Shown here: positions 1-64,000 of the stretch, piece after piece
Layout: each line of letters begins with the position of its first letter
How positions within the stretch are numbered: position 1 is the stretch's first letter
Assembly (NCBI GenBank): GCA_046331385.1
Contig: JAXLQW010000001.1
Location: forward strand, 3,580,366 to 3,644,365
Direction: 5' to 3'
Length of the DNA: 64,000 nucleotides
DNA from: Thermoanaerobaculia bacterium
GTDB taxonomy: Bacteria; Acidobacteriota; Thermoanaerobaculia; Multivoradales; JAGPDF01
Made by a program: the position numbers and the translations under genes
The notes under the pieces: generated by a model
Database searches by the model: none
What the model was told of the DNA's origin: nothing
What the model saw: only the letters and a program-made list of their open reading frames with translations

Positions 1-829
1 CGAACTCGCCGGTCTCGAGCACCCGCAGGAGCTTGGCCTGCAGGGCGAGCGGCACGTTGCCGATCTCGTCGAGGAAGAGGGTGCCGCCGTCGGCGACCTC
101 GAAGCGTCCGGCGCGGTCGGCCTTGGCGTCGGTGAAGGCGCCGCGCACGTGACCGAAGAGCTCGCTCTCGAACGTTCCCGCCGCCAGCCCGCCGACGTTG
201 ACCACCACCAGCGGGCGCGCCGCGCGCCGCGAGGCGGCGTGTAGAGCGCGCGCCACGATGCCCTTGCCGGTACCGTTCTCGCCCGCCACCAGGACGTTGG
301 CCTCGGAGGGTCCGACGCGCTCGACCAGCTCGAGCACCGGGCGCATCGCGGGCGACTCGGCCAAGAGCCGCGGCGCCGCCTCGCCGGCGAGCGCTCGGTT
401 CTCGGCCTCGAGGCGCTGACCGGCGCGCAGCGCCCGCGCGAGCTCGGCCTGGGTGCGCAGGATGGCGATCAGGCGCTCGTTCTCCCACGGCTTCTGCACG
501 AAGTCGCGCGCCCCTTGGCGCATCGCCTCGACCGCCAGCTCGACCGAGCCCCAGGCGGTCATCACCACCACCGGCAGAGTCGAGTCGAGCTTGCGGATCT
601 CGGCGAGCAGGTCGAGGCCCTCGCGACCCGAGGTGGTGTCGCGGGCGTAGTTGAGATCGATCAGCGCCACCTCGAAGTCGCGCTGGCGCAGGGCTTCGAC
701 CGCCGCCTGCGGCGCGCCGACGGTCTCGAGCTCGAAGCCCTCGGGCTTGAGCAGCAGGCGCAGCGCCTCGAGCACGTCGCGCTGGTCGTCGGCGACCAAG
801 ACGCGCGGCCGCGGATCGGCGGGGCTCAC
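1..829 (-). CDS. NtrC-family sigma-54-dependent response regulator, REC domain plus AAA+ sigma-54 interaction domain. The N-terminus starts at a GTG around 827-829; the C-terminus runs off the left window edge, so the CDS is partial.
   Basis: Reverse translation gives [26 protein letters not shown]...ALIDLNY...MTAWGS...QKPW, which is a receiver domain with the conserved DD, D, T and K. It is followed by [15 protein letters not shown] (Walker A) and [15 protein letters not shown]...[29 protein letters not shown], the sigma-54 activator signature. The GTG start overlaps the stop of the upstream GGDEF gene. Confidence 0.85.
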
Positions 830-2340
830 GCCGGCGCTCCCGGGGCGCGCTTGGCGGCGTACATCGCGCGATCGGCGGCGCGCAGCGCCTCGTCGAGGTC
901 GGTGGCCGAGTGCGCGGTCGCCGTGCCGAGCGACAGCGAGAGCTCGGGCGGCGCGCTCACCTCGCGCAGGGTGCGCAAGTGGCGCGCGGCGCGGTCGACC
1001 AAGTCGCGGGCGACCCGCGCGTCGGCCCCCGGCAGGAGCACCGCGAACTCGTCGCCGCCGATGCGCGCCACCAGATCGGCGCTGCGGAAGCACTCGCGCA
1101 GCTCGGCCGCCGCGCGCCGCAGCAAGTCGTCGCCGGCCTCGTGGCCGCGCTCGTCGTTGACCAGCTTCAGGTCGTCGATGTCGGCGAGGATGACGCTCGT
1201 CGGGTACGGCCCGTCGCGGCGCAGGCGGCCGAGCGCCTCGTCGAAGTGGGCGCGGTTGTAGAGGTCGGTGAGGGTGTCATGGCTCGACAGGTAGCGCAGC
1301 CGCTCCTCGACCCGCTTGCTCTCGGTGCGGTCGCGACAGACCATGAGTTTGCCGCGGGTCCGTCCGGCGGCGTCGCGCAGCGGCTGGATGCGGACCTCGA
1401 GCGTGCCGCCGCCGAGGGCGCCGATCTCCACCACCCGCGTCGATTCGAATGCCGTGTCGTCGGACGTCCCGAGCTGCGGAAAGGCCTCGGCGAGCGTCAG
1501 GCCGAGCGCCGCGGCCGGCTCGCGGCCCAGCCAGCGCGCGGCGGCGGCGTTCAGGTCGACGATGCGGTTGGCGTCGTCGAGCACCAGCACGCCGTCGTCG
1601 ATCGCCTCGAGCACCCGATCGCGGGCCACGGGAACGAGGTCGAAGAGGCGGAAGCGTTCGAGCGACCAGACAGCGAGCACGCCGGTGACCGTGAAGCCGG
1701 CCGAGGTCCAATCGAGGATGTGGAACGGCGGCACGCGCAGGATGTAGAGCAGGTTGACCATCCACGGCACCGAGACGCCGCCGAGCAACAGCAGCATCTG
1801 CATGCGGTAGAAGCGCAGCGACTGCAGCGAGGCGCGCACCAGGTGGAAGCTGCCGGCGACGAACAGCGCGCAGGCGAAGACGTAGTAGAGCCAGAACCAG
1901 GGGCCGTAGGTCGAGCGCACGAGGGTGACCGGCGAAGTCTGGACCAGCTCGCGCGCCAACCAGACGCCGCGGAGCGGATCGCCGGCGGCCACCTGGAGGA
2001 CCGTCAGTGCCGGGATGACGAGCAGCGCGAGGATCGTGCCGCGGCGCAGCGCCGGCAGTCCGGCCGCGCCGCGCGCCAGGGTGAAGAAAGCCGGGGGCGC
2101 GGTCACCACGCCGAGATACTCGATGCGGGTGAAGATCTGGCGCACCGCGAGGTCGTCGCAGGCGAGCTCGATGGCGTAAGCGAGCGCCCAAACGGCGAGC
2201 GCGGTGAGCAGCACGACACCCGCGGTGCTCCCCGGCGCCGGCTGGCGCCGCCAGGCCTCGCGCGCCGAAAAGCCCGCCGCCGCCGCCGACAGCAGGAACG
2301 GCAGCTGGTAGGGAAGCTCCTCGAACGCCCAGGAAGTCAT
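826..2340 (-). CDS. Membrane-bound sensor diguanylate cyclase: multi-TM N-terminal sensor region, PAS-like linker and GGDEF domain.
   Basis: The 504-aa ORF has about 7 hydrophobic helices in its first ~230 aa. The C-terminal part reads [16 protein letters not shown]...[21 protein letters not shown]...[11 protein letters not shown], which carries the GGDEF active-site motif. Its stop overlaps the start of the downstream sigma-54 regulator. Confidence 0.85.
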
Positions 2341-2428
2341 GGGAGGCCGATTCTATGGGCCGGCGACCCCGCCGGCGCGCTCGATTCCTCGCCGGCGGGC
2401 GGCCGCGGTGGAGCGGGGAGCCGCGGTC

Positions 2429-3109
2429 TCAGACGGTTTCGTCGCCGACGATCCAGCCGTCGCGCAAGCGCACGATTCGTCGGCCGACGCGCGAGTTCTC
2501 CTCCGAGTGCGTCACCTGGATGATCGTCGTACCCTCGTCGTTCAGGCGCCGGAAGAGCCGCATGATCTCGCGCCCCTGGTCGGAGTGCAGGTTCCCGGTC
2601 GGCTCGTCGGCGAGCAGCAGCTTGGGCTTCAGCACCACCGCCCGCGCCACGCCGACCAGCTGCTGTTGGCCGCCCGAGAGCTGCGACGGGTAGAGGTCCT
2701 TCTTGCCGACGATTCCGAAGCGGTCGAGGGCGTCGGCCACCAGCGCCTGGCGCTCCGCTTTCTTCAGGTCGCGGTACGACAGCGGCACCTCGAGGTTCTC
2801 GGCCACCGTCAGGTCGTCGAGCAGGTGGTACTGCTGAAAGACGAAGCCGAGGTTGGCCTTGTGCAGCTCGTTGCGCTTCTTGAGCGAGAGCTCGTGCACG
2901 GCTTCGCCGCCGAACCGGTACTCGCCCTCCCACTCGCCGTCGAGCATGCCGAGGATGTGGAGGAGCGTCGACTTGCCGGCACCCGACGGCCCCATGATGG
3001 TGACGAAATCGCCGGGCTCGATTCCGAGATCGATCCGGCGCAGCAGCCAGATCTTCCCCGCCGGCGAGGCGATGGCCTTCTCGAGGTTCTTCAGTTCGAT
3101 CAGCGGCAC
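2429..3109 (-). CDS. ABC transporter ATP-binding protein, MacB/LolD type (a separate ATPase subunit).
   Basis: The 226-aa ORF carries GPSGAGKSTLL (Walker A), LSGGQQQLVGVARA (ABC signature), LLLADEPTGNLHS (Walker B) and the H-loop VTHS. It lies immediately downstream of an ADOP permease. Confidence 0.9.
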   Translation of the reverse strand: MPLIELKNLEKAIASPAGKIWLLRRIDLGIEPGDFVTIMGPSGAGKSTLLHILGMLDGEWEGEYRFGGEAVHELSLKKRNELHKANLGFVFQQYHLLDDLTVAENLEVPLSYRDLKKAERQALVADALDRFGIVGKKDLYPSQLSGGQQQLVGVARAVVLKPKLLLADEPTGNLHSDQGREIMRLFRRLNDEGTTIIQVTHSEENSRVGRRIVRLRDGWIVGDETV

Positions 3110-3177
3110 GCGAATCTCCTGAGCCAGGACGTCATTTTCCCTCGGGCCGGGCGCGAGAAGGCGCTCACGCAGCTTTT

Positions 3178-5601
3178 CTACTCCGCCCGCAGCGCGGCAG
3201 CCGGCTCGATGCGCGACGCGCGACGGGCGGGAATCCAGGCGATGACCAGGCCGGCGATCGCCACCGCGACGACCGCCAGGCCGACCGTCGGTGGATCGGT
3301 GGGCGAGATGCGATAGAGCTCCGGAGCGAGATAGGGGGCGAGCGGCAGGAGCGCCGCCAGGCCGACGCCGATGCCGACCGCGATCAGTCGCGCCGCTTGG
3401 CCGAGCACGCCGGCGACGAGCGCCCGCGGCGTCGCGCCGAGCGCGCCGCGCACCGCAAGCTCCCGCCGGCGCTCGCTGATCGAGGTCGCCAGGATGCCGA
3501 AGAGGCCGACGAGCGCGAGCGTGATCGCGATCCCCGCGAACCCGGCGAGCAGTCGCGCCGCGAATCGCCGCCGAGCGAGGGTGTCGGCGACCAGCGTGGC
3601 GAGCGGCCGGACGCGGAAGATCGGCAGGTCGGCGTCGAGCGCGGCGACCTCGCGACGGACCGGCTCGGAGAGCCGATCGAGCTGGCCCGGCTGGGCGGCG
3701 ACGGTAAAGGTCAGGAAGGTCGCCGGCAGCTGGTCGTGCAGTAGGTAGATCGTCGGGGGCGCCTCGGATTCGAGGTGCTGGTCGCGCACGTCGCCCACCA
3801 CGCCGACGACGTTGCCGCCGGCGCGTCCTCGCTCCCTGTAGAAGCTGAAACCGAGCTCGAGGCTATGGCCGAGCGGGTCGACGCCCGGATAGAGGCTGCG
3901 CGCCGCGCTCTCGTTCAGGAGCACGACGTTCTCGCCGCCCCAGCGGTCGCCGGGCGCGAACTCGCGACCCGAGCGAACCGGCGTGCCGCGCAGCGCGAAG
4001 TAGCCCGGCGTGACGACCCGCACCTGCGCCGACGGCTGGTCGGGAGCGTCCGGAATCTCGACGCCGTCGCGCTTGGACAGGGTGATGCCGAAGGCGAAAT
4101 CGGCGAAAGGCTGGCCGAACTCGGCCGCGACGGCGCGCACGCCGGGCAGCGCCGCCAACCGCTCGCGCAGCGCCGTGACCGCCCCGGAGACCTTCTCGGG
4201 CGTGTCGTACGAGGTTTGCGGCAGGCCGACCGAGAAGGTCAGCAGGTCGGTGGTCGCGAACCCCGGATGGACTTCGGCGAGCTGGGCGTAGCTCCGCGCC
4301 ACCACCAGCGATCCGCTGACCAGGACGAAGGCGAACGTGGTCGTGGCGACGACCAGCGCCCGGCGCGCGCGTCCGACCCCGCGCTGACCCAGGATCGTGC
4401 GCGCGCCGGCGCGCAAGGCGCCGATCGGATCGAGGCGCAAGGCGAGCAGCGCCGGGGCGAGGCCCACCGCCAGACCGCACAGGCCGGCGAGCGCCGCGGC
4501 GAAGAGCGCCGCCGGCAGGTCGAAGCTCGCTTCGCCGATCCGCGGCAAATCTCCCGCCCAAGCCGGTAGCGAACGCGCGAGCGCGGTGGCGAGCAGCCCG
4601 CCGCCGACCGCTCCGGCCGCCGCCACCAGGATCGCTTCGCCGAGCAGCTCGCGGGCGAGCGCCGACGGCGAGGCGCCGAGCGCGGCGCGCACCGCCAGGT
4701 CGTGTCCGCGCGCCACGGCGCGGGCGAGCGAGACGCTCGCGAGGTTGGCGCAGGCGGCGACGAGGGCGAGGGCGACCGCTCCGAGCAGCAGCAGGAGCGT
4801 CGGCCGCGCCGCCCTCGTCAGCTGGTCGGCGAGCGGCCGCGCGAGAGCGGATTGGCCGCCGTTGGTCGACGGGTACTGGACGGCGAGACGATCGCCGATC
4901 GTCGCCAGCTCGGCGCTCGCGGCCGCCACCGTCGTCCCCGGGGCGAGGCGGGCCACGGCATCGAGGTAGTGCGCACCGCGCTGAGAACGCAGCTCGTCGG
5001 CCGAGAAGGAGAGCGGCAGCCAGAGCTCCGAGCCGAGCGGCCAAGAGAAGCCGCGCGGCATGACTCCGACCACCGTGCGCGGCACGCCATCGACCGAGAT
5101 CCGGCGGCCGACGAGCGCCGGGTCGGCGCCGTAGCGGCGTCGCCAGAGGGCGTCGCTGAGCACCACGGTCGCCGCCTCCGGCGCGTCGTCGATCGCGCCG
5201 AGCGCCCGCCCGATCGCTGCGTCGACGCCCAAGACGCGGAAGAACTCGGCGGTGACCGCGCTCCCCGAGACCTGCTCGGCCGCGCTCCCGGTGGCGGAGA
5301 GCGCGTAGCTGCCGGCGTTGACTGCCGCGGCGGCGGTGAAGCTGCGGCTCTGCGCTCGCAGGTCGGCGAAGTTCGGCGGCGAGAGGACGGCCGGCCGGCC
5401 GTCGTGGCTCTCGTAAATCGCCACCAAGCGATGCGAATCGGGAAACGGAAGCGGTCGCAGCACCACCGCGTCGAAGGCGATCCAGACGAGGGCCGTCGCG
5501 CCGATGCCGAGCGTCAGCAGGATCGACGCGGTCAGAGCGTAGGCGGGGTCGCGGCGCAGCGAGCCGAATGCGGTCGCGAGTCGGGTCGGCAACTGGGTCA
5601 T
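3178..5601 (-). CDS. ADOP-type (FtsX/MacB-like, duplicated) ABC permease, paralog H. It is the last of the 8-gene array in transcription order.
   Basis: The true start is taken as the internal ATG giving MTQLPTRLATAFGSLRRDPAYALTASILLTLGIGATALVWIAFDAVVLRPLPFPDSHRLV. The ORF extension upstream of this ATG is Arg/Pro-rich junk. The protein is about 807 aa with an N-terminal TM helix, a large periplasmic domain and FtsX-like TM bundles, and it ends in AAALRAE. Confidence 0.85.
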   Translation of the reverse strand: MTQLPTRLATAFGSLRRDPAYALTASILLTLGIGATALVWIAFDAVVLRPLPFPDSHRLVAIYESHDGRPAVLSPPNFADLRAQSRSFTAAAAVNAGSYALSATGSAAEQVSGSAVTAEFFRVLGVDAAIGRALGAIDDAPEAATVVLSDALWRRRYGADPALVGRRISVDGVPRTVVGVMPRGFSWPLGSELWLPLSFSADELRSQRGAHYLDAVARLAPGTTVAAASAELATIGDRLAVQYPSTNGGQSALARPLADQLTRAARPTLLLLLGAVALALVAACANLASVSLARAVARGHDLAVRAALGASPSALARELLGEAILVAAAGAVGGGLLATALARSLPAWAGDLPRIGEASFDLPAALFAAALAGLCGLAVGLAPALLALRLDPIGALRAGARTILGQRGVGRARRALVVATTTFAFVLVSGSLVVARSYAQLAEVHPGFATTDLLTFSVGLPQTSYDTPEKVSGAVTALRERLAALPGVRAVAAEFGQPFADFAFGITLSKRDGVEIPDAPDQPSAQVRVVTPGYFALRGTPVRSGREFAPGDRWGGENVVLLNESAARSLYPGVDPLGHSLELGFSFYRERGRAGGNVVGVVGDVRDQHLESEAPPTIYLLHDQLPATFLTFTVAAQPGQLDRLSEPVRREVAALDADLPIFRVRPLATLVADTLARRRFAARLLAGFAGIAITLALVGLFGILATSISERRRELAVRGALGATPRALVAGVLGQAARLIAVGIGVGLAALLPLAPYLAPELYRISPTDPPTVGLAVVAVAIAGLVIAWIPARRASRIEPAAALRAE

Positions 5602-5647
5602 GGGCGTCTCCACGTCGGGATGGGGCGCTCGAGATTCGGCATCGGGG

Positions 5648-8101
5648 TCACTCCGCCCGCAGCGCGGCAGCCGGCTCGACCTCGGCCGCCCGCCAGGCGA
5701 TCGGCAGGACGGCCGCGGTCGTCGCGACCAGCAGCATCGCCGCCGCGGCGAGCCAGGCGAGCGGATCGAGCGCCGCGACGCCATAGAGAAAGCTCGCGAC
5801 CAGGTGAGCGCCCCAGCCGGCGGCGAGCGCGCCGGTCGCGAGGCCGGCCGCCGTCAGCGCCAGCGCCTCGCCGAGCACCAGACGGAGGATCCGGTGGCGC
5901 TCGGCGCCGAGCGCGGCGCGGATGCCGAACTCGCGCCTGCGCCGCCGGACGACGAACGCCACCAGCCCGGCGAGCCCGGAAGCGGTGAGCGCGAGCGCGA
6001 TCGCCGCCGCCGCGCCGACGAGCGCCGCGAAGGTGCGCTCGGGGGCGAGCGCCGCGGCGATCTGGTCGGCGAACGGGCGGGCGCGGAAGACCGGCAGCGC
6101 CGGGTCGACGGCCCGCGCCGCGGCGCGGATCGCGGCGATGGCGCGGGTCTCGCCGCCCGGCTCGACGCGGACCAGGAACTGGACGCGCGGGCGCGACTCC
6201 TGCGCCGCCGCGACGTAGAGCAGCGGCTTCGGTTGGTCGCGCAGTCCGCGCTCGCGGTAGCTCTCGACCACGCCGACGATCGTCACCTGCCAGGGATCGC
6301 GACCGGAGTCGTGGATCGTCCGGCCGACCGCCTCGCGTCCGGGGAAGAAGCGCTCGGCGAAGGCGCGGTTGACGATCGCGACCTTCGGCGCGCCCTCGCG
6401 GTCGCCGTCGCCGAAGTCGCGTCCGGCGACGAGAGGAATCCCGAGGGTGGCGAAGTAGCCCGGCGAGGCGAAGTTGAAGTTGACCGCCTCGTCGGCGCCC
6501 TCGGGCCAGGTGTAGCCCTCGGGGGTCATCGTGCGGCGCATGCCGCCGGACTCGGTCGGCACCTGGAAGCCGTAGGCCGCCCCGAGCACCCCGGGCGTCG
6601 CCGCCAGGCGCTCGCGGATCTCGGCCGCCACCCGGCGCGCCTCTTCGTCGCGGTATCCCTGACGAGCGAGGTCGACCATCGCGGTCGCGACGCCCGCGGG
6701 CCGGAAGCCGAGCGGCGTCGCGTGTAGGGCGACGAGCGTGCGACCGAAGAGGCCCGCGCCCACGAGCAGGAGCATGGCGAGCGCCGCCTGACCGGCGACC
6801 AGCAGCCGGCGCAGCCGCGGGCCGCGACCGCCCGCCGCTTCGGCGCCGGCGCCGCTCGCGCGCAGGGCGGCGAGCGCGTCGACGCGGGCGGCGGTCGCCG
6901 CCGGGCCGAGCGCGAAGACGAGGCTGGTGAGCCCGGCGAGGATCGCGGCGCCCGCCGCCACGCGCCCGCCCGAGAGCATGCCGGCCGGTTCGAGCGGGAT
7001 CGGCAGGCCGGGCGCATAGCGCGCGAAGAGGCCGACGATCGCCGACGACACGGGCACCGCCGCGAGCGCCGCGAGCGCCGCGACCAGCGCGCTCTCGGCG
7101 ACCGCCGAGCCGACCAGAGCGCGGCGCGACGCGCCGAGCGCGCCGCGGATGGCGAGCTCGCGCTGGCGCTCGAGCATGCGGGCGAGCGCCAGGCCGGCGG
7201 CGTTGGCCGCCGCGACCAGCAGGACGAGACCGCTCGTCGCGGCGAGCAGCCAGGCGACGCGCGCGACCCGCGGATCGTCCTCGACCAGGGCGCGCTCGGC
7301 GGGCACGAGGAGCGGCCAGGGGTCGCGATCCTCCCGGCTCTCGGTCTTGGCGCGCGCGGCGTCGATCGCGTCGAGCTCGGCCTGCGCCGCCGCGAGCGTC
7401 GCGCCGGGCGCCAGGCGCGCCGTGATGTCGAGGAACGACCAGCCGCGCTGCTCGAGCGGCTTCCACTGGCCCATCTCCGGGTTGACCAGGCCGATCGCGC
7501 TCATCGGCAGCCAGACCTCGGGGAAGCCGTTGAGCGTCGGGCCGCGGAAGCCGCGCGCCAGGACGCCGACGACGTCGACCGGCTGGCCGTTCAGGCGCAC
7601 CGTGGAGCCGACGATCGAGCGCTCGCCGGCGAAGCGCCGGCTGAAGCTCTCCCAGGAGAGCACGGCGACCGGCGGCGCGCCGGCGCGGTCGTCGGCCGGA
7701 CCGAGCAGCCGCCCGTAGGCCGGACGCGCTGCGAACAGGGCGAAGAAGTCGCCGGTCGCGAGGCCGGCGGCGATCCGCTCGGGCTCGCCGGCGCCGCGCG
7801 CGAAGTGCACCGACTCCCAGTCGGTCGAAGCCGCCACGTCGGTCAGCAGCCGGGCGCCGTCGCGGTAGTCGGTGAAGACCGGATACGACGAATTGCCCTG
7901 CGGTCCGGAGCGTTTCTCGTCGGTCGGGAAGATGCGCACCAGGCGGTCCGGCTCGGGCGCCGCCAGCGGGTGCACGAGCACCGCGTCGACGATGCGGTAG
8001 ATCCCGGTCGCCGCGCCGGCGCCGAGAGCGAGCAGCGCGACCGAGGTCACCAGATATCCGGGGCGACGGGAGAGCGAGCGCGCGATCTGCGACAGGTTCA
8101 T
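5648..8101 (-). CDS. ADOP-type ABC permease, paralog G.
   Basis: This is the C-terminal 817 aa of the 1421-aa artefact ORF. The start was chosen at MNLSQIARSLSRRPGYLVTSVALLALGAGAATGIYRIVDAVLVHPLAAPEPDRLV (cat at 8099-8101). The protein ends in AAALRAE. Confidence 0.85.
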   Translation of the reverse strand: MNLSQIARSLSRRPGYLVTSVALLALGAGAATGIYRIVDAVLVHPLAAPEPDRLVRIFPTDEKRSGPQGNSSYPVFTDYRDGARLLTDVAASTDWESVHFARGAGEPERIAAGLATGDFFALFAARPAYGRLLGPADDRAGAPPVAVLSWESFSRRFAGERSIVGSTVRLNGQPVDVVGVLARGFRGPTLNGFPEVWLPMSAIGLVNPEMGQWKPLEQRGWSFLDITARLAPGATLAAAQAELDAIDAARAKTESREDRDPWPLLVPAERALVEDDPRVARVAWLLAATSGLVLLVAAANAAGLALARMLERQRELAIRGALGASRRALVGSAVAESALVAALAALAAVPVSSAIVGLFARYAPGLPIPLEPAGMLSGGRVAAGAAILAGLTSLVFALGPAATAARVDALAALRASGAGAEAAGGRGPRLRRLLVAGQAALAMLLLVGAGLFGRTLVALHATPLGFRPAGVATAMVDLARQGYRDEEARRVAAEIRERLAATPGVLGAAYGFQVPTESGGMRRTMTPEGYTWPEGADEAVNFNFASPGYFATLGIPLVAGRDFGDGDREGAPKVAIVNRAFAERFFPGREAVGRTIHDSGRDPWQVTIVGVVESYRERGLRDQPKPLLYVAAAQESRPRVQFLVRVEPGGETRAIAAIRAAARAVDPALPVFRARPFADQIAAALAPERTFAALVGAAAAIALALTASGLAGLVAFVVRRRRREFGIRAALGAERHRILRLVLGEALALTAAGLATGALAAGWGAHLVASFLYGVAALDPLAWLAAAAMLLVATTAAVLPIAWRAAEVEPAAALRAE

Positions 8102-8130
8102 GGCTGCCTCCAGATGGGAGTGTCCACGCT

Positions 8131-10551
8131 TCAGTCCTCGCGCAGCGCCGACGACGGATCGAGCCGCGCGGCGCGCGCCGCCGGCAGCCAGCTCGCCACG
8201 AGCCCGGCGAGCGCCAGCACGGCGAGCGCGGCGATCGCCCAGCCCGGGCGGCGCGGATCGACGCCGTAGAGCACCGAGCCGGCGAGCGGTGCGACCAGGG
8301 CGACGAGCGCGAGACCGATCGCGGCGCCGAGGCCGAGCGGCGCGACGCCGAGCCGGACGACCTGGCGCCGGACGTCGGCCGGGGTCGCGCCGAGCGCCAT
8401 GCGCACGCCGATCTCGCGCTTGCGGCGCGAGGCGGCGTAGGAGACGACGCCGTAGAGCCCGATCGCCGCCAGCGCCAGCGCTTGGGCGGCGAAGATGGCG
8501 AAGATGGCGCCGAAGACGCGGCGGTCGGCGTAGGTCTGGTGCAGCCGGTCGAGGTAGGTCGCGACGTCGAACAGCGGCGCGTCGCGCTCGACCGCCGCGA
8601 GCTCGCGGCGGACGAGCGGCGCGAGCGCGCCGGGCGAGCCCGCGGCCGACCGGACGACGAGCGCGCCGGTGCGCCAGCCGAGGCGGGCGTACGGGACGTA
8701 GAGCTGCAGGCGCGAGCGCGGCGTCTGCTCCTGGATCTCCTCGTAGACGAGATCCGGCGCGACGCCGACGACCTCGAGCCGCGGGGCGTCGGCGGCCTGG
8801 CCGTACGCGAGACGCCGCCCGAGGGCCGGGCCGTCGGGGAAGAGGCGCGTCGCGAGGGTGCGATTGACGATCGCGACCGGCGCCTGCGGCGCGGCGAATT
8901 CGGCGGCGGTGAAGGTCCGTCCGGCGTCGAGCGCGAGGCCGAGCGCGGCGAAGAACTCCGGCGAGACGCCGACCACCGAGACCGCCGGCGCTTGCTCGGG
9001 AGCGAGGCTCGAGCCCTCGGCGAGCACGTGCTCGGCGGCGCCGCCGTCGTCGGCCGGCAGCGAGGTCACGGTGGCGGCCGCCGCCACGCCCGGCAGCGCG
9101 TTCAAGCGGTCGAGGAGCGCCCGTTGGGCGACCACCCGCGACTCGGGCTGGTCGTAGCGGTCGCCCGGCAGGTAGAAGCGCGCCGAGAGGACGGGCCGCG
9201 GATCGAAACCGGCGTCGGCGCGCGCCAGCGCGAGGAAGCTGCCGAGGATCCAGCCGGCGACGGTGAGCAGCGCGAGCGAGCCGGCGAACTGCGCCGCCAC
9301 CAGGGCGCGCTGGCCGCGCGTGCCGGAGCGGTCGCCGAGCGCGCGGGCCCCGGCGTGCAGCGCCCCCGCCGCCGGCACGTCGCCGAGGCGCAGCGCGGGC
9401 AGCAGGCCGCTCGCGATCGCCGCCAGACTCGCGACCGCGGCGATGCCCGCCGCCAGGCGCGGATCGAGATCGACCGTCAGCCAGGTGGGCAACTCCTCGT
9501 CCATCGCCCCGAGCGCGGCCACGAGCCCCGCGCGCCCGAGGGCGAAGCCGAGCGCCGTGCCGGCGAGGGCGAGCAGCGCGCTCTCGACCAGCGCGATCGC
9601 CGCCAGCCGGCCGCGCGAGGCGCCGAGAGCGCGGCGCACGGCCATCTCGTTCTCGCGCGCCACGCCGCGCGCCATCTGCAGCGCGGCGACGTTGGCGCAG
9701 GCGACGAGGAGCACCGCGATCACCGCGGCGACGAGGAGGATCAGGAAGCGATGCCCGTGCTCGTCGACCAGCGAGTCGCGCAGGCCGAGGACGCGCGCCC
9801 CGCGGCCGCGGTCGGCGGCGGGTCCGGCGGCGGCGACTTTGGCGAGCACCGCGTCGACCCGCGGCTGCAGCGCGGCGGCGGTCGTGCCCGCGGGCAGCTT
9901 GGCGATCGTCCACCAGTCGCGGCCGCGGTCGTCGAGCCGGCCGTCGGCGGGGAAGGGCACGTAGGCGCGGGTGTGCTCGGGCAGACCGAAGCCGGGCGGC
10001 AGGACGCCGACGACCGTCAGCGCGCGGTCGTTCATCTCGAGCTTGGCGCCGATCGCGCCCGGGTCGCCGGCGAAGCGGTCCTGCCAGAGGCCGTAGGAGA
10101 GGACCACCGCCTCCTCGTGGCCGAACTCGCGCTCGTCGTCCTGGCGGAAGGCGCGGCCGAGGATGGGACGCACGCCGAGCACGTCGAAGAAGTTGGTCTC
10201 GACCGACGCGCCGTCGATCCGCCGCGGCTCGTCGACGCCGGTGAGCGTCAGGTTGCGGTGCACCAGGCTGCTGACCGCGGCGAACGTTCCCGACTCGGCG
10301 AGAGCGTGAATCTCCGGCCGCGACAATCCGTCGTCGTCCGAAGCGGCGCGCTCGAACGTCGGCTCGAAGGCGACGAGGCCGGTGCCCTCGACCGCGGGCA
10401 GCGGGCGGAAGAGCAGGGAGTAGGCGAGGGTCACGACCGCGGTGGTCGCGCCGGTGCCGAGCGCCAGCGTCGCGATCGCGGCGGCGGTGATGCCGCGGCC
10501 GCGCCCGAGCTGACGCAGCGCCGGCCGGACTTCGGCGAGCCAGGAGATCAT
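8131..10551 (-). CDS. ADOP-type ABC permease, paralog F.
   Basis: This is part of the 1820-aa artefact ORF. The start was chosen at MISWLAEVRPALRQLGRGRGITAAAIATLALGTGATTAVVTLAYSLLFRPLPAVEGTGLV (cat at 10549-10551), 2 nt from the stop of the upstream paralog. The protein ends in SSALRED. Confidence 0.8.
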   Translation of the reverse strand: MISWLAEVRPALRQLGRGRGITAAAIATLALGTGATTAVVTLAYSLLFRPLPAVEGTGLVAFEPTFERAASDDDGLSRPEIHALAESGTFAAVSSLVHRNLTLTGVDEPRRIDGASVETNFFDVLGVRPILGRAFRQDDEREFGHEEAVVLSYGLWQDRFAGDPGAIGAKLEMNDRALTVVGVLPPGFGLPEHTRAYVPFPADGRLDDRGRDWWTIAKLPAGTTAAALQPRVDAVLAKVAAAGPAADRGRGARVLGLRDSLVDEHGHRFLILLVAAVIAVLLVACANVAALQMARGVARENEMAVRRALGASRGRLAAIALVESALLALAGTALGFALGRAGLVAALGAMDEELPTWLTVDLDPRLAAGIAAVASLAAIASGLLPALRLGDVPAAGALHAGARALGDRSGTRGQRALVAAQFAGSLALLTVAGWILGSFLALARADAGFDPRPVLSARFYLPGDRYDQPESRVVAQRALLDRLNALPGVAAAATVTSLPADDGGAAEHVLAEGSSLAPEQAPAVSVVGVSPEFFAALGLALDAGRTFTAAEFAAPQAPVAIVNRTLATRLFPDGPALGRRLAYGQAADAPRLEVVGVAPDLVYEEIQEQTPRSRLQLYVPYARLGWRTGALVVRSAAGSPGALAPLVRRELAAVERDAPLFDVATYLDRLHQTYADRRVFGAIFAIFAAQALALAAIGLYGVVSYAASRRKREIGVRMALGATPADVRRQVVRLGVAPLGLGAAIGLALVALVAPLAGSVLYGVDPRRPGWAIAALAVLALAGLVASWLPAARAARLDPSSALRED

Positions 10552-10553
10552 CC

Positions 10554-12947
10554 TCAGTCCTCCCGCAGGGCGCGCGCCGGGTCGAGGCGCGCGGCCGAGA
10601 CCGCCGGCACGAGGCAGGCGAGCCAGGTCACGAGCGTGAGCGTCACGACGCCCGCGGCGAGGGCGAGCGGATCGGTCGGCGCGGTCTCGAAGAGCAGCGA
10701 GGTCAGCAGGCGGCTCGCGGCGAGCGCGCCGAGGAGCCCGAGCGCCAGGCCGGCCGCGAGCAGGCGGCTGCCCGAGCCGAGCACCAGCCGGACGAGGCCG
10801 AGGCCGGTGCCGCCGAGCGCCAGGCGGACGCCGAACTCGCGGCGGCGACGCGCCACGGTGCGCGCGACGAGGGCGTAGAGCCCGATCGCCGCGAGCGCCA
10901 ACGCCAGGCCGGCGAGGCTGGCGAGCAGGGCGGCGGTGAAACGCGGCTGGCCGAGGGAGCGCGCCACCACGTCGCGCATCGAGCGCACCTCGGCGAGCGG
11001 CAGCTCGGGATCGAGTCCGGCGATCGCCCGCCGCGCCGCGGTGGCGACGCTTCCGGGCGGCAGCGAGGTGCGCGCGATCAGGGTCATGAAGTTGAGCGGT
11101 TGCTGCGCGCTCGCGAAGTAGATCGCCGGCCGCGGCGTCTCCTCGAGCGCCGAGAGGTGGACGTCGCCGACGACGCCGACGATCTCGGCCTCGACGCCTT
11201 CGTCGCCCCCCCAACGGATTCGCAAGCGGCGGCCGACCGCGTCGGCGGAGGGCCAGAGGAGGCGCGCGGTGGACCGGTTGACCAGGATCGCGAGCGGCCG
11301 GTCGGCGGCGTCGCGCGCGTCGAGGGCGCGGCCGGCGACGAGCGGCACGCCGAGGGTGGCGAGCGCGCCGGGGCTCACGATGCGGATGTCGGCGACCGGC
11401 TCCTCGCCCTTCTTCGGCGCCTCGCGATCGAGGGCGACGAAGGAGGTCGCCGAACCCATGCCGGAGAGCGGCGCCCAGCTGATCGCGCCGGCCGCCTCGA
11501 CGCCGGGCAGCGCCGCGATCCGGCGCTCGGCCTCGGCGAAGAGCGCCACCACCTTGGCTTCGTCCTGGTAAGCCGGATTGCGGCCCGGCAACGTGAGGTC
11601 CATCGCCACCAGACGCGAGGCGCGGAACCCCGGATCGACGCCGGCGAGCCGGACGAGGCTGCGGGTGAGCAGCGCGGCCGAGGAGAGCAGCACGAGCGAC
11701 AAGGCGATCTCGGCGACGACCAGCACGCGGGCGAGGCGGGCGCGCGGCGCGACCACACTGGCCGAGCGCAGGCTCTCGGCGTCGCGGCCGCTGGCGAGAA
11801 CCGGCACCAGGGCGGTGAGCGCGGCGGCGGCGAGGGCGGCGCCGACCGCGAAGGCGAGCGCCCCGGCGTCCAGGCCGACCGCGACCCACGGCGGCAGCTC
11901 GAGCGGCGCCCAGGCGACGAGCAGGGCGACGCCGCCGCGCGCCAGCACGATTCCGGCGGCGGCGCCCGCGCCGGCGATCACCAGGCTCTCGGCGAAGAAC
12001 TGGCGCGCGAGCTGCCAGCGCGAGGCGCCGAGGGCGCGGCGCACCGCGATCTCGCGCTCGCGCTCGGCGAGCCGCGCGAGCAGCAGGCCGGCGACGTTGG
12101 CGCAACCGATGAGGAGCACGACGCCGACCGCCGCCGCGAGCGCCGCGAGCGGCGAGCGCAGCTGGGCGATGAGGGGACCGGAATAGGGTTCGACCACCGC
12201 GCTCCAGCCGGCGTCGACATCGGGACGCTCGCGCTCGAGGGCGGCGGCGATGCCGACGAGCTCGGCATCGGCCGATTCGAGGGTCGCGCCGGGAGCGAGG
12301 CGGGCGAGGCCGGTCAGGTAGCGGCCGCCCGAGTCGCGGTGGCGCTCGCCGAGCGCGAGCGGAATCCAGAGGTCGGCGGCCTCCGGCGCTGGGAAAGCCT
12401 CGGGAGCGACGCCGACGATCATCGTCGGCGTGCCGTTGACCCGCAGCATCCGGCCGACGAGCCCGCCGTCCGAGCCCCAGCGGCGGAAGAGCTCGTGCGA
12501 CAGGACGCAGACGTCGGGGGCGGTCTCGAGGGCGTCGGCGGGCGCGAGGAGCCGTCCGACCGCGGCCCGAGCCCGGAAGAGAGGGAAGAAGTCGCCGGTC
12601 ACGATCCCCGAGCGCAGCCGCTCGGGCTCGCCGATGCCGGAGACGTTGGTCGGGAAGACGATGAATCCGGCGATCTGCGTCAGCGTCCTGGCGCGCTCGC
12701 GCCAGCGGATCAGGTTGCCCGGATTGATGACGTTGCGCTCGACGCCGCGCTTGGGATTCGTCTCGGAGACCCGCACCAGCCGATCCGCCTCGGCGATCGG
12801 CGCCGGGCGGACGAGGACGGCCTCGAGCACCGAGAAGATCGCGGTGTTGGCGCCGATGGCGAGCGCCAGCGTGGCGACCGCGGCGACCGCGGCGAGCGGC
12901 CGGCGGCTCCAGCCGTGGACGGCCTGGCGGAGCTCCTGGACGAACAT
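10554..12947 (-). CDS. ADOP-type ABC permease, paralog E.
   Basis: The 797-aa ORF starts MFVQELRQAVHGWSRRPLAAVAAVATLALAIGANTAIFSVLEAVLVRPAPIAEADRLV and ends in ARALRED. Confidence 0.85.
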   Translation of the reverse strand: MFVQELRQAVHGWSRRPLAAVAAVATLALAIGANTAIFSVLEAVLVRPAPIAEADRLVRVSETNPKRGVERNVINPGNLIRWRERARTLTQIAGFIVFPTNVSGIGEPERLRSGIVTGDFFPLFRARAAVGRLLAPADALETAPDVCVLSHELFRRWGSDGGLVGRMLRVNGTPTMIVGVAPEAFPAPEAADLWIPLALGERHRDSGGRYLTGLARLAPGATLESADAELVGIAAALERERPDVDAGWSAVVEPYSGPLIAQLRSPLAALAAAVGVVLLIGCANVAGLLLARLAEREREIAVRRALGASRWQLARQFFAESLVIAGAGAAAGIVLARGGVALLVAWAPLELPPWVAVGLDAGALAFAVGAALAAAALTALVPVLASGRDAESLRSASVVAPRARLARVLVVAEIALSLVLLSSAALLTRSLVRLAGVDPGFRASRLVAMDLTLPGRNPAYQDEAKVVALFAEAERRIAALPGVEAAGAISWAPLSGMGSATSFVALDREAPKKGEEPVADIRIVSPGALATLGVPLVAGRALDARDAADRPLAILVNRSTARLLWPSADAVGRRLRIRWGGDEGVEAEIVGVVGDVHLSALEETPRPAIYFASAQQPLNFMTLIARTSLPPGSVATAARRAIAGLDPELPLAEVRSMRDVVARSLGQPRFTAALLASLAGLALALAAIGLYALVARTVARRRREFGVRLALGGTGLGLVRLVLGSGSRLLAAGLALGLLGALAASRLLTSLLFETAPTDPLALAAGVVTLTLVTWLACLVPAVSAARLDPARALRED

Positions 12948-12950
12948 GGG

Positions 12951-15371
12951 TCAGCCCTCCTGGCGCAGAGCGGTGGCGGGGTCGATCCGCACCGCGCGCC
13001 GGGTCGGCGCGAGCGCGGCGGCGAGCGCGGCGACGAGCAGCACCGCCGGCACGGCGAGGAAGACCGCCGGGTCGAAGGCGCGCACGCCGTAGAAGAAGCT
13101 CGCCACCGGCCGCGCGAGCGCGGCGGCGATCCCCGCGCCGAGCGCGAGCCCCCAGGCGAGGTCGGCGAGACCGCGCCCGACCACCAGGCGGACGATGGCG
13201 CCGTCGGCCGCGCCGAGCGCGCGGCGCAGGCCGATCTCTCCCGCGCGCCGCAGCACGCCGTGGGCGGCGAGCCCGTAGACGCCGGCCGCCGCGAGCACCA
13301 GGCCGGCGAGAGCGAAGAAGCCGAAGAGCGAGGCGAGGAACTGGGCGCCGAAGCGGCCGGTCGAGACCCACTCGGCGACCGTCCGCAGGTAGTAGACCGG
13401 CATGTCGGGATCGAGCTCGGTGATCGCCTTGCGCAGCGCCGGCGCGAGCGCCGCCGCTTGACCGGGCGCGGCGCGCAGGGCGAGGAAGGCGAAGCTCGGC
13501 ACGTCCTGCGCGAGCGGCACGTAGAACGTCGGCTGGAGCTCGTTGTCGACCCGGTCCTGCTGCAGGTCGGGCGCCACGCCGACGATCGTCCACCAGGGCT
13601 CGGAGCCGTCCTGGGAGGCGAAGCGGATCCGCCGTCCGATCGGTTCGCCGGCGGGCAGCAGGGCGTCGACCAGCCGCCGGTTGACCACCGCGACGCGCCG
13701 GTCACCGGCGCCGTCGGTCGCCGCCAAGTTGCGCCCGGCGAGCAGCCGTACGCCGACGGTGTCGAAGTAGGAGGGCGTGACGCGCGCGATCTGCGCCAAG
13801 TGCCGGTCTTCGGGACGGGCGGTCTGGCCCTCGACCTCGATCCAGTCGCCGCCGACGAAGCTGCCGGGCAGACTGGAGGTGATCGTGGCGGACTCGACCC
13901 CGGGCAGCGCGCGCAGTCGCTCCTCGGCGCGGGCGTAGAAGGCGAGGCGCGCCGCGTCGTCCGGGTAGGCTTGCTCGAACAGCGCCACGCGCCCGCCGAG
14001 GACGCGGTCGCCGTCGACCCCGACCGAGGCCTCGCGCAGCAGCTGCACGCCGCGCGCCGCCAGCCCGGCCGCGGTCACCAGGCCGCAGCACAGGGCGATC
14101 TGCGCCACGACCAGCATCCGCCCGGCGCGCGCCCGGCCGGAGGAGGCGCCGCGCGCCGCCTGGCGCAGCTCGCGCTGGACGTCGAAACGCGTGCTGGCGA
14201 ACGCCGGCCCGAGCCCGGCGAGCAGAGCCGAGACGGCGACGACGCCGAGAGTGAAGGCGATCGAGCGGCCGTCGAGCGCGAAGTGGACCCAGGTCGGGAT
14301 GTCCATCGTCTCGCTCGCCCGCGCCAGGTCGAGCGTGCGCTCGCCGGCCCACTGCGCGAGCGCCAGGCCGGCGACGCTGGCGGTCGCGGCGATCACCACC
14401 GCCTCGACCATGCCGTGCAGCACGAGCCGTGCGCGCGAGGCGCCGAGCGCGGCGCGTACCGCGAGCGCCGGCCGCCGGGCGAGGCCGCGCGCCAACAGGA
14501 GATTGGCGACGTCGGCGCAGGCGATCAGCAGCACGAGCACGACCGCGGCGAACATGGTCGAGAGCTGGCTCGAGGTGCGGCGACCGACGAACTCCTGGGC
14601 GAACGGCTTGACCACCGAGCGCAGGCCCCGCGGATAGGCCGGGTCGGCGGCGCTCTGGCGGGCGAGCGCCGCGTCGAGCTCGGCGGCGGCGGCGGCGATC
14701 GACCGGCCGGGCGCGAGGTGGCCGAGCACCTCGACGGTCGCCGACTTGTCGCGCGCCAGGCCAGCCGCCTCGGCCGGGATGGTCACCCAGGCCTCCTGCT
14801 CGTACGGGAAGGTGAAGCCGGCCGGCATCACACCGACGATCGTCGCCGGCGCGCCGTTGACCCGCACGGCGCGGCCGAGCACCGCCGGGTCGGCCGCGTA
14901 GCGCCGCCGCCAGAGCCAGTCGGAGAGCACCAGCGCGGTCGGCGCGCCGGGCGCGACGTCGCCGGCGGCGAAGCCGCGGCCGAGCGCCGGCCGGACGCCG
15001 AGGATGGCGAAGACCTCGGGCGTGACGAAGGTGCCGTCGAGGCGCTCGGGTTCGTCGCGGTCGGCGAGATTGACGGTGCCCTCGTAGAAGGCGCCGAAGT
15101 CCTCGAAGCTCGCGAGCGTCTTCTTCCAGTCGACGAAGTCGACGTACGGCACCTCGAGGCTCGAGCGGTCGCGCGCCGGATCGGAGAGTTCGACGTGCAG
15201 CAGGCGGCCGGCGTCGCGATACGGCAGCGGCCGGAGCAGGAAGGCGTCGATCGCCCCGAACATGAAGAGCGTCAGGCCGATGCCGACGGTCAGGATCGCC
15301 GCCGCGAGGATGGTGAAGCTGCGCCCCCGGCGCAGGGCGCGCAACGCTTGCAGGACTTCGTCGAGGATCAT
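12951..15371 (-). CDS. ADOP-type ABC permease, paralog D.
   Basis: The 806-aa ORF starts MILDEVLQALRALRRGRSFTILAAAILTVGIGLTLFMFGAIDAFLLRPLPYRDAGRLL and ends in ATALRQEG. Confidence 0.85.
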   Translation of the reverse strand: MILDEVLQALRALRRGRSFTILAAAILTVGIGLTLFMFGAIDAFLLRPLPYRDAGRLLHVELSDPARDRSSLEVPYVDFVDWKKTLASFEDFGAFYEGTVNLADRDEPERLDGTFVTPEVFAILGVRPALGRGFAAGDVAPGAPTALVLSDWLWRRRYAADPAVLGRAVRVNGAPATIVGVMPAGFTFPYEQEAWVTIPAEAAGLARDKSATVEVLGHLAPGRSIAAAAAELDAALARQSAADPAYPRGLRSVVKPFAQEFVGRRTSSQLSTMFAAVVLVLLIACADVANLLLARGLARRPALAVRAALGASRARLVLHGMVEAVVIAATASVAGLALAQWAGERTLDLARASETMDIPTWVHFALDGRSIAFTLGVVAVSALLAGLGPAFASTRFDVQRELRQAARGASSGRARAGRMLVVAQIALCCGLVTAAGLAARGVQLLREASVGVDGDRVLGGRVALFEQAYPDDAARLAFYARAEERLRALPGVESATITSSLPGSFVGGDWIEVEGQTARPEDRHLAQIARVTPSYFDTVGVRLLAGRNLAATDGAGDRRVAVVNRRLVDALLPAGEPIGRRIRFASQDGSEPWWTIVGVAPDLQQDRVDNELQPTFYVPLAQDVPSFAFLALRAAPGQAAALAPALRKAITELDPDMPVYYLRTVAEWVSTGRFGAQFLASLFGFFALAGLVLAAAGVYGLAAHGVLRRAGEIGLRRALGAADGAIVRLVVGRGLADLAWGLALGAGIAAALARPVASFFYGVRAFDPAVFLAVPAVLLVAALAAALAPTRRAVRIDPATALRQEG

Positions 15372-15394
15372 CGGTCTCTCCTGGCGCGTCGAAT

Positions 15395-17887
15395 TCAGTC
15401 TTCGCGCAGCGCGCGCGAGGGATCGATGCGCGCCGCCCGGTCGGCGGGTAACGCGGCGGCCGCCACGAGGAAGAAGGCGAGCACCACGGCGGCGCCGGCG
15501 AGCGACGAGACGTCGAGCGCCGCCACCTGGTAGAGCCGCGCCGCGGCGAGACGGCCGAGCGCCGCCGAGAGCAGCAGCCCGGCCGCCAGGCCGAGGGCTC
15601 CCAGCCGCCAGACCTCCGCGAGCACCAGGGTGACGATGCGCAGGGGGTCGGCGCCGACCGCCATGCGGATGCCGAATTCGCGCCGGCGCCGGGCGATGTT
15701 GAAGGCGAGCAGGCCCCAGAGTCCGAGCGCCGCGAGCAGCGTGGCGGCGCCGGCGAAAGCGCTCGCCAGCCCAGCGGCGATGCGCTCGACCGAGAGCGTC
15801 GCATCGAGCTGGCGCGCCAGGGGCTCGAGGTCGAGCACCGGCAGCTCGGGCGCGACGCGTTGCGCGGCCTGGCGCAGGCCCGGGGCGATGGCGACCGGAT
15901 TCGCGGAACGGGCGTAGAAGTTGACCCCGCCGCCGCCGTAGGCCTGCGCGAAGGGCCGATAGACGAAGCGCGGCAGGTCGTCGCGTACCGTGGTCGCGAG
16001 AGCGTCGGCGACCACCCCGACGATCTCGGCCGTGGTGTCGTCACGATTGAAGGTGATGTGACGGCCGATCGCGTCGCCCTGCGGGAAGTACTTGTCGGCG
16101 AAGTTGCGCGTCACCACGACGACCTTGGGCGCGTCGGCGCCGTCGGCGGGGGTGAAGTCGCGTCCGCCGACCAGGCGCATGCCGACGGTCGAGAAGAAGC
16201 CCGGGGTCACGGCGTTGAAGCTCGGGTTCATGTTCTCGTCCTCGGCCGGCTTGTAGCCCTCGGCCTTGATCGTCGAGCTCATGGTGTCGCCCGAGAGCAG
16301 GCCGATCTCGGCGGCCCCGGCCGCTTCGACTCCGGGGGACGCGGCGACCGCCTCGAGCAGGTCGGTCGCGATGCGTCGCGCCCGGACCGGGTCGTAGCCG
16401 TTGGTCGACGGGTCGACGGCGAAAGTGGCGAGCGGCGCGACGTCGAAGCCGAGCGGTACCGAATAGAGGCGCTTCAGGCTGTGAGCAAAGAGCCCGGCGA
16501 CCGAGAGCAGCGCGAAGGAGAGCGCCAGCTGCAGCGCCACCGCGAGGCGGCGCGAGCTCAGGTGCCGGCGTCCGCCGGTCGAGCCGCGGCCGTCGCGCAG
16601 GCCGCTCTGCGGGTCGACGCCGAGCGACTCGAGCGCCGGCAGCACCGAAGTGGCGACGCCGCAGACGAGCGCGATTGCGGCGGCGAAGAGCAGAATCCGC
16701 CAGTCGAGCTCGCTGCTGAAGGCGTCGACCTGGTGCGGCGCGAGCCACCGCGCCGCCGGCCCGTTGGCGAGCGCGGCGAGTCCCGCGCCCGCCATGCCGC
16801 CCGCGACGCCGAGCACCACGCCCTCGGCCGCCAGCCGGCGCACGAGGTCCAGTCGGCCGGCGCCGAGCGCCAGGTGCACCGCGAGCTCCTTGTGGCGGGC
16901 GGCGGCGCGCGCCGCGAGCAGACCGCCGACGTTGGCGCAGGCGATCACCAGCACCAGGCCGAGCATCGCGAGCAGGAACTTCAAGTGGCGCGAGGTCTCG
17001 CCGCGCAGGTCCGAGCCTCCGGCGGCGCCGGGCTCGAGCACCAGGCGCTTCTTCAGGTAGCGCTCGCGGAAGGTCGCCGAGGTCGGCGTCGGCGCTTCGG
17101 CGAGATCCTGCTCCAGCATCTGGCGGTAGAAGGGCGCGATCGCCGCCATCGCCCGCGCGCGATCCATCCCCGGGGCGAGGCGGCCGACGAGGTAGAGCCA
17201 GTAGCCGCGTCGCTTTTCGAGCCCGCTCCACAGCGGCACGATCGTCTTCTTCATCCCGAGCGGCACCCAGAGCTCGGGAGCGAGCCCGACTTGGACGCCG
17301 TGGAAGCCGCGCGCCGCGACGCCGACGACGGTCATCGCCGTGCCGTTGATCCGCACGCTGCCGCCGACGGCGTCGGTCCGGCCGCCGAATCGCCGTTGCC
17401 AGGACTCCCACGACAGCACGACGACCGGCGAGGCGCCGTCCTGCCCGTCGTCGGCCGCCGCGAGCAGCCGCCCGGCCGCCGCGCGCACGCCGAGGACGTC
17501 GAAGTAGTTGCCCGAGACGATCTCGGCTCCGACCTCCTCGGCCGGGCCGGAGAGCGCCAGGTTGACCTCGACCGGCACGCGGGCGACGAGGCCCGAGAAG
17601 ACGTCGCTGCGCGTCGCGAGCTCGCGGTAGGTCGGCAGCGAGAGCGGCTCGGTGAACTCGGTCACCCGGTTGGTCGAGCCGCTCACCGGCCCCGGGCTGT
17701 GGAGGATGACGAGCTCCTCGGGGGCGCGCACCGGCAGCGGCCGCAGCAGGATCTGGTCGAAGAACGAGGCGAGCACGGTGGTCGCCGCGATCCCGAGGCC
17801 GAGGATGGCGACCGACACGGCGACCAGAGCGGGGCTGCGGGAGAGCGAGCGCAGGGCGAGGCGCAGGTCGTCGCGGACTCCGGTCAT
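15395..17887 (-). CDS. ADOP-type ABC permease, paralog C.
   Basis: The 830-aa ORF starts MTGVRDDLRLALRSLSRSPALVAVSVAILGLGIAATTVLASFFDQILLRPLPVRAPEELV and ends in SRALRED. Confidence 0.85.
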   Translation of the reverse strand: MTGVRDDLRLALRSLSRSPALVAVSVAILGLGIAATTVLASFFDQILLRPLPVRAPEELVILHSPGPVSGSTNRVTEFTEPLSLPTYRELATRSDVFSGLVARVPVEVNLALSGPAEEVGAEIVSGNYFDVLGVRAAAGRLLAAADDGQDGASPVVVLSWESWQRRFGGRTDAVGGSVRINGTAMTVVGVAARGFHGVQVGLAPELWVPLGMKKTIVPLWSGLEKRRGYWLYLVGRLAPGMDRARAMAAIAPFYRQMLEQDLAEAPTPTSATFRERYLKKRLVLEPGAAGGSDLRGETSRHLKFLLAMLGLVLVIACANVGGLLAARAAARHKELAVHLALGAGRLDLVRRLAAEGVVLGVAGGMAGAGLAALANGPAARWLAPHQVDAFSSELDWRILLFAAAIALVCGVATSVLPALESLGVDPQSGLRDGRGSTGGRRHLSSRRLAVALQLALSFALLSVAGLFAHSLKRLYSVPLGFDVAPLATFAVDPSTNGYDPVRARRIATDLLEAVAASPGVEAAGAAEIGLLSGDTMSSTIKAEGYKPAEDENMNPSFNAVTPGFFSTVGMRLVGGRDFTPADGADAPKVVVVTRNFADKYFPQGDAIGRHITFNRDDTTAEIVGVVADALATTVRDDLPRFVYRPFAQAYGGGGVNFYARSANPVAIAPGLRQAAQRVAPELPVLDLEPLARQLDATLSVERIAAGLASAFAGAATLLAALGLWGLLAFNIARRRREFGIRMAVGADPLRIVTLVLAEVWRLGALGLAAGLLLSAALGRLAAARLYQVAALDVSSLAGAAVVLAFFLVAAAALPADRAARIDPSRALRED

Positions 17888-17915
17888 CGCGGCTCTCCTC
17901 TCGGAATCGTCGGGC

Positions 17916-20354
17916 TCACTCGGACCTCAGGGCCGCGGCGGGCTCGATCGCCAGCGCGCGGCGCGCCGGGACGGCGACCGCGAGCGCCGCGACCGCGAAG
18001 AGCAGGGCGGGCACGCCGGCGAAGGTGAGCAGGTCGCCGGGCGACAGGCCGTAGAGCAGGCTGGCGAGCATCCGCGAGAGGCCGAACGCGATCGCCAGCC
18101 CGACCGCCGCGCCGATCGCGACCGGGCGCGCGGCGTCGCCGAAGACCAGCCGCAGCAGGTTGCGCCGTCCGGCGCCGAGCGCCACCCGCACCGCGAGCTC
18201 GCGGCGGCGCGCGGCGACCGCGTAGGCGACCACGCCGTAGAGGCCGACCGCGGCGAGGAACATGCCGAGCGCGCCGAGCGAACCGGCGACCGAGGCGGCC
18301 AGGCGCTGCGGCAGGGTCGAGGTCGCGGCGATCTCGACCAGCGGCAGCGGCAGTCCGGCGGGCAGATCGGGGTCGATGCCGCGGAACAGCTCGCCGACCG
18401 TCGCGGCGAGCGCGGCCGTCGAGCCGCTCGTGCGCACGAGAAGGGACATTTCGTGCAGGTCGATCTGCGAGGCGGCGACCCAGTAGAAGAGCCGCGGCTG
18501 CTCGCCGAGCGAGCGCGCCTTGATGTCGCGCGCCACGCCGACCACCCGGTACGGATTGCGTGTCGCTCCGTCGAGCAGGTAGAAGGTGCGGCCGACCGCG
18601 CCGCCGGGGAAGAACCGGTCGGCGAAGGTGCGGTTGACGATCGCCACCCGGGGCGACTCCTGGCGGTCACCGGGCTCGAAGTCGCGCCCCTCGAGCGGAA
18701 TGTCGAGCAGCGAGAAGAAACCGGGCGAGACGATGTTGGCGTCGGCCTCGAAGCCGTTCTCGCCGGGGCTCTCGACGCCGTCGACTTCGATCCCGCCGAG
18801 CCCGAGCGAGTTCAGGTCGAGCGGCACCATGCGCGCCGCGGCGGCGCCGGTGACATCGGGCAGGGAGCGCGAGCGCTCGAGCAGCTCGTCGAGCTTCGCC
18901 TGGGCGGCGGCGCCGCGCAGCCCGGCGAGATCGAGGTTGAAGTCGAACGCCACGACGCCGGAGGTCCGGAAGCCGGGATCGATGTGTCGCGCGGTGTCGA
19001 GCGCGCGCAGCAGCAGGCCCGCGACCACGAGCAGCACGAGCGACAGTGCGACCTGCCCGCCGACCAGGAAGCGCCGCCAGCGCAGCGGCCGCCGTCCGAC
19101 GGTCGCCGTGCCGTCGCGCAGCGCCGCTTGCGGATCGCGCCGCGCCGCGCTGAGCGCCGGGACCAGGCCGAAGACGAGACCGGTCGCGAGCGCCAAGGCC
19201 AGGGCGAAGAGCGCCGCCCGCCAGTCGACCGGAAAGTCGAGCGCCACCGGGAAGGGCGTCGGCGGGCGGAAGGCGGCGATCAGGGCGACCCCCCAGCGCG
19301 CCAGCAGCAGCGCCGGCGCCGCCGCCAGCGCGAACAGCAGCAGAGTCTCGACCAGGAGCTGCGCGACGATCCGGCGCGTCGAGGCGCCGAGCGCCTGGCG
19401 CACCGCGAGCTCCCGCTGCCGGGCCTCGCCGCGGGCGAGCAGCATCGAGGCGACGTTCATGCAGGCGATCGCCAGCACCAGACCGACGAGGACGAAGAGC
19501 AGGGCCGAAAAGAGCCGCACGGCGGCGCGCCCCTCGCCGGGCACCGGCGCGGTGGGCAGCACGCGCGCGCCGCGGTGGGCATGGCTGGCGGGATAGGCCT
19601 GAGCGATGCGCGCGGCGATCGCGCCGAGCTCGGCCTGCGCCGAGGCGATCGAGGCGCCGGGAGCGAGCCGGCCGCCGATCAGCAGCCAGGCCGACGCGCG
19701 CGACTTGAGCTTGCGGGTCTGCCATTCGTCGTCCGACAACGCCGTCGACAGCGGCACGAAGACCTCGGGGCGTAGGCCGAAGATGAGGCCGGTGAAGTCG
19801 GCGGGCGCGACTCCCACCAGCGTGAACGGCCGGCTGTCGACGCGGATGACCGAGCCGATCGCCGCGCGATCGCCGGCGAGCTCGCGGACGAAGAAGTCGT
19901 GGCTGACGACCGCTACCGGGGCTCCGCCGGTCGGCAAGTCCTCCTCGGGGAGGAAGAACCGGCCGAGCTCGGGGTGGACGTCGAGGGCGGTGAAGTAGGT
20001 CGCCGAGACGCTGAAGCCGAGCACCCGTCGCGAGGTCTCGCCCACCCGCACGCTGAACGGGTTCATGTCGAAGCCGTAGACGTTTTCGAGGCTCTTCGCC
20101 TGGCGGTAGTCGAGCAGATCGAGGTAGCCGAAGGTGTCGGCGCCCTCGCCGTTCTCGGTGCGCACGACGTCGACGATCCGGTCCGGGCGCGAGATGCCCG
20201 ACATCGGCCGCAGCAGGAGCGCCTGGACGATCGAGAAGACGGCGGTCGCGCCGCCGATGCCGATCGCCAGCGACGCCACGGCGGCCAGGGTGAAGCCCGG
20301 GCTGGCTGCGAGGCGGCGCCGGGCGAGACCGAACGGCGACGAGGCTCGGGACAT
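17916..20354 (-). CDS. ADOP-type ABC permease, paralog B.
   Basis: The 812-aa ORF starts MSRASSPFGLARRRLAASPGFTLAAVASLAIGIGGATAVFSIVQALLLRPMSGISRPDRIV and ends in AAALRSE. Confidence 0.85.
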   Translation of the reverse strand: MSRASSPFGLARRRLAASPGFTLAAVASLAIGIGGATAVFSIVQALLLRPMSGISRPDRIVDVVRTENGEGADTFGYLDLLDYRQAKSLENVYGFDMNPFSVRVGETSRRVLGFSVSATYFTALDVHPELGRFFLPEEDLPTGGAPVAVVSHDFFVRELAGDRAAIGSVIRVDSRPFTLVGVAPADFTGLIFGLRPEVFVPLSTALSDDEWQTRKLKSRASAWLLIGGRLAPGASIASAQAELGAIAARIAQAYPASHAHRGARVLPTAPVPGEGRAAVRLFSALLFVLVGLVLAIACMNVASMLLARGEARQRELAVRQALGASTRRIVAQLLVETLLLFALAAAPALLLARWGVALIAAFRPPTPFPVALDFPVDWRAALFALALALATGLVFGLVPALSAARRDPQAALRDGTATVGRRPLRWRRFLVGGQVALSLVLLVVAGLLLRALDTARHIDPGFRTSGVVAFDFNLDLAGLRGAAAQAKLDELLERSRSLPDVTGAAAARMVPLDLNSLGLGGIEVDGVESPGENGFEADANIVSPGFFSLLDIPLEGRDFEPGDRQESPRVAIVNRTFADRFFPGGAVGRTFYLLDGATRNPYRVVGVARDIKARSLGEQPRLFYWVAASQIDLHEMSLLVRTSGSTAALAATVGELFRGIDPDLPAGLPLPLVEIAATSTLPQRLAASVAGSLGALGMFLAAVGLYGVVAYAVAARRRELAVRVALGAGRRNLLRLVFGDAARPVAIGAAVGLAIAFGLSRMLASLLYGLSPGDLLTFAGVPALLFAVAALAVAVPARRALAIEPAAALRSE

Positions 20355-20369
20355 GACGATTCCTCCGGG

Positions 20370-22808
20370 CTATTCGCTGCGCAGGACGGCGATGGGCTCG
20401 GTGCGCGCCGCGGCGAGCGCCGGTCCGAGGCCGGCGCCGACGGCGACCGCGGCGATGAAGAGAGCGACGGCAATCCAGGTGGCCGGGTCGAGCGGACTCA
20501 CTCCGGCGAGCTGGCTGGCGACCAGGCGCGACAGCGCCGCGCCGCCTGCGAGGCCGGCCGCGAGGCCGATCGCCGCCAGGACGACCGCCTCCGAGAGGAT
20601 CCAGCGCGCGATGCGCGGCGCGGTGGCGCCGATCGCCATGCGCACGCCCACTTCGCGCGCGCGTTGCGTGACCAGGAAGGCGACCAGCGCGTAGAGCCCG
20701 GTCGCCGACAGGAAGATGGCGAGGGTCGCGAAGGCGCCCACCATCCACAGCGTCAGGCGGCGGTCGGCGAGCGACGCGGAGAGCACCTCGTCGAGGGTGA
20801 GGAGGGTGTGCACCGGCTGCTGCGGCGCGATCTCGCGCACCGCCGCGCGCACCGCGGCGGCGAGGCTCGAAGTCGGCAGCGCCGAGCGCACCACCAACAC
20901 GATGTCGTTGGCGAACATGTTGGCGACCCGCGGATCGGTGGCGAGGAAGGTGAGCTCCGGCAGCGACTCCTGTTCGAGGCCGCCCTGGCGCACGTCGCCC
21001 ACCACGCCGACGATCGTGACGTAGTCCTCGCCGCCGAAGCGGACGCGGCGGCCGAGAACGTCGCCCGCCGGGAAATGGCGGCGGACGAAGGCCTGGTTGA
21101 CCAGGCAGGGCGCCGGCGAGCGATCGTCTTGCGAGGCCGCGGCGTCGCTGGCGGCGAGGAAGCGCCCGGCCTTGAGCGGCACGCCGAGGGCGCGGAAGGC
21201 GTCGGCGCTCGCGGCCCGCGTCTCGACCCACCATTCCTCGCCCGCCGGCGGCGCCTGCAGGCCCTCGATGGTGTACGAGGTGTTGCGCCCCCAGTTCTGT
21301 ATCGGCAACAGCGAAACCACGCCCGCCGACTCGACCCCGGGCAGCGCCGAGAGCCGATCGAGCATCGGCGCGAGGAGCGTCGCGCCGACCGTGCCGTTCG
21401 CCACCATCCGCTCGTCGGGCGACAGGTGGAGGGTCAGCACGCCGACGCGATCGAAGCCCGGGGAGACGCCCTGCAGATGGAAGAAGGTGCGCAGCAGCAG
21501 TCCGGCGCCGAGCAGGAGGGTGGTCGAGAGCGCCACCTGCGCCGTGACCAGCGTCCGCCGCGCGCGCTGGCGACCGCGACCCCCAGTGGCGCGCAGGCCG
21601 CTCTCGACCAGCTCGCGGGCGAGTTGGTCGCGCGACAGGGCGAGGGTCGGGGCGAGACCGAAGAGCAGTCCCGTCGCGCCGCCGATCGCGAGCAGGAAGG
21701 CGAACGCCGCGAAGTCGATGCGCAGGGCGCCGAGGTCGGGCAGCAGCTGGGCGACGCGCGGCGCGAGCCAGGCGAGCAGCCCGCGCGCCACCGCTACCGC
21801 CAGCACCAGGCCGGCCGCGGTCAGCAGCAGGTTCTCGACCGCGAGCTGGCGAACGACCTGGAAGCGCGACGCGCCGAGCGCGGCGCGGATCGACATCTCG
21901 CGCTGGCGGGCGGCGGCGCGAGCGAGAGCGAGACCGGCGAGGTTGGCGCAGGCGATCGCCAGCACCGCACCGACCGCGCCGAAGAGCAGCAGCAGCGTCG
22001 GCCGGATCGAGCCGCGGATCGCCTCGGTCAGCGGCAGGACGCGCACCCCGCGCCCGGTCTGCGCGTCGGGGTACTCCATTTCGAGCCGGGCGGCGATCTC
22101 CTCGAGCTGCTTCCTGCCGCGCTCGATCGGCACGCCGGGGGCGAGCTTGCCGAGCACGCCGAGGTAGTGCTCGCCGCGCATCTCGGCGAGCTCGCCCGGC
22201 AGGTGCGGCAGGTAGAGATCCACCTTGGCGCCGTAGGTCGGATAGCGGAAGGAATCGGGAAGCACGCCGACGACGACGTGGGCGACGCCGTCGAGCACCA
22301 GCGGCCGGCCGACGACGCCGGGATCGGCGCCGAAGCGCCGGCGCCAGAAGCGCTCGGCGAGCACCGCCACGCGGCTCGACTCCGGGCGCTCGTCGTCGGC
22401 GGTGAACAGGCGGCCGACGATCGGCCGCGCGCCGAGCACCGAGAAGAGCGAGGCAGTGGATTCGAGCGCCGGCAGGCGCTCCGGGTCGCCCGCGCCCTGC
22501 AAGTTGCGGCTGGCGGCGGTGTAGGCGGCGAGCGCCGCGAAGGAGTCGGCGCGCGCGCTCCAGTCGCGGAAATTGGGCGCCGAAGCCGTGCCGAAGCCGG
22601 CGTCGTGGCTGTAGGTTTCCCAGATCCGCACCAAGCGATCGGAGTCGGGGTAGGGCAGCGGCGCGATCAGCTCGCGGTGGACGACCGAGAAAATCGCCAC
22701 GTTCGCCCCGACGCCGAGGGCGAGAATGGCGACCACCGCGATGGCGTAGCCCGGGACGCGGGCGAGCGAGCGCAGAGCGACGCGGAACTCCGCCAGGAGC
22801 GCGGACAC
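20370..22808 (-). CDS. ADOP-type ABC permease, paralog A. It is the first of the array in transcription order.
   Basis: The 812-aa ORF starts MSALLAEFRVALRSLARVPGYAIAVVAILALGVGANVAIFSVVHRELIAPLPYPDSDRLV and ends in IAVLRSE. Confidence 0.85.
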   Translation of the reverse strand: MSALLAEFRVALRSLARVPGYAIAVVAILALGVGANVAIFSVVHRELIAPLPYPDSDRLVRIWETYSHDAGFGTASAPNFRDWSARADSFAALAAYTAASRNLQGAGDPERLPALESTASLFSVLGARPIVGRLFTADDERPESSRVAVLAERFWRRRFGADPGVVGRPLVLDGVAHVVVGVLPDSFRYPTYGAKVDLYLPHLPGELAEMRGEHYLGVLGKLAPGVPIERGRKQLEEIAARLEMEYPDAQTGRGVRVLPLTEAIRGSIRPTLLLLFGAVGAVLAIACANLAGLALARAAARQREMSIRAALGASRFQVVRQLAVENLLLTAAGLVLAVAVARGLLAWLAPRVAQLLPDLGALRIDFAAFAFLLAIGGATGLLFGLAPTLALSRDQLARELVESGLRATGGRGRQRARRTLVTAQVALSTTLLLGAGLLLRTFFHLQGVSPGFDRVGVLTLHLSPDERMVANGTVGATLLAPMLDRLSALPGVESAGVVSLLPIQNWGRNTSYTIEGLQAPPAGEEWWVETRAASADAFRALGVPLKAGRFLAASDAAASQDDRSPAPCLVNQAFVRRHFPAGDVLGRRVRFGGEDYVTIVGVVGDVRQGGLEQESLPELTFLATDPRVANMFANDIVLVVRSALPTSSLAAAVRAAVREIAPQQPVHTLLTLDEVLSASLADRRLTLWMVGAFATLAIFLSATGLYALVAFLVTQRAREVGVRMAIGATAPRIARWILSEAVVLAAIGLAAGLAGGAALSRLVASQLAGVSPLDPATWIAVALFIAAVAVGAGLGPALAAARTEPIAVLRSE

Positions 22809-22818
22809 CGCTCCTCCG

Positions 22819-23528
<710 letters not shown>

Positions 23529-23532
<4 letters not shown>

Positions 23533-24776
23533 TCCAGTCGGACGCGGTCGAACGCGTCCCAGGTCGACATGTCGGAGAGGATCACGCGGTCCCCTTCAGC
23601 GAGGCCGCTTTGGACTTCGATGAGGTGCACCGAGCCGCGCCCGAGCTTCACCTGCACGCGGGCCGCGTCGTCGCCGTCGGCGCCGACCCGGAACAGGGTC
23701 ACGGTCGACTCGGGCTGACCGAACGCCGGGCGGCCGACGAAGAGCACGTCCGAGAGATGCTCGAGCTCGATCGTGCCGTCGACCGACAGGTCGGGGCGCG
23801 CGCCCTTGGGCAGGGTCCCGAGGAGCTGGACGTCGACGGTGACCGTGCCGTTCTGCACCGCCGGATCGATGCGCAGCACCTTGCCCTCGACCACGCCGTT
23901 GCGGGTGTCGATCTTCGCCGGCTGGCCGAGGAGCACGTCGCGCGCCTGGGTCTCGGCGATTTTCAACTCCGCCTTGAGCGGTTCGGGGCGGGCGACGCGC
24001 GCCAGCGTCGTGCCCGGCGTCACCCGCTGGCCGACCTCGACCGGCAGCTGCTGCAGGACGCCGGCGAGCCCGGCGCGCACCTTGAGCGCCTCGACTTCGC
24101 CGGCGCGCAGGCGGTGGAGCTCGCGCAACTGATCGACCCGCGCCTGCTGCGCCGCGAGCTGGGCCTGGATCGAGGCCTCGCCGCCGGTCAGGCGCTGGGT
24201 CTCGAGGTCGGTGCGGGTTTTCAGCTCCTCGGCCCGCACGCGCGAGATCTTGAGCTGCAGGGCGGAGACCAGCCCCTCCTTGGCGAGCTGCTCGTTGGCC
24301 TCGGCCTCGAGCCGCGCCTGTTGGTAGTCGGCGTCGACCGACGCGGCCTGGGCTTTCTGGTCGAGCTTGGTGCTCTCGAGCCGGACGCGAAGGGCGGCGA
24401 GGTCGGCTTCGGCGGCGCGCTCCTGGAACTCGGCGTCGCGCGCCGAGACCTCGAGCTCCGGGTTGGTCAGCTCGAGGATCACGCTGTCGGGTTCCACCGC
24501 GGCTCCCGGCTGCAGCAGGAGGCGCTCGATCCGGCCTTCGGAGGCGGCCGAGATCCAGCGAATGTCGATCGGCACCAGCGTCCCGTTGCCGCGCACCTCG
24601 CGCACGAAGTCGCCGCGCCGGACGGTGTCGATCCACAGCGTGCCCTTCTCGACCTGCGGTGCCGCCGGCTTGAGGCGGGCGAGGCCGACGGTCACGAGCG
24701 CGATCGCCAGCGTCGCGCCGCCTCCGACGAGAAGTCGCCGGCGCGTGCGGTTCGGGGGCGTGCGAGGAATGTCCAT
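23529..24776 (-). CDS. HlyD/MacA-family periplasmic adaptor (membrane-fusion protein) with a long coiled-coil hairpin.
   Basis: The protein has an N-terminal TM anchor (RRRLLVGGGATLAIALVTVGLA), then a Q/A/E/L-rich coiled coil (RVRLESTKLDQKAQAASVDADYQQARLEAEANEQL...), then beta-barrel/MP-proximal regions. The ORF track starts at a TTG at 24792-24794. The ATG at 24774-24776 (MDIPRTPP) is chosen here because a sigma-54 promoter element overlaps the TTG. Confidence 0.8.
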
Positions 24777-24790
24777 CGCATCTCTCCATG

Positions 24791-24805
24791 GCAACGTCGG
24801 TGCCA
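24791..24805 (-). promoter_or_regulatory. Candidate sigma-54 (RpoN) -24/-12 promoter, TGGCAC-N5-TTGC on the minus strand, directly upstream of the adaptor/ATPase/ADOP operon.
   Basis: The reverse complement of 24786-24807 reads cTGGCACcgacgTTGCcatgg. This is a perfect match to the GG-N10-GC core consensus (TGGCAC N5 TTGC). The predicted start site is around 24779, just 5' of the ATG at 24776. Confidence 0.45.
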
Positions 24806-24992
24806 GGTCCGGAGTTTCAACCTAACTTACGATCCGGCCTCGGTTTGGGTTGCGCGGCGGCGGGCCGGCGCGGGGGCCGCCGTGTGCGCTGCCGGGACGA
24901 GACTGTGCCGGAAGCGGACACCGCCGCGCTCCCGGCGGGCCCCTGCCGAAAGTGGGGATCGACCGTCGGCCGAGAATGAATAGAATGCGCCG

Positions 24993-26627
24993 GTGATGAG
25001 CCAACAGCCCGAGGCGGTGGGCCGCTACCGGATCGTCCAGGAGATCGGACGGGGTGCGATGGGGGCGGTCTACAAGGCCGTCGACCCGCAGCTCGACCGC
25101 CAAGTGGCGATCAAGATGATCTCGGTCGCCATGGCCGGCGGCAGCGACAACGTGGACGAGATTTCGGCGCGCTTCGAGCGCGAAGCGCGAGTCGCCGCGC
25201 GCCTGCACCACCCCAACGTGGTCGCGGTCTACGACGTCGGCAAGCAGGACGACAAGCTCTACCTGGTGATGGAGTTCGTCGAGGGCGAGACCCTCGCCCA
25301 GCGCCTGTCGCGCGGCGAGTTTCCCTCGGTCGAGCTGGCGCTCGACATCGTCTCGCAGTCGGCCGACGCGCTCGCCGTGGCGCACGCGGCGGGAGTCGTG
25401 CATCGCGACATCAAGCCCGGCAACATCCTCATCTCGCGCGAAGGCAAAGTGAAGGTGAGCGACTTCGGGGTCGCCAAGGCGGTCGGCGAGGGCACCGAGC
25501 TGACGCGCACCGGGATGATGGTCGGCAGCCCGGCCTACATGGCGCCGGAGCAGGTCAAGGGCATGCTGCTCGACGGCCGCAGCGACCTGTTCTCCTTGGG
25601 CGTGGTGCTGTTCGAGATGCTGCTGCACCGCAAGCCCTTCCCCGCCGACACGGTGACCACGCTCGTCTACCAGATCCTCAACGAGGATCCGCTGTCGGAC
25701 ATCACGCTCTCCGGGGTGCTCAATCGCGAGGTGCAGGAGCTGCTGCGCTGGTCGCTCGCCAAGGATCGCGAATCGCGGGTGCCCGACGCCCAGACCCTGG
25801 CGGTCAAGGCGCGCGCCATCCTGGCGCGCATCCGCGGCGGAGAGCCGGCCGAGACCGCCCCCACTCGGCAGATGAACCGCGCCGCCTCGACCGCGCCGAC
25901 GGCGCTCGCCGTCACGCCGCCGCTGCCCGGAGCGCCGGAGCCCGCGAAGACCCCGAGCGCGCCCGAGAAAAAGGGGGGCGGCCTGGGCCTCATCGCCGGC
26001 CTCGGCGGCGGCCTGGTGGCGATCGGCCTGGTGGCTTTCCTGATTCTGCACAAACCGGCGGTGCCGCCCTCGACCGACGAGCAGCAGACCCCGGGGGCGA
26101 CGAGCTCGTCGACCGCCACGCCGGCCAACGGCTCGCCGGGGGTACCGACGACCTCGATCCCTCCCACGACTACGGTCCCGCCGACCGGCGAAGCGAACCC
26201 CGCGGTGGCGGAGCCCGGCGCGCGCGCCACCCAGCCGGCGACGACCGCGCCCAAGGCGCCGAAGAAGCCGGCGACCCAGCCGACGGCGGTGGCGACGACC
26301 CCGACGTCGCCAGTCGTGGAACCGGTCGAACCGCCGGCGCCGAAGATCCACATCGCCGAGACCTTCATCTGTCGCGAGGCGGCCGAGTTCCACGTCGATC
26401 CCGAGGACACGATGATCGAGATCGACGGCACGCCGATCGGCAAGGCCGACGATTGGGACGGCATGGGGGGCGGCAAGGCCTACAAGTTCCCCGGCCCGGG
26501 CGAGTACACGGTGAAGCTGTCGCTCGCCAAGTTCAAGACTGCGTGGATCAAGATCGTCGTCACGCCGTCCTCGCGCACCAAGACGGTCAACGTCGACACC
26601 GAGCTCGAGGAAGACAAGGACAACTAG
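24993..26627 (+). CDS. Membrane-anchored Ser/Thr protein kinase (Hanks type) with a Pro/Thr-rich linker, a single TM helix and an extracytoplasmic PEGA-like C-terminal domain.
   Basis: The kinase domain reads GRYRIVQEIGRGAMGAVYKA...AIKMI...HRDIKPGNILI...DFGVAK...GSPAYMAPE. The TM helix is GLGLIAGLGGGLVAIGLVAFLIL, followed by a linker of P/T/A repeats. The C-terminus (...EIDGTPIGKADDWD...KFPGPGEYTVKLSLAKFKTAWIKIVV) resembles a PEGA beta-sandwich. The start is GTG 24993 or ATG 24996. Confidence 0.85.
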   Translation: MMSQQPEAVGRYRIVQEIGRGAMGAVYKAVDPQLDRQVAIKMISVAMAGGSDNVDEISARFEREARVAARLHHPNVVAVYDVGKQDDKLYLVMEFVEGETLAQRLSRGEFPSVELALDIVSQSADALAVAHAAGVVHRDIKPGNILISREGKVKVSDFGVAKAVGEGTELTRTGMMVGSPAYMAPEQVKGMLLDGRSDLFSLGVVLFEMLLHRKPFPADTVTTLVYQILNEDPLSDITLSGVLNREVQELLRWSLAKDRESRVPDAQTLAVKARAILARIRGGEPAETAPTRQMNRAASTAPTALAVTPPLPGAPEPAKTPSAPEKKGGGLGLIAGLGGGLVAIGLVAFLILHKPAVPPSTDEQQTPGATSSSTATPANGSPGVPTTSIPPTTTVPPTGEANPAVAEPGARATQPATTAPKAPKKPATQPTAVATTPTSPVVEPVEPPAPKIHIAETFICREAAEFHVDPEDTMIEIDGTPIGKADDWDGMGGGKAYKFPGPGEYTVKLSLAKFKTAWIKIVVTPSSRTKTVNVDTELEEDKDN

Positions 26628-26655
26628 GGCGGTCGCGCCGCCGGCCGGCGCGCCT

Positions 26656-27558
26656 TCAGTAGATCTGCTTGCCGAGCAGACTGGTGGCGAGCCCGACCAG
26701 GGTGTTGGCGGTCAGGTTCTCGCGGTCGAGGATCGGATTGACCTCGACCAGATCGAGGCTGGTGACCCGCCCCGAGTCGGCGAGCAGCTCCATCAACAGA
26801 TGGGCCTCGCGGTAGGTGAGGCCGCCCGGCACGGGCGTTCCGACCCCCGGCGCGACCTCCGGGTCGAGCACGTCGGCGTCGAAGGAGACGTGCAGGCGGT
26901 CGACGCCGGCGAGGCGACCGAGCGCCATCTCGGCGACGCGCGCGATCCCCGAGCGGTCGATGTCGGTCATCGTGTGCACGGTGACCCCGGCGGCGCGCAT
27001 CAGCCGCTTCTCCTCGCCGTCGAGATCGCGGATGCCGATCAGCACGACGTCTTCCGGCCGGATCTTCGCCCCCGGCCAGGCGAGGTCGACCAGCCGCGAC
27101 TCGCCGACGCCGCACAGGGCGGCGAGCGGCATGCCGTGGATGTTGCCCGAGGGCGAGGTCGCCGGGGTGTTGAAGTCGCCGTGGGCGTCGACCCACAGCA
27201 CGCCGGTGCGCCGCCGCCGCGAGCAGCCGGTGACCGAGCCCATGGCGATCGAGTGATCGCCGCCGAGGACCACCGGGAAGACGTCGTCGTCGAGCTCGAG
27301 CAGCGCCCGGGCGGCGCTCTGGCAAGCGGCGCGGATCGCCTCGAGGAAGGCCATGCCGCCGCCGGGGCCCGAGTGCGGCAGGTCGAGCTCCTCGGCCCCG
27401 GGCACGTCGATGTCGCCGAGATCGTGCACCGCGTGGCCGAGGGCCTCGAAGCTCTCCTGCAGCCGGCCGTAGCGCAGGGCCGACGGACCCATGTCCACCC
27501 CGCGCCGCCCCTGCCCGAGGTCCATCGGCATGCCGAGGATCGCGATCCGCTTCGCCAT
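26656..27558 (-). CDS. Arginase-family ureohydrolase (arginase, agmatinase or formiminoglutamase fold). Its size favours arginase.
   Basis: The 300-aa ORF carries the Mn-binding motifs GGDHSIAMG, DAHGDFNT and SFDADVLDP. Confidence 0.8.
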   Translation of the reverse strand: MAKRIAILGMPMDLGQGRRGVDMGPSALRYGRLQESFEALGHAVHDLGDIDVPGAEELDLPHSGPGGGMAFLEAIRAACQSAARALLELDDDVFPVVLGGDHSIAMGSVTGCSRRRRTGVLWVDAHGDFNTPATSPSGNIHGMPLAALCGVGESRLVDLAWPGAKIRPEDVVLIGIRDLDGEEKRLMRAAGVTVHTMTDIDRSGIARVAEMALGRLAGVDRLHVSFDADVLDPEVAPGVGTPVPGGLTYREAHLLMELLADSGRVTSLDLVEVNPILDRENLTANTLVGLATSLLGKQIY

Positions 27559-27611
27559 AGGCCGCGGATCCTAGCGCGAGGCCCCGTGACGAGGCACTTC
27601 GAGGACCGGGG

Positions 27612-29657
27612 CTATGGGCAGGTCGCGAACGCGGAAGCGTCGAGGATGGGCTCGAACGGGTGCCCCGAAGCGTTGTCGTAGATCCTGGTCTCGTGCGCCA
27701 CGGTGTCTTCGACGGTCAGATGCACGCCGACGTCGGTCAATCCGGCCGTGTAGACCCAGTAGCGCTCGTAGGGCACGCAGGCGTCGAGCACTTTGACGAA
27801 GAGCTCGAGGTTGTCCGCGCCGAAGAACCAGAAGCTGCCGCTGTCGGGCGTGAGCGGCACGGCGGAGGCCTGGCCGGCCAGGCCGACCGCGCTCGCGAAG
27901 GTCGCCGAGACACGGAAACGCGCTCGATTGAGGCAGAGATGGGTCGAGTCCGCCGCGCAGGAGCCTTCGATCGCATCGGGCCGCAGCTCGGCGCCCGGGC
28001 CAGGACGCTCGCCGGTGCCCTGGGCCGAGCTCCGAAGCGCGGCCGCTTGGGGGTTCAGCCCTTGGGAGGAAGGTGCCACGGCGTCGCAGACGGGGAGCGC
28101 GAGAACGTCCTGGATGGGCGGGAACGGAGTGCCGAGCACGGTGTCGCGGATCCAGGTCCTGCCGCTCCAAGTGTCGATCACGCCGAGGGTGACTTCGACG
28201 TCGGTCAACCCGGCGGCGTAGACCCAGAAGTTCTCGTCGACGCCGCAGCCGTCGAGGATCTTGACCACGACTTCGAGGTTGTCGGCGCCGAAGAACCAGA
28301 ACCCGCCCGTGTCGGCCGTGAGCGGCACCGGATGTCCCGCGCCCTCGTCGCCCTGGGGCGTCCGCCACAGCGTACAGACCTCGAAGCGCCCACCGCCCAG
28401 ACGCAAGCGTTCGGCCCCCGGAGCACAACCGCGGAAGTACCGCCGCGCGGCAACGTCGAGCGTTCCGACCTCGGGGTCGAGGGAGTCGGCCTCCCAGGTG
28501 ACGACGAAGGCGCCCGAGTCGGAGAGCGCGACGAAGGGCCAGCTGTCGGCACGCTCGGCGCGCGTTATGTCGTCCGAGATCAATACTTCATCCCCGGCCG
28601 GCGAGCCTTCGGAACGGAAGAGACGGGCGTAGACGTCTTGGGACCGCCCTGCCTCGCCATCCGTCTTCCATGCGATGACGAAGTGACCCGCCGCATCCGA
28701 GGACAGGCTTGGCTGGTACCGATCGACCGCAGACGTTTCGCTTACAGGAACTTCCCCGGAGAGTGGACTTCCTCCAGAGGAGAAGATCCGGAATACGACG
28801 TCGTAGATTGCGGACTCCGAAGTTTCTCCTTCCCAGACGGCGACGAAGCGCTCCCCAGGGAGAGCCGCCACCCACGGTACATACTGAGGCCCATTCGATC
28901 CCGCAGCCAGTTCGAACTCCGGCGAGAGTGCCACACCCTCCGGGTCGAAGATTCGGCCCTTAACGTCGAAGCCAGCGGCGTTTTCATCCGCCCAGACGAT
29001 CATTGCCTTACCAGACGGTGACCGGGCAATCCGCGGAAGCGATGAGCCGAACTGCGGCGCGAACTCATTCACGGCGAGCAGGTCGGTGAGGGGGACCCCA
29101 TTCGCGTCGAAGCGACGAATGAAAATCTTGGCCACATCGTCTATTGGTGCCGCGAGCAGCGAACAGGCCGCGGTGACCGAAAACCCACCGTCGCCCAAAG
29201 CCGCGATTCTCGGGGCGGAACACTGATATTCGGGTCCGTGGATTGGAATTGGCTCTCCTCCTCGAGTGCCGTCGGCCAGGAGCGGAAGCACCGCCTCTCC
29301 AGACAATTCGAGGTAACCCGCGTACCAACCACCGTCTGGCTTCGATACAACGCACGTCAGCCCTTCTGCGCCGTCCGGGTGATCGCTGAGGAGCAAGTCC
29401 GGTCCCAGGGATCCATCTAGATTCAGGAACGTTGCTACCTCTCCAAAGAGGGGTTCATGGAAATTACCGAAAGCCAGGAGGGCCCGCCCCGAGCCGTCAA
29501 TCGAGATCGAGGACGGCCATTGAAGTCCAGTCGTGACTGGCGGGACTGCCGTCAGCGGCCCCAACGGAACTTGGGCTGCCAGCGGTCCATTTTGGCTAAC
29601 GATTGCACCGATTACAGCCAACGCGGACCGGCAGCAAGACGAGACGCAGATTCTCAA
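27612..29657 (-). CDS. Secreted repeat protein. The N-terminal half is built of ~45-aa Trp-containing beta-propeller-like repeats. The C-terminal part carries two tandem copies of an uncharacterised ~100-aa Cys-containing domain, the second ending in ...AFATCP.
   Basis: The 681-aa ORF has a signal-peptide-like N-terminus (MRICVSSCCRSALAVIGAIVSQNGPLAAQ). The repeats read AMIVWADENAAGFDVKGRIFDPEGVAL, RFVAVWEGETSESAIYDVVFRIFSSGGSPL, HFVIAWKTDGEAGRSQDVYARLFRSEGSPAGDEVLIS and AFVVTWEADSLDPEVGTLDVAARRYF. The two C-terminal domains are RFEVCTLW...FWFFGADNLEVVVKILDGC...YWVYAAGLTDVEVTL...PVCD and RFRVSATF...FWFFGADNLELFVKVLDAC...YWVYTAGLTDVGVHLTV...AFATCP. The gene spans a sharp GC or codon-usage break near 28640. 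Confidence 0.6.
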   Translation of the reverse strand: MRICVSSCCRSALAVIGAIVSQNGPLAAQVPLGPLTAVPPVTTGLQWPSSISIDGSGRALLAFGNFHEPLFGEVATFLNLDGSLGPDLLLSDHPDGAEGLTCVVSKPDGGWYAGYLELSGEAVLPLLADGTRGGEPIPIHGPEYQCSAPRIAALGDGGFSVTAACSLLAAPIDDVAKIFIRRFDANGVPLTDLLAVNEFAPQFGSSLPRIARSPSGKAMIVWADENAAGFDVKGRIFDPEGVALSPEFELAAGSNGPQYVPWVAALPGERFVAVWEGETSESAIYDVVFRIFSSGGSPLSGEVPVSETSAVDRYQPSLSSDAAGHFVIAWKTDGEAGRSQDVYARLFRSEGSPAGDEVLISDDITRAERADSWPFVALSDSGAFVVTWEADSLDPEVGTLDVAARRYFRGCAPGAERLRLGGGRFEVCTLWRTPQGDEGAGHPVPLTADTGGFWFFGADNLEVVVKILDGCGVDENFWVYAAGLTDVEVTLGVIDTWSGRTWIRDTVLGTPFPPIQDVLALPVCDAVAPSSQGLNPQAAALRSSAQGTGERPGPGAELRPDAIEGSCAADSTHLCLNRARFRVSATFASAVGLAGQASAVPLTPDSGSFWFFGADNLELFVKVLDACVPYERYWVYTAGLTDVGVHLTVEDTVAHETRIYDNASGHPFEPILDASAFATCP

Positions 29658-32600
29658 CCCCTACACTCCTCGTCAGTCCGTCGACGATCAGAACCGGCCA
29701 GAACTGTTCCCCTTGCTCTTGCCTCGCCCATCGAACTCCTCCCACACCAGGTGAAGAACGTTGATGTCATCCACCCACAAGGAGTGAAGCCAGATATTCC
29801 CAGTCACCTGTCGGGCCTCGTTCGTCGAGTGTCGGCCGCTCGATCTCGCGGTCGAGACCTCTCGGTATCGAACGCTAGCCGAGTTCGTCATCCTGTTGAA
29901 GATCTCCCAGGCAACAAAGCATCGCCCCGACGTACCACAGGCAATTCTTGGGTGGCGAGGTTCTCCGCTTGAGCCTCCGTCAACGAGGGCCGGCGCTGCC
30001 AGGGAGTTTCCGGCTTGAGAAACGTCGTCGATCACGAGCTGACTGGAGCCTGTCGCAGGATCCCGCTGGACCCATGAGACCCAGGCTTGCTCGCCTTCGC
30101 CGACCGCGGAGCTAGGCCAAAGTTGGTCCATAGACCCGGTCGAGGCGACCGAGAAGGAATCTCCAAGCGCTTCTCCGTTGGCGTTCAGCCACCTCGCCAT
30201 CACAGTAGCCAAGCCTCCATACGTATTTCGGTTCTCCCAGGTGACCAAGAAGTCCCCGGACGGTGCCTGAGAAGCGTGCGCCCACCTAGGCAGCTCCGAA
30301 TCAGCTTCCTCAACAACAATCGGCGAGAGAATCTCTTTTCCATCGGAGTCGATCGCTTGGGCCCAGAGGGCCCGCGTCCCCTCATCGTTCGATCCGACCC
30401 ACGTGGAGAGCGCCGTACCGCCAGCCCCTTCAGCTGAGCTTCCAGCCGCTAGGCCGGAATTCGGCTGCACCACGAGAACAAAGTCGTCGCTGCCAACAGT
30501 TCCAGGCGCGCCGGCCCACCGAAAGTCCCAAGTATTCCCGGAGACGAATGTCTGAATCAGAGAGTCCTGTCCTGCGAAGCCCGTCCTTGGATTGAACAGG
30601 TAGGCCGAGAAACTGGTCTCGAATCCGACACCCGACAGGTTGATGCGGGCCTTGTCGTTGTGCGGCAGATAGACGACCAGATGATCGGAGTCCCTAGCGA
30701 GGACCATCTGATGGTAGGAGTCTTGAGTTGCATTGTTCTTGATCCTGGATGACTGGCCAGTCTGTTCGTTCGCGACGAGGGTCCAGTAGTCGAGTTGACG
30801 AATGGCATCGCCGAGGTAGCGCTCCGGGTTGCTTGTGGCCGAGGTGCAGATCGTCTGCCACCATGTCTTGTAGTGGTCTTGCGCAACCAAGTTGTGGGGC
30901 CCGGGGCAGTCCTGCGCGGAAGTTGCCCAAGCAGGAATCGGAGTTCTGCCGCAGACCCCCCATTCCCAGAGCCCGACGGAACCAAAGCTGAAGCCGGTCG
31001 CGCCGCTTAGCCAGCTCGTGTACCCAGCTTGGCGCGCTCGAAAGAAATTCCAATCCTGCGGCACGCCTGACGCCGTGGTCGACGTTGGGTAACCCCAGTC
31101 GTAGACAGGCTCGACGTTGACGAGCGGTTTCTTTGGGTTCGCATAGGCCCCTTGAGTCGAGTACCGGACGGTCTGCGGAATTGTCTTCGCGCGAGAAGTC
31201 ATGGCCACGAGGTCCCCACCGTTGTGGCCGCTCTGGAAGCCGTGCAGATTGAGCCATGTGCTGTCATGTACTGGCGCCATTTGATTCGTAGTGATGGTGC
31301 CATGGTGATCTGCAATCATCGGATAGGTCGCGCTCAAGGAGCGAATTGCCCCGCCCGCTATATCCTCGACCGCCTCGACGGTTCGCCCGGGATTGTCCGG
31401 GCCGCAGGAGTAGCCATCCTCGCAGGCTGACGGATTGTTGTCGAAGCCCGGCGAGAGAATCACGAAGTTTCCACGTGTTCGGGCCGCAAGATTTCGAGCG
31501 AAGTCTTCGATCGCTGGGGACGCAGGGTAGGCCTCGTAGGGCGCCGACACGCCGGTAATGTAGACCATGATGCCCTGCTCGTTCGCGTATTCGATCATCG
31601 AATCGAAGCGATCCCAGAAGGCAGGGACCCATCTGGACATACAGTTCGGCCTTGTATTCTCGCGATCGTAGAGCGGGTTCCGATCGTCTGGTGCATGCGT
31701 ATAGGGGCAGGCACCGGCGAGCTCCTCGAAGGGTGGTGCGGGTGTGCCGGCGGCGTTGAGCGGGCCCCAATAAGGGCTCGACGCTTCCTGACCTGCCCAA
31801 GGTGGAATGAGTGCGAGGTGCACGACCGTGAAGCCGTTAGATTTTCGGTTGTCGATGTAAGTCTTCCACTCGTTGCTGCAAGCCTGCGTCGTGGCCATCC
31901 AGGCGGTGTCGCCGTGCCAAAAGAAGTAGGAGCCGTCGTAGTGGTTCGGGGGCAACTGCGTGACTATCCCGGTTCCTCCTTCCACGATCGAGCTCTGGAC
32001 GATCATTCCTTTGTCGTAGAGCGGGTTTCCTGAGGGCGGGCCCACGTTGACGGTAACCAGGCCGCTGGTGACAAGGCCGGCGTCGGTGTTGCAGGGTTGC
32101 GATGGAAGTGAGCTGGAGCAGGTGCTGGACCAATTCCAGGTTCCGGGGAAGGGACCGAAAGCCATGCGAAAGATGAAGCGATCGTGGACCCCGTCAGCGG
32201 CTTTCCCCGCCCAATACGCCAGAGTCCTGTATCGATAGGCCGGGTTCTGACTCCAGGTCAAGTTGATGGTGACCACGACGTCCCGATAGCCGTTCGAGAA
32301 GCTGCCGCTGCTCGTGAGCTCCTTCTGCCAGCATCGCCACTGAAGCGGCGAGCCAGCTGAGCAAGTCGGCAGCGCGGAAGCGTTGTTGCACGACGGCGTC
32401 GAGCCCCCACTGCAGCCGGATCCCTGGGCCAACACTTCGCAGCAGGAGAGCAGGGATGCGAGCAAGACGCAGCTGGAAACGAAATGTCGAGCCTTGGCAT
32501 GATTTCCGAACATTTCTCGGCCTCCGAAGCTGAGCTCAATACCCTCATGGAGAGCTCGCTAGTTTGTGCTCCCACCAGTGGCTTCTCTTTCGTGCTCCGA

Positions 32601-32780
32601 CACCACGTGTTGCACGCAAGAGCCTCTAGGAGAATCCAGGGCGTCGATGCGACTGTGAAGCGCGTATCGAAGACAGTCGCCACCCGTTCGGGTGGCGCTG
32701 AAAAGCCTGCGAGGCGGGCGGTAGGGCGCCTGGAAACTACAACTGCGCTCGGTAGGCCGTGATGCTCGCTGGGCGGGACG
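28640..32780. other. Compositionally atypical lower-GC segment (about 4.1 kb), a putative horizontally acquired island.
   Basis: By eye the segment has clearly lower GC than the ~70% flanks. Third codon positions are frequently A or T (aat, cat, ttt, gga, tca, aca), whereas flanking genes are almost exclusively G/C-ending. The left edge falls inside CDS 27612..29657, and the right edge falls in the intergenic region before moaB. Confidence 0.5.
29688..32513 (-). CDS. Secreted Cys/Ser/Thr/Trp-rich protein: signal peptide, a putative TIM-barrel glycoside-hydrolase-like core (DUF4038/GH140-like 'FFWHGDTAW' motif), and a C-terminal region of the same Trp-containing repeats as the downstream gene.
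   Basis: The 941-aa ORF has the signal MFGNHAKARHFVSSCVLLASLLSCCEVLAQ. The core includes YDGSYFFWHGDTAWMATTQ...GFTVVHLALIPPW...DRFDSMIEYANEQGIMVYITGV. The C-terminal repeats are FLVTWENRNTYGGLATVMARWLNANGEALGDSF, AWVSWVQRDPATGSS and CFVAWEIFNRMTNSASV. The whole gene lies inside the low-GC island. The hydrolase family assignment is from memory of the motif only. Confidence 0.5.
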   Translation of the reverse strand: MFGNHAKARHFVSSCVLLASLLSCCEVLAQGSGCSGGSTPSCNNASALPTCSAGSPLQWRCWQKELTSSGSFSNGYRDVVVTINLTWSQNPAYRYRTLAYWAGKAADGVHDRFIFRMAFGPFPGTWNWSSTCSSSLPSQPCNTDAGLVTSGLVTVNVGPPSGNPLYDKGMIVQSSIVEGGTGIVTQLPPNHYDGSYFFWHGDTAWMATTQACSNEWKTYIDNRKSNGFTVVHLALIPPWAGQEASSPYWGPLNAAGTPAPPFEELAGACPYTHAPDDRNPLYDRENTRPNCMSRWVPAFWDRFDSMIEYANEQGIMVYITGVSAPYEAYPASPAIEDFARNLAARTRGNFVILSPGFDNNPSACEDGYSCGPDNPGRTVEAVEDIAGGAIRSLSATYPMIADHHGTITTNQMAPVHDSTWLNLHGFQSGHNGGDLVAMTSRAKTIPQTVRYSTQGAYANPKKPLVNVEPVYDWGYPTSTTASGVPQDWNFFRARQAGYTSWLSGATGFSFGSVGLWEWGVCGRTPIPAWATSAQDCPGPHNLVAQDHYKTWWQTICTSATSNPERYLGDAIRQLDYWTLVANEQTGQSSRIKNNATQDSYHQMVLARDSDHLVVYLPHNDKARINLSGVGFETSFSAYLFNPRTGFAGQDSLIQTFVSGNTWDFRWAGAPGTVGSDDFVLVVQPNSGLAAGSSAEGAGGTALSTWVGSNDEGTRALWAQAIDSDGKEILSPIVVEEADSELPRWAHASQAPSGDFLVTWENRNTYGGLATVMARWLNANGEALGDSFSVASTGSMDQLWPSSAVGEGEQAWVSWVQRDPATGSSQLVIDDVSQAGNSLAAPALVDGGSSGEPRHPRIACGTSGRCFVAWEIFNRMTNSASVRYREVSTARSSGRHSTNEARQVTGNIWLHSLWVDDINVLHLVWEEFDGRGKSKGNSSGRF

Positions 32781-32844
32781 AGCCGGGGGTTCGGCAGAGG
32801 GCAGATGGGCATCTCGCGGTCGGGGCCCGTGCTAGCTTCGCGGT

Positions 32845-33354
32845 GTGGGAGTCGAGGAGCATCGGGCGGCGGCGAAGACGGCGCTGGGGTTCGCGGTGTT
32901 GACCGTGAGCGACACGCGCAACCGGGCGACCGACGAGGGTGGGGCGCTCGTGGCCGAGCTCGCGGTCGCGGCCGGGCATAGGGTGGTCGATCGCAAGATC
33001 GTGCTCGACGAGGCCGACGCCATCCGCGGCGCGGTCGCTTCGGCGCTCGCCGACCGAGCGACCGACGTGGTGATCGCCACCGGCGGCACCGGCCTCTCGC
33101 CGCGCGACGTCACGGTCGAGGCGGTGCGGCCGCTCTTCGAACGCGAGATCGAGGGCTTCGGCGAGCTTTTCCGGGTGAACTCCTGGAGCGAAGTCGGACC
33201 GGCGGCGATGCTCTCGCGCGCCACCGCCGGCCTGGCGCGCGGCAAGGCGATCTTCCTCCTGCCCGGTTCCCCGAAGGCGGTACGGCTGGCGATGGAGAAA
33301 CTGATCCTGCCCGAAGCCGGGCACCTGCTCGCCCAGGCGCGACGCGCCGACTGA
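32845..33354 (+). CDS. moaB: Molybdenum cofactor biosynthesis protein B (MoaB/MogA family).
   Basis: The 169-aa ORF reads LGFAVLTVSDTRN...VIATGGTGLSPRDVTVEAVRPLFEREIEGFGELFR...IFLLPGSPKAVRLAMEKLILPE. It aligns along its full length with E. coli MoaB (GGTG and the EGFGE motif). Confidence 0.8.
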   Translation: MGVEEHRAAAKTALGFAVLTVSDTRNRATDEGGALVAELAVAAGHRVVDRKIVLDEADAIRGAVASALADRATDVVIATGGTGLSPRDVTVEAVRPLFEREIEGFGELFRVNSWSEVGPAAMLSRATAGLARGKAIFLLPGSPKAVRLAMEKLILPEAGHLLAQARRAD

Positions 33355-33402
33355 GGCGCGAGCCCCGCCGCCAGAGACGCCGCCGGGCGCCCCGCCCGAG
33401 AT

Positions 33403-33681
33403 CTACTTCGAGTCCCCTCCCCGCAGCAGGCGCAGGACGAGCAGGAAGAGGAGCGCGCCCAGCGTGGCGACGATCAGGCTGTGGACGTCGAAGCCCGCGA
33501 AACCGCCGAAGCCGAGCAACGTGGCGACGAAGCCGCCGACGATCGAGCCCACGATGCCGGTCGCGAGCGTCATGAAGCAGCCCATCTTGTCGCGGCCGGG
33601 GAGGAAGAAGCGCGCCAGGGCACCGGCGAGCAGACCCATCAGGATCCACGAGAAGAGACCCATCATCGCGAATTTCGGCAT
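33403..33681 (-). CDS. GlsB/YeaQ/YmgE-family small membrane stress-response protein (transglycosylase-associated protein family).
   Basis: The 92-aa ORF reads MGLFSWILMGLLAGALARFFLPGRDKMGCFMTLATGIVGSIVGGFVATLLGFGG...HSLIVATLGALLFLLVLRLLRG. This is the typical family signature. Confidence 0.8.
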   Translation of the reverse strand: MPKFAMMGLFSWILMGLLAGALARFFLPGRDKMGCFMTLATGIVGSIVGGFVATLLGFGGFAGFDVHSLIVATLGALLFLLVLRLLRGGDSK

Positions 33682-33783
33682 CGGATCCTCCTTGTCGACG
33701 GGGAGTGTAGCCGAGGGCCGGGCGACCCGCGGCGGGCGCGGGCGCGGCGGGCGGCGAGCGCCCGCCTGCTAGGCTCGGGCGCG

Positions 33784-36423
33784 ATGTCCGCGCGCCCGAA
33801 ACTGATCCTGATCGACGGCTACAACAACATCTTCCGGGCCTTCTACGCCATCCGGAACCTGTCCAATTCGAAAGGCCTGCCGACCAACGCGGTCTACGGT
33901 TTCGTCCAGATGCTGCGCAAGATGCTGCGCGACGAGAAGCCCGACTTCGTCGGCATCGCGCTCGACCTCGGCGAGCCGACCGTGCGCAGCGACAAGTTCG
34001 CCGACTACAAGGCCAACCGCGCCCCGATGCCCGAGGACCTGCGGCCGCAGATCCCGTACGTGCGGCGCGCGATCGAGGCCTTCCGCATCCCGATCCTCGA
34101 GCTCGAGAGCTACGAGGCCGACGACGTCCTCGGCACCCTGGCGAAGAAGGCCGCCGCCGCCGGCTACGAGGTCGAGCTGGTCTCGGCCGACAAGGACCTG
34201 ATGCAGCTCGTGGCGCCGCACGTCTCGGTTCTCCACTCCGGGCGCGGCAAGCGCTACGACGAGGCGGCGGTCGAAGAGGAGTGGGGCGTGCCGCCGGCGA
34301 AGGTGATCGACGTTCTGGCGCTGATGGGCGACGCGGTCGACAACGTGCCGGGAGTGCCGGGGATCGGCGAGAAAGGCGCCAAGCAGCTCGTCGCCGAGCA
34401 CGGCTCGGTCGAGGCGCTGCTCGACAAGGCAAGCGAGATCCCGCGCAAGGCCTACCGCGAGGGGTTGCAGACGCACCGCGAGCAGGCGCTGCTGTCGAAA
34501 GAGCTGGTGACCATCCACACGAACCTGCCGGTCGAGCTCGAGCCCGAACTGCTGCGACTCGACCCGCCGGACGTCGAGGCGCTGCGCGCGCTCTACGGCG
34601 AGCTCGAGTTCCACACCCTGCTCGCGGAGCTCGGTGCCCCCGAGCGCGCCGACGCCCCACCGCCGGGAACCGACGGGCTCGCCGAGCTCGCCGACCCCGA
34701 AGCGGTGCGGGCGGCCTTCGCGGCGCTCCCCGGCCGCTGGGCGGTGGCGCTCGCCGGCGGCGCGCCGGCGGCGCTGGCGATCGGCGGGGCGGACGGCGGG
34801 CCGATCGACTGGCTCGACCTGCGGCGGCCGGAGCTGCGCGCGGCGGCCGCGGCGGCGCTCGTCGAGCGCTGCGCGCGCTCGGGCGACGAGATCGTCGGCC
34901 ACGATCTCAAGGAGCTGCTCCGCCTGGCCGGCGTCGGCCGCCGTTGCGGCGCGCGGCTCTTCGACCTGATGCTCGCCTCCTACCTGTCGCGCCCCTCGCT
35001 CCACGGCCACACGCTCGAGGAGATCGCGACCGAGAAGCTCGCCGCGGCGTCGCGCTCGGCCAAGGACGCGGGATTCGACAAGGGCCAGGAACCGGCGCTC
35101 GGCGACCCACGCCTCGGCGCCTGGGCCGGCGAGCGGCTCGAGCTCGCGCGCCGGCTCGCCCCACGGCTGGCCGAGGACCTCGCCGAGGGGCGCCTGCGCG
35201 AGGTCTTCGACACCATCGAGATCCCGCTCGTGCCGGTCCTGGTGGCGATGGAGGAGGCGGGGATCCTGCTCGACCTGCCCTTTCTCGCCGCGTTCTCCTC
35301 CGAGCTCGGCGCCGAGCTCGCGGCGCTCGAGGCGGCGATCTACGAGCTCGCCGGCGAGCGCTTCAACATCCAGTCGCCGCAGCAGCTCGGGACGATCCTG
35401 TTCGAGAAGCTGAAGCTGCCGGCCCGGCGGCGGACGCAGAAGACCAAGAGCTACTCGACCGACGCCGAGACCCTCGAGGAGCTCGCAGCCGCCGGGCACG
35501 AGCTACCGCAGAAGCTGCTGCGTTACCGCGAGCACTCGAAGCTCAAGTCGACCTACGTCGACGCCCTGCCGGCGATCGCCGGCGAGGACGGCCGGGTGCG
35601 TACGCGCTATCAACAGGCGGTGGCGGCGACCGGCCGGCTCTCCTCGGTCAACCCCAACCTGCAGAACATCCCGATCCGCACCGAGCTCGGCGGACGGATC
35701 CGGCGCGCGTTCCGCGCACCGGACGGCTTCCTGCTCGTGGCCGCCGACTACAGCCAGATCGAGCTGCGCCTCCTGGCCCACATCGCTCGCGAACCGGCGC
35801 TGATCGCGGCTTTCGCGAGCGGCGAGGACATCCACCGCGCGACCGCCGCGGCGGTGCTCGGGCTGGCGCCCGAGCTGGTGTCGGGCGAGCAGCGCCGCGC
35901 CGCCAAGGCGATCAATTTCGGCCTCATGTACGGCATGGGGGCTTTCGGACTGGCGACCCAACTCGGGATCTCGAAGCCCGAGGCCGAGTCCTTCATCGCC
36001 ACCTACTTCGCGCGCTACGGCGGCGTCCAGACCTACATGCGGGAGACCCTCGCCGAGGTCGAGAAGACCGGCCGGGTCGAGACCCTCTTCGGCCGCGTCC
36101 GCTACCTGCCGGACATTCAGTCGAAGAACTGGAACTTGCGCGAGAACGCCCGGCGGATGGCGATCAACGCCCGCATCCAGGGGACCGCGGCCGACCTGAT
36201 GAAGCTGGCGATGATCGCCGTCGACCGCCGCCTGGCCGCCGAGCACCCGCGGGCGCGCCTGCTGCTCTCGGTCCACGACGAGCTGGTGCTCGAGGCCCCG
36301 GCGGCGCAAGCCGAGGCGGTCGCCGCCCTGGTGAAGCGCGAGATGGAGGGGGTCGCCCGCCTCGCGGTCCCCCTGGTGGTCGACACCGGGATCGGTCCGA
36401 ACTGGGGAGAGGCCAAGAGCTAG
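33784..36423 (+). CDS. polA: DNA polymerase I.
   Basis: The true start is MSARPKLILIDGYNNIFRAFYA (5'-3' exonuclease N-terminus). Downstream are a 3'-5' exo-like domain and the polymerase motifs RRAAKAINFGLMYGM and LLSVHDELVLE. The protein is about 880 aa. The upstream 101 codons of the ORF are artefact. Confidence 0.95.
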   Translation: MSARPKLILIDGYNNIFRAFYAIRNLSNSKGLPTNAVYGFVQMLRKMLRDEKPDFVGIALDLGEPTVRSDKFADYKANRAPMPEDLRPQIPYVRRAIEAFRIPILELESYEADDVLGTLAKKAAAAGYEVELVSADKDLMQLVAPHVSVLHSGRGKRYDEAAVEEEWGVPPAKVIDVLALMGDAVDNVPGVPGIGEKGAKQLVAEHGSVEALLDKASEIPRKAYREGLQTHREQALLSKELVTIHTNLPVELEPELLRLDPPDVEALRALYGELEFHTLLAELGAPERADAPPPGTDGLAELADPEAVRAAFAALPGRWAVALAGGAPAALAIGGADGGPIDWLDLRRPELRAAAAAALVERCARSGDEIVGHDLKELLRLAGVGRRCGARLFDLMLASYLSRPSLHGHTLEEIATEKLAAASRSAKDAGFDKGQEPALGDPRLGAWAGERLELARRLAPRLAEDLAEGRLREVFDTIEIPLVPVLVAMEEAGILLDLPFLAAFSSELGAELAALEAAIYELAGERFNIQSPQQLGTILFEKLKLPARRRTQKTKSYSTDAETLEELAAAGHELPQKLLRYREHSKLKSTYVDALPAIAGEDGRVRTRYQQAVAATGRLSSVNPNLQNIPIRTELGGRIRRAFRAPDGFLLVAADYSQIELRLLAHIAREPALIAAFASGEDIHRATAAAVLGLAPELVSGEQRRAAKAINFGLMYGMGAFGLATQLGISKPEAESFIATYFARYGGVQTYMRETLAEVEKTGRVETLFGRVRYLPDIQSKNWNLRENARRMAINARIQGTAADLMKLAMIAVDRRLAAEHPRARLLLSVHDELVLEAPAAQAEAVAALVKREMEGVARLAVPLVVDTGIGPNWGEAKS

Positions 36424-36512
36424 CCGCGACGTGCCCGCGGCGCCCGAACGCCGCCGGGTCGACTTGCGGCGGTCTCTCCGGGTAGCATCCATCCTCCGGA
36501 GACCGCCCGACG

Positions 36513-37337
36513 ATGCTTCGCCGACTCCTTCCGCTGCTGCTCCTCGCCGCCCTCGCCGCTCCACCGGCCGGGGCGACCGCCGGGTTCTCCTTCTACGGCA
36601 CGACGCTCACCAACCGGACCTTCAACCGGCCGAACACCGACTTGACGACCCTGTCGGGCAAGACGACCCAGTACCACCAGCAGGCGTTCTTCGTGAACTC
36701 GGCGGCGGTCTGCGACCTGCGCAGCGCCCAAGAGGGGACTTTCGACGGCCTGATCTACCTCTACCGGGGCGCCTTCGACCCCACCTCGCCGTTGGTCAAC
36801 CTGATCGCCGCCAACGACAACGGCGGACTCGGCGTGGGGACCTCGGACCTCGCCGGAGTCGCGCTCGGCGCCGATCAGAGCTACTACCTGATCACCACCT
36901 CGGTCGAGCCGGCGGTGACCGGCAACTTCACCAATTTCGTCGAGTGCAGCGGGGCGACCCGCATCCTCGCCGGCGACGGCGCCATGCCGTCGCTCGACGG
37001 GCGCTATTCGGAGCTCAACCGCGGGCGATTCCGCATCAGCGCCACCTGGAAGGACTTCCAGGGCCATACCGGCAACGGCACCTTCGTGCCCCTCGGCTCG
37101 GAGGATTCGGGCATCCTCTGGTTCTTCTCGCCCTCGAACTTCGAGGTGATGATCAAGATCCTGAACGGCTGCGACCTGAACAACCGCTACTGGGTCTTCT
37201 ACGCCGCGCTGACCACGGTCGAGTTCCACTTGACGGTCTACGACACCTTCGCCGAGGTCACCAAGACCTACGACAACGCGCTCGGCGTCTCGGCGCAGGC
37301 GACGACCGACACCGCCGCCTTCGCCACCTGCCCCTAG
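36513..37337 (+). CDS. Small secreted protein with an unknown N-terminal domain and one copy of the same uncharacterised C-terminal '...AFATCP' domain found twice in CDS 27612..29657.
   Basis: The 274-aa ORF has the signal peptide MLRRLLPLLLLAALAAPPAGATAG. The C-terminal 100 aa are RFRISATWKDFQGHTGNGTFVPLGSEDSGILWFFSPSNFEVMIKILNGCDLNNRYWVFYAALTTVEFHLTVYDTF...YDNALG...DTAAFATCP. This region is colinear with both domain copies of the 681-aa protein. Confidence 0.6.
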   Translation: MLRRLLPLLLLAALAAPPAGATAGFSFYGTTLTNRTFNRPNTDLTTLSGKTTQYHQQAFFVNSAAVCDLRSAQEGTFDGLIYLYRGAFDPTSPLVNLIAANDNGGLGVGTSDLAGVALGADQSYYLITTSVEPAVTGNFTNFVECSGATRILAGDGAMPSLDGRYSELNRGRFRISATWKDFQGHTGNGTFVPLGSEDSGILWFFSPSNFEVMIKILNGCDLNNRYWVFYAALTTVEFHLTVYDTFAEVTKTYDNALGVSAQATTDTAAFATCP

Positions 37338-37394
37338 CCGGGCGCGCGCTTTTCACAGCTCGGCCGCGGAGCGGGGGTGTAGAGTCCCCGGACC

Positions 37395-39617
37395 GTGCTC
37401 CCGATGCCCCGGATCGAGGGGAAATACGAGGTCCTGCGCAAGCTGTCCGAGGGCGGGATGGGGACGATCTACCTCGTCCGCCACCGCCACCTCGACGAGT
37501 TGCGGGTGATCAAGGTCCTGCGCCCGAACTTCGGCGCCGAGGGCGACCTCAAGGACCGCTTCCTGCGCGAGGCGCGGGTCGCCATCAAGCTGCGCCACCC
37601 GAACATCGCCCAGCTCTACGACTTCTCGGTCGACGACGAGGGGACCGCCTTCATGGTGATGGAGTTCATCGAGGGCATGACCTTCGAGGACTTCACCCGG
37701 CCGGAGCGCTTGCTGGCGCCGGCGGTGGCGGTCGAGATGGCGCAACAGGGTCTGCGCGCTCTCGGTTTCCTGCACCGCAAGGGCTACGTGCACCGCGACA
37801 TCTCGCCCGACAACCTGATGGTGGCGCTCGACGTCGATGGCCAGCCGCACGTCAAGCTGATCGACCTCGGGATCGTCAAGGCGCTCGCCGATTCGACCCA
37901 GAAGTCGGTCGCCGGCATGTTCCTCGGCAAGCCGCGCTACGCCTCGCCCGAGCAACTGCGCGGCGAGCCGCTCGATGGACGCGCCGATCTCTACTCGTTC
38001 GGCATCCTCTGTTTCGAGCTGCTGACCGGCCGCTATCCGATCTCGGGCAACGACTTCGCCTCGCTGGTGACCGGCCATCTCTATCTGCCGCCGATGGATT
38101 TCGCGACCGCCGATCCCGGCGGCCGGGTGCCGGAGAGGCTACGCGCCCTGGTGACGCGTGCCATGGCGAAGACGCCGGACGAGCGGCCCTCGACTGCCGA
38201 GGCGATGGTCGCCGAGCTCGCGCTGTGCGGCCTGCCCGAATGGCGGCCGCTCGCCGCCGACCTGCTCTCGCGCCTCGAGAGCTGGCGCCTGGCGCATCCG
38301 GTTCCGGTCGCCGCGCCGCGCAGCTCGCACACCACGCAGGAAGAGCTCAACCGCCAGTTCCACGAAGCGCGTTCGACTCCGGCCACCGGCACCGCCATCG
38401 GCGATCGGCCGCTGGCGCTCGCCTCGACCGAGGTCGATCGCACCCTGCGCCTCGCCGGCCTGCGCGAGGCGATCGCCGCCGGCGAGCTCGACCGCGCCGA
38501 GCAGCTGCTGGCGGCGGCCGGGGTCGCCGACACGCGCGACCCGGCGCTCGCCGGGGTCGAGAACGAGCTGCGCGAGCGGCTCGAGGAGCGCAAGCGCGAG
38601 CGCGTCTTCCAGGACGGCCTGGCGGAGCTCGACCGACTGCTCGCCGCCGAGCGACCGCGCGAGGCGGCGATCCGCTTGCGCGGTCTGGTGGCCGAGCACG
38701 GCTCGCGCGCCGAGCTCGTCGAGCGCGACCAGAAGCTCGAGATCCTCGGGCGCGAGCTGCGCTTCGCCGAGGTGGCGGGAGCGGCGCGCGACGCCTTCGG
38801 GCGCCGGGACTGGGCGGCGGCGCGCGACGGGCTGGCGCTGGCGCAACAGCTGCGGCCCGACGACCCCGAGATCAAGCGGATGCTGATGGAGGTCCAGGAG
38901 CGGCTGGCCGAGGCGCGGCGTGCGGCGCAGGTCCGCGAGCGGATCGAGCGCGGCGAGGCGGCGGTCAAGAAGCTCCTGGCGGGGGATCGACCGGAGGAGG
39001 CGGCCGAGGAGCTCGTCCGCCTGCGCGCCGAATCCGGCGAAACCGACGGCTCGGCGGCGTTGCAGCTGCTGGTGGACGCGGCGCTCGCGCAGCGGCGCGA
39101 GAACGAGTACCGGACGGAGATCGCGCGCGCCGAGCGCGATCTCGCCCGCGGCCGGATCGACGAAGCCGAAGAGGCGCTGGCTCGCGCCCGGCGCTGGCGC
39201 GAGCTCGCGCCCGAGCACGCCCTGCTCGCCGAGCGCGTGGCGCGCGAAGCGGCGACCGCCCACCCCGAGCGCGAGCTCGGCGAGATGGTCAGCCGCGTCC
39301 TGGTCGAGGTGGACCGGCTGCTCGCCGAGGGCGACGCCGAGAGCGCTCTGGCGACCGCCGAGGAGCTGCTGCGGATGCCGGTTTGGGAGCTGCCGCCGGG
39401 GGTTCAGTCGAGCCTGCAGACCACCCTGGATCGCGCCCGCACGGCGCGCATCCTCGAGCTCGGCAGGATCGCCCGCCGGCAGCTCGCCGAAGGCTCGCGG
39501 CTCGACGCCGACTACACCCTCGACCGCGCCCGCCAGGTCGACCCGCGCCACCCCGAGGTGAATCGCCTGGCGACCGAGATCGCCGGCGCGCGCGATCGCC
39601 CCGGCGGTTCCGCGTAG
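37395..39617 (+). CDS. Ser/Thr protein kinase with a long C-terminal E/R/A/L-rich helical (TPR or coiled-coil-like) region.
   Basis: The kinase domain reads YEVLRKLSEGGMGTIYLVRHRHLDELRVIKVL...HRDISPDNLMV...DLGIVK...GKPRYASPEQ. The C-terminal ~400 aa are repetitive (ERLEERKRERVFQDGLAELDRLLAAERPREAAIRLRGLVAEH...). Confidence 0.85.
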   Translation: MLPMPRIEGKYEVLRKLSEGGMGTIYLVRHRHLDELRVIKVLRPNFGAEGDLKDRFLREARVAIKLRHPNIAQLYDFSVDDEGTAFMVMEFIEGMTFEDFTRPERLLAPAVAVEMAQQGLRALGFLHRKGYVHRDISPDNLMVALDVDGQPHVKLIDLGIVKALADSTQKSVAGMFLGKPRYASPEQLRGEPLDGRADLYSFGILCFELLTGRYPISGNDFASLVTGHLYLPPMDFATADPGGRVPERLRALVTRAMAKTPDERPSTAEAMVAELALCGLPEWRPLAADLLSRLESWRLAHPVPVAAPRSSHTTQEELNRQFHEARSTPATGTAIGDRPLALASTEVDRTLRLAGLREAIAAGELDRAEQLLAAAGVADTRDPALAGVENELRERLEERKRERVFQDGLAELDRLLAAERPREAAIRLRGLVAEHGSRAELVERDQKLEILGRELRFAEVAGAARDAFGRRDWAAARDGLALAQQLRPDDPEIKRMLMEVQERLAEARRAAQVRERIERGEAAVKKLLAGDRPEEAAEELVRLRAESGETDGSAALQLLVDAALAQRRENEYRTEIARAERDLARGRIDEAEEALARARRWRELAPEHALLAERVAREAATAHPERELGEMVSRVLVEVDRLLAEGDAESALATAEELLRMPVWELPPGVQSSLQTTLDRARTARILELGRIARRQLAEGSRLDADYTLDRARQVDPRHPEVNRLATEIAGARDRPGGSA

Positions 39618-39694
39618 ACTTCCGCCGCTTGTCCGTCCCCGCGAATTCCCGTGTCGCCAAACCGGCGGGCCTCGGCGAGATCGTCGCCTGGGCG

Positions 39695-40933
39695 ATGTTC
39701 GACTTCGCCAATTCGAGCTACACCACGATCGTCGTCACCGTCGCCTACGGCGTCTTCTTCACCAAAGTGGTGGCGGCGGGCCCGGCGGCCGACCTGTGGT
39801 GGGGCCGCGGGGTGATGATCTCGAACCTCGTCGTGCTCCTGCTGTCGCCGTTCGTCGGCGCGGTGGCCGACGAGTCGGGGCGCAAGAAGGCGTTCCTCTT
39901 CTTCACCTACCTGACCTGCGTCGCCGGCACCGCGGCGCTCTGGTTCGTCGGTCCGGGAGCGATCGCCCTCGGCCTGGCGCTGTTCGTGGTCTCGAACCTC
40001 GGATTTTCCTTCGGCGAGAACTTCGTCGCCGCCTTCCTGCCCGAGATCTCGACCCCGGCCAACGTCGGCCGGATCTCGGGCTTCGGCTGGGGGCTCGGCT
40101 ACTTCGGCGGCCTGGCGTGCCTGCTGCTGATCCGCGGCCGAATCGCCGGCGGTTTCACGGTCGAGAATTTCGCCAATCTGCGCTGGACTTGGGTGATCAC
40201 CGCGGTCTTCTTCCTGGTCGCCGGGCTGCCGACCTTCCTGGTGCTGCGCGAGCGCGCACCCCGGCGCAGCGAATCGCTGCTCTACTACCTGCGCAACGGC
40301 TTCGGCCGAGTGGCGACCACGGCGCGCGAGGCGCTGCGCTTCCGCGAGCTGGTGCGCTTCCTCGGCGTCTTTTTCGTCTTCTCGCTCGGGCTGACGAGCA
40401 TCATCTCCTTCGTCGGCATCTACGCCGAGCGCACGATCGGGCTGACCCCCGGCGAGCTGATCCGGCTCTTCCTGCTGCTGCAGATCTCCTCGGCGCTCGG
40501 CGCCTTCGCCTTCGGCGCGTTGCAGGACCGGCTGGGCGCCCGGCGGACGATCCAGCTCGCGCTCGTCGTCTGGCTCGGCGTCTGCGGCACGGTCTACGCG
40601 ACCACCGACAAGCGCGTCTTCTGGGGGGTGGCTCTGGCCGCCGGGCTGGGGATCGGCTCGCTGCAGTCGGCTTCGCGCGGCCTGGTGGGCCTGTTCTCGC
40701 CGGTCGACAAGAGCGGCGAGTTCTTCGGCCTCTGGGGCCTCGCCGGCAAGGGCGCCTACGCCGTCGGGCCGCTCGTCTTCGGCTGGATCTCCTCGCTGAC
40801 CGGCTCGCAACGCGGCTCGGTGCTCGCCACCGCCGTCTTCTTCGCCCTCGGTTTCCTCGGTATGTTCTTCATCGACGAGGGCCGCGGTCGCGCCGCCGCC
40901 GAGGCGTGGAGCGCGCGCCACGGCAGCGGCTAG
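39695..40933 (+). CDS. MFS transporter, UMF1/Atg22-like family.
   Basis: The protein reads ...AWAMFDFANSSYTTIVVTVAYGVFF... (the family-typical W-A-hydrophobic-F/Y-D-F/W-A-N-S motif) and has 12 predicted TM helices. The start is ATG 39695; a TTG at 39629 is an alternative. It is the 3' part of a 1500-aa artefact ORF. Confidence 0.7.
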   Translation: MFDFANSSYTTIVVTVAYGVFFTKVVAAGPAADLWWGRGVMISNLVVLLLSPFVGAVADESGRKKAFLFFTYLTCVAGTAALWFVGPGAIALGLALFVVSNLGFSFGENFVAAFLPEISTPANVGRISGFGWGLGYFGGLACLLLIRGRIAGGFTVENFANLRWTWVITAVFFLVAGLPTFLVLRERAPRRSESLLYYLRNGFGRVATTAREALRFRELVRFLGVFFVFSLGLTSIISFVGIYAERTIGLTPGELIRLFLLLQISSALGAFAFGALQDRLGARRTIQLALVVWLGVCGTVYATTDKRVFWGVALAAGLGIGSLQSASRGLVGLFSPVDKSGEFFGLWGLAGKGAYAVGPLVFGWISSLTGSQRGSVLATAVFFALGFLGMFFIDEGRGRAAAEAWSARHGSG

Positions 40934-40958
40934 AGCGCCCACGGGCTCGGCCACGGTC

Positions 40959-42350
40959 ATGCGGCGAGCTCTCGACGCGCTGGTCGGCTGGCTCTGCCGC
41001 CGGTTGCTGCTCCTCTTCTTCCGCCGAGTCGAGGTCGTTCGCCGCGATCGTCTGCCGGAGCGTGGCCCGCTGGTGGTGGTCGCCAACCACACCAACGGGC
41101 TCGTCGATCCGATGTTCGTCCTCGGACCGCTGCGCCTGCCGGCGCGCATGCTCGGCAAGAGCACGCTGTGGAAGATCCCGGTGCTGGCGCAGATCCTCGA
41201 TCTCGCCGGGGTCCTCCCGGTCGTGCGCCGGCAGGACACTCCGGGCGAGGCGGGCGAGCGCAACCGCGAGACCTTCGCCCGCTGTCACCAGGAGCTGGCG
41301 CGGGGCGGCGTGGTGGCGATTTTCCCCGAAGGCACGAGCCACGACCAGCCGCACCTGCTGCCGCTGCGCACCGGCGCGGCGCGTATCGCCCTCGAGGCGG
41401 AGCTCGAGCGCGGGCCGGTCGGGGTGCGCATCCTCCCCGTCGGTCTGGTGTTCGAGGAGCGCGGGCGGTTCCGCTCCCGCGCGCTGGTGGTGGTCGGCGA
41501 GTCGCTCGACCCGGCGCCCGAGATCGCGCTCGCCCGCGCCGACGAGCACGCCGCGGTGCACGCGCTGACGGCGCGCATCGCCGCGGCGCTCGAGCGCGTG
41601 ACGCTCAACTACACCAGCTGGCGGGAGGCGCGACTGATCGAGGTCGGGGCCGAGATCTTCGACCGCGACACCGAGGCTCCGGCGGCCCGCCGGCGCCTGG
41701 CGACCGAGTTCCACACCCGCAAGGCGCTCTCGACCTCGTTCGAGGAGCTCCGGCGTCGATTCCCGGCCGAGCTCGAGGCCGCGGTCGCGGCCGCCGAGCG
41801 TTACGACGGCCTCTTGCGCACCGCCGGCCTGACCGACGAGCAGGTCAGCTCCGACGTCGAATGGCGCCCGGCGCTCGCCTTCGCGGCGCGCACGACGCTG
41901 CGCATCTGCGTCGCCTCGCCGCTGGCGATCGCCGGCACGCTCGCCAACCTGCCGCCCTTCGCGCTCGCGGCCCTGGTGGCGCGCCGGGTGCGCGACGAGC
42001 CGAACCAGATCGCGACCTACAAGCTCTTCCCCTCTCTGGTGCTCTATCCGGCGACCTGGATCGGCGAGGGGGTCCTCGCCGGTTGGCGTTTCGGGGCGTG
42101 GGCCGGTCTCGCCGCCGCCGTGCTCGCGCCGATCTCGGGCTTCGTGGCGTTGCGCTGGCACGAACGGCGCGCGACGCTCTGGCGCGAGAGTCGCGCCTTC
42201 CTGCTCCTGCGCACGCGGCGCCGGGTGGCGCGCGAGTTTCGCGCCCGCCGCGCCGCCGTGGCGCGCGAGATCGCCCGCCTGGTCGACCTCTGGGTGGCCT
42301 CCCAGGGCGAGCGCGGCGAGCCGGCGCGCGGTCCGGTCGAAGGCGACTAG
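40959..42350 (+). CDS. Lysophospholipid/glycerol-3-phosphate acyltransferase (PlsC family) with a ~200-aa C-terminal membrane extension.
   Basis: The protein carries the HX4D motif (VVANHTNGLVDPMF) and the FPEGTS motif, followed by a hydrophobic C-terminal region (LRICVASPLAIAGTLANLPPFALAALVA...GLAAAVLAPISGFVAL). Confidence 0.75.
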   Translation: MRRALDALVGWLCRRLLLLFFRRVEVVRRDRLPERGPLVVVANHTNGLVDPMFVLGPLRLPARMLGKSTLWKIPVLAQILDLAGVLPVVRRQDTPGEAGERNRETFARCHQELARGGVVAIFPEGTSHDQPHLLPLRTGAARIALEAELERGPVGVRILPVGLVFEERGRFRSRALVVVGESLDPAPEIALARADEHAAVHALTARIAAALERVTLNYTSWREARLIEVGAEIFDRDTEAPAARRRLATEFHTRKALSTSFEELRRRFPAELEAAVAAAERYDGLLRTAGLTDEQVSSDVEWRPALAFAARTTLRICVASPLAIAGTLANLPPFALAALVARRVRDEPNQIATYKLFPSLVLYPATWIGEGVLAGWRFGAWAGLAAAVLAPISGFVALRWHERRATLWRESRAFLLLRTRRRVAREFRARRAAVAREIARLVDLWVASQGERGEPARGPVEGD

Positions 42351-42384
42351 CGGCGTCGCGGCCGAATCCGGGAGAGCGGTCAGC

Positions 42385-44520
42385 TCAGGGCGCGGGGGCG
42401 ACGCGAAAGGCGGCGAGGGCGCGCGAGCTGGCGGCGATCTCGAGCGGGAAGCGCCGCGGATCGGCCATCGCCCAGCGGCACTCGAGCGACCAGGGGTATC
42501 CGCACACGAGGAGGTCCACCTTCGCGGAGCGCAGGCGGGCGAGCCAGGATTCGGGATCCGCGGCGGCCGCCAGCTTCGCCCCGTCGGCGTAGCTGACGAT
42601 TCTTCCGTCGCGGGTCGGCGGTACGTACAGAAGCCGGTTCTGCAGGCGCGATCCCAGCAGCGGATAGCGGCACCAATTCTGACCCGCGATCAGGTCCCAG
42701 CCCCATGAGGCGGCCACCGAAAGCGGCCGGTCGCCATCCAGGTGCGCCCAGACCGCCGCGGCTCCCGGGGGCGCGAGCACCTGGATGGGGTGGGCGTCGA
42801 ATGCGGCCTCGCGGTCGTCGAGGGCGCGCCGGTAGGAGACTTCGCGCCGGGTGGCGCGCAGCGCGTCGATCCAGATCACCGCGGCGAGGAGCGATGCGAC
42901 GACCGCGCCGGCGACCAGGCGGCGCTCGCCTCCGGCCAGACGGCGGCGGAAGACCGCGAGGGCCAGCGCCAGCACCGCGACGACAGTGAGCGGCGCCGCG
43001 GCCGGCGCGAGATCCGCGAGGGTGAAGCCGAGCGGCCAGGCGGAAAGCAAGTCGAGGGCGATCGCCAAGGCGCAGAGCGGAGCGGCGACGGTGGCCGGCA
43101 ACAGCGCGACCGCGGCCGCGGCGAGCGCCGGCGCTTGCAGCAACAGGCGGCCGTTGACGTCCCACCACAGCGGGCTGCGCAGCGCGGCGAGCTGCGGCGA
43201 GAAGACCGCCGCGAGCGGCCAGAGCGCGAGGCCGAGGACGAGGATCGACCGCCACCTCGCGCCGTGCCGGGCCGGTTGCAGCGCGGCGCCGAGGAGCGTC
43301 ACGGCGCCGAGCCCAGCGAGCAGCGCGCCGCCCCAGCCGAAGTTGAGGTGCGGCCAGGTCGGAAAGGCGCGCCCGCGGAAGAGACGCAACAGGAACTCCA
43401 GGTTGTCCGGCGGCACCAATGGGTGCGCCAGCGCATGGACGAACGCCGGATCGCCGTGGGCGAGCGTCCGGCCGAGAATGCGGGCTTCGAACGGCGCGCT
43501 CCACGATCCCGTCCAGACGACGCCCCAGACGAGCGGCGCCGCGGCGAGCGCCAGCGGTGCGAGCGCCGGCAGCAGCCGCCGGCGGAGCCGGGCGCGCGGC
43601 AGCGAACCTGACCGGGCGAGCACCACCGCGGCGGCGAAGCCGAGAGCCGGGAAGCTCATCGACTTGCTGTCGGAGAGCAGCGCGAATCCGAAGAGAGCGA
43701 AGAGGGCGTCGCCGCTTCGCCGCGTACGGAGGAAGCGCAGCAGGAAGAGGGTGCCCACCAGCGCCCACGCGGAGGCGAGATCGTCGACATAGGCGGTGGT
43801 GGCGAAGCGCAGCGCTGCCGGCAGGCTGCCGGTCGCGCCGGCCACCGCGGCGGCGACCGGTGGCGCGCCGCCGAGCTCGCGGGCGAGGGCGTAGACGGCG
43901 AAGACCAGGAAGAAGAAAGCGCCGACCGTCGCTAGAACCAGGAGCGTGTCCGAGTGGGTCGCGGCGAGCATCCAGGCCCACAGCGCATCGCCGCCGGGTG
44001 CGAAGTGCTCGTAGTAGCCGACGGCGTCGGGGCCCGGCACCGGTGCCCACGAACCGGTCTGCAGCCAACGCGCGGCGCGCACCAGGTGATAGGTGAGGGC
44101 ATCCCACGCCAGCGGCGGTCCGACCAGGGCGCGCAGCGCGAGCGGTGCGACGAGGAGCACGGGCGCGAGCGCCAGCGCTCCGGGAAACCGTCGCGTGACC
44201 GCGAGCGCCTGGCGCGCGCTCGCGCCCAGCGCCTTGCCGATCTCGGAGCGCGCCGCGGCGCCGCCCCACAGCCGTTCGGCGATCGTCCAGGCCGCCAAGG
44301 CGCCGGCGCCGACCGAGGCGAGCGAGAAGACCCCGAGCGCGCCGCTGGCGAAGAAGAGGGTGAGGTAGAGAGCCGTCGCCGCAGCGAGCGAGGCGGCGAG
44401 AAACGGCACCCGCTCCGCGGTGCCGAGCGCCCGGCGAGCGACGAGCGCTCCCGTCCCGGCGAGCGCGGCGCTTGCCGCACCCCAGAAGAGTAGGCGCGCC
44501 GCGAGCGCGAGGACGCTCAT
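42385..44520 (-). CDS. Large polytopic membrane protein with a periplasmic C-terminal domain. It is possibly a GT-C-fold glycosyltransferase (ArnT/PMT-like), but this is uncertain.
   Basis: The start was chosen at the internal MSVLALAARLLFWGAASAALAG; the upstream 119 codons are R/P-rich artefact. The first ~450 aa contain more than 10 hydrophobic helices, followed by a soluble ~250-aa C-terminus. No diagnostic motif was confidently recognised. Confidence 0.45.
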   Translation of the reverse strand: MSVLALAARLLFWGAASAALAGTGALVARRALGTAERVPFLAASLAAATALYLTLFFASGALGVFSLASVGAGALAAWTIAERLWGGAAARSEIGKALGASARQALAVTRRFPGALALAPVLLVAPLALRALVGPPLAWDALTYHLVRAARWLQTGSWAPVPGPDAVGYYEHFAPGGDALWAWMLAATHSDTLLVLATVGAFFFLVFAVYALARELGGAPPVAAAVAGATGSLPAALRFATTAYVDDLASAWALVGTLFLLRFLRTRRSGDALFALFGFALLSDSKSMSFPALGFAAAVVLARSGSLPRARLRRRLLPALAPLALAAAPLVWGVVWTGSWSAPFEARILGRTLAHGDPAFVHALAHPLVPPDNLEFLLRLFRGRAFPTWPHLNFGWGGALLAGLGAVTLLGAALQPARHGARWRSILVLGLALWPLAAVFSPQLAALRSPLWWDVNGRLLLQAPALAAAAVALLPATVAAPLCALAIALDLLSAWPLGFTLADLAPAAAPLTVVAVLALALAVFRRRLAGGERRLVAGAVVASLLAAVIWIDALRATRREVSYRRALDDREAAFDAHPIQVLAPPGAAAVWAHLDGDRPLSVAASWGWDLIAGQNWCRYPLLGSRLQNRLLYVPPTRDGRIVSYADGAKLAAAADPESWLARLRSAKVDLLVCGYPWSLECRWAMADPRRFPLEIAASSRALAAFRVAPAP

Positions 44521-46649
44521 CTTCCGCCGCCGGCGGCCGCCGGGGCGCGGCGGCGGTAGGCGGACGCGGCGGCGCGGTTGCCGAGGTCTTCCATGGTCCG
44601 CGCCGCGAGCTCGAAGCCGGCGCGGGTCGGTACCGCCGCGACCAGGGCGTCGAGCGTCGGTTGGATCTCGTCGAAGCGGTGGCCGGCGGCGAGCAGGATG
44701 GCGAGGCGGACGTAGGCCTCCTCGGTGCGCGGAAAGCGCTCGATCTCGCGGCGAAAAGCGGACTCGGCCTCGCTCGTCCGCCCGAGCCGGGCGAGCAGAT
44801 CGCCGCGGGTCGAGTCGAGGGTGGCGATCGGTTCGGCGGCACCGCTGGCGACGCGCGATTCGGCTTGCTCGATCCAATCGAGACCTTCGCTGGGCCGTCC
44901 GGTCTGGCCGGCGATCTCGGCTAACAGCACCAGAGCGGGGAGGCGAGGCAGCGCGGGGTTACCGATCGCTGCCCGCGCTTCGGCCTCGGCGCGGACGAAG
45001 TTGCGCCGGCGCGCCGCGACCTGCGCGAGCAGCAGGTGCGCTTCGGCGGGAGATCCCGACAGGGCGAGGCGAGCGTTCTCTTCGGCGGCCGCGAGGTCAC
45101 CGAGATCGAGCTCCACCTTGGCAATCTCGACGGCCACCGTCTGCAGGTGACCGGGCGCTTGACGCACCACCTCCCGGTATTGCTCGAGCGCCGACTCGAA
45201 GTGGCCGAGGCGGCGCAGGACCGCGGCGAGCTGAACCCGAGCATCGACCATGTCCGGGTTGTCCTGGACCAGGCGACGCAGGCTCGCCAGGGCCTCGGCG
45301 ACGCGGCCCGCTTGCACGCGCTCGAAGTTCCGCTGCAGTTCGGCGAGCTCGCCGATTCTCCCCTTGGGGTCGGGCCGCGGCCCGGTTGTCGCGCTCTCGG
45401 TACCGGTCAAGTAGCCGAGGGCCGCTAGGCGCTTGCGCTCCTCGGGGCTCGCCGGGGTCGCCTCCGTCAGCGCCTCGGGGACGAGGGCGATCTCCTGGCG
45501 ACGCTCTTGAAACGCTCGGCGCTCTCGGTCGCGCAGGTTGTCGCGTTCCGCAGCATCGGCGATCAGGTCGTAGAGCTCCGGGTCGGGTCCGTCGATCAGC
45601 TGATAGCGCTCGTCGATCAGGGAGCGCAGCGCGCTCCAGCCGAGGTGGATCCGCGGATAGAAGGTCTCGGCATAGAGGCGACGATGCGCCGCCGAGGCAG
45701 CCAGCAGATTCGTTCCCGGGAGTCCCGGGGGCGGTGTCAGTCCGACGACGGCGAGGACGGTCGGCACGATGTCGATCAACCCGACCGGGTCGATCGAGAT
45801 CTCGCCGGCGCGCTGGTTGCCGGGGAGTTTGAGAACCAGCGGGACGTGTAGCGCCTCGCGGTACAAGAGAATGCCGTGCTCTTGCTCGCCATGGTCGGCG
45901 AGGCCTTCGCCGTGATCCGAAGCCAGCACCACCAGCGCTCGCTGGTAGAGACCGCGCCGCTCGAGCTCCGCCAGCAGGCGGCCGACGATCGCGTCGGCCG
46001 CTTCGATCTCGCCGTCATAGAGCGTCGGCGCCCGTGTGCGGAAGGGCTCAGGCGGCGAGTACGGCGTGTGCGGTTCGAACAGGTGCAGCCAGAGGAAGAA
46101 GGGGCGTGCGCCGACCTCGGCGAGCCAGCCGAGATCGGCCGCCAGAGCCTCTCCTCCAGGTCGCTGAAGCCCGCCGAGGGGCTGATCTTGCCGGACTTCC
46201 AGGGCGTCGTCGAAGCGTTCGAAGCCGGCGGCGATACCGGTCTCCGAGCGCAGCACGTACGACGAAACGGCCGCGCCGGTACGGTAGCCGGAGCGCGAGA
46301 GGAGCGTGGCGAGCGTCGGAAATCGCTCGCCGTCCAGCTTGAAGCCGATGTTGCTGCGAACGCCGTGCTCGTACGGCAACCTGCCGGTCAGCAGCGAGGA
46401 ATGAGAGGGCAGCGTGAGCGGCACGTGAGCGTAGGCGTTCGCGAAACGGATGCCGTCGCGGGCGAGGCGATCGATCGCCGGCGTCACGACGCCCTGTCGA
46501 CCCCAAGAGGGAAGATGGTCGGCGCGCAGAGTGTCGATGGTGACGAGGACGACCGGAGCTCCACGGCTGGTCGCCTCACGCGCGCAACCAGCGAGCGCGC
46601 ATGCCGCCAGCCAACCGAGCGCCAGCTTTCGCGCGAGCCGGCCGGTCAA
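44517..46649 (-). CDS. Lipoprotein with an N-terminal sulfatase-like domain (alkaline-phosphatase superfamily) and C-terminal TPR repeats. Paralog 2 of a tandem pair.
   Basis: The true start is probably a TTG giving a lipoprotein signal (...RKLALGWLAACALAGCAREATS). The sulfatase-like motifs are VVLVTIDTLRADHL, PLTLPSHSSLLTG and ASDHGEGL. The C-terminus carries TPR-like repeats (AESAFRREIERFPRTEEAYVRLAILL...). The long N-terminal ORF extension is artefact. Confidence 0.7.
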   Translation of the reverse strand: MTGRLARKLALGWLAACALAGCAREATSRGAPVVLVTIDTLRADHLPSWGRQGVVTPAIDRLARDGIRFANAYAHVPLTLPSHSSLLTGRLPYEHGVRSNIGFKLDGERFPTLATLLSRSGYRTGAAVSSYVLRSETGIAAGFERFDDALEVRQDQPLGGLQRPGGEALAADLGWLAEVGARPFFLWLHLFEPHTPYSPPEPFRTRAPTLYDGEIEAADAIVGRLLAELERRGLYQRALVVLASDHGEGLADHGEQEHGILLYREALHVPLVLKLPGNQRAGEISIDPVGLIDIVPTVLAVVGLTPPPGLPGTNLLAASAAHRRLYAETFYPRIHLGWSALRSLIDERYQLIDGPDPELYDLIADAAERDNLRDRERRAFQERRQEIALVPEALTEATPASPEERKRLAALGYLTGTESATTGPRPDPKGRIGELAELQRNFERVQAGRVAEALASLRRLVQDNPDMVDARVQLAAVLRRLGHFESALEQYREVVRQAPGHLQTVAVEIAKVELDLGDLAAAEENARLALSGSPAEAHLLLAQVAARRRNFVRAEAEARAAIGNPALPRLPALVLLAEIAGQTGRPSEGLDWIEQAESRVASGAAEPIATLDSTRGDLLARLGRTSEAESAFRREIERFPRTEEAYVRLAILLAAGHRFDEIQPTLDALVAAVPTRAGFELAARTMEDLGNRAAASAYRRRAPAAAGGGR

Positions 46650-48919
46650 CGCCCGCTCCCGAGCCGGGCGAGGATCTCCCGCGCCCGCTCGCGCTCGGCG
46701 CCGGCGTTGCCCGGCGCGACGGCGAGGAAGCGGCCGAGCGCCTGGCGCGCCAGCGTCCGGTCGCCGGCCTGCGCCGCCGCGAGCCCGAGGTTGTACCAGG
46801 CGTCGAGCTGACTGCCGTCGAGCTCCACCGATCGCCGCCAGGCGTCGATCGCGCGCCGCGCGTCGCCGGCGCGGAAGCGCGCCACGCCGAGCGAGTTCCA
46901 GGCGCTCGCCAGGCGCGGATCGAGCGCCGTCGCCTGTTCGAACGCCGCGGCGGCGCGGTCGAGCCGGTCGAGTGCCAGGAGCGCGACGCCCAGGTTCTCG
47001 AAGAAATCGGCGGGCGGCCGGGCCTCGCGCCGCGCCTCCTCGAGCAGCGGCAGGGCTTCGTCGTTGCGCCCGGCGTCGCCGAGGGCGAGAGCGAGGACGG
47101 TGAGCGTCGCCGGCTCGGCGCCCTTGCGCACCGCCTCGAGCAGCTCGATGGCGCGCGACGGGTTCTTGGCGGCGAGCGCCACGATCGCCAGGCGCCGGCG
47201 GACGACCTCGCTCTGCGAGCCGAGCTCGACCGCGCGCTCCATCCGCGCGTCGGCCGACGCCTCTCGCCCCAAGGCCAGGTCGACCTCGGCCATCATCTCC
47301 TCGTAGCCGGCTGGGTCCTGGGCGCGCACGCTCTCGGCGAGCGCGGTGGCGCGCGCCACGTCGCCGACCGCCAGGCTGTGCTCGGCGACCACGAGCGCGA
47401 CGGCGAAGTCGCCGCCGGACAGAGACAGGACCCGCTCCCAGGCGGCGAGCGCCTCGCGCCCCCGGCCCTGCTGGTCGTAGGCGCGCGCCAGGGCTGACCA
47501 CACGTCGCGCATCTTGTCGTTGCGCGCCAGCACGGCGAGCAGCAGGCGCTCGGCCTCGGCGTCGCGACCCTCCGCGCCCGCCTCGAGGCCGGCCTCGAGG
47601 TCGGCGAGCACGTCGCGCTGGCTGCGGGGGTCCGGGAGCTCGGCCTCGGTCGCCGCGATGCCGGTCAGATAGCCGAGCGCGGCGAGCTTGGCGGCGGTCT
47701 CGCGGGTGACGCTCTCGGGCGAGGCGAGCGGCCGTCGGGTGGCGGCGATGGCGGAGCGCAGGCGGGCGAGCTCGCGGCGCTCGCGCTCGAGGACGCTCGT
47801 GGTCTCGGCCGGGTCGGCGGCGAGGTCGAAGAGCTCGGGCGCCGGGCCGTCGACCAGAGACCAGCGCCCGTCGCTCGCCGCCTCGAGGTCGCTCCAACCG
47901 AAGTGCAGCCGGGCGTAAAAGGTCTCGGCGTAGAGCACCCGGTCCGCGGCGGGCGCGGCGAGCAGATCGCGACCGTCGAGATCGGCGGGCGCTCGCGCGC
48001 CGGCGAGCCGCGCCAGGGTCGGGGCGACGTCGACCAGGCCGACCGGCGCGGCGACCCGCCGCCCGCCGGACGAGACGCCGGGCAGCTTGAGCAACAGCGG
48101 CACGCGCAGGGTCGAGCGGTAGAGGAAGACCCCATGCCGCAGCTCGCCGTGCTCACCGAGGCCCTCGCCGTGGTCCGAGACCAAGGCGATCGCGGCGCGC
48201 TCGTAGAGCCCGCGCGAGCGGAGGTAGTCGAGCAGCCCGCCGAGCGCCGCGTCGGCGGCGGCGATCTCACCGTCGTACGGGTCGGCGTAGCGCGAGCGGT
48301 AGGGCTCGGGCGGCGCGTAGGGGGCGTGCGGCTCGTAGAGATGGACGAAGAGCAAGAAGGGTCGCGCGGCCTGGCGATCGACCCAGGCGCGGGCGGCACC
48401 GACGGTGGCGGTGCCCGAGCGTTGGACCAGGTCGAGCTCGGCCTCCGGACCCAGGGTGTCCGGACCGTCCCAGGTGTCGAACGAGCTCCCCAGCCCGGTC
48501 GCGGCGCGCAGCACGTAGCTCGAGACGAAGGCGCCGGTCGCGTAGCCCGAAGCGGCGAGCCAGCGGGCGAGGGTCGGATGCGCCGTCGCGTCGAGGGTGT
48601 AGCCGAGGTTGTCGCGCACGCCGTGCCGCGGCGGCAGCAGTCCGGTGAGCAGCGAGACGTGCGAGGGCAGGGTCAGCGGATAGTGCGCCAGAGCGTCGTT
48701 GAAGACGACGGCGTCCTCCGCCAGCGAGTCGATCGCCGGCGTCGCGACGCCCTTGGCGCCGTAGAGCGGCAGGCGGTCGGCGCGCAGGGTGTCGATCGAG
48801 ACCAGGATGACCGGCGCCCCGGGCGAGGCGGAATCCGCCTCTCGGCGACAGCCGGCGAGCAGGCTCGAGACCGGAAGGAGAGCCGCGACGATCCACGTGA
48901 GCTCGCGGCGGAGAAGCAT
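46646..48919 (-). CDS. Lipoprotein with an N-terminal sulfatase-like domain and C-terminal TPR repeats. Paralog 1 of a tandem pair.
   Basis: The 757-aa ORF has a lipobox (LLPVSSLLAGC). The sulfatase-like motifs are VILVSIDTLRADRL, PLTLPSHVSLLTG and VSDHGEGLGEHGE. About 300 aa of TPR repeats follow. Its stop overlaps the TTG start of paralog 2. Confidence 0.7.
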   Translation of the reverse strand: MLLRRELTWIVAALLPVSSLLAGCRREADSASPGAPVILVSIDTLRADRLPLYGAKGVATPAIDSLAEDAVVFNDALAHYPLTLPSHVSLLTGLLPPRHGVRDNLGYTLDATAHPTLARWLAASGYATGAFVSSYVLRAATGLGSSFDTWDGPDTLGPEAELDLVQRSGTATVGAARAWVDRQAARPFLLFVHLYEPHAPYAPPEPYRSRYADPYDGEIAAADAALGGLLDYLRSRGLYERAAIALVSDHGEGLGEHGELRHGVFLYRSTLRVPLLLKLPGVSSGGRRVAAPVGLVDVAPTLARLAGARAPADLDGRDLLAAPAADRVLYAETFYARLHFGWSDLEAASDGRWSLVDGPAPELFDLAADPAETTSVLERERRELARLRSAIAATRRPLASPESVTRETAAKLAALGYLTGIAATEAELPDPRSQRDVLADLEAGLEAGAEGRDAEAERLLLAVLARNDKMRDVWSALARAYDQQGRGREALAAWERVLSLSGGDFAVALVVAEHSLAVGDVARATALAESVRAQDPAGYEEMMAEVDLALGREASADARMERAVELGSQSEVVRRRLAIVALAAKNPSRAIELLEAVRKGAEPATLTVLALALGDAGRNDEALPLLEEARREARPPADFFENLGVALLALDRLDRAAAAFEQATALDPRLASAWNSLGVARFRAGDARRAIDAWRRSVELDGSQLDAWYNLGLAAAQAGDRTLARQALGRFLAVAPGNAGAERERAREILARLGSGR

Positions 48920-48933
48920 CGACGCGATTCTAC

Positions 48934-48966
48934 GGAAAAGAAAAGGGGGCGGCTCGCGCCGCCCCC
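48934..48966 (-). terminator. Rho-independent terminator-like hairpin (9-bp GC stem, 4-nt loop) followed by a U-rich tract, reading on the minus strand.
   Basis: The plus strand at 48945-48966 is gggggcggc-tcgc-gccgccccc, preceded by ggaaaagaaaa. On the minus strand this gives the hairpin followed by UUUUCUUUUCC. It lies 41 nt after the stop (49007) of the outer-membrane-protein gene and 15 nt before the ATG (48919) of the next gene. Confidence 0.55.
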
Positions 48967-49006
48967 AGGAACTTCCGCCGCGCGCGGCGGAGCGGATCGA
49001 ATCGAC

Positions 49007-51900
49007 CTAGAAGCGCAACCCCAGGGCGAGGACGTACTCGCGCGGCACCGCGTAGTTGGCGTTGCCGGTGCCCTTGCCGAAGCTCGTGCCCTTGGTGAAG
49101 GTGGTCGGCAGACCGAAAGCGTCCTTCGGATCGGTCGCGCCGTTGTTGGCCCGGATGCCGGTGTTGAAGGTCACCAGCTTGTCCTCGTTCAGCACGTTGG
49201 TCACCGTGAACTTGATCCACGGCGAGAGCGACTTCCACACCGGGACGCTGTAGTTGATGGCCAAGTCGAACAAGTAGACATCGTTGAACTTCCCGACTCC
49301 CCGATCGCCGAAGAAGATGGTCTGCGGCGGAAGCTGCTGATAGCCCGGGTTGGCGGCGCGTTGCTGCGTCGTCGGCGCGAAGTTGTTGACCAGGTAGCTG
49401 AACGTCTGCGCCGAGTCGTAGCGGAAGACGACGCCGAGACCGAGGGTACCGGCGCGGCCGATGTCCAAGGTGTAGTTCGTCCACAGCCGGACCTTATCGG
49501 CCTGGTAGTTCGTCAAGCGGCCATCGGGAGCGATCCGATTGCTCGGATACACCTCCGGTCGGTTGCCGAACGGCGTGGCGCCGATCGATTGCCCGGCCTC
49601 TCCTTCGTAGGTGCCGTCGTTCTTCAGCTGATGAGTCCAGTTGCCCTCGAGCGAGAGGCTCGGGGTGAAGTTGTACTTGGCCTCGATCTGCAGCCCCTGG
49701 TACTTGCGCTTCGGGCTCGAGGTGTTCCGATAGACGACCTTGTCGAAGCAACCGGCGTTGATCCCTTCCACGATGACGTCGACGCAGCCCTGATCGATGG
49801 TGACGAAGTCGTCGATGAGGTCCTTGGTGTCGCGATCGACATAGGAGAGCTTCGCGTAGCCGCCCTTCGGCAGCTGCATGCCGTACGACAGGGTGAACTC
49901 GCGCGCCACCGGTGCGTGCAGGCCGTTCTCGAAGAAGATGTTCTGCGTCGGCGCCGCGGCGCCGTAGGTCACGTAGTTGCTCGGATCGAGACCCGGGGCG
50001 AAGTCGATGCCCTGGCCCTCGGGGCCGACATAGTAGCCGTAGATCCCGAGCGGGTTGCCGACCGGCGTGTTGCGGCCGAGGATCGCCGGGTTGTAGCGGC
50101 CGGCGTACTCGGCGTAGGTGACGTCGAACTTGTACTTGCCGTCACCGTTCAGGTCGAAGGACCCGCCGAGGCGCGGCACGAAGGTGGTGGTGTCCAGCGT
50201 GTTGATGCCGCCCGTGGCTTCCGACTTGACCTTCTCGTAGCGCACTCCGAGGTTGAACGACCAGTGCTCGTTCAGGTTCCAGCGGTCGTTGAAGAAGAGC
50301 GAGTCGGTGGTGATGTCGAGCTTGGCGCCGCGGGTCGGAATGTAATTCGCGATCAGGCTCAGCCCCTGGAGGAAGAGCGGGATGTAGCGACCGTTGGCGT
50401 CGGTCTGCGGATTGCCGTCGGCGTCGGTGAGCACGTCGCTGAAGTAGACGAAGTTGGTCGCGGTCTGGCTGTTGCCGCCGGTGCGGGTGACGGTGAAGCG
50501 CTCGACGCCGAATTTCAGGTCGTGGCTGCCGGCTCCCTGGGTGGCAAGGAAGTACGACAGGGCGCCCGAATACTGCTTGTTGTTGCGGTCCTCGGGGTCC
50601 GTGGCGTCGAAGTACGGCGCGTTGTAGAGCCCCGAAATTCCGTTGGTGAGGCCGAGCGCGTAGAACGGCGAATCCTTGATGTCGGTCGAGGTGCCGCCCA
50701 GGCCCTTGAACTGGAACTTCTTCTCCGAGTAGCGCAGCTCGCCGAACAAGCTGTTGGTGAACACGCCCGAGTAGGTCACCGAATAGCCGTCGTTCGGAAA
50801 CTCGGCGTTGGCGTTGAGCGACCGCAGGTCGAACGGCGCGAGCTGACGGTTGTTCTTCTGCTTGCGGTCGTTGTTCAGGTAGGAAACCTGCAACGAGTTG
50901 TTCGGGGTGATGTTGCCGGTCAGCTTGATCTCGTAGCGCGGGCTGTCGTCCGTGTTGATGTAGGGCGTGCCGGTGGTCTGCAGGGTCAGCGCGTTGTCGC
51001 GCTTGAACTGCCGGCCGGCGACGAAGAACCACAGCCGGTCCTTGACGATCGGGCCGCCGAGGGTGGCGCTGTAGGTCTTGTTGAGGTCGCCCTTGCGCTC
51101 GGTTCCCTTGCTCTTCTCGAACGGCGTCTCGTCGCGCCATTCGGGCTTGTCGAGGTCGGCGCGGAAGGTGCCGCTGAACTGGTTGCCGCCGCTCTTGGTG
51201 ATGGCGTTGATGACGCCGCCGGTGAAGCCGCCGTACTCGGACGAGATGCCCGAGGTCAGCACCTGGGTCTCCTCGATCGCGTCCTCGATGAACAGGCCGT
51301 TCGTCTGCCCGAAGATCGGGTCTTGAACGTTCACACCGTTGATCAAGATCGAGTTGTCGTAGGCCAGAGCGCCGTTGATCGTCACCTGGCCGGCGACCGG
51401 GGTGTTGTCGGTCAGGCCGGCGGCGAGGTCGGCGATGGTCGTGGGAGTGCGCACGACCGGCAGCTGGTCGACCGTCTGCTTCTCGAGGTTGGCGCCGATG
51501 GTGGTGGTCTCAAGGGCCGACGGCGCCTCGCCGGTCACCACGATCGTCTCTTCCGCCGCGGCGGCCTCGAGCGAGGCGTCCGAGCGCGCGGTGCCGCCGA
51601 GCGGCAGGGTCGCGGCACGCTCGACGGTCTTCATGCCTTCGATCGAGAAGCTCACTTTGTACTCGCCTGGCGGCAGGCCGCGCAGGACATAGTCACCGTT
51701 GATGCCGGTGACCGTGGTCCGCTCGCCGATCAGGGCCGGCGAGGTCACGGTGACGGTGACGCCCGGAAGCGGCTCGCCGTCGAGAGACTTCACGGTGCCG
51801 GACAGGGTCGCGGTCTGGACGCCCTGGGCGAACAGGCCCGCGCCGAAAGCCAGCGCGAGCGCGAGTCCGAGGGCAATCGTTCGAACGCTTGCCTTCATCA
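49007..51900 (-). CDS. TonB-dependent-receptor-like outer-membrane beta-barrel protein with an N-terminal carboxypeptidase-regulatory-like (CarbopepD_reg) domain.
   Basis: The true start is MMKASVRTIALGLALALAFGAGLFAQG (signal peptide). The CarbopepD-like domain is TATLSGTVKSLDGEPLPGVTVTVTS...GDYVLRGLPPGEYKVSFS, and a plug-like region is DQLPVVRTPTTIADLA. A long G/N/Y/T-rich barrel follows, ending in ...LALGLRF (C-terminal aromatic). The exact start is uncertain to within a few nt. Confidence 0.75.
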
Positions 51901-52106
51901 TGCTCCTCCTTCGTTGGGTAGCAGGTTCTCCGCCGTAGCTGGCGAAGGGCTCCGAACTAGCCAGTTTCAGAGCGAGGGGCATGCCAATCCGAACCCGCTG
52001 CGTCCGGTTCATCACATGGCGGTCAACTCACTTTGAAATCAGCCGGATCCGGTCGGTATCGCGAGAGCGGTTTCGGTCCGCACGGAGGGGCCTTTCGTCC
52101 CTCGAT

Positions 52107-54122
52107 TCAAGGATTTGGTGGGTCCCCGGAAGGGGGCTCCGGATGAATGGACTCGGATGTCGAATCAGCATGATCGGCGGGCCGGCGCGGGCGCACCAGG
52201 CGCACGTCTCCCTGGCGGCGGGTGACCCCGCGCGCGTCGAGCGCTTCGAGGATCGGGATGGCCCACTTGCGGGTCAGGGAGAAGCGCTCCTTGAACTGCG
52301 GCACGCTGAAGCGCTGCCAACCGGTCTCGACGAGCTCGCGCTCGACCCGAGCCAGCGCCGAGCTCGCCAGCACCAGCTCTCCCGGGAGCTTCACGAGCTC
52401 GCCCTGGCGCACGAGATAGCGCACGAGACCTTCGACGATCTGCGGCTTGGCGCCGAGCTCGCGCGCCACCTGCGCCGGCGACGGACCTTCGAGTCCAGCG
52501 GCCGCGTAGCGCGCGAGGATCTGCCCCGCCAGCCCGGTTTCGTCGCTCGACAGCCGGGCGAAGCGGCCGGGCGGCGCGATCCCCTCGGGGACCGGCGAGG
52601 CGATCCCCGCCGCGGCGAGCGCCGCGAGGTAGAAATCGCCGAGCGGCAGGGCGTTTTTCGCCAACAGCCGGCGCAGGAACTCGGCTCTCGGCATCGCCGG
52701 GGCGAGCGGCTCGCGGCGAAAGAAGTCGGCGAGCAGGGCGCGTGCCTCGCCGACCATGTGGGTGATGGCGGCGGTCTGGAGCACCCGTCGCTCGGCGCCC
52801 TGGCCGAGCGCCGCGAGCTCGCCGCGCTCGAGCGCCGGAGCGAGGGACGCGGCGACCTCGGCCAGCGTCAGGCCGGCGCGGGCCGCGAGCTCGCCGTAGG
52901 TGGCGCCGGCCTCGGCGGCGGCCGTGATCCAGGCCACGAGCGCCCGGGGCAGTTCGCCCGCGAGGGCCGGCAGGATCTCGGCGCGCCGGGCCGCGGCGAT
53001 CGGCCGCCACCACGGATCGAGGATCTCGCCGCCGCCGAGCGTCGCCGCGGGCGATGGCCGGCGGACGACGAAGCGATCGCCGCGCGTCGCGGCGAGCGCC
53101 CTGGCGAGGCGCAGCTCGACGATCCCGCTCGTGCCCGGTGCGAGGGCCGCGGGTGAGAGCGGGCGCAACCACGCCATGCGCTCCGCGGCGTAGACGAAGA
53201 GCCGCACCGCGAGCGGCCGGGCGAGCTCGGCTCCAGCCTCCGCGAGCAGGGTGAAGCGCGCCAGCAGGCGGCGTGTCGGGCGCGCGCCGTCGCCGGCCAC
53301 CAGCTCGTCGCCGCGCTCGAGGTCGGTCGTCTCGACGCCGGCGAGCTGGAGCGCCACTCGTTCGCCGGCGAGCGCCCGGGCTCGCGGCCGGCCGTGCACT
53401 TGCAGCGAGCGCACCCGCGTCGCGAGCTCCTCGGGGCGGCGGTGCAGGGTCGCGCCGGGAGCGATCTCGCCGGCGACCAGCGTCCCGGTCACGACCACGC
53501 CCTGACCGCGCAGAGCGAAAACGCGGTCGATCGGCAAGCGCGCCGGGCGCGCGCCGCGGCGCTCCTCCGGCAGGTCGCGGGCGAGTCCGACCAAGGCGTC
53601 CGCCAGGCGCTCGACGCCGTCGCCGCTGGCGCTCGACAGGCGGTGGATCGGCGCCCGCGGCCAGGGCGAGTCCGCCAGCAGCTCGCCGAGCTCGAGCTCG
53701 ACGAGATCGGTCGCCGCGGGGCGCGCGAGATCGATCTTGGTGAGCGCGACGATGAGGTGAGGGATGGCGAGCAGGCGGGCGACCGCCAGATGCTCGCGCG
53801 TCTGCGGCTTGACGCCCTCGTCGGCCGCGACCACCAGGAGCAGGCAACGGATCCCCCCCAAGCCGGCGAGCGCGTTGTGCAGGAACTTGTGATGTCCGGG
53901 GACATCGACGAAGCCGACTATGGCGCCGCCGCGCTCGAGGTGGGCGAACCCGAGGTCGATGGTGATGCCGCGCGCCTTCTCCTCCGCCAGCCGGTCGCAG
54001 TCGATGCCGGTCAGGGCGCGCACCAGCGCCGTCTTGCCGTGGTCGACGTGCCCGGCGGTTCCGACGAGGAGGGTCGGCCGGCGCTCCGCCGTGGCGTCAA
54101 CCTCGCTGCGCGTCGCGCTCAC
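52107..54122 (-). CDS. selB: Selenocysteine-specific translation elongation factor SelB.
   Basis: The GTG start gives ...[48 protein letters not shown], the SelB-type G-domain. Downstream are DVPGHHKFL and ALTKIDL, then C-terminal winged-helix-like domains. The upstream part of the ORF is artefact. Confidence 0.85.
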
Positions 54123-54156
54123 TGATCGATCCTCGCGGCCCGCGGGCGGCGCGCGC

Positions 54157-56364
54157 TCAACGCGCCGGGATCTCGATGCGAAAAACGCTGCCGTGCGGCT
54201 CGTTCGCCTCCACCCGCAGCGTTCCATGGTGGTCCGAGACCATGCGATGGACGATCGCGAGTCCCATGCCGGTGCCGCGCTTCTTGGTGGAGAAGAAGGG
54301 CAGGAAGAGCTTCTCGCGCAGCTCGGGCGGCACGCCGCGGCCGCTGTCGGCGACCGCGATCTCCACCCGGTCGTCGCGGCGCGCGGCCGAGACCTCGACC
54401 GTGCCTGGCGGCTCGACCGCCTCGAGCGCGTTGTCGATCAGATTGATCAGCACGCGGCGCATCTGCTCGGGGTCCAGCCAGATCTCGCCGAGATTCTCGC
54501 CGACGAGATTGCGCAGCTCGACGCCCGGCTTGACGTCGCGATAGAGCGCCACCACCTCCGCCACCAGCGGCCGCAGCGCGGTCGGCGCCAGTTGCGGGCC
54601 GGGCATCTTGGCGTAGCGCGAGAACTCGTCGACCATCGCCTGCATGGTCGCCACCTCGCGGCCGATGATCTCGACCGACTCCTCGAGCAGCGGACCCAGT
54701 TGCGCGTCGCCTTGGCGGTGGCGGCGCAGCAGGCGCTCGGCGGCGAGCCGGATCGGCGTCAGCGGGTTCTTGATCTCGTGCGCGATGCGCCGCGCGGCCT
54801 CCGTCCAGGCGGCGAGCTTCTGCGCCTTGACCAGCTCGGTGAGCTCCTCGAGCACCACCACCCGGCCGGCCGCCTCGCCGCTCGCCGCGCGCAGGCGGGT
54901 GACCTTGGCCTCGAAGGTCTTGCGCTCGCCGGCGAGCACCAGCTGCACCTCGGAGGCGGCGCGCCGGCCGCCGCCGGCCTCGCGCTCGAGGAAGGCCGCG
55001 AGCGGCGCGTGCTCGGCGTCGCCCCAGGCCTCGGCCGGCGTGCGCCCGACGAGCGCGCTCTCCTCTTGGCGCAGCATCTGCAGCGCGGCGGCGTTGGCGG
55101 TCAGGATGCGCCCGCCGGGATCGAGCGACACCACGCCGGCGGCGAGGTTCTCGAGGATCGCCCCGACCAGGCCGCGCTCTTCGGCGATTCGCTGGTTGGC
55201 GGCGCGCAGCTCGCGGGTGCTGCGCTCGACCAGCTCGCGGTTGCGCGCCAGCTCCTCGGTCATGCGGTTGAAGGACTCGACCACGCCGGCCATCTCGTCG
55301 TCGGCGGCCACCTCGATGCGCTCGTCGAGGTTGCCCGAGGAGATGCGCCGCGTGCCCTCGGCGAGCGCCTGGATCGGCGTCATCACCCGGCGCGCGAGAT
55401 AGAGACCCATCCAGGACGAGGCGAGCAGGATGAGCAGGGTCACGAGCAGGAAGGTCAGCAGATAGCTCGCCTTGAACTCGCCCTTCTGCACCTCGAGCTG
55501 GCGATAGCTCTGATACGACTGGATGAGCTCCTCGCTCGACGCCGCCAGGCGGGGATCGAGCAGCGAGCCGACGGCGACGATCGCCCGCCGTCCCGAAGGG
55601 TCGGGCGCGGGCGCCGCGGCCACCGCCAGGATCAGGCGGCCGCGGGTCCCCGGCGGCAACAGGACCCGGTCGGCGCGCCCGCGGTCGAGCGCCTCGCGCA
55701 AGGCGCTGCGCCCGATCTCGGGCAGATCGGTGATCCCGGACTGCGAATCCACCACCGCCTGGACGAAGTCCTGGTCGTCGAAAACCGCCAGGTAGTCGGC
55801 GCCCGCGTCGGCGCGGAAATCGGCGAGCCGGCGCGAGAGGCGGGCGCGTTCCGCGGCGGCGCCGAGATCGAGGCGCTGCACCTCGCGCAGCACGCGCCGC
55901 GCCTCGCGGAAGTTGCGCTCGGTGATCGTCTGCTGCAAGACCTGGGCGACGTCGCTGCCTTGGCGCAGGACGCTGCGCAGCGACTCCGAGAACCAGCGGT
56001 CGACGGCGCCCTGAAGCATCTCGCTGGCGTAGAAGAAGAGCAGCAGGACCGGCACCAGCGACAGGCCGACGTAGGTGGCGACGAGCTTGGTCTTGAAGCG
56101 CGCTCCGAGCACCCGCTGCCGGCGGTCGACCCAGAGTTTGTACAGGTTGCGCGCCAGGACGAAGAGGATGACGACGATCAGCAGCAGGTTGACGTTGCGC
56201 AGGAAGAAGAGCAGGACGCGGTTGGTGACCAGAGTCGCCGGCAGGTCCCTGCCGCGCTGCACGAGGTAGTAGATGATCGTCAGCAGGCCGAGCAGCAGCG
56301 CCAGCACCGCGGCGACGAAGCGCGTGTCCTTGCGCCGGCGGTCGAATTCTTCTCGCAGGTCCAT
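54157..56364 (-). CDS. Two-component sensor histidine kinase, NtrY-like architecture (N-terminal TM region, HAMP, PAS, HisKA, HATPase_c).
   Basis: The 735-aa ORF has N-terminal TM helices, a HAMP-like region ([29 protein letters not shown]), a PAS region, the H-box [18 protein letters not shown], and G-boxes ([16 protein letters not shown]). Confidence 0.85.
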
Positions 56365-56376
56365 CGCGGAGTCGCG

Positions 56377-56919
56377 CTAGAGCGGCGGGTCGACGCCGCG
56401 AACCTTGTTCGATTCGATCCACGGCGTCGTGGTCTGGAAGGGAATGAAACCGAGAACCTGCGACGTGCCGAGCTCGACGCGCACCCGTACCAGATAGCGC
56501 TCGCGACGCGAAGACTCCTGGAGCACGAAAGCGGGCACGGCGGTGAACTGGGTCATCGCGCGCCGCAGCTCGCCCTCGTCGCGCAGAGTGCGGCTGTCGA
56601 TCAGCTTGCCGTCGTGCTTGGTGTTCACCAGGTACTCGTGGGTGACCGCGTTGTACATCGCGTCGACGTCGATCCGCGAGGAGTCGAGATAGCGGTCCCA
56701 CCAGTGCGCGCGGTCGCGCATCAGCTGCAGCTCGTAGACGAAACCGGTGGGCAGTCCGCTCTCGATGCGCTCGCGCAGCTCGGCGCCGAAACCGTCGACG
56801 AGCTCGAAGGAGACGAGGATCTGGCGGCCGTTGAGGGCGATCGCCAGCTTCTGGATCGAGGGCTCTCCTCCCCCTCCGGCGAGGAGGCCGGCGAAGAGCA
56901 GCGCGGCGAGGGAGCCCAT
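56377..56919 (-). CDS. Small periplasmic protein, possibly DUF4390 (a family commonly encoded next to NtrY-like kinases).
   Basis: The start was chosen at [16 protein letters not shown] (signal peptide), giving about 180 aa. The position immediately upstream of an NtrY-like kinase matches the usual DUF4390 context. The family call is from memory and is weak. Confidence 0.45.
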
Positions 56920-56993
56920 CCGACGAAATCTACCATCCGGACCGGCGCGAATTCGGCCCACGACGAGGCTAGACTGGCGCTCTTGGAGGCTTC

Positions 56994-57467
56994 TTGAGCG
57001 ACACCCCCGCGGCGGTCCGGCCGCTCGCGAGCAACCGGCGGGCCGCGCACGACTATTTCCTGCACGACCGCGTCGAGGCCGGCATCGAGTTGCGCGGGAC
57101 GGAGGTGAAGGCCGCGCGCACCGGCAAGGTGCAGCTCGCCGACGCTTTCGTCGAATTCCGCGACGGGGAGGCGTACCTCGTCGGGGCGCACATCAGTCCG
57201 TACAGCCACGGCAACCGGGAGAACCACCTGCCCGATCGCGAGCGCCGGCTGCTGCTGCACCGGCGGGAGATCGACAAGCTCGCCGGGCGCGCGCTCGCCA
57301 AGGGGTTCACCGTCATTCCGCTGGCGATTTACCTGCGCGGCGACCGGATCAAGGTCGAAATCGCCCTCGCGCAGGGCAAGAAGCTCTTCGACAAGCGTGA
57401 AACCGAGCGCCGCAAGGAGCTCGAACGCGAGGCGGCCGCCGCGATGCGCGGCGACCGGTGGGAGTAA
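56994..57467 (+). CDS. smpB: SsrA-binding protein SmpB (trans-translation).
   Basis: The 157-aa ORF reads [29 protein letters not shown]...HISPYSHGN...[15 protein letters not shown]...[28 protein letters not shown]. This matches SmpB along its full length. The start is a TTG. Confidence 0.9.
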
Positions 57468-57506
57468 AATCTGGTCTACATGTCTCACGACCGACGGAGG
57501 TCTGCG

Positions 57507-58802
57507 ATGAAGAGGTGGATTCAGTGCACCGCCGTGCTCGCGGGCGCGGTGGCGATCGCCGGCTGGACGGCCGCCCCCGCGGCGGGCGCCGGCTTCGGCA
57601 TCTTCGAGCAAGGCAGCAAGGCGATGGGCATGGCGGGCGCCTTCACCGCTCAGGCCGACGATCCGTCGGCGCTGTTCCACAACGCGGGCGGGCTCGCGTT
57701 CGTCACCGAGCAGGGCTTCAGCGTCGGCTTCACGGCGATCACCTTCGCGAAGGCCGACTTCCAGGGCGGCGAGCCGTTCCCGGGCAGCGACTACTCGGCC
57801 AAGCAGAAGACGCTCTTCCAGACGCCGCCGCACGTCTACTGGGTGCGGTCGCTCAACGAGCGCTGGAAGTTCGGCCTGGGCTTCAATACGCCCTATGGCC
57901 TGGAGACGAACTGGAAGAACCCGGAGACTTTCGAGGGTCGGTACCTGTCGACCAAGGCGGCGCTGCGCACCTTCGATTTCAACCCCAGCCTCGGTTGGCA
58001 GGTGAGCGACCGCTTCGGCATCGGTTTCGGCGCCATCGTTCGCTTCTCGGACATCGAGCTCAACCGCTTCGTGCCGCAGGTCGATCCCTTCACCTTCCGG
58101 GTGGTGGACGTGGCCAAGGTCAAGCTCGACAGCGGCTTCGAGCGCGGCTACGGCTGGAATCTCGGCATTCTGCACCGCTACAACGAGAGCTTCTCCTGGG
58201 GCTTCTCCTATCGCAGCCGGATCAAGGTGGACTACGACGGCAAAGCGCACTTCACCCAGATCCCGACCGGCAACCCGGTGCTCGACGCGGTGATCGCCTC
58301 GCGCCTGCCGTTCACCAGCGCCGCGCCGGTGGCGACGTCGATCGAGTTCCCCGACATGGCGAGCCTCGGGGTGGCCATCGCCCTCGGCCCGACGATGGTG
58401 CTCGAGGCGGACGCCAACTGGACCGGCTGGTCGAGCTTCGACAAGGTGGCGATCGCGATCGAGAACCGGCCCGACCTGTCGAGCACCCTCGACGAGAACT
58501 GGGACAACGCCTACAACTACCGCCTCGGCCTGCGGTGGAACTCGAGCGCCGGCTCCCAGTGGCGCTTCGGCTTGGTCCTCGACCAGACGCCGCAGCCCGA
58601 CGAGCACGTGAGTCCGCTGCTGCCCGATTCCGACCGCCTGGGCTACACCGTCGGCTTCGGCCACGCTCTCGGCGGCAACCAGATCGATCTGGCGCTGATG
58701 TACTTGCCGTTCGACGACCGCACCACGACCACGAACTCCGACAACTTCAACGGCACCTACAAGACCCAGGCCTGGCTCTTCGGCGCGACGTACAGCTTCT
58801 GA
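57507..58802 (+). CDS. FadL/TodX/OmpP1-family outer-membrane channel for long-chain fatty acids or hydrophobic compounds.
   Basis: The protein starts with the signal [28 protein letters not shown], then [37 protein letters not shown], the FadL N-terminal hatch motif. A beta-barrel follows, ending in ...GATYSF. Confidence 0.8.
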
Positions 58803-58839
58803 GCCAACCGGACCGCGTGAGAACCGCAAGGAGACGGCG

Positions 58840-60300
58840 ATGAGAAGTCACTTCTGGAAGGCGTTGGTCGGCGCGGCGGCGTTGCTGCCCGCCGCGGCGG
58901 GAGCCCAGGTCGACTTTGCGCACTACGTCGCCCTGGGAGACAGTCTGACGGCCGGATTTCAGAGCGGCGGCCTGTCGGTCTCGGGACAGCAGGGAAGCTA
59001 TCCGCTCTGGATCCACGTGCAGGCGACCGGCAACGACAACTTCCAGCAGCCGCTGGTGTCCGAGCCCGGCCTGCCGCCGCAGCTGAAGCTCAAGAGTCTG
59101 TCGCCGCTGCAGATCGTGCCCAAGAACGGCACCGGCAATCCGTTGAACCTCTACCTGCCGCGCCCCTACGACAATCTCGGCGTACCGGGGGCGAAGGTGC
59201 ACGACACCCTCGCCACGGTGACCGACAACGGCGGGCTGCACGACCTGATCCTGCGTGGCCTGGGCACCGCCTGGCAGCAGGGGCTGGCGCTCCACCCCAG
59301 CCTGGTGACCCTGTGGATCGGCAACAACGACGTGCTGGCGGCGGCGGTCTCGGGGATCGCGATCGAGGGTGTGACGCTGACGCCCGCGGCGCAGTTCGAG
59401 GCCGACTATCGCGCCCTCACCGGCGCGATCGCCGCCGCGGGCGCCAAGCTGGCGCTCGCCACCATTCCGCGGGTGACGGCGATTCCCTACGTCATCACCA
59501 TTCCGCCGGTGGTGGTCAACCCGGCCACGCAGCAGCCGGTGTTGATCAACGGCGCGACCGTGCCGCTGATCGGTCCCAACGGCCCGTTGTCCCCCGCCGA
59601 CAAGGTCCTGCTTTCGGCGCAGACCGAGCTCGCGCAGGGCAAGGGCATTCCGGTCCAGCTCGGCGGCAGCGGCCAACCGCTGTCGAACTCGTCGGTGCTC
59701 TCGGCGGCCGAGATCACGGCCATCCAAGCGCACGCCGACGCCTACAACGCCGTGATCCGCAGCGTCGCCAACTCGACCAACTCGGCGCTGGTCGACACCG
59801 AGGCTCTCTTCGACTCGATCGTCGCCAACGGGCTGTCGATCGGCGGCATCCACTACAGCAACGCCTTCCTGACCGGCGGCATCTTCTCCTACGACGGCGT
59901 GCATCCGACGCCGTTCGGCTACGCCTATGTCGCCAACCAGTTCATCGGCGCGATCAACGGCAAGTTCGGCACCAGCGTGCCGACGATCAGCCTGCGGCGG
60001 GTGATCCGCGGCGGCGGCGCGGCGACCGCGCCGGTGTCCGCGGCCGAGGCGCAGCGCGCCGTGCTCTCCGAGAAGGCGCAGGCGAACCTGCGCTGGTCGC
60101 TGCAGATTCCGTCCAAGGAGTACCTCGAGTCGATCGCCGGCGACGGCGACGGCGGCGGAGACGGGGGCGGTGGTGACGAAGGCGGTGGCGGGGACGGCGG
60201 TGGCGGCGGCGACGGCGGCGGTGGCGAGGGCGGCGGCGACGGCGACGGCGGGCATGACCACGGCGGCCCGCACGAGCACGGCGGCGACGGCCGGCGGTAA
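58840..60300 (+). CDS. Secreted SGNH/GDSL-family hydrolase (lipase or esterase) with a Gly/Asp-rich, His-containing C-terminal tail.
   Basis: The protein has the signal [23 protein letters not shown], the GDSL block [16 protein letters not shown], and the catalytic DxxH (YDGVHPT). The tail is [53 protein letters not shown]. Confidence 0.75.
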
Positions 60301-60397
60301 GCTCTCCGCGATCGGTCGGCAGCATCCGGGCGCCGGGATCTCCGGCGCCCTTTTCGTGCCCAGTCGCTCGACGCGGATGCTAAAGTCCCCGGCTCGC

Positions 60398-63223
<2,826 letters not shown>

Positions 63224-63269
63224 CTCGGCGCGGAACTTCCGCCGGGGTCGGGGCGTACAATCCGGGAGC

Positions 63270-64000
<731 letters not shown>

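Follow-up and report, generated by a model that had tools for sequence, protein, structure and literature searches.

A sigma-54 two-component system at the tail of an Acidobacteriota ADOP transporter operon, with a diguanylate cyclase gene as its probable lineage-specific addition

The window considered here is the whole 64,000-nt stretch of DNA analysed, from a Thermoanaerobaculia bacterium. It carries on its minus strand an operon of about 25 kb, of which positions 1..2340 form the regulatory tail. The operon begins with a membrane-fusion gene and an ABC ATPase gene, continues with eight ADOP-family duplicated FtsX/MacB permeases spanning 3178..22808(-), and proceeds to a second ABC ATPase. 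In gene order, its transporter part consists of the following features.

23596..24776, minus strand: membrane-fusion (periplasmic adaptor) protein, 392 aa, the operon's first gene, with HlyD_3 and HlyD_D23 matches
22819..23532, minus strand: first ABC ATPase, 237 aa, from profile matches
20370..22808, minus strand: ADOP permease gene 1 of eight in tandem, aligning over its full length to the last ADOP gene
17916..20354, minus strand: ADOP permease gene 2, same full-length alignment
15395..17887, minus strand: ADOP permease gene 3, same full-length alignment
12951..15371, minus strand: ADOP permease gene 4, same full-length alignment
10554..12947, minus strand: ADOP permease gene 5, same full-length alignment
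8131..10551, minus strand: ADOP permease gene 6, same full-length alignment
5648..8101, minus strand: ADOP permease gene 7, same full-length alignment
3178..5601, minus strand: ADOP permease gene 8, the last, with a TIGR03434 match
2429..3109, minus strand: second ABC ATPase (MacB/LolD/DarD-like), 226 aa, from profile matches

The open reading frame of the last permease (3178..5784) scores 716 bits against TIGR03434, for which the curated cut-off is 622.3, and the other seven paralogues are 33-35% identical to it over their full length. The membrane-fusion protein reaches 86.9 bits against TIGR01730, just under the cut-off. An RpoN-box search found no sigma-54 gene within the 64-kb window.

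The second ATPase gene lies directly upstream of the two regulatory genes that the first-pass annotation had placed behind it, and the tail can be described as follows.

2341..2428, minus strand: spacer of 88 nt between the second ATPase and the cyclase, the largest intergenic gap of the whole operon
2355..2350, minus strand: -10-like TAGAAT within the spacer, 9 nt ahead of the cyclase ATG, kept in the relative L003
826..2340, minus strand: diguanylate cyclase gene, 504 aa, from Pfam domain matches
1630..2295, minus strand: HisKA_7TM membrane module of the cyclase, aa 16-237, 163 bits (Pfam)
1312..1611, minus strand: PAS domain of the cyclase (PAS_4), aa 244-343 (Pfam)
844..1284, minus strand: GGDEF domain of the cyclase, aa 353-499
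1075..1086, minus strand: RSAD, read from the sequence as an RxxD I-site (allosteric product inhibition), aa 419-422, five residues ahead of GGDEF
1045..1059, minus strand: GGDEF active-site motif, aa 428-432, within RIGGDEF, aa 426-432
837..840, minus strand: GGAG, a Shine-Dalgarno-like element read from the sequence, 7 nt ahead of the activator GTG and within the cyclase coding end
826..829, minus strand: GTGA overlap of 4 nt, read from the sequence, between the cyclase TGA stop (828..826) and the activator GTG start (829..827)
1..829, minus strand: 5' part of an NtrC-family response regulator / sigma-54 activator, 276 codons running from 829 down to 2 and off the window start

The first of these genes had been annotated as a membrane PAS-GGDEF cyclase with an intact GGDEF motif, a description that the Pfam domains, the RIGGDEF sequence and an alignment to SadC (4wxo), a solved active cyclase, all confirm. 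Its GGDEF domain scores 127.4 bits against PF00990 (gathering cut-off 23.8), and the substrate and metal motifs DxLT..NR, DIDxxK..ND, GHxxGD and ADxAMYxAK all align to those of SadC. From these motifs the enzyme appears able to catalyse its reaction and to be inhibited by its product at the I-site. The cyclase of L003 is 94% identical; outside a single cluster at 94% identity, the top homologue in a set of 5.8 billion proteins shows just 43% identity. Dozens of proteins, among them some of Chloroflexota and Actinomycetota, share the HisKA_7TM-PAS-GGDEF architecture, and none of the homologues examined sits in an operon context like that of the window's cyclase; an activator neighbours none of five more distant homologues (0/5). 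GC and GC3 of the gene are those of its neighbours, so that it is not a recent foreign arrival, and recent horizontal transfer was rejected for want of a compositional signal.

Response_reg (aa 10-124) and Sigma54_activat (aa 156-276, cut by the window edge) matches likewise bear out the assignment of the second gene to the REC-AAA+ sigma-54 activators. The receiver residues D14, D15, D58, T91 and K113 are all present in the window, as are the Walker A motif GENGTGKG, a GAFTDA loop and a Walker B DE (LFLDE). The C-terminal half of the activator and the gene that follows it lie outside the window and are inferred from L003 and L004; exact matches to the window's cyclase occur only on 2-kb contigs, and the 94%-identical L003 was used for downstream context. 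There, the gene order is a cut 407-aa open reading frame at the contig start, three complete ADOP genes, the ATPase, the cyclase, the activator and a kinase. The activator of the window is identical at 271 of 276 positions (98%) to its 455-aa counterpart in L003, where AAA_lid_14 and HTH_8 (56.6 bits) are also present and PF00158 scores 215 bits, up from 147.6 bits on the cut fragment. The L003 kinase (456 aa, PAS-HisKA-HATPase) begins after a gap of 15 nt, the same distance as in L004. It has two predicted membrane helices separated by a loop of only about 8 residues, as read from the sequence rather than with a topology predictor.

The activator orthologue set comprises 80 loci across Acidobacteriota classes, at 65-73% identity. 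This family shows no or almost no variation in the DD pair, D58, T91, K113, the GAFTDA loop and the recognition helix LGLSRSALYRR; D14, D15, D58, T91 and K113 are kept in 80/80 orthologues, and so is the D of GAFTDA, which replaces the usual GAFTGA. GAFTDA is a natural variant in DVU2106, a functional sigma-54 regulator of D. vulgaris (PMC4641369). The residue after the Walker A lysine, usually E, is G (GTGKG) here and in 42/80 orthologues. The best solved-structure matches are NtrC-family proteins (4l4u, 1ny5 and 1ojl; E = 1e-95 to 1e-87). Named NtrC-family equivalogs, LuxO included, were rejected, as all fall under the NCBIfam curated cut-offs: in bits scored against bits required, ZraR, the best, gives 383/760, AtoC 382/714, PrsR 377/503, NtrC 371/559 and NtrX 363/600. 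The likeness to group I systems of the NtrC type (NtrC/NtrB, ZraR/ZraS, AtoC/AtoS) extends to the REC-AAA+-Fis HTH layout, the phospho-acceptor residues, Walker A and B, the adjacent PAS-HisKA-HATPase kinase and a -24/-12 promoter that dyads precede at a distance of about 100 nt. Those regulators nevertheless act on nitrogen, zinc or acetoacetate targets rather than on an ADOP/MacB-type transporter array, and they carry GAFTGA where GAFTDA is invariant here and Walker A often reads GKG.

Comparison across the related loci separates what is conserved in the operon from what is not. The kinase gene lies directly downstream of the activator in 75/80 orthologous loci. On the other side, 72 of the 80 loci have enough upstream sequence; in 52 of them a same-strand gene for an ABC ATPase (24) or an ADOP permease (28) ends no more than 500 nt ahead of the activator, while an ABC or ADOP gene is absent within 10 kb upstream of 11/72 activator-kinase pairs. 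Orthologues of the second ATPase, 62-75% identical, stand directly ahead of the activator in 24 related loci, and the membrane-fusion gene is conserved at the head of the related clusters. The conserved unit, as far as gene order tells, is thus made of a membrane-fusion protein, an ABC ATPase, ADOP permeases, an ATPase, the activator and the kinase, and this type of transporter cluster is widespread in Acidobacteriota. A GGDEF gene occurs within 10 kb of the activator orthologue at 0/80 loci, and matches to the 7TM or PAS part of the cyclase are found at 0/80. On this comparative reading, the cyclase gene came to lie between the second ATPase gene and that of the activator through a lineage-specific insertion. 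The proposal that the operon carries its own regulatory module holds, with the conserved regulators being the activator and the kinase beyond the window edge.

Such an arrangement recalls the Bce-type modules of Firmicutes, in which an FtsX/MacB-type permease and an ATPase stand beside a dedicated two-component system. The Bce-type kinase has almost no extracellular loop, much like the two helices and short loop of the kinase described above, and the regulator here probably induces its transporter as in Bce modules. The Bce-type regulator is however OmpR-type rather than an NtrC-type sigma-54 activator, and the duplicated ADOP permeases, in arrays of up to eight, and the membrane-fusion protein set the present operon apart. 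Bce-type detoxification modules signal through their transporter, which for this operon is an analogy only.

Where the cyclase and activator genes meet, the plus strand has tca at positions 826-828 and cac at positions 827-829, that is, GTGA on the coding strand. The overlap between cyclase stop and activator GTG, already claimed from the first reading, stands; it is also called in the relatives L003 and L004. The accompanying claim that the two genes leave no room for a separate promoter fails, given the 88-nt gap ahead of the cyclase. The last 22 nt of this spacer, TAGAAT included, are conserved in L003, the remainder differing by a 32-nt indel, and the spacer may hold a promoter of the cyclase's own. 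A two-hexamer scan of 600..3300 found no sigma-70 promoter, the spacer holds no sigma-54-like site (best 7/11), and in a terminator scan of the same interval for a signal after the second ATPase both terminator-like matches lay on the wrong strand. The predicted RNA fold of the spacer is unremarkable (z = -0.46 against shuffles); being no stabler than shuffles, it led us to drop a terminator or attenuator reading.

These features bear on the reading that competes best with the one preferred below, namely that the cyclase is independent, transcribed from a spacer promoter of its own, maybe as a leaderless or short-leader mRNA from TAGAAT, and unrelated to the transporter; read-through from the cyclase would then give only basal expression of activator and kinase. 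The size of the gap, the retention of the 22 nt by the ATG while the rest diverged, the absence of a Shine-Dalgarno element ahead of the cyclase ATG and the occurrence of homologues elsewhere in unrelated contexts all argue for it. It is weakened by the scan, which found no -35/-10 promoter, and by the lack of a terminator-like structure after the second ATPase and of a stable spacer fold; moreover, the spacer conservation comes from two lineages only, about 94-98% identical in protein, and the gene shares the strand of its neighbours within an operon that is tightly packed everywhere else. Overall, we regard an independent cyclase as unlikely.

At the head of the operon, the promoter region contains the following elements.

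24791..24805, minus strand: sigma-54 -24/-12 promoter TGGCACcgacgTTGC, an exact consensus match
24883..24920, minus strand: paired putative UAS dyads, about 100 nt upstream of the promoter, with starts 22 nt apart
24920..24905, minus strand: putative UAS dyad 1, TGTCCGCTTCCGGCAC, 12/16 against the family consensus
24898..24883, minus strand: putative UAS dyad 2, GTCCCGGCAGCGCACA, 11/16 against the family consensus

The exact sigma-54 consensus has a single match in the window, against 0.05 expected; with one mismatch allowed, two are found against 2.35 expected, which is chance level. A strict search for TGGCA[CT]-N5-TTGC across all related loci returned only 13 scattered matches, and a degenerate -24/-12 element emerged once scoring was limited to the regions upstream of the membrane-fusion gene. 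There, a score of at least 9/11 is reached in 16/24 related clusters, against 1.4-1.8% of controls, and on the antisense strand in 1/24 regions. The dyad family consensus is GTCCCACAAACGGACA, with the core GTCC-N7-GGAC, and it is matched at 12/16 or better in 20/24 related upstream regions against about 2% of random windows, often as paired sites 21-22 nt apart. Among 19 strong dyad matches in 1.26 Mb of loci, 11 sit 107-221 nt before the membrane-fusion start, and most of the others precede a gene for an ATPase or an ADOP permease, a -24/-12 site lying between dyad and gene.

The dyads of the window itself are degenerate (GCAC for GGAC), and only one window match to the consensus, at 24905..24920, reaches 12/16. 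The bare core GTCC-N7-GSAC is not enriched in the window (8 found, 9.4 expected), and the enhancer sites assigned here thus rest on position, pairing and comparative evidence. The predicted sigma-54 start falls only about 3 nt ahead of the membrane-fusion ATG, which leaves the upstream GGAG outside the mRNA, an unusual situation. Altogether, action of the activator on the promoter at 24791..24805 has good comparative backing, although a regulator other than the activator could bind the dyads or the promoter. The feedback on this promoter that the first-pass annotation had envisaged is accordingly supported by the exact consensus, the 16 related regions and the conserved upstream dyad. The association of GAFTDA with conserved -24/-12 promoters adds comparative support to the view that this variant can work with sigma-54.

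We consider it probable, if well short of certain, that the operon is run by a positive loop of kinase, activator and sigma-54, to which the cyclase is a lineage-specific added output. The kinase would phosphorylate the activator at D58; the activator would then bind the paired GTCC-N7-GGAC dyads at 24883..24920, as their co-conservation suggests, and its AAA+ ATPase, as is general in the family, would remodel sigma-54 RNA polymerase at 24791..24805. Transcription of the transporter genes would thereby be switched on and would read through into the gene of the activator itself, amounting to positive autoregulation. The cyclase gene probably shares the transcript of the operon and would be tied to the activator start codon by translational coupling, so that operon induction would bring more c-di-GMP synthesis capacity, gated by the membrane/PAS sensor of the cyclase itself. 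As a lineage-specific insertion that is probably co-transcribed and coupled, the cyclase is best read as an added output. It more probably answers to the regulator than feeds it, and is best read as something other than a conserved ligand supplier for the activator.

The opposite direction, from cyclase to activator, underlies the proposal that the two proteins form a functional c-di-GMP pair like FleQ or VfmH, in which c-di-GMP modulates ATPase or DNA output and the operon feeds back on itself. The overlap and the Shine-Dalgarno element, kept in L003, would provide coupled expression, and the cyclase looks active. FleQ (Pseudomonas aeruginosa; 5exx, 8p53) has a homologous AAA+ sigma-54 interaction domain (E = 1e-70) and contacts c-di-GMP through R144, R185, N186, E330 and R334 (PMC8335546). 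In the alignment these positions are occupied by P, R, A, H and A in the activator, the first three read in the window and the last two in L003. R144, the arginine of the LFRS linker, is replaced by P153 (P in 73/80 orthologues), N186 by A195 (T or A in orthologues), and E330xxxR334 by H339 and A343 (H in 74/80 and mostly Q, in 56/80). Only R185 is kept, as R194, and this post-Walker A arginine is a generic ATP-site residue (PMC10723142). The full activator thus retains one of the five FleQ-type c-di-GMP residues. In addition, the receiver of FleQ is degenerate while that of the activator is a canonical phospho-receiver, and the activator has a cognate kinase beside it, with no FleN-type partner seen.

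VpsR (Vibrio cholerae), the other precedent put forward for such a pair, is a poor one. It shares REC-AAA+-HTH homology with the activator (7v2b, E = 2e-44), yet GAFTGA is missing from it, its Walker B departs from the consensus and its sigma factor is sigma-70 (PMC6158489), whereas the activator keeps the Walker B DE and a GAFTGA-like loop, with conserved -24/-12 promoters nearby. As far as these alignments can tell, a FleQ- or VpsR-style reading of the activator is not supported, and nothing suggests that it is a c-di-GMP sensor.

Another parallel is VfmH (Dickeya dadantii), a c-di-GMP-binding regulator of REC-AAA+-HTH build with a GAFTDA motif, whose binding arginines are R195, R279 and R344 (PMC10714721). 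It has the same three-domain layout as the activator, with GAFTDA at nearly the same position, and R195 and R279 correspond to R194 and R277, both kept (positions mapped through FleQ rather than by direct alignment to VfmH). These two arginines are however generic ATP-site residues common to enhancer-binding proteins generally (PMC10723142), and the third, R344 of the NxxxR motif, is absent, being A343 here and mostly Q in orthologues. Sites for c-di-GMP are diverse and hard to exclude by sequence alone. Beyond the residues, the gene neighbourhoods point the other way: with a GGDEF gene at none of the orthologous loci and an activator beside none of the more distant cyclases, the pairing is confined to one lineage and cannot be the mechanism of the family. 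A c-di-GMP pair is therefore, in our estimate, distinctly improbable; if true, a cyclase feeding a c-di-GMP-sensing activator would be a new FleQ-like circuit in an uncultured phylum, but the evidence does not bear this out.

It can also be imagined that the GAFTDA family binds c-di-GMP in a non-FleQ way, partly VfmH-like, through the generic arginines and further residues, and that in this lineage the inserted cyclase closes a feedback loop. Kinase and activator would induce the operon, the cyclase would be made alongside the transporter, and c-di-GMP would damp or reshape the activator ATPase. We hold this to be very unlikely; if true, a sigma-54 transporter regulon would be subject to a second-messenger feedback complete in itself. 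The least credible reading makes the cyclase a local partner of the membrane machinery, whose 7TM-PAS part senses the same envelope cue or contacts the kinase or the ADOP transporter and whose c-di-GMP acts on other effectors (matrix, motility), coupling transporter induction to a lifestyle switch: HisKA_7TM is normally the sensor of histidine kinases, the adjacent kinase, with its short loop, probably senses through another membrane protein, and the cyclase gene sits in the operon and is linked to the activator gene by translational coupling, but the idea is purely inferential and the arrangement is known from one lineage only.

Few gene families of soil Acidobacteriota have expanded as much as the ADOP permeases or are as poorly understood, and a literature search on their regulation found nothing relevant. 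The window and the 80 related loci indicate that a dedicated sigma-54 two-component system stands at the end of many ADOP arrays. It appears rather likely that there is indeed a phylum-wide, apparently undescribed regulon, comprising ADOP permeases, ABC ATPases, the membrane-fusion protein, the GAFTDA activator, the kinase and a conserved dyad enhancer, and that it controls the large arrays of ADOP permeases in Acidobacteriota. Its promoter/enhancer signature makes the regulon testable and supplies a DNA motif for searches. The cyclase insertion, in turn, would illustrate how one inserted gene may wire a second-messenger output into an operon while keeping the downstream translational coupling.

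The cyclase stop codon does overlap the GTG start of the activator gene, as the first-pass annotation had stated. The overlap is a 4-nt GTGA that is also found in L003, a 15-kb contig of a relative, and a GGAG lies 7 nt ahead of the activator GTG. The gene arrangement is real.

Cyclase gene and its flanks
826..829, minus strand: GTGA, 4-nt overlap of cyclase stop and activator start (plus strand tca 826-828, cac 827-829)
826..2340, minus strand: cyclase ORF, 504 aa
aa 16-237, minus strand: HisKA_7TM membrane module of the cyclase (domain search)
aa 244-343, minus strand: PAS domain of the cyclase (domain search)
aa 353-499, minus strand: GGDEF domain of the cyclase (domain search)
nt 1045..1059, minus strand: intact active-site motif RIGGDEF (sequence)
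nt 1075..1086, minus strand: I-site RxxD (RSAD), five residues ahead of the active-site motif (sequence)
2429..3109, minus strand: ABC ATPase (ATPase2), gene upstream of the cyclase (domain search)

The GGDEF domain can be aligned to the solved cyclase SadC (4wxo) and carries the usual metal and substrate motifs. The cyclase had been described as leaving no room for a separate promoter; however, the 88 nt that separate it from ATPase2 form the longest spacer of the operon. The final 22 nt are conserved in the relative, including a -10-like TAGAAT 9 nt before the cyclase ATG, and the remainder shows a 32-nt indel relative to it. A sigma-70 scan of the spacer returned no promoter, the best sigma-54 score within it was 7/11, and its RNA fold is ordinary (z = -0.46); the cyclase may still have a promoter of its own.

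Scanning a single genome for each species yielded 435 activator relatives. The 80 best of these (65-73% identity), which come from Thermoanaerobaculia, Vicinamibacteria, Blastocatellia, Terriglobia and Bryobacterales together with a handful of bins carrying other phylum labels, were examined by tblastn over 10 kb on either side. The kinase gene lies directly downstream of the activator in 75/80 loci. Sequence was sufficient to judge the upstream side in 72 loci; in 52 of them a gene for an ABC ATPase (24 loci) or an ADOP permease (28) precedes the activator on its strand and ends no more than 500 nt away. The clusters repeatedly follow the order membrane-fusion protein, ATPase, one to several ADOP permeases, often a second ATPase, activator and kinase, which is exactly the layout of the window once the cyclase is removed. 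Within these 10-kb flanks, none of the 80 loci matched the GGDEF, PAS or 7TM parts of the cyclase. A search of 5.8 billion proteins recovered one close relative of the cyclase (94% identity), the one encoded on L003, the runner-up homologue being 43% identical; five remoter homologues occupy unrelated gene contexts, with an activator gene near none of the five. Judged by its absence from the 80 loci, the standard order that remains without it and the unrelated contexts of its homologues, the cyclase is an insertion between ATPase2 and the activator gene, specific to a single lineage. Nor did the gene arrive recently from a foreign source, since its GC and GC3 match those of the neighbouring genes.

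Several observations concern the cluster itself. Eleven activator loci (L010, L012-L017, L020, L024, L040 and L053; 1.2-10 kb upstream searched) show no upstream ABC or ADOP gene, so the activator-kinase pair is not always tied to the transporter cluster; many are Bryobacterales bins, and the kinase is directly downstream in all except L015. A gene for a paralogous enhancer-binding protein is divergent from the membrane-fusion gene in the related clusters L018 (2989..4104, minus strand) and L025 (2523..3872, minus strand). In the window, eight tandem ADOP paralogues (3178..22808, minus strand; 33-35% mutual identity, gaps of 3-46 nt) belong to one operon, an unusually long array for a single transcription unit.

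The 276 codons running from 829 to the window edge cover the activator's receiver domain and 121 N-terminal residues of its sigma-54 interaction domain. L003 opens with a truncated 407-aa ORF, followed in order by three complete ADOP permease genes, an ATPase, the cyclase, the activator, a kinase and a hydrolase. Its activator (455 aa; REC, AAA+, AAA lid and Fis HTH) is identical to the window fragment at 271/276 positions. Its kinase, a 456-aa PAS-HisKA-HATPase protein encoded 15 nt after the activator, has two hydrophobic N-terminal helices joined by a loop of ~8 residues, as read directly from the sequence. Because the kinase adjoins it, the activator is half of an ordinary two-component pair, whose kinase falls beyond the window edge and was hence invisible to the first pass. 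A histidine-kinase paralogue (54217..55392, minus strand) does lie in the window; ~360 of its residues align with the L003 kinase at 28% identity. The receiver of the activator, a response regulator of NtrC type, has all phospho-acceptor residues, and these are invariant in 80/80 orthologues (L008-L087). The sigma-54 contact loop reads GAFTDA in 80/80 (aa 230-235 of the window fragment), a natural variant known from a sigma-54 regulator that is functional (PMC4641369). Directly following the Walker A lysine, where E is usual, 42/80 have G. The activator reached none of the curated equivalog cut-offs, which places it in a so far uncharacterised group of orthologues with GAFTDA as the hallmark.

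The evidence does not support the proposal that cyclase and activator form a c-di-GMP pair of the FleQ or VpsR kind. A passage of PMC8335546, citing Matsuyama 2016, gives R144, R185, N186, E330 and R334 as the critical FleQ residues, of which R144, R185 and R334 are also at the ATP site (PMC10723142). The FleQ sequence was confirmed against PDB chains and aligned with the activator, where P, R, A, H and A occupy the five positions; the 80 orthologues have P (73/80), R/Q/K, T/A, H (74/80) and mostly Q. Of the FleQ contacts the activator thus keeps only R185, and the check that the first-pass annotation had proposed gives a negative result. The pairing is not conserved and, unlike FleQ, the activator has a receiver with every phospho-acceptor residue. 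VpsR is no precedent for a sigma-54 activator, as it has no GAFTGA and works with sigma-70 (PMC6158489). VfmH of Dickeya, a REC-AAA+-HTH protein with GAFTDA, binds c-di-GMP via R195, R279 and R344 (PMC10714721); the activator shares GAFTDA and the first two arginines, which are generic, but the third is missing. A novel mode of c-di-GMP binding would still be compatible with the sequence.

The suggestion that the operon feeds back on the sigma-54 promoter at 24791..24805 fares better: the exact match and a conserved promoter-dyad module argue for it.

Promoter elements
24805..24791, minus strand: sigma-54 -24/-12 promoter TGGCACcgacgTTGC, exact consensus
24920..24905 and 24898..24883, minus strand: putative dyad pair, ~100 nt upstream of the promoter
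L009 6771; L026 9148; L036 9162; L054 6416; L067 1578: internal dyad plus -24/-12 modules of relatives

TGGCACcgacgTTGC is the sole exact sigma-54 consensus match in the window (0.05 expected by chance) and lies 14 nt before the membrane-fusion ATG. Among the 24 clusters with a visible membrane-fusion gene start, matches scoring 9/11 or better occur 13-120 nt upstream in 16, against 1.4% of random windows, 1.8% of shuffles and 1/24 on the antisense strand. Further upstream, the 16-nt motif GTCCCACAAACGGACA, an imperfect GTCC-N7-GGAC dyad often doubled with sites 21-22 nt apart, reaches at least 12/16 in 20/24 regions versus ~2% of random windows. The loci, 1.26 Mb in all, contain 19 strong matches; 11 of these precede a membrane-fusion gene by 107-221 nt, and most others stand ahead of ADOP or ATPase genes in the same clusters, separated from them by a -24/-12 element. 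The window's only dyad match of at least 12/16 is 24905..24920; since both its dyads are degenerate and the bare core is a common enough pattern there, they owe their credibility to where they lie, to their pairing and to the comparison with other clusters. Their co-conservation with the activator suggests that it binds them, and its recognition helix, nearly invariant across the family, fits a conserved binding site.

In relatives, the module also stands directly before ATPase2 or the last ADOP gene, where it would drive a short sub-operon including activator and kinase; the window's operon has no such internal module. The predicted sigma-54 start (12 nt past the -12 C, within 24776..24805, minus strand) falls ~3 nt before the membrane-fusion ATG, implying a near-leaderless mRNA or another start, and GGAG at 24786..24783 would lie upstream of it; L052 has the same 13-nt spacing. 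The 216-nt control region in which the dyads and the sigma-54 promoter lie is shared with a divergent Ser/Thr protein kinase-like ORF (24993..26627, plus strand) beginning MSQQPEAVGRYRIVQEIGRGAMGAVYKA. A second sigma-54-like site with one mismatch, TGGGACCGGACTTGC (29393..29407, minus strand), lies close to where a long minus-strand ORF begins, but at that stringency such a hit does not exceed chance expectation.

Altogether, these findings make most likely a model in which the kinase would phosphorylate D58 of the activator, which would then occupy the dyads and open the sigma-54 promoter through its AAA+ domain. The ~25-kb operon, including the activator and kinase genes, would thereby be transcribed under positive autoregulation. 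In this lineage, the inserted cyclase would be made alongside the transporter, and ribosomes ending the cyclase would re-initiate on the activator gene. On this model, the cyclase more probably lies under the control of the activator than supplies its input. In physiological terms, it would add c-di-GMP synthesis to the outputs of the operon, with its own 7TM-PAS sensor as the gate and the I-site as the brake. Bce-type modules of Firmicutes show a similar layout of transporter and two-component system, with a loop-less kinase, whereas the regulator here is a sigma-54 activator. We found no literature on ADOP regulation, and what is new is that, in a single lineage, a cyclase has been inserted into a sigma-54-controlled ADOP transporter cluster that is widespread and seems not to have been described.

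What the first reader, a model, noticed from the sequence alone, without database searches (positions are those of the whole stretch)
2429..24805. Super-operon: one MacA-like adaptor, two MacB-type ATPases and eight tandem ADOP permease paralogs
Eight full-length (about 800 aa) FtsX/MacB-like 'duplicated' permeases sit head-to-tail on one strand with 0-46 nt gaps. All share the hallmark N-terminus (…LALGIGAxTAIFSVVxAVLLRPLPYPxxDRLV…). The array is bracketed by two separate MacB/LolD-type ATPase genes, at 22819..23532 and 2429..3109, and begins with a HlyD/MacA-type adaptor. This family is usually described as 'orphan' permeases scattered without ATPase or adaptor partners. Here a complete tripartite-efflux-like context is present, but with an 8:2:1 permease:ATPase:adaptor stoichiometry. 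That suggests one of two things: combinatorial or alternative assembly of many substrate-specific permeases on shared ATPase and adaptor subunits, or a large hetero-oligomeric exporter. I am not aware of such a system being described.
Basis: partly seen in the sequence, partly recalled or inferred. Interest (0 to 1): 0.8.

Follow-up and report, generated by a model that had tools for sequence, protein, structure and literature searches.

The report
Shared-hub multi-permease MacB-type pump operon
One operon in a soil-type Acidobacterium encodes eight alternative membrane permeases of a huge, uncharacterised "orphan" family next to a single highly conserved adaptor, two ATPases and a sigma-54 switch; the same core recurs in hundreds of species and probably supplies the long-missing partners of these permeases.

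Summary
Window 2429-24805 (minus strand) carries a MacA-like adaptor, a MacB/LolD-type ATPase (A), eight intact ~800-aa ADOP permeases and a second, distinct ATPase (B). All eight permeases score above the TIGR03434 cutoff and are 31-39% identical to each other. Gaps between genes are 2-68 nt.

The unit is larger than reported. A perfect sigma-54 promoter abuts the adaptor gene, and a sigma-54-dependent response regulator lies downstream (2-817).

The same core occurs in at least 593 species, one locus per genome among the 80 examined (Acidobacteriota, Verrucomicrobiota and others). Between 0 and 12 ADOP genes are inserted, in varying orders.

The adaptor and ATPases are far more constrained than the permeases. 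Against a 94-95% identical strain, dN/dS is 0.03 for adaptor and ATPase A, and 0.14-0.24 for the permeases. Across phyla, identity is 54-83% versus about 35%.

An AlphaFold model shows each ADOP as a self-contained 8-helix pseudo-dimer with two periplasmic domains and two conserved coupling helices.

Best reading: alternative permeases share one ATPase/adaptor hub in an inducible MacAB-like machine. A giant hetero-oligomer is unlikely.

The layout is common, and an ADOP cluster was noted descriptively in Psychroflexus in 2014. I found no description of the hub architecture. Verdict: new variant of a known kind.

The parts
24903..24922 (-). Conserved upstream block GGTGTCCGCTTCCGGCACAG, a candidate binding site for the sigma-54 activator, about 100 nt upstream of the -24 element
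   Evidence: It is the only strongly conserved block, other than the promoter, in the alignment of the four Thermoanaerobaculia upstream regions. It is unique in the window. The function is inferred.
24791..24805 (-). Sigma-54 (-24/-12) promoter TGGCACCGACGTTGC, ending 14 nt before the adaptor ATG; this implies a near-leaderless mRNA
   Evidence: It is the only perfect TGGCAC-N5-TTGC match in the 64 kb. It is conserved at the same distance from the ATG in relatives L015 and L088, with the TGGCACCG core also in L001. Matches with 2 or fewer mismatches occur within 100 nt upstream of the adaptor ATG in 28 of 84 loci, against about 2.2 expected.
23529..24776 (-). Periplasmic adaptor (MFP, 415 aa): N-terminal TM anchor, alpha-hairpin with helices of about 60 residues, lipoyl, beta-barrel and membrane-proximal domains; MacA-like
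   Evidence: Pfam HlyD_3 and HlyD_D23. AF2 model with pLDDT 88.8. Best fold matches are MacA in MacAB-TolC (9qgy_G, 5nik_D, 4dk0). It is 54-69% identical across phyla. dN/dS 0.031.
22819..23532 (-). ATPase A (237 aa), canonical type VII (MacB/LolD-clade) nucleotide-binding subunit
   Evidence: NCBIfam and PDB matches. Orthologues are 71-83% identical across phyla and almost always lie next to the adaptor gene. All catalytic motifs are intact. dN/dS 0.030.
20370..22808 (-). ADOP permease P8 (812 aa). The first 13 codons derive from a deleted upstream paralogue.
   Evidence: TIGR03434 787 bits. AF2 model with pLDDT 88.7 and 8 TM helices. Orthologue at 60% identity in L088. Chimeric N-terminus shown against L091.
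17916..20354 (-). ADOP permease P7 (812 aa)
   Evidence: TIGR03434 752 bits. Orthologues at 63-65% identity in L001, L015 and L088. dN/dS 0.20.
15395..17887 (-). ADOP permease P6 (830 aa)
   Evidence: TIGR03434 745 bits. dN/dS 0.14, measured on part of the gene.
12951..15371 (-). ADOP permease P5 (806 aa)
   Evidence: TIGR03434 749 bits. Orthologues at 52-57% identity in relatives.
10554..12947 (-). ADOP permease P4 (797 aa)
   Evidence: TIGR03434 764 bits. Orthologue at 46% identity in L090.
8131..10551 (-). ADOP permease P3 (806 aa)
   Evidence: TIGR03434 698 bits.
5648..8101 (-). ADOP permease P2 (817 aa)
   Evidence: TIGR03434 716 bits.
3178..5601 (-). ADOP permease P1 (807 aa)
   Evidence: TIGR03434 716 bits. 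Its orthologue (52% identity) also lies immediately before ATPase B in relative L090.
2429..3109 (-). ATPase B (226 aa), a second, distinct type VII nucleotide-binding subunit with group-specific changes: D-loop GNLHS instead of GNLDS, and LSGGQQQL instead of LSGGQQQR
   Evidence: 46% identical to A. Its own orthologous group is 61-72% identical across phyla and up to 94% in the protein search. It is found in the cluster in many gene orders. PDB matches are to the MacB NBD.
826..2340 (-). 7TM-PAS-GGDEF diguanylate cyclase, same strand, 88 nt after ATPase B; possibly co-transcribed, and specific to this lineage
   Evidence: Pfam HisKA_7TM, PAS_4 and GGDEF. Relative L090 has an ADOP plus FdhD at this position instead.
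2..817 (-). NtrC-type response regulator (receiver plus sigma-54 activator domain), cut off by the window start; its partner kinase is presumably beyond the window
   Evidence: Pfam Response_reg and Sigma54_activat. 69% identical to the regulator that follows ATPase B in Vicinamibacterales and 76% to that of L090. An orthologue is present in 21 of 62 usable genome loci.

Best explanation
This is a sigma-54-controlled, MacAB-like (type VII ABC) envelope machine built as a hub with exchangeable permeases.

The hub consists of one membrane-anchored MacA-like adaptor and two MacB/LolD-clade ATPases, A and B. Each of the eight ADOP proteins is a complete transmembrane unit on its own. It is a fusion of two 4-helix MacB/FtsX modules, giving 8 TM helices, two periplasmic Porter/Sabre-type domains and two cytoplasmic coupling helices. 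Each ADOP therefore needs two nucleotide-binding subunits and can sit under one adaptor ring.

The eight permeases are proposed to be alternative clients of the hub. They share the conserved cytoplasmic interface and differ in their periplasmic domains, so each complex handles a different periplasmic or outer-leaflet substrate. By analogy with MacB, they would work by ATP-driven mechanotransmission, with probable expulsion through an unlinked TolC-like channel.

Transcription starts at a sigma-54 promoter abutting the adaptor gene. It is activated by the NtrC-type regulator encoded at the end of the cluster. In relatives, the partner kinase has no periplasmic sensor domain.

Shown: gene content, family membership, predicted fold, promoter motif and its conservation, conservation of the core across at least 593 species, variable permease number, and differential selective constraint.

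Inferred: physical sharing of the ATPases and adaptor, efflux as the activity, use of a TolC-like duct, control by the linked regulator, and service to unlinked 'orphan' ADOPs. Whether A and B form a heterodimer matching the asymmetric permease, or two alternative homodimers, is open. My estimate for the heterodimer is about 0.35.
For: 1. Identity of the parts:
- TIGR03434 scores are above cutoff for all eight permeases, and the Pfam architecture fits.
- The ATPases and adaptor match MacB/LolD and MacA.

2. Each ADOP is self-contained:
- The AF2 model has pLDDT 88.7 and pTM 0.83, with 8 TM helices, two periplasmic domains, and coupling helices at 302-310 and 717-725.
- The best fold matches are YbbAP over the full length, then MacB, LolCDE and BceAB.

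3. Hub logic:
- Of 62 usable adaptor-anchored genome loci, 56 have an A-type ATPase, 55 have at least one ADOP, 26 have a B-type ATPase and 21 have the regulator.
- Gene orders include MAB, MAPB, MAPPB, BMAPPP, MABPP and MPPPAP.
- Permease number runs from 0 (L005-7, L011, L024, L046) to 12 (L088+L090).
- The 80 best loci come from 80 different assemblies, so there is one hub per genome among them.

4. Constraint pattern:
- Across phyla, the adaptor is 54-65% identical, A 71-83% and B 61-72%. The best ADOP matches are 31-45%.
- Against a 94-95% identical strain, dN/dS is 0.031 (adaptor), 0.030 (A) and 0.14-0.24 (ADOPs).
- Within ADOPs, the most conserved segments are the coupling helices (52% and 48%), TM2 and the C-terminus (55%). 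The periplasmic domains are at 29-31%.

5. Paralogue age:
- The paralogues are old and individually maintained. They are 31-39% identical all-against-all.
- Collinear orthologues of P8, P7, P5, P4 and P1 (46-65% identity) are present in a relative.

6. Regulation:
- There is a single perfect sigma-54 promoter in the window, and it is conserved in relatives.
- Such matches are about 13-fold enriched upstream of the adaptor across loci.
- The regulator has receiver and sigma-54 activator domains and is linked to the cluster in Acidobacteriota and Verrucomicrobiota in different positions.

7. Operon structure:
- Gaps are small, ribosome-binding sites are present, and there are no promoter or terminator matches above chance inside the array.
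Against: - No physical or expression data exist. Sharing of subunits is inferred only from gene content and conservation.
- No TolC-like gene lies in the window or in the annotated related loci.
- B is absent from 9 of 24 clusters whose two ends are visible, so an obligatory A/B heterodimer is not established. Both ATPases keep all catalytic motifs, so there is no degenerate-site signature of a heterodimer.
- I could not show that genomes with permease-free MAB loci encode ADOPs elsewhere.
- The promoter lies so close to the start codon that it requires leaderless or near-leaderless translation.
- Fold matches have modest TM-scores (0.41), probably because of domain orientation.
Confidence: 0.6

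Rival explanations
1. The same hub-and-clients architecture is present, but the activity is not TolC-coupled efflux. The ADOPs would act as extractors or mechanotransducers. They might pull lipids, lipoproteins or lipid-linked targets of antimicrobials out of the inner membrane. Alternatively they might activate periplasmic partners or report flux to the kinase, as in LolCDE, YbbAP-TesA, FtsEX or BceAB-BceS. The adaptor would serve as a periplasmic scaffold.
For: - The best full-length fold match is YbbAP, an extractor that works with a periplasmic hydrolase (PMC12646458).
- There is no outer-membrane factor gene in any locus seen.
- The linked kinase in relatives has two TM helices joined by a loop of about 10 residues and no periplasmic sensor domain. 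This resembles kinases that sense through a type VII ABC transporter (the comparison to BceS is from my own knowledge and PMC12646458).
Against: - The adaptor has the complete MacA-like four-domain build, with a long alpha-hairpin (two helices of about 60 residues) of the kind that docks TolC. Its best fold matches are MacA within MacAB-TolC.
- tolC is also unlinked to macAB in E. coli (own knowledge).
- No thioesterase, LolA-like or EnvC-like partner is encoded in the cluster.
Confidence: 0.2
2. This is a large hetero-oligomeric exporter in which several different ADOP proteins assemble together with the two ATPases and the adaptor in fixed stoichiometry.
For: - The eight genes are co-oriented and tightly packed.
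- Several paralogues have collinear orthologues in relatives.
Against: - Each ADOP is predicted to be a closed 8-TM pseudo-dimer that already provides both coupling helices. This is equivalent to a whole MacB dimer or to LolC plus LolE.
- Copy number is 0, 1, 2, 3, 4 or more, 8 or 12 in different genomes.
- Copy number differs by one gene between strains that are 94-95% identical at the DNA level. A fixed multi-subunit assembly would not tolerate this.
Confidence: 0.05
3. The ADOPs next to the hub are its only clients, or only some of them are. The many unlinked 'orphan' ADOPs, and possibly ATPase B, belong to other machineries. The cluster would then be an ordinary operon that grew by tandem duplication, without genome-wide sharing.
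For: - B is missing from 9 of 24 fully visible clusters.
- A lone ADOP in a myxobacterium has no hub genes nearby.
- I could not test hub/orphan co-occurrence genome-wide.
Against: - Permease-free MAB loci make no sense unless the transmembrane partner is encoded elsewhere.
- The coupling helices are conserved across all 104 ADOPs compared, from several phyla.
- The hub genes evolve unusually slowly, as expected for proteins with many partners.
Confidence: 0.12
4. The adjacency is fortuitous or vestigial. The ADOPs would be ATPase-independent, or partly decaying duplicates, and the ATPases and adaptor would serve something else.
For: The family was named 'orphan' because members usually lack adjacent ATPase genes. 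The name is quoted in PMC3914696 and PMC11573002; the content of the TIGR03434 description is from my own knowledge.
Against: - ADOPs lie beside the hub in 55 of 62 usable loci across phyla and in many gene orders.
- All eight are full length, with dN/dS of 0.14-0.24.
- The coupling helices, which are the ATPase-docking elements of this fold, are the best conserved parts.
Confidence: 0.03

Closest known systems
MacAB-TolC tripartite efflux pump (type VII ABC; E. coli, A. baumannii, A. actinomycetemcomitans)
   Same: - The 4-TM FtsX fold, with a Porter/Sabre periplasmic domain between TM1 and TM2.
- A coupling helix between TM2 and TM3.
- ATPases of the MacB/LolD clade.
- A MacA-like adaptor with a long hairpin.
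   Different: - Here the ATPase is a separate polypeptide.
- There are two distinct ATPases.
- The permease is a single-chain fusion of two modules (8 TM, two non-identical periplasmic domains).
- Eight alternative permeases accompany one adaptor.
- The operon is sigma-54/NtrC-controlled.
- No outer-membrane factor has been identified.
YbbAP-TesA (E. coli; PDB 9GE6-9GE8; PMC12646458)
   Same: - It is the best full-length fold match.
- It has a single-chain pseudo-symmetric permease with two periplasmic domains and two coupling helices.
- It has a separate ATPase, bound 2:1.
   Different: - YbbP has 10 TM helices, with a linker pair TM5-6. The ADOP model has 8 and no linker pair.
- YbbA is a homodimer from a single gene.
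- The YbbAP partner is the periplasmic thioesterase TesA, not an adaptor.
- YbbAP has one permease per system.
LolCDE
   Same: It has two non-identical 4-TM modules (LolC and LolE) served by a separate LolD-type ATPase. It is a fold match.
   Different: - The modules are separate proteins.
- It has one ATPase gene and no adaptor.
- The partner is LolA.
- It is essential and single-copy.
BceAB-BceRS-type sensing/detoxification modules of Firmicutes
   Same: - A type VII single-chain permease with a separate ATPase is genetically coupled to a two-component system.
- The kinase lacks an extracytoplasmic sensor domain.
   Different: - BceB has 10 TM helices and one extracellular domain.
- The regulator is OmpR-type and sigma-70-dependent.
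- There is no adaptor.
- There is one permease per module.
Group II ECF transporters, and shared ATPases such as MsiK/MsmK (a working analogy only; own knowledge)
   Same: One energising module is shared by many alternative substrate-specific membrane components, some of which are encoded elsewhere in the genome.
   Different: These have an unrelated fold, are importers, and have no periplasmic adaptor.
ADOP cluster of Psychroflexus torquis genomic island 43 (PMC3914696)
   Same: It is a 42-kb cluster of ten ADOP paralogues next to other transporter genes, including ATP-binding ones. The proteins are highly abundant.
   Different: - It is in a flavobacterium, on a genomic island.
- It was described only descriptively, and its composition was not analysed as a hub.
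- No sigma-54 control, conserved adaptor or two-ATPase core was reported.
DevBCA paralogues sharing HgdD in Anabaena (PMC8277102)
   Same: Several MacB-type systems converge on a shared component, the outer-membrane factor.
   Different: There, each paralogous system has its own adaptor, permease and ATPase. Here, the adaptor and ATPases are the shared parts.

Membership tests
ADOP family (NCBIfam TIGR03434) | Full-length match above the curated cutoff (622.3 bits) | tested here: met
   All eight score 698-787 bits, with model positions about 1-803 covered.
ADOP family (NCBIfam TIGR03434) | One polypeptide with a duplicated MacB_PCD + FtsX unit | tested here: met
   Pfam finds two stretches each of PF12704 and PF02687 in all eight. 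The AF2 model shows a 4+4 TM arrangement with two periplasmic domains.
ADOP family (NCBIfam TIGR03434) | 'Orphan' status: no ABC ATPase gene adjacent. This is a descriptive trait behind the name, not a sequence criterion. | tested here: not met
   Two ATPase genes lie in the same operon. ATPase adjacency is seen in most of the adaptor-anchored loci.
ADOP family (NCBIfam TIGR03434) | Large paralogous expansions, first seen in Acidobacteria | tested here: met
   There are eight paralogues here and 12 in a relative. The source is a Thermoanaerobaculia MAG. The family has 55,367 clusters at E<=1e-30.
Type VII ABC transporters (MacB/FtsX superfamily) | A 4-TM module with a large periplasmic domain between TM1 and TM2, and stalk helices | tested here: met
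   AF2 model. Foldseek hits to YbbAP, MacB, Spr0694-0695, LolCDE, BceAB and HrtBA have E-values from 5e-17 to 1e-6.
Type VII ABC transporters (MacB/FtsX superfamily) | A cytoplasmic coupling helix between TM2 and TM3 of each module | tested here: met
   Short helices at 302-310 and 717-725 in the model. They are among the most conserved segments of the family.
Type VII ABC transporters (MacB/FtsX superfamily) | Cognate ATPase of the MacB/LolD/FtsE clade with intact catalytic motifs | tested here: met
   for family matches. Walker A and B, Q-loop, signature and H-loop are intact in A and B and in their orthologues.
Type VII ABC transporters (MacB/FtsX superfamily) | ATP-driven mechanotransmission; physical ATPase-permease complex | not testable with these tools
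   This needs biochemistry or multimer modelling.
MacAB-TolC-type tripartite efflux pump | MacA-like adaptor (TM anchor, alpha-hairpin, lipoyl, beta-barrel and membrane-proximal domains) | tested here: met
   AF2 model with pLDDT 88.8 and hairpin helices at 106-166 and 172-229. Best fold matches are MacA in 9qgy, 5nik and 4dk0.
MacAB-TolC-type tripartite efflux pump | MacB architecture: N-terminally fused ATPase and a homodimer of 4-TM permeases | tested here: not met
   The ATPases are separate genes, and the permease is a fused 8-TM pseudo-dimer.
MacAB-TolC-type tripartite efflux pump | TolC-family outer-membrane channel partner | tested here: inconclusive
   No OEP/TolC domain was found among the window genes scanned or in the annotated related loci. 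The gene could be unlinked, as in E. coli.
YbbAP-TesA | A 10-TM permease with linker helices TM5-6 | tested here: not met
   The model has 8 TM helices, with TM4 joined to TM5 by a short cytoplasmic segment.
YbbAP-TesA | Periplasmic thioesterase partner encoded alongside | tested here: not met
   There is no thioesterase in the cluster. A GDSL lipase lies about 34 kb away (58699-60300) and is not linked.
BceAB-BceRS-type module | A 10-TM permease with a single extracellular domain, and an OmpR-type regulator | tested here: not met
   The permease has 8 TM helices and two periplasmic domains. The regulator is NtrC-type, with a sigma-54 activator domain.
Sigma-54-dependent operon | A -24/-12 promoter (GG-N10-GC) upstream of the first gene | tested here: met
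   TGGCACCGACGTTGC at 24791-24805 is the only perfect match in the window. It is conserved in relatives and enriched across loci.
Sigma-54-dependent operon | A cognate bacterial enhancer-binding protein | tested here: met
   Response_reg + Sigma54_activat at 2-817, linked to the cluster in several phyla. That it acts on this particular promoter is inferred.
Sigma-54-dependent operon | rpoN present in the genome; transcription start mapped | not tested

The most novel reading that the evidence does not exclude
A single conserved hub services the whole repertoire of ADOP permeases of a cell, including the dozens of unlinked 'orphans'. The hub comprises a MacA-like adaptor, a heterodimeric pair of type VII ATPases (A+B) matched to the two non-equivalent halves of the fused permease, and an intramembrane-sensing kinase with a sigma-54 regulator. 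This would be a combinatorial, plug-in type VII ABC platform, a periplasm-facing analogue of group II ECF transporters. It would explain how one of the largest uncharacterised membrane-protein families of soil Acidobacteriota and Verrucomicrobiota is energised and regulated.
Probability: 0.3. Interest if true: 0.8.

Novelty: new variant of a known kind. Interest (0 to 1): 0.6.

Why it matters
ADOP-like proteins form a very large family: 55,367 clusters at 50% identity with E<=1e-30. They occur in tens of copies per genome in abundant soil phyla. They have no known function, and their very name says they lack partners.

This work shows that they do have a dedicated set of partners:
- a slowly evolving adaptor,
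- two ATPases,
- a sigma-54 two-component switch,
- all typically in one locus per genome.

This turns an annotation puzzle into concrete experiments. It also adds two features not listed among the described type VII ABC architectures (PMC5985334, PMC8277102):
- a direct 4+4 TM fusion with two periplasmic domains,
- two distinct ATPase subunits in one system.

If permeases really exchange on a common hub, it would be a new organisational principle for tripartite pumps. It would also offer a plausible route by which soil bacteria diversify resistance or export capacity, by shuffling single genes. One such gene loss is caught here between two strains.

Tried and rejected
Searches and look-ups that gave nothing:
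- Exact-sequence look-ups of the adaptor (TTG-start version, and P0001) returned nothing. The source contig could therefore not be read beyond the window, and the genome-wide ADOP count could not be obtained.
- Literature searches for ADOP, TIGR03434, MacB_PCD and sigma-54+MacB+FtsX found no description of this system.
- Ward et al. 2009 is not held.
- The Psychroflexus paper has no supplement held, so its cluster composition could not be compared.

Analyses that were uninformative:
- Sigma-70 promoter and intrinsic-terminator scans inside the array were at chance level. They neither support nor exclude internal signals.
- The inverted-repeat search of the upstream region was uninformative in 75% GC DNA.
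- The mechanical ORF 24822-26393(-) upstream of the adaptor might have been an outer-membrane gene. It is an Arg-rich antisense artefact of the Ser/Thr kinase gene 24993-26627(+).

Ideas considered and rejected:
- Recent tandem duplication is rejected. The paralogues are 31-39% identical, star-like in their relationships, and have collinear orthologues in relatives.
- Pseudogene decay is rejected.
- Horizontal acquisition of the array is rejected. GC3 matches that of the neighbours, and backbone synteny with relatives is conserved.
- I looked for a degenerate ATP site in B that would signal a heterodimer and found none. Only D-loop and post-signature substitutions are present.
- A and B are not each other's closest relatives. 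A scores higher against Spr0694 than against B, so a within-system duplication is not indicated.

Full report
**1. What is in the sequence**

The window has about 75% GC, so mechanical ORF lists are full of artefacts. Reading the minus strand from stop codon to stop codon gives an uninterrupted row of eleven genes:
- an adaptor (23529-24776; the conserved start is the ATG of MDIPR...),
- ATPase A (22819-23532, overlapping the adaptor gene by 4 nt),
- eight genes of 797-830 codons (P8 20370-22808 down to P1 3178-5601),
- ATPase B (2429-3109).

Gaps are 2-46 nt between the permease genes and 68 nt before ATPase B. Each gene has a GGAG-type ribosome-binding site. No sigma-70 promoter or terminator matches above chance occur inside the array.

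All eight long proteins match NCBIfam TIGR03434 (ADOP family duplicated permease) end to end, at 698-787 bits against a cutoff of 622.3. Each has the Pfam architecture MacB_PCD-FtsX-MacB_PCD-FtsX. Both ATPases are closest to DarD, MacB, LolD and FtsE models and to the MacB, Spr0694, MJ0796 and LolD structures. The adaptor carries HlyD_3 and HlyD_D23.

The source is a Thermoanaerobaculia (Acidobacteriota) metagenome-assembled genome, with a 4.5-Mb contig.

**2. The unit is larger than reported**

Fourteen nucleotides upstream of the adaptor's ATG lies TGGCACCGACGTTGC (24791-24805, minus strand). It is the only perfect match to the sigma-54 consensus TGGCAC-N5-TTGC in the 64 kb.
- The element is conserved at the same distance from the start codon in L015 and L088. 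Its TGGCACCG core is also conserved in L001.
- A second conserved block lies about 100 nt further upstream (window 24903-24922). It is a candidate activator-binding site.
- Across 84 loci, 28 have a match with 2 or fewer mismatches within 100 nt upstream of the adaptor ATG. About 2.2 are expected from the background rate in the same loci.

Downstream of ATPase B, on the same strand, come two more genes:
- a 7TM-PAS-GGDEF diguanylate cyclase (826-2340),
- an NtrC-type response regulator with receiver and sigma-54 activator domains (2-817, cut off by the window start).

The regulator is an orthologue (69-76% identity) of one that accompanies the same transporter genes elsewhere. It follows ATPase B in Vicinamibacterales (overlapping it) and in a Thermoanaerobaculia relative. 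It sits with its kinase immediately upstream of the adaptor gene in Verrucomicrobiota. In relatives, the partner kinase has two N-terminal TM helices joined by about 10 residues and no periplasmic sensor domain.

**3. Related loci**

The adaptor has thousands of close homologues. The best 80 come from 80 different assemblies. They span all classes of Acidobacteriota, Verrucomicrobiota (Chthoniobacterales, Opitutaceae) and Eremiobacterota, at 54-65% identity.

I annotated these loci with the window proteins. Of 62 loci with enough flanking DNA:
- 56 contain an A-type ATPase, nearly always directly after the adaptor gene,
- 55 contain at least one ADOP,
- 26 contain a B-type ATPase,
- 21 contain the regulator.

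Gene order is fluid: MAB, MAPB, MAPPB, BMAPPP, MABPP, MPAPB, MPPPAP. The number of ADOP genes ranges widely:
- none in L005-7, L011, L024 and L046,
- one or two in many loci,
- at least four up to the 10-kb viewing limit in others.

A Thermoanaerobaculia relative has the same chromosomal backbone (PolA, MoCF, arginase, Ser/Thr kinase). It has adaptor, A, eleven ADOPs, B, a twelfth ADOP, FdhD and the regulator (L088+L090).

A and B are two separate orthologous groups. A orthologues are 71-83% identical to the window's A and score about 360 against about 190 bits against A and B. B orthologues are 61-72% identical to the window's B and score about 300 against about 200 bits.

B carries group-specific substitutions, conserved in at least 90% of its orthologues:
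- the D-loop reads GNLHS instead of GNLDS,
- the signature reads LSGGQQQL instead of LSGGQQQR.

Both groups keep Walker A and B, the Q-loop, the signature and the H-loop.

**4. The permeases**

The eight paralogues are 31-39% identical in every pairwise comparison, so the array is ancient rather than a recent amplification.

Five of them have collinear orthologues in the 12-gene relative: P8 60%, P7 65%, P5 52%, P4 46% and P1 52%. P1 is the gene just before B in both genomes.

Against a strain that is 94-95% identical in DNA (L091), dN/dS values are:

| Gene | dN/dS |
|---|---|
| Adaptor | 0.031 |
| ATPase A | 0.030 |
| P8 | 0.24 |
| P7 | 0.20 |
| P6 (part) | 0.14 |

All are under purifying selection, so none is a pseudogene. 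The hub genes are about seven times more constrained than the permeases.

That strain has one additional ADOP gene between A and P8. The window's P8 begins with the first 13 codons of that extra gene and continues as the next gene. One whole permease gene was thus removed in frame, by recombination between the conserved 5' ends of neighbouring paralogues. Copy number changes on very short evolutionary timescales.

An AlphaFold2 model of P8, built on 61 aligned sequences, has pLDDT 88.7 and pTM 0.83. It shows:
- eight TM helices (19-48, 260-300, 315-355, 366-393; 411-447, 681-715, 730-762, 775-801),
- two mixed alpha/beta periplasmic domains,
- short cytoplasmic helices at 302-310 and 717-725, in the position of the MacB coupling helix.

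Foldseek against the PDB gives E. coli YbbAP as the best full-length match (9ge6_A, E = 5e-17). MacB, Spr0694-0695, LolCDE and BceAB follow.

Unlike YbbP and BceB, which have 10 TM helices with a linker pair (PMC12646458, PMC5985334), ADOP is a direct 4+4 fusion.

In an alignment of 104 ADOPs from several phyla, conservation differs by region:

| Region | Mean pairwise identity among the window's eight |
|---|---|
| Coupling helices | 52% and 48% |
| TM2 | 48% |
| C-terminus | 55% |
| Periplasmic domains | 31% and 29% |

So the ATPase-facing surface is common to all paralogues, while the presumed substrate-facing parts diverge.

**5. The adaptor**

The AF2 model (pLDDT 88.8) has an N-terminal TM helix, a hairpin of two helices of about 60 residues (106-166 and 172-229), and lipoyl, beta-barrel and membrane-proximal domains. 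Its best fold matches are MacA in the MacAB-TolC assemblies (9qgy_G, 5nik_D) and MacA crystal structures.

No TolC-family gene is present in the window or in the annotated related loci.

**6. Interpretation**

Each ADOP is the equivalent of a whole MacB dimer or of LolC plus LolE. It needs two ATPase subunits and can sit under one adaptor ring.

The operon supplies eight such units but only two ATPase genes and one adaptor gene. Across genomes, those three genes form a nearly invariant, slowly evolving, apparently single-copy core. Around it, the number and order of ADOP genes vary freely, down to zero.

The simplest account is a hub with exchangeable permeases, induced through a sigma-54 promoter by the linked two-component system. 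Permease-free MAB loci imply that the hub can also serve permeases encoded elsewhere. That would explain why most ADOPs look like 'orphans'.

These steps are inferences from gene content and conservation. No physical evidence exists. A fixed giant hetero-oligomer is disfavoured by the self-contained fold and by the copy-number variation.

Whether A and B form a heterodimer or alternative homodimers is open:
- For a heterodimer: they are co-located in many gene orders, they are distinct conserved groups, the permease is asymmetric, and B has D-loop changes.
- Against: B is missing from 9 of 24 fully visible clusters, and neither ATPase has a degenerate catalytic site.

Efflux through a TolC-like duct is suggested by the MacA-like adaptor but is unproven. 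An extractor or sensor role, as in YbbAP, LolCDE or BceAB, remains a serious alternative.

**7. Comparison with what is known**

The parts belong to known families: ADOP/TIGR03434, type VII ABC ATPases, MacA-like adaptors and NtrC-type regulators. The assembly works like MacAB-TolC but fails two of its defining features, the fused ATPase and the homodimeric 4-TM permease. It also fails the defining features of YbbAP (10 TM helices, TesA) and of Bce modules (10 TM helices, one extracellular domain, OmpR-type regulator).

Reviews of the superfamily list MacB, FtsEX, LolCDE, YbbAP and BceAB topologies. They list no 8-TM two-domain fusion and no system with two ATPase genes (PMC5985334, PMC8277102).

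The only published mention of ADOP arrays that I found is descriptive. It reports a 42-kb island in Psychroflexus torquis with ten ADOP paralogues, other transporter genes including ATP-binding ones, and high protein abundance (PMC3914696). Other papers merely count copies (PMC11573002). Searches for ADOP, TIGR03434, MacB_PCD and sigma-54 with MacB/FtsX found nothing further. The library lacks most subscription journals, so absence of prior description is not proven.

**8. Verdict**

It is a new variant of a known kind of machine. It is of real but moderate interest, because it gives a very large uncharacterised family a testable set of partners and a regulatory input.

Noticed in passing
window 22770-22808 (start of P8); L091 11969-14457: A strain that is 94-95% identical has one extra ADOP gene (816 aa) between ATPase A and P8. 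The window's P8 carries the first 13 codons of that gene fused in frame to the next one. This is a clean one-gene deletion by recombination between the conserved 5' ends of adjacent paralogues.
   Followed up: yes
window 24777-24805: The -12 element of the sigma-54 promoter ends only 14 nt before the adaptor's ATG, here and in relatives L015 and L088. This implies a leader of about 3-4 nt, that is, near-leaderless translation of the first gene.
   Followed up: partly
window 826-2340: A 7TM-PAS-GGDEF diguanylate cyclase is inserted between ATPase B and the sigma-54 regulator. A relative has an ADOP plus FdhD at that position instead. This hints at a possible link between the pump operon and c-di-GMP signalling.
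   Followed up: partly
L003 16570-17883; L090 17682-19010: The histidine kinase linked to the cluster in relatives has two N-terminal TM helices separated by about 10 residues and no periplasmic sensor domain. This is the build of kinases that sense through a partner transporter, such as BceS. The window's own kinase lies beyond the window start.
   Followed up: partly
window 27612-32513: This low-GC stretch (60-63% against about 73%) has two large secreted proteins: 681 aa with no Pfam match and an internal repeat, and 941 aa with an apiosidase-like PF13204 domain. At the same place between the arginase and MoCF genes, relatives L001, L088 and L091 have only small unrelated genes. It is probably an acquired insert.
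   Followed up: partly
window 24993-26627 (+): A Ser/Thr protein kinase gene is transcribed divergently from the adaptor gene. It keeps this position in the Thermoanaerobaculia relatives L001, L088 and L091. Whether this is functional linkage or plain synteny is unknown.
   Followed up: no
proteins (e.g. P0361, P0367, P0388): Many ADOP homologues are 870-890 aa long, with an extra N-terminal segment of about 80 residues that is absent from the eight here. The family as a whole has 55,367 clusters (50% identity) at E<=1e-30.
   Followed up: no
window 57468-60300 (+): A FadL/TodX-type outer-membrane transporter is followed by a GDSL-family lipase. This is the hydrolase family of TesA, the partner of YbbAP. 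It lies about 34 kb from the ADOP operon, and there is no evidence of linkage.
   Followed up: no
window 2429-3109 and B-type orthologues in L003-L087: ATPase B orthologues jointly replace the D-loop Asp with His and the Arg after the signature motif with Leu. Both changes are conserved in at least 90% of 33 sequences. This may be a correlated pair at the ATPase dimer interface; its significance is unknown.
   Followed up: partly

Follow-up and report, generated by a model that had tools for sequence, protein, structure and literature searches.

The sequence TGGCAC-N5-TTGC on the minus strand at 24805-24791 is very probably a functional sigma-54 (RpoN) promoter of an operon for a periplasmic adaptor, an ABC ATPase and ADOP permeases; from comparison of related sequences, we assign this reading a probability of roughly 85%. 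The element lies in the window, by which we mean the whole 64-kb stretch of DNA that was analysed, inside a gap of 216 nt that separates the adaptor gene (minus strand) from a Ser/Thr kinase gene that starts at 24993 and runs divergently on the plus strand. It points at the adaptor gene, with 14 nt from the C at -12 to the ATG at 24776. It is conserved upstream of homologous adaptor genes, as is a tandem enhancer at a characteristic distance from it, and the gene of an NtrC-family activator is linked to the same adaptor module in two phyla. All features are collected in Table 1.

Table 1. Features of the promoter region and of the gene string downstream of it, in window coordinates.
Feature	Position	Strand	Remarks
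Putative enhancer site 1, TGTCCGCTTCCGGCACA	24904..24920	minus	Imperfect dyad of the type TGTCCG-N4-CGGACA; centre about -133 from the predicted start
Putative enhancer site 2, CGTCCCGGCAGCGCACA	24883..24899	minus	Type CGTCCCA-N4-CGGACA; centre about -112 from the predicted start
AT-rich tract	24811..24833		39% G+C against 70% for the whole gap; between enhancer and promoter
-24 element TGGCAC	24805-24800	minus	GG at 24804-24803; T, GG and A near-invariant in the 44 distinct family sites and in the 12-region alignment
Spacer cgacg	24799-24795	minus	Between the -24 and -12 elements
-12 element TTGC	24794-24791	minus	GC at 24792-24791; overlaps the TTG used by the ORF list
GGAGAG, Shine-Dalgarno-like hexamer	24781..24786	minus	5 nt before the ATG; at -7 to -2 of the promoter
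Predicted transcription start	24778..24780	minus	+1 near 24779, 12 positions past the C at -12
Periplasmic adaptor, HlyD/MacA type, 415 aa	23529..24776	minus	First operon gene; Pfam HlyD_3, HlyD_D23; NCBIfam RND_mfp 100.6 bits (cutoff 94.9)
MacB/LolD-type ABC ATPase 1	22819..23532	minus	Pfam ABC_tran; 4-nt overlap with the adaptor gene; 72-83% identical across related loci
Eight tandem ADOP duplicated permease genes	3178..22808	minus	Gaps of 2-46 nt, each with a GGAG-type ribosome site
Individual ADOP permease genes	22808-20370, 20354-17916, 17887-15395, 15371-12951, 12947-10554, 10551-8131, 8101-5648, 5601-3178	minus	
Second MacB-type ABC ATPase	2429..3109	minus	Pfam ABC_tran, E=1e-30; 68 nt after the last permease gene
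7TM-PAS-GGDEF protein, putative diguanylate cyclase	826..2340	minus	Pfam HisKA_7TM, PAS_4, GGDEF; 88 nt after ATPase 2; 4-nt overlap with the activator gene
NtrC-family response-regulator activator (REC + sigma-54 AAA+)	1..829	minus	Pfam Response_reg E=6e-23, Sigma54_activat E=4e-43; cut by the window edge

Probable promoter element and its conservation

The minus strand from 24806 to 24786 reads cTGGCACcgacgTTGCcatgg, identical to the quotation in the initial annotation, which had described an exact TGGCAC-N5-TTGC with a -12 element overlapping the TTG that a mechanical ORF list uses as adaptor start. Both statements held on re-reading, the TTG at 24794-24792 being that of the -12 element. 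The GG and GC of the element are 10 nt apart, as in sigma-54 promoters. A background scan, which the same annotation had called for on a genome-wide scale, was carried out on the 64-kb window (G+C content 71.7%): the exact motif (TGGCACNNNNNTTGC) has a single match on both strands, against a mean of 0.05 per window in 100 dinucleotide-preserving shuffles of the window, five of which held at least one match. If one mismatch is tolerated, matches are no more frequent than chance predicts (2 found, 2.35 expected), and the exact match alone stands out.

Conservation was assessed in 160 related loci, 143 of them distinct. A scan of species-representative genomes provided 80 loci from Acidobacteriota and Verrucomicrobiota, with adaptors 54-63% identical to that of the window, and a metagenome scan provided 80 further loci, with adaptor identities of up to 65%. 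Because no closer relatives were found (none above 63% adaptor identity in the genomes scanned and none above 65% in the metagenomes scanned), the metagenome set was used as an independent test set rather than for fine-scale lineage footprinting, and its loci were kept out of both the sigma-54 and the enhancer matrix.

The 150 nt before each adaptor start were scored with a simple weighted sigma-54 consensus. A score of at least 13 was reached by 25 of 80 upstream regions, compared with 1 of 80 reverse complements and 0.3% of shuffles; at a score of at least 12, the corresponding figures were 47/80, 13/80 and 3%. The -24/-12 enrichment was repeated in an independent set of 69 metagenome loci. 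The 44 distinct sites, none of them from the window, have T at -26 in 43 cases, A at -22 in 43 and C at -23 in 36; the invariance of GG and GC in these sites arises partly by construction, both having been demanded by the site filter. A sigma-54 matrix built from the 44 related sites, the window excluded, ranked the window element second of 127,964 positions, with 17.6 bits (mean -23, sd 8.7). A single position in the window scores better, 51987-51971 on the minus strand; it too is intergenic, correctly oriented and about 70 nt before an outer-membrane receptor gene. When 12 diverse and otherwise unalignable intergenic regions were aligned with MAFFT, almost all invariant columns fell in the enhancer core, the T-GG-A at -24, the GC at -12 and the start ATGGA.

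Enhancer and promoter occur as a pair in 98 of the 143 distinct loci. Sigma-54 control of the adaptor module is thus common, and it is not universal, because the remaining 45 loci are without the pair and seven of these carry an ECF-sigma-type CGTCTAA near the start instead. It is highly improbable that the window motif is a chance match without function: an exact match does turn up somewhere in 5 of 100 shuffled windows, but chance would have had to put it into a gap of 216 nt, correctly oriented and 113 nt away from an enhancer that was predicted independently, in an arrangement that recurs in 98 of 143 loci.

The same comparison bears on a second reading, in which the near-palindrome TGGCA-N7-TGCCA would be an operator, bound by a dimeric repressor or some other regulator, its sigma-54 likeness being incidental. 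The window site (TGGCAccgacgtTGCCA) is indeed symmetric, and several Bryobacterales loci read TGGCAG-N5-GTGCC. Across the family, however, the symmetry is lost, with -12 halves such as TCGCT, TTGTA, CTGCT and ATGCA breaking it, whereas T-GG-A at -24 and GC at -12, with their fixed separation of 10 nt, are near-invariant; in addition, a second conserved element stands at a constant distance of about 110 nt, as is expected of enhancer-dependent promoters and not of operators. We consider an operator very unlikely.

GG and GC are correctly spaced on the plus strand as well, where TGGCAA-N5-GTGC might drive the divergent kinase gene. The initial annotation had judged this mirror image to be the weaker reading, and the matrix agrees, placing it outside the best 14 matches (lowest 9.2 bits) against 17.6 bits for the minus strand. 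Moreover, the enhancer would lie downstream of a plus-strand promoter, the upstream neighbour differs in the two related loci examined (threonyl-tRNA synthetase in L014, a permease in L027), and the kinase gene has a sigma-70-like sequence of its own, TCGACC-16-TAGAAT, which ends 6 nt before its GTG at 24993, so that this gene looks leaderless too. There is very little chance that the plus-strand element is functional, and a sigma-54 promoter directed at the adaptor gene is the reading that we retain.

Putative enhancer sites and linked activator

Alignment of the DNA upstream of the family promoters brought out two adjacent dyads, TGTCCG-N4-CGGACA and CGTCCCA-N4-CGGACA, and a 37-nt enhancer matrix was refined by expectation-maximisation on 44 loci, again with the window excluded. 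Applied to both strands of the whole window, this matrix has its best match at 24883-24919 on the minus strand (11.2 nats) and its second best at the same place on the opposite strand. The initial annotation had pointed to 24810-24990 as the interval in which to look for enhancer sites, and the conserved tandem dyad at 24883-24920 lies within it, at the usual spacing of the family. The TCCC core of site 2 is invariant in the MAFFT alignment of the 12 intergenic regions. The window match is weak, with 11.2 nats where many loci reach 15-27, its sites being weaker than those of most loci, and neither right half-site is an exact CGGACA; their variants, CGGCAC and CGCACA, recur in related loci from Bryobacteraceae and other Acidobacteriota (L012, L034, L058 and L046). 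An inverted-repeat search of the gap picked up just two short G+C-rich pairs, at 24858-24882. The enhancer, with its short and imperfect arms, escaped this search and came to light only through the related loci.

Among the 160 loci, we counted 126 distinct enhancer matches of at least 12 nats on the adaptor strand, of which 115 are followed, at a distance of 40-200 nt, by a sigma-54-like element. Of these 115 distinct pairs, 96 have an offset of 107-114 nt, and the window, at 113 nt, falls in this range. Minor groups have offsets of 98-100, 77-78, 66-67, 122 and 133 nt, which places most outliers at intervals of about 11 nt, the length of one helical turn; four single pairs do not fit these steps. 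In the opposite-strand control, only 7 of 38 enhancer-like matches had a promoter-like partner, at scattered offsets. The metagenome loci reproduce the arrangement. In Verrucomicrobiota of the Udaeobacter type, the pair is found 385-470 nt before the adaptor gene, ahead of a small ORF, with a spacing of 112-114 nt. Comparable AT-rich stretches occur in related loci at the position of the tract at 24811-24833, which may serve as a bend or an IHF-type site; the IHF consensus WATCAANNNNTTR, sought by eye on both strands of the tract, had no convincing match there.

The candidate activator is encoded at the far end of the same gene string. The initial annotation had placed an NtrC-type sigma-54 activator at 1..829 and a GAF-domain one at 63270, and domain searches bear out both, with REC and Sigma54_activat domains in the former and GAF and Sigma54_activat domains from 63270 in the latter. 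In the fragment at 1..829, the acidic pocket of the receiver is visible (DD, D in LIDLNY, T in MTAW and K in QKPW), and the sigma-54 contact loop reads GAFTDA as against GAFTGA. The same GAFTDA is found in 26 of 27 orthologues, the other having GAYTDA. This loop is listed as an accepted variant compatible with activation and is present in DVU2106 of Desulfovibrio vulgaris (PMC4641369); another paper left open the effect of the same G-to-D change (PMC10714721).

A tblastn search with the 276-residue window fragment detected, in 28 loci, orthologues encoded on the same strand as the adaptor; their identity to the fragment, receiver domain included, is 62-72%. As a rule, these genes come after the permeases and a second ATPase; in Verrucomicrobiota their position is about 3.4 kb upstream. 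All 27 of these loci that have enough upstream DNA contain the enhancer and promoter pair, spaced by 108-114 nt with one exception at 77 nt. The full-length orthologues (L014, L027) consist of REC, AAA+ and HTH_8 domains and share a conserved C-terminal helix, LGLSRSALYRRL; the DNA-binding domain of the window activator itself falls beyond the window edge. On TIGR01818, the NtrC equivalog (cutoff 558.6 bits), the window fragment reaches 221.6 bits and the complete L014 orthologue 367.2 bits, both below the cutoff, and the full-length orthologues are below the cutoffs of all named equivalogs. The activator is an unnamed member of the wider NtrC family, and not NtrC proper. No partner histidine kinase was seen in the cluster, and rpoN is not in the 64-kb window.

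We assign the cluster activator to the window promoter on account of gene linkage, the conserved helix and the conserved site, and this assignment is predictive. The promoter could instead be a real sigma-54 promoter served by another activator, either the GAF-domain protein at 63270 or one encoded elsewhere, with the cluster regulator controlling something else. In favour of such a division, the window does contain that second activator gene, the second strong sigma-54 promoter at 51987-51971 suggests that the organism has several circuits of this kind, and the binding of the cluster activator to 24883-24920 is deduced for a protein whose DNA-binding domain is off the window. Against it, an orthologue of the regulator accompanies the adaptor module in 28 loci from two phyla, and the 27 testable loci all share the enhancer motif together with its spacing; strong conservation of the regulator's helix-turn-helix matches that of the enhancer; and no GAF-type activator was seen beside the module in the loci examined. 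We regard control by another activator as unlikely, and the cluster regulator as the probable partner of this promoter.

Predicted operon, adaptor start codon and leader

From the adaptor gene onwards, the first ten genes are separated by -4 to 46 nt. The next two gaps measure 68 and 88 nt, and there is an overlap of 4 nt between the last two genes. A GGAG-type ribosome site precedes every internal gene. No sigma-70-like promoter was found inside the array, and terminator-like sites are no commoner there than in shuffles. All 13 genes are predicted to be co-transcribed; internal promoters might lie in the two longer gaps, of 68 nt ahead of ATPase 2 and of 88 nt ahead of the GGDEF gene. In a Pfam scan of five of the eight permeases, every one showed MacB_PCD and FtsX twice; those at 20354-17916, 17887-15395 and 15371-12951 were assigned from ORF size and codon bias. 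The first and the last permease pass the ADOP model TIGR03434, with 787.4 and 716.4 bits against a cutoff of 622.3. In many related loci, a second ATPase (about 45% identical) likewise stands directly before the activator gene. An ORF at 2337-2933 was dropped as a separate gene: it has no Pfam match, and the true gene is in another frame, the ABC ATPase at 3109-2429.

The mechanical ORF list begins the adaptor at the TTG at 24794 (23529..24794), and the ATG at 24776 is in frame 18 nt downstream. The true start is the ATG at 24776, as the initial annotation had proposed, because homologous adaptors align from residue 1 of the protein that begins there (in 74 of 80 genome loci and 73 of 80 metagenome loci) and the six extra residues of the TTG start occur in none of the 160 homologous loci. 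The homologue N-termini that were printed read MD[IV]PR, matching the ATG and not the TTG. The start codon of the adaptor is hereby corrected.

The length of the leader is a more delicate matter. Sigma-54 promoters have a fixed geometry, with transcription starting about 12 nt after the GC at -12. From this geometry, we infer a +1 at 24779, a leader of 3 nt and a transcript beginning GCG-AUG. The GGAGAG before the ATG speaks against a leaderless message; it would lie outside the predicted transcript, and its position suggests that some transcripts start further upstream. The hexamer is found in the same form ahead of the internal genes P3 and P4. To account for it, a sigma-70-like promoter was sought on the minus strand of the gap, and none was found at the thresholds used. 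It is also possible that the GGAGAG is a chance occurrence or a relic, since a Shine-Dalgarno-like tetramer is present in 13% of random 13-mers of the same composition.

Family promoters mostly have 13-29 nt between the C at -12 and the ATG. The short end of this range, 13-18 nt, is represented by about 17 distinct promoters, chiefly of Terriglobales and Bryobacteraceae types, and only 3 of 17 in this group carry a Shine-Dalgarno-like tetramer; promoters with 20-29 nt usually carry GGAG at -8 to -13. The pattern of the short-distance group fits leaderless or near-leaderless messages. The very short or absent 5' UTR that the initial annotation had proposed together with the ATG start agrees with these homologous promoters, most of which lack a Shine-Dalgarno sequence; the GGAGAG lying 5 nt before the window ATG argues against it.

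Taken together, these elements suggest a mechanism. The sigma-54 holoenzyme would bind 24805-24791 on the minus strand as a closed complex, and the response regulator encoded at 829..1 would bind the two adjacent dyads at 24920-24883, about 110-135 nt upstream. The regulator would form an ATPase ring, probably once its receiver domain is phosphorylated, and with the DNA looped across the AT-rich tract it would contact the polymerase and the promoter would open. Transcription would begin near 24779 and translation at the ATG at 24776, with a leader of about 3 nt. The transcript would cover the adaptor, ATPase 1 and the eight ADOP permeases, and probably also ATPase 2, the GGDEF protein and the activator, which, by lying inside its own transcript, would exert positive feedback.

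A bolder version of this scheme joins several predictions: essentially leaderless mRNAs, in which 2-6 nt separate the 5' end from the start codon, in some 17 lineages that have lost the Shine-Dalgarno sequence; a single autoregulated enhancer switch; a transcript of about 24 kb; and one adaptor/ATPase pair serving eight divergent, interchangeable permeases. We put it forward tentatively, as somewhat less probable than an even chance. If it were true, one tripartite exporter would have the "orphan" ADOP permeases as its alternative membrane modules.

Comparison with known systems

The promoter belongs to a widespread and apparently undescribed regulon module. In the set of papers searched (ADOP, sigma-54 in Acidobacteria, MacB/FtsX/efflux), we found no account of this circuit, nor one of sigma-54 promoters with very short or absent leaders, and a 2011 comparative paper on sigma-54 mentions none of these genes. 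What the window adds is an array of eight ADOP genes tied to one adaptor, two ATPases, one enhancer-dependent promoter and a dedicated response regulator, in a circuit that recurs in two phyla, the Acidobacteriota and the Verrucomicrobiota. The comparison also offers a family of natural sigma-54 promoters with predicted very short or absent leaders. As an experimental handle, the signal of the regulator, or a phosphomimetic form of it, should turn on the whole array and reveal the export substrate.

In the sigma-54 regulome of D. vulgaris, many response-regulator activators are paired with nearby operons, some of them for transporters, and most sigma-54 promoters are at most 100 nt from the closest activator site (PMC4641369). 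That regulome, including OrpR/DVU2106, differs from the window circuit in phylum, activator family and targets. The paper mentions no ADOP or MacB-type operon, and a search of the text for efflux, HlyD and ABC transporter was empty (PMC4641369).

The gene products resemble MacAB-TolC exporters in the HlyD/MacA-type adaptor, the MacB/LolD-type ATPase and the permeases with a MacB periplasmic core and FtsX, and in the related locus L027 a gene for a TolC-like outer membrane protein stands between those of ATPase 2 and the activator. Unlike in MacAB-TolC, the ATPase and the permease are distinct proteins, the permeases, eight in number, are internally duplicated, and there are two ATPases. All scores on the equivalogs for MacB and for the darobactin exporter DarD/DarC/DarB are far below cutoff: the ATPase reaches 229 of 966 bits on MacB NF007826 and 259 of 375 on DarD, and the adaptor 62 of 450 on DarC.

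The poorly understood ADOP permeases (TIGR03434, acidobacterial duplicated orphan permease) are among the largest paralogous families of soil Acidobacteriota and were named for having no adjacent ATPase gene. The window departs from this "orphan" description, as ATPase genes (23532-22819 and 3109-2429) are in the same gene string and the eight ADOP copies stand directly behind an adaptor and an ATPase, an arrangement also found in many related loci.

In its logic, the circuit is known from glnAp2 and NtrC of E. coli, the paradigm for enhancer-dependent sigma-54 promoters, with which it shares the -24 GG and -12 GC core, two adjacent dyads more than 100 nt upstream, a regulator of the REC-AAA+-HTH type and, as predicted here, looping. 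The NtrC sites of glnAp2 are centred near -140 and -108, and those of the window at about -133 and -112. The sequence of the sites, the activator subfamily and the target operon are different: NtrC recognizes TGCACC-N5-GGTGCA and the family site here is TGTCCG-N4-CGGACA, the activator is not NtrC, and the target is a transporter operon rather than a nitrogen assimilation gene. The predicted leader of about 3 nt also sets it apart from glnAp2. The less ordinary aspects of the circuit would be this near-leaderless geometry and the use of one switch for eight paralogous permeases.

The ADOP array and linked regulatory genes

In the stretch 3178-23532 (-), one adaptor and ATPase are directly followed by a tandem array of eight ADOP "orphan" permease genes. 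Across the related loci with a homologous adaptor gene (L001-L080), the number of permease copies ranges from none to five or more, and with the first permease of the window these proteins share only 28-41% identity. The same loci conserve the ATPase, at 72-83% identity, as well as the activator, an NtrC-family response regulator (62-72%). The second ATPase gene has a counterpart of about 45% identity in many related loci, directly before the activator gene; ORF 2337-2933, our first candidate for this region, was rejected as it lies in the wrong frame.

Features of the window identified in this part of the analysis
Feature	Position	Strand	Remarks
7TM-PAS-GGDEF protein	826-2340	-	between the second ATPase and the activator
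MacB-type ATPase, second	2429-3109	-	after the last permease
Sigma-70-like TCGACC-16-TAGAAT with the kinase start codons	24959-24998	+	start region of the Ser/Thr kinase gene divergent from the adaptor
CarboxypepD_reg / TonB-dependent-receptor-like outer membrane protein	49007-51901	-	signal peptide
Second sigma-54-type promoter, TTGGCATGCCCCTCGCT	51971-51987	-	family matrix scan
SelB-type elongation factor	52107-54227	-	after the NtrY-like kinase
NtrY-like histidine kinase	54157-56364	-	NtrY_N, HAMP, PAS, HisKA, HATPase

The activator itself lies at 1-829 (-). In this protein and 27 orthologues the canonical sigma-54 contact loop GAFTGA is replaced by GAFTDA (once GAYTDA), a change that is invariant over two phyla. 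Its gene shares a 4 nt overlap with that of the 7TM-PAS-GGDEF protein, whose place between the second ATPase and the activator is taken in other loci by a TolC-like protein or by nothing. This placement and overlap suggest a tie to c-di-GMP signalling. No partner histidine kinase was seen in the ADOP cluster.

The sigma-70-like element ends 6 nt before GTG 24993 of the divergent Ser/Thr kinase gene, where ATG 24996 is also present, and the kinase message is therefore probably leaderless, as the adaptor message may be too.

A second sigma-54-type promoter

Scanning with the family matrix, built from 44 sigma-54 sites of related loci with the window left out, gave its top match in the entire window (18.6 bits) before the outer membrane protein gene, about 70 nt upstream of ATG 51901, whose ribosome site reads GGAGG. 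We took this ATG as the start, the GTG 52015 of the mechanical ORF list being too far upstream. One of the NtrY-like and SelB-type ORFs probably has a wrong start codon, because as listed they overlap by about 70 nt.

Promoters of related adaptor genes

Udaeobacter-type Verrucomicrobiota (L022, L032, L036, L040, L044, L049, L054, L098, L101, L103, L113, L116, L134) carry the enhancer (tandem dyad sites) and sigma-54 promoter 385-470 nt before the adaptor, preceding a small unannotated ORF. Their activator gene is encoded on the same strand, some 3.4 kb upstream.

The motif CGTCTAA lies upstream of the adaptor gene in L002, L010, L030, L057, L071, L074, L079, L080, L125 and L133, and in most of them about 20-30 nt from the ATG. 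A count of distinct loci with the motif at most 70 nt from the start gave ten; seven have it alone and three downstream of the sigma-54 promoter. Judging by this distribution, lineages seem to differ in the alternative sigma factor that would control the same operon, and the CGTCTAA of these related loci resembles the -10 element of ECF-sigma promoters.

Follow-up and report, generated by a model that had tools for sequence, protein, structure and literature searches.

The window analyzed here is a stretch of 64,000 nucleotides from a Thermoanaerobaculia bacterium, and near its middle a two-gene operon lies on the minus strand between an arginase-family gene and a moaB-like gene (Table 1). The operon reads orf941 and then orf681, with 30 nt between the genes and a separate Shine-Dalgarno sequence for each. 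Upstream of it, the inserted non-coding region yielded neither a sigma-70-like promoter nor a match to an Rfam family.

Table 1. Features of the operon and its insertion site, in window coordinates
Feature	Position	Strand	Remarks
Arginase-family gene, left flank, native	26656..27558	-	Pfam PF00491, E 6.7e-78; GC3 0.96
Inserted segment, 5,250 bp, whole orf681-orf941 operon	27576..32825	.	absent from the orthologous arginase/moaB spacer in close and distant relatives
Left direct repeat CCCCGTG	27582..27588	.	one copy at each insert end; single copy in the empty site of L124-L126
orf681, putative secreted protein	27612..29657	-	TTG start; AGGAG Shine-Dalgarno 8 nt upstream; signal-peptide-like N-terminus
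orf681 C-terminal domain copy 2, residues 573-677	27627..27941	-	AlphaFold2
orf681 C-terminal domain copy 1, residues 418-521	28095..28406	-	beta-sandwich; conserved W-F-F...N-x-E...K..D core
orf681 beta-propeller, residues ~30-408	28434..29570	-	AlphaFold2 strands; poorly conserved, mostly GC3-poor
GC3 change point in orf681, residues 350-373	28539..28607	-	support interval; maximum-likelihood single change point
orf941, putative secreted GH140-like (DUF4038/apiosidase-like) protein	29688..32513	-	ATG start; GGAGG 8 nt upstream; signal-peptide-like N-terminus
orf941 C-terminal all-beta repeat region, residues ~700-940	29694..30416	-	homologous to orf681 propeller repeats
Collagen_bind_2-type beta-sandwich PF12904, residues 592-683	30465..30740	-	Pfam E 2.3e-6, 27.8 bits (cutoff 22)
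Apiosidase-like catalytic domain PF13204, residues 191-577	30783..31943	-	Pfam E 3.6e-37, 129 bits (cutoff 26.5)
Non-coding region upstream of operon, inserted	32514..32825	-	GC ~0.6; GC-rich hairpin at 32678-32697
Right direct repeat CCCGTG	32826..32831	.	followed by conserved CTAGCTT motif upstream of moaB
MoaB-like molybdopterin-binding protein gene, right flank, native	32845..33354	+	Pfam PF00994; GC3 0.90

The predicted architecture of orf681, from an AlphaFold2 model with pLDDT 87.6 and pTM 0.88, is a 7-bladed beta-propeller of 3–4-strand blades followed by two C-terminal beta-sandwich domains. Foldseek matched the propeller to CylK (7fh6), a PL42 lyase (7esn), BT3686 (5muk), and a lectin (6gxs), with E of ~1e-9 to 2e-7, probability 1.00, and TM-scores by target of 0.4–0.7; the modeled N-terminal domain is a closed multi-blade propeller, and 9–13% identity to these structures fits no specific family. 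Homologues of 657–691 aa cover 95–99% of orf681, and the NCBI product for the locus is shorter at 528 aa (P0001). Conservation is uneven, with residues 1–405 being 33–36% identical to the best homologues, residues 406–540 72–77% identical to the closest, and residues 541–681 mostly 57–62% (up to 70%) identical to the closest, so that the C-terminal part overall is mostly 54–62% identical to homologues and 65% to the closest one. The two C-terminal copies are joined by a 133-nt repeat of 81% identity (27728–27860 and 28196–28328). No Pfam model was found for this domain, which is represented in 8,827 clusters at 50% identity and, among the matches listed, usually occurs in tandem and often at the C-terminus.

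The 941-aa product of orf941 was recovered identically from an independently built Logan contig (L130), the NCBI product being 862 aa (P0121), and homologues of 925–943 aa cover 95–99% of it. The match to PF13204 spans profile positions 9–319 of 320 and scores above the curated threshold, which by profile would place the protein in the GH140/DUF4038 (apiosidase-like) family and agrees with the earlier note, where 29688..32513 had been read as a secreted glycoside hydrolase-like gene. As in the apiosidase BT1012 of Bacteroides thetaiotaomicron, a nearly full PF13204 domain is followed by a PF12904 beta-sandwich in a probably secreted protein with conserved acidic residues, here the candidates E468 and E517, which are invariant across 11 homologues within the cassette family. 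Direct similarity to solved members of the family is weak (E 1e-5 to 1e-7), the phmmer matches in PDB being partial: 4qfu (DUF4038) at E 3.2e-7, 8t9w (apiosidase) at 2.2e-6, and 3kzs/5msy (glycoside hydrolase) at 7.8e-6. The solved enzymes also lack the Cys-rich N-terminal region of orf941 and its propeller-repeat tail of ~240 residues, and unlike them the orf941 type is always paired with a propeller protein. The tail accounts for a BLASTP match between orf681 and orf941 (24% identity, E 2e-8); the AlphaFold2 model of orf941 is poor overall (pLDDT 56), and the tail alone is modeled at pLDDT 72–88 as repeated 3–4-strand units.

Composition of the segment

GC is ~0.60 between about 28,570 and 32,825 compared with ~0.72 elsewhere in the window, and in 500-nt sliding windows it stays at 0.59–0.63 from ~28,500 to ~32,750 with both flanks at 0.67–0.78. 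At 1-kb resolution just one further patch, at 49,000–52,000, has similarly low GC; that patch, which codes for a TonB-receptor-like outer-membrane protein, has GC3 of 0.92, and low GC there is therefore a matter of amino-acid composition alone. GC3 is 0.715 in orf941, and in orf681 it is about 0.57–0.75 (mostly 0.6–0.7) over residues 1 to ~350 and about 0.8–0.97 beyond. When synonymous GC3 was compared with the expectation from codon usage of 25 other genes of the window, controlling for amino-acid composition, orf941 came out at 0.700 where 0.924 is expected (z = -25.5). In orf681 the corresponding values, observed and expected, were 0.640 and 0.927 for residues 1–350 (z = -20.8) and 0.877 and 0.926 for residues 370–681 (z = -3.2); among the 25 controls the range was 0.85 to 0.96. 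The earlier note had described a lower-GC segment with different codon usage, and this description holds with amino-acid composition taken into account, GC3 staying at 0.64–0.70 where ~0.92 is expected. The comparison of tetranucleotides between segment and flank that it had proposed also marks the segment as an outlier: tetranucleotide z-scores of the insert correlate at 0.47 with those of the remaining window, and those of its low-GC3 part at 0.33, whereas ten equal-sized control chunks give 0.85 ± 0.03 (minimum 0.79). Deviation of the insert from its host in GC3, codon usage, and oligonucleotides is thereby confirmed. Its codon preferences are the host's own in diluted form and not another pattern: RSCU values correlate with those of the host at 0.80, and third positions are A/C/G/T.13/.39/.31/.17, compared with.13/.38/.31/.19 in the orf941 homologue of contig L118.

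The insert is also a compositional mosaic within a single gene. The maximum-likelihood GC3 change point of orf681 falls at residue 359 (likelihood ratio 51), in the last propeller blade and about 50 residues ahead of the domain border, with GC3s of 0.64 upstream and 0.88 over the ~320 codons downstream.

Insertion site and boundaries

In a close relative (three contigs, L124–L126, with 94–94.6% nucleotide identity over about 18 kb of flanks) arginase and moaB are 42 bp apart and 6 bp replace window positions 27,576–32,825. By blastn, L124 positions 9984–14933 correspond to window 27575–22626 and positions 9462–9977 to window 33341–32826, both at ~94% identity, with those 6 bp between the two blocks in L124; the left-flank arginase is 99% identical to P0320 of an empty-site relative. 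The site is also empty in three additional, more distant lineages represented by five contigs (L004, L007, and L127–L129), where arginase is 75–80% identical, so that moaB adjoins arginase in all eight of the contigs examined at the site. The four empty-site lineages differ in spacer sequence, the insertion point being a divergent spacer of ~45 bp, and in more distant genomes HlyD adjoins moaB without the cassette. Because arginase and moaB are adjacent in a 94%-identical relative and in five more distant contigs, the segment from 27,576 to 32,825 is a recent insertion, bearing out the earlier view of a recent acquisition that would be missing from orthologous loci.

The boundaries had been placed at 28640 and 32780; the compositional step lies at 28,539–28,607 and the right edge of the insert at 32,825/32,826, in the spacer before moaB as had been proposed. 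The left edge had been put inside a coding sequence, and this has to be revised since the whole of orf681, including its GC3-rich 3′ 1 kb, lies within the insert from 27,576; the inserted DNA itself contains the step at ~28,570. That the edges carry no integrase or tRNA was correct, but short direct repeats do mark them. The empty site in L124–L126 reads ...TAGC AATTG CCCCGTG CTAGCTT..., and CGTG(C/T)TAGCTT beside moaB is conserved in L007, L124, and L127–L129. The CCC(C)GTG repeat of 6–7 bp is short and GC-rich and could be coincidence, and microhomology or chance would account for it as well as target-site duplication would. Neither longer direct repeats nor terminal inverted repeats were found at the insert ends, and the 64 kb contain neither tRNA nor tmRNA. 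No integrase, recombinase, or transposase gene was found in the insert, no recombinase domain among the neighboring genes, and no plasmid or phage carriers. An IS element or transposon was rejected with neither inverted repeats at the ends nor a transposase ORF, the short duplication alone being compatible. Rejected too was an integron gene cassette: the 23 nt that separate the stop codon of orf681 from the junction repeat contain no attC-like structured repeat, there is no integrase, and for such a cassette a unit of 5.25 kb comprising two genes and an upstream region would be atypical.

Homologues of the operon

Outside the source population, a collection of 5.8e9 sequences yielded no protein that exceeds 47% identity to either product. 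The nearest homologues (44–47% identity) are all in GC-rich Thermoanaerobaculia, and all those sampled are in GC-rich Thermoanaerobaculia/Acidobacteriota genomes with locus GC of 0.65–0.72. The orf941-family gene of these loci (Api) has GC3 below its own flanks in nine of ten contexts, among them L001 (0.65 versus 0.86), L118 (0.68 versus 0.91), L121 (0.73 versus 0.91), L122 (0.69 versus 0.84), L123 (0.75 versus 0.94), and L085 (0.71 versus 0.92). In L119 the catalytic part of Api shows little depression, with GC3 of 0.85 both there and in the flanks, so the trait is not universal. For the orf681-family gene (P68x), seven homologues were tested, and all except L119 have a lower GC3 in the N-terminal than in the C-terminal part; the poorly conserved inter-domain linker of homologues is also GC3-poor (0.71). 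A strong step was seen in just two of the seven, L002 and L122, homologue steps having likelihood ratios of 7–28 at positions other than residue 359. In orf681 itself the step precedes the rise in conservation and is sharper than in homologues; it resembles an old recombination breakpoint, which a standing family trait would not predict. Within P68x, GC3 correlates with conservation (Spearman 0.72 in the window and 0.81 in homologues), as it does weakly within Api (rho 0.39, p 0.06). Distant DUF4038 genes that lack the partner gene match their flanks in GC3.

In L001, L003, and L118 the pair and its flanks are of equal age, with amino-acid identity of 80–87% versus 80–93% and 4-fold-site excess identity of 0.43–0.65 versus 0.2–0.5, and in Api GC4 stays at ~0.63. 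Polarized 4-fold changes were 11 W>S and 24 S>W in Api, 14 and 16 in the N-terminal half of P68x, and 14 and 77 in flank genes, where the S>W excess is stronger than in Api. These counts are small and rest on parsimony, and the excess in Api, which may be partly a parsimony artefact, shows just an absence of net W>S flux. The family occurs at three or more genomic contexts at unrelated loci. In L121 an allele of 29%/38% identity to that of L118 sits between flanks that are 86–96% identical, L003 is without Api, and in L122 a transposase fragment adjoins a truncated Api.

Discussion

Overall, the data are best explained by a recently gained islet in which low GC3 is a standing trait of the operon family and not the signature of a low-GC donor, a reading to which we give a probability of about 0.65. 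An incoming two-gene operon would have entered the arginase/moaB spacer as an accessory islet, most likely through illegitimate, microhomology-mediated integration given a junction repeat of 6–7 bp with no recombinase, tRNA, or inverted repeats. Low GC3 would then be a lasting property of the variable parts of the family in most GC-rich hosts sampled, with no amelioration under way. As to cause, we infer that fast-diverging, rarely recombining accessory segments may escape the GC-favoring force that holds core genes at GC3 of ~0.93, whether GC-biased gene conversion, codon-usage selection, or both, and that strongly conserved C-terminal domains would not escape it.

The lower-GC donor favored by the earlier note, with low GC3 as an unameliorated genome signature, would fit a recent insertion whose codon and tetranucleotide composition is far from that of its host and whose nearest homologues are only 44–47% identical, leaving the donor unsampled. 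A uniformly low-GC donor would not, however, give a mosaic in which about 320 orf681 codons at GC3s 0.88 stand beside others at 0.64. No donor lineage with a composition matching the islet was found, and the sampled homologues are all in GC-rich genomes, where the pair is mostly depressed against its own flanks as well. Vertically inherited copies also keep their low GC3, without any net W>S flux, and codon usage shows the host's preferences in diluted form. We consider such a donor unlikely, if still the strongest of the alternatives, and one of only moderately lower GC remains compatible with the data, the actual donor being unsampled. Less likely again is an adaptive role for A/T-ending rare codons, which might slow translation so as to help the propeller and TIM-barrel domains be secreted or fold, or might keep expression low. 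Persistence of the trait across lineages and through vertical descent, two putatively secreted, multi-domain, beta-rich products, and restriction to the cassette clade, distant DUF4038 genes being without it, would all be consistent with this. But GC3 is lowest in the least conserved protein parts and higher in conserved domains, and GC3 that tracks conservation fits relaxed constraint rather than programmed slow translation of structured domains; the GC3-poor linker of homologues and the L119 catalytic domain without depression also count against an adaptive role.

Slippage at the CCC(C)GTG repeats that precisely deleted from the relatives a cassette ancestral at the locus would leave exactly the single-copy empty site observed. 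Since four separate lineages with different spacers are empty, several independent precise deletions would be required, and with HlyD and moaB adjacent in more distant genomes, homologous cassettes elsewhere occupying other loci, and no copy of either protein more than 90% identical from L124-type populations in the protein collection, this is improbable. Least credible of all is that a foreign contig piece was joined in during assembly or binning. The source is a metagenome-assembled genome and L130 stops at 27616, near the left junction, but that same contig is 100% identical over window 27616–34211 (6,596 bp), covering both genes, the right junction, and moaB. The segment lies in a source contig of 4.52 Mb, its junctions are clean and carry a short, possibly duplicated target sequence, and the gene pair recurs with this compositional anomaly in many other assemblies.

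The segment shares with genomic islets its atypical GC3, codon, and tetranucleotide composition, its presence or absence between 94%-identical genomes, its position in an intergenic spacer with a short, perhaps coincidental, flanking direct repeat, and a cargo which here is of putatively secreted carbohydrate-active proteins. It differs from them in having no tRNA target, integrase, transposase, or inverted repeats, in a composition that recurs in most GC-rich hosts of the family instead of marking a donor, and in being mosaic inside one gene. Hypervariable surface-glycan and antigen loci such as O-antigen and capsule clusters are horizontally exchanged and have GC below that of the genome. 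The cassette family resembles them in the 29–38%-identical alleles of L118 and L121 at one locus between conserved flanks, in gene presence and absence between relatives, and in GC persistently under that of the host. It differs in consisting of only two genes for a predicted secreted hydrolase and binding protein rather than biosynthetic enzymes, in occupying several different loci, and in being without evidence here for a link to surface antigens. In bacteria, GC-biased gene conversion links recombination to GC content (Lassalle et al. 2015, PMC4450053), and high GC3 in conserved, recombinable sequence, low GC3 in divergent accessory sequence, and a W>S deficit in low-GC3 genes match that pattern, although the contrast here is sub-genic within one operon, correlative, and read from sequences rather than recombination rates.

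As an accessory islet the segment is ordinary, and its composition gives it an interesting twist. Its operon family circulates within Thermoanaerobaculia, with allele replacement and single-gene loss at one locus, and the two products, which domain content and N-termini suggest are secreted, probably act together to bind and cleave extracellular glycan.

Composition of the segment

In 500-nt sliding windows the GC content of the segment was 0.59–0.63, against 0.67–0.78 on both sides, and at 1-kb resolution only one further patch of the window (49,000–52,000) was as low. GC at third codon positions (GC3) was 0.715 in orf941 and about 0.57–0.75 (mostly 0.6–0.7) over codons 1 to about 350 of orf681, rising thereafter to about 0.8–0.97, while genes neighbouring the segment had values of 0.90–0.96. 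Amino-acid composition was rejected as the reason for the dip. With 25 other genes of the window supplying the codon usage for the expected synonymous GC3, conditioned on amino-acid composition, observed values were still 21–25 standard deviations low, at 0.700 against 0.924 expected for orf941 (z = -25.5) and 0.640 against 0.927 for residues 1–350 of orf681 (z = -20.8); residues 370–681 gave 0.877 against 0.926 (z = -3.2), and the 25 control genes ranged from 0.85 to 0.96. A maximum-likelihood change point placed the step in orf681 at residue 359 (support interval 350–373, likelihood ratio 51). Tetranucleotide z-scores of the segment correlated with the rest of the window at 0.47, compared with 0.85 ± 0.03 for 10 control chunks of equal size. 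The low-GC segment with atypical codon usage described in the earlier note is thus borne out by sliding GC, GC3 and tetranucleotides, and its codon usage stays distinct from that of the flanks after amino-acid correction.

The other low patch encodes a 1002-residue CarboxypepD_reg and TonB-dependent-receptor-like outer-membrane protein with GC 0.63 and GC3 0.92; its dip is confined to codon positions 1 and 2, and amino-acid composition alone therefore explains it, so that it is not an island. Three open reading frames without a Pfam match had GC3 of 0.85, 0.82 and 0.79 in genome order, the first departing from flank expectation by z = -10, and they may be a second, weaker accessory patch.

Features of the window and of the contigs compared with it
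Feature	Window position	Strand	Position in other contig
Permease paralogues (MacB_PCD/FtsX)	3178–5784, 10554–22808	-	
Left flank block	22626–27575		L124 9984–14933, reversed
Arginase	26656–27558	-	
Insert, 5,250 bp	27,576–32,825		
orf681 (P68x)	27612–29657	-	
C-terminal-domain copies of orf681	within 27627–28406		
Identical Logan contig match	27616–34211		L130
Low-GC segment	~28,500 to ~32,750		
Support interval of GC3 step	28,539–28,607		
orf941 (Api)	29688–32513	-	
Hairpin	32678–32697		
Right flank block	32826–33341		L124 9462–9977, reversed
MoaB-like gene	32845–33354	+	
Second indel	33342–33402		L124 8537–9461
Transgly_assoc-like gene	33403–33681	-	
Upstream extension of PolA ORF	33481–33784		
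Conserved 274-aa protein	36513–37337	+	
ORFs without Pfam match	42385–44877	-	
	45036–45428	+	
	45876–46811	+	
Second low-GC patch	49,007–52,015	-	
Divergent cassette alleles			L121 10001–14967, L118 10001–14875
Transposase fragment			L122 3–527

Insertion and junctions

A scan of species-representative genomes with PolA as anchor found relatives whose PolA is only about 70% identical. Among these, L004 and L007 retained the order kinase, arginase, moaB, polA with about 50 bp between arginase and moaB, and more distant genomes had HlyD beside moaB, without the cassette. An arginase protein search led to a 99% identical protein (P0320) on contigs L124 (46 kb, JGI 3300045389), L125 and L126, which share 94–94.6% nucleotide identity with the window over about 18 kb of flanks. 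Only 6 bp separate the two L124 blocks that match the window flanks, and the limits of the insert follow from this. The site was likewise empty in three contigs (L127–L129) with an 80% identical arginase. The site is empty in four lineages whose spacer sequences all differ, so that a gain on the branch of the window is much more parsimonious than several exact deletions. A Logan contig assembled independently (L130) was 100% identical to the window over moaB, the right junction and both genes, and identity across the junction argues against a chimeric assembly. These comparisons show a recent 5.25-kb gain of a complete operon in the arginase–moaB spacer.

The same Logan contig, from short reads (SRR26348421), stops 4 nt from the orf681 stop codon and about 30–40 nt from the left junction; this end could be an assembly-graph branch produced by filled and empty alleles together in the sample.

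The empty site reads ...CAT AGGCCGCGGATCCTAGC AATTG CCCCGTG CTAGCTTCGCGG..., the left junction in the window ...TAGC GCGAGG CCCCGTG ACGAGG... and the right junction ...GGTCGGGG CCCGTG CTAGCTT.... The 6–7 bp motif CCC(C)GTG, single in the empty site, is therefore present once at each end of the insert, which fits either a target-site duplication or illegitimate recombination mediated by microhomology; we infer integration by the latter. Terminal inverted repeats and long direct repeats were looked for at the insert and not found, no mobility genes were detected in it or in the neighbouring genes, and the whole 64 kb contained no tRNA, tmRNA or Rfam family. The earlier note had reported no integrase, tRNA or obvious direct repeats at the edges, which holds for mobility genes, tRNA and longer repeats but not for the 6–7 bp repeat at both ends. 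It had also placed the left edge inside a coding sequence; that edge is compositional only, and the inserted DNA itself ends 1 kb to the left of it, immediately beyond the stop codon of orf681. Promoter-like and terminator-like sites were not in excess. The inserted non-coding DNA contains, about 170 nt upstream of where orf941 starts, a GC-rich hairpin (GCCACCCG-TTCG-GGTGGC) with no T-run after it on either strand and no Rfam match, and no upstream regulatory DNA was common to the cassettes except flank-derived hairpins.

Up to the insert the gene order is MacB/FtsX permease tandem array, ABC ATPase, HlyD-like gene, Ser/Thr kinase and arginase, followed by orf681 and orf941, and past it MoaB-like gene, PolA, conserved 274-aa protein and second kinase. 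The tandem permease paralogues are each of about 800 residues, and blastn blocks suggest one copy more in L124 than in the window, i.e. copy-number variation between close relatives. Contigs L124–L126 have a 925-bp two-gene module (an 86-aa ORF and a 195-aa DUF6036 protein, GC3 about 0.86) between the Transgly_assoc gene and moaB that the window lacks, and the surroundings of moaB seem to be a small-indel hotspot. The mechanical PolA ORF (980 aa) extends about 100 codons further upstream than PolA of relatives (877–879 aa) and overlaps the opposite-strand 92-aa Transgly_assoc-like gene; polA itself probably begins close to 33,780.

The two proteins

Both proteins match NCBI entries of a Thermoanaerobaculia metagenome-assembled genome (locus tag U0X73_15180), where MFN7942931.1 and MFN7942932.1 are shortened at the 5′ end (528 vs 681 and 862 vs 941 residues) and have lost their signal peptides, probably due to the atypical codon usage. 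We took the true starts to be at 29657 for orf681 (TTG, preceded by AGGAG, 30 nt past the orf941 stop codon) and 32513 for orf941 (ATG, with GGAGG 8 nt upstream), and the long forms are supported by homologue coverage, Shine-Dalgarno sequences and the Logan gene call.

The N-terminus of orf941 is signal-peptide-like and is followed by an apiosidase-like/DUF4038 domain (PF13204, E 3.6e-37, residues 191–577), a PF12904 beta-sandwich and an all-beta tail of about 240 residues that shares homology with the repeats of orf681 (24% identity, E 2e-8). The protein is weakly similar to DUF4038/GH140 proteins of solved structure, and its AlphaFold2 model was poor (pLDDT 56). The model of orf681 from a 41-sequence alignment (pLDDT 87.6, pTM 0.88) has a signal helix, a seven-bladed beta-propeller at about residues 30–408 and beta-sandwiches at 418–521 and 573–677 joined by a disordered linker. 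Foldseek recovered generic propeller relatives only, at 9–13% identity, several of them carbohydrate-active (PL42 lyase, BT3686, a lectin, sialidase-like proteins); these propeller matches dominated, and no fold was identified for the C-terminal domain, for which there is also no Pfam model. That domain, a beta-sandwich of about 110–120 residues whose conserved core (W-F-F...N-x-E...K..D) is flanked by Cys, seems to be an abundant family that lacks annotation, found in 8,827 clusters at 50% identity and usually in tandem; among the listed matches it was often, not always, C-terminal in otherwise diverse proteins, and one copy lies in the conserved 274-aa protein downstream of polA. It possibly serves anchoring or glycan binding. 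The cargo of the insert is thus a GH140-like hydrolase and a propeller protein with tandem C-terminal domains, whose joint role would be extracellular glycan binding and cleavage.

Discussion

The nearest homologues of these genes are only 44–47% identical, and all occur in GC-rich Thermoanaerobaculia/Acidobacteriota assemblies. An orf941-type gene (Api) and an orf681-type gene (P68x) lay side by side in the same orientation in at least three unrelated contexts, namely between arginase and moaB in the window, between penicillin amidase and peptidase S51 in five contigs (L001, L116–118, L121) and between sigma-70-r4 and a Zn-peptidase in L119/120, with further contexts in L122 and L123. The penicillin-amidase/peptidase-S51 locus is a replaceable-cassette site: L121 and L118 have alleles only 29% (Api) and 38% (P68x) identical between flanks that are 86–96% identical, which indicates that cassettes were replaced while the locus stayed the same; in L003 Api is absent and P68x is kept at 85–86% identity, and L116–118 have an extra methyltransferase gene there. 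A rve_3 (integrase-core) transposase fragment abutting a 5′-truncated Api in L122 was the sole mobility-related gene seen beside any family member, and no plasmid or phage carriers of the cassette, nor plasmid or phage homologues of note, were found. The Api-P68x family is mobile. The donor probably lay within the Thermoanaerobaculia accessory gene pool.

The earlier note had read the segment as a recent transfer from a lower-GC donor. The insertion and its recency stand, given the empty sites of L004, L007 and L124–L129, but a lower-GC donor is not supported, as homologues from GC-rich hosts, including vertically inherited copies, mostly show the same depression and the insert is a mosaic. 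Api GC3 against flank GC3 was 0.65 vs 0.86 in L001, 0.68 vs 0.91 in L118, 0.73 vs 0.91 in L121, 0.69 vs 0.84 in L122, 0.75 vs 0.94 in L123 and 0.71 vs 0.92 in L085; P68x homologues had 0.75–0.83, lower in the N-terminal than in the C-terminal part, and the pair fell below its own flanks in almost all contexts, L119 being a weak exception. The idea that DUF4038 enzymes generally have low GC3 was rejected, since distant DUF4038 genes without the partner gene matched their own flanks. Among L001, L003 and L118 the cassette looks vertically inherited: amino-acid identity is 80–87% vs 80–93% for flanks, excess identity at 4-fold sites is 0.43–0.65 vs 0.2–0.5, and Api GC at 4-fold sites stays at about 0.63 in both lineages. 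Polarised by parsimony, 4-fold changes toward and away from GC numbered 11 and 24 in Api and 14 and 16 in the N-terminal half of P68x, all small counts, but flank genes had a still stronger excess away from GC (14 vs 77), so these tests show an absence of amelioration only. Codon usage points away from a foreign source: that of the cassette's hosts is nearly identical (r = 0.98–0.99), the island has the preferences of its host in weaker form (r = 0.80), and its third positions (A.13, C.39, G.31, T.17) resemble those of L118 Api (.13/.38/.31/.19). A uniform low-GC donor would not yield synonymous GC3 of 0.64 and 0.88 within one gene. No tetranucleotide signature was common to the cassettes, which correlated poorly with each other (r 0.1–0.6) and with their hosts. 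Depressed GC3 is specific to the cassette family, independent of the host and present in most GC-rich hosts sampled.

Within P68x, GC3 follows conservation. Identity of orf681 to its best homologues is 33–36% over residues 1–405, 72–77% over 406–540 and mostly 57–62%, up to 70%, over 541–681, and in 30-residue bins identity and GC3 gave Spearman coefficients of 0.72 in the window and 0.81 in homologues, where GC3 falls to 0.71 in the poorly conserved linker between the domains. Api has low GC3 throughout, and there the correlation with conservation is weak (rho 0.39, p 0.06). The possibility that orf681 is a chimera of two unrelated families joined at the step was rejected, both halves sharing their top homologues. 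No paralogue from the same 4.52-Mb contig that could have supplied a recent gene conversion of its C-terminal half was found among the best 120 matches, and orf274, the in-window relative, is only about 44% identical. Homologues have less sharp steps than the one at residue 359, which also comes before conservation rises; it may be an old recombination breakpoint that came along with the cassette. Low GC3 would be upheld because the variable modules escape a GC-favouring force to which core and conserved sequences are subject. Candidates for this force are GC-biased gene conversion, codon selection or the two together; GC-biased gene conversion has been proposed for bacteria (Lassalle et al. 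2015, PMC4450053). A more novel reading, to which we give a probability of only about one in four, is that Api-P68x is an exchangeable, diversifying glycan-targeting cassette across Thermoanaerobaculia, whose hydrolase and propeller alleles are too divergent to recombine and so sit far below host GC3, while its C-terminal domains still recombine and keep host GC3.

The segment is an ordinary small accessory islet, unusually cleanly documented, whose composition misleads on both its boundary and its origin. As a gene gain in an uncultured lineage of Acidobacteriota it is clean and datable, with exact junctions and an empty-site reference, and it links a GH140-like hydrolase to a propeller protein bearing a very abundant unannotated C-terminal domain. 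It is also cautionary for method, compositional and insertion boundaries being 1 kb apart. Low GC3 here neither points to a low-GC donor nor measures how long ago the transfer took place, since this operon family has depressed GC3 in most GC-rich hosts sampled, also under vertical descent. Because GC3 and conservation are coupled below the level of the gene in a genome whose GC3 is 0.93, the operon could serve as a workable case for separating GC-biased gene conversion, codon selection and transfer history. If the cassette reading is true, the operon would show in nature, and at sub-genic scale, that GC3 in very GC-rich bacteria is set by recombination-dependent GC-biased gene conversion and not by mutation or donor history; a compositional island in a genome of this kind would then not necessarily tell when a transfer took place or where it came from.
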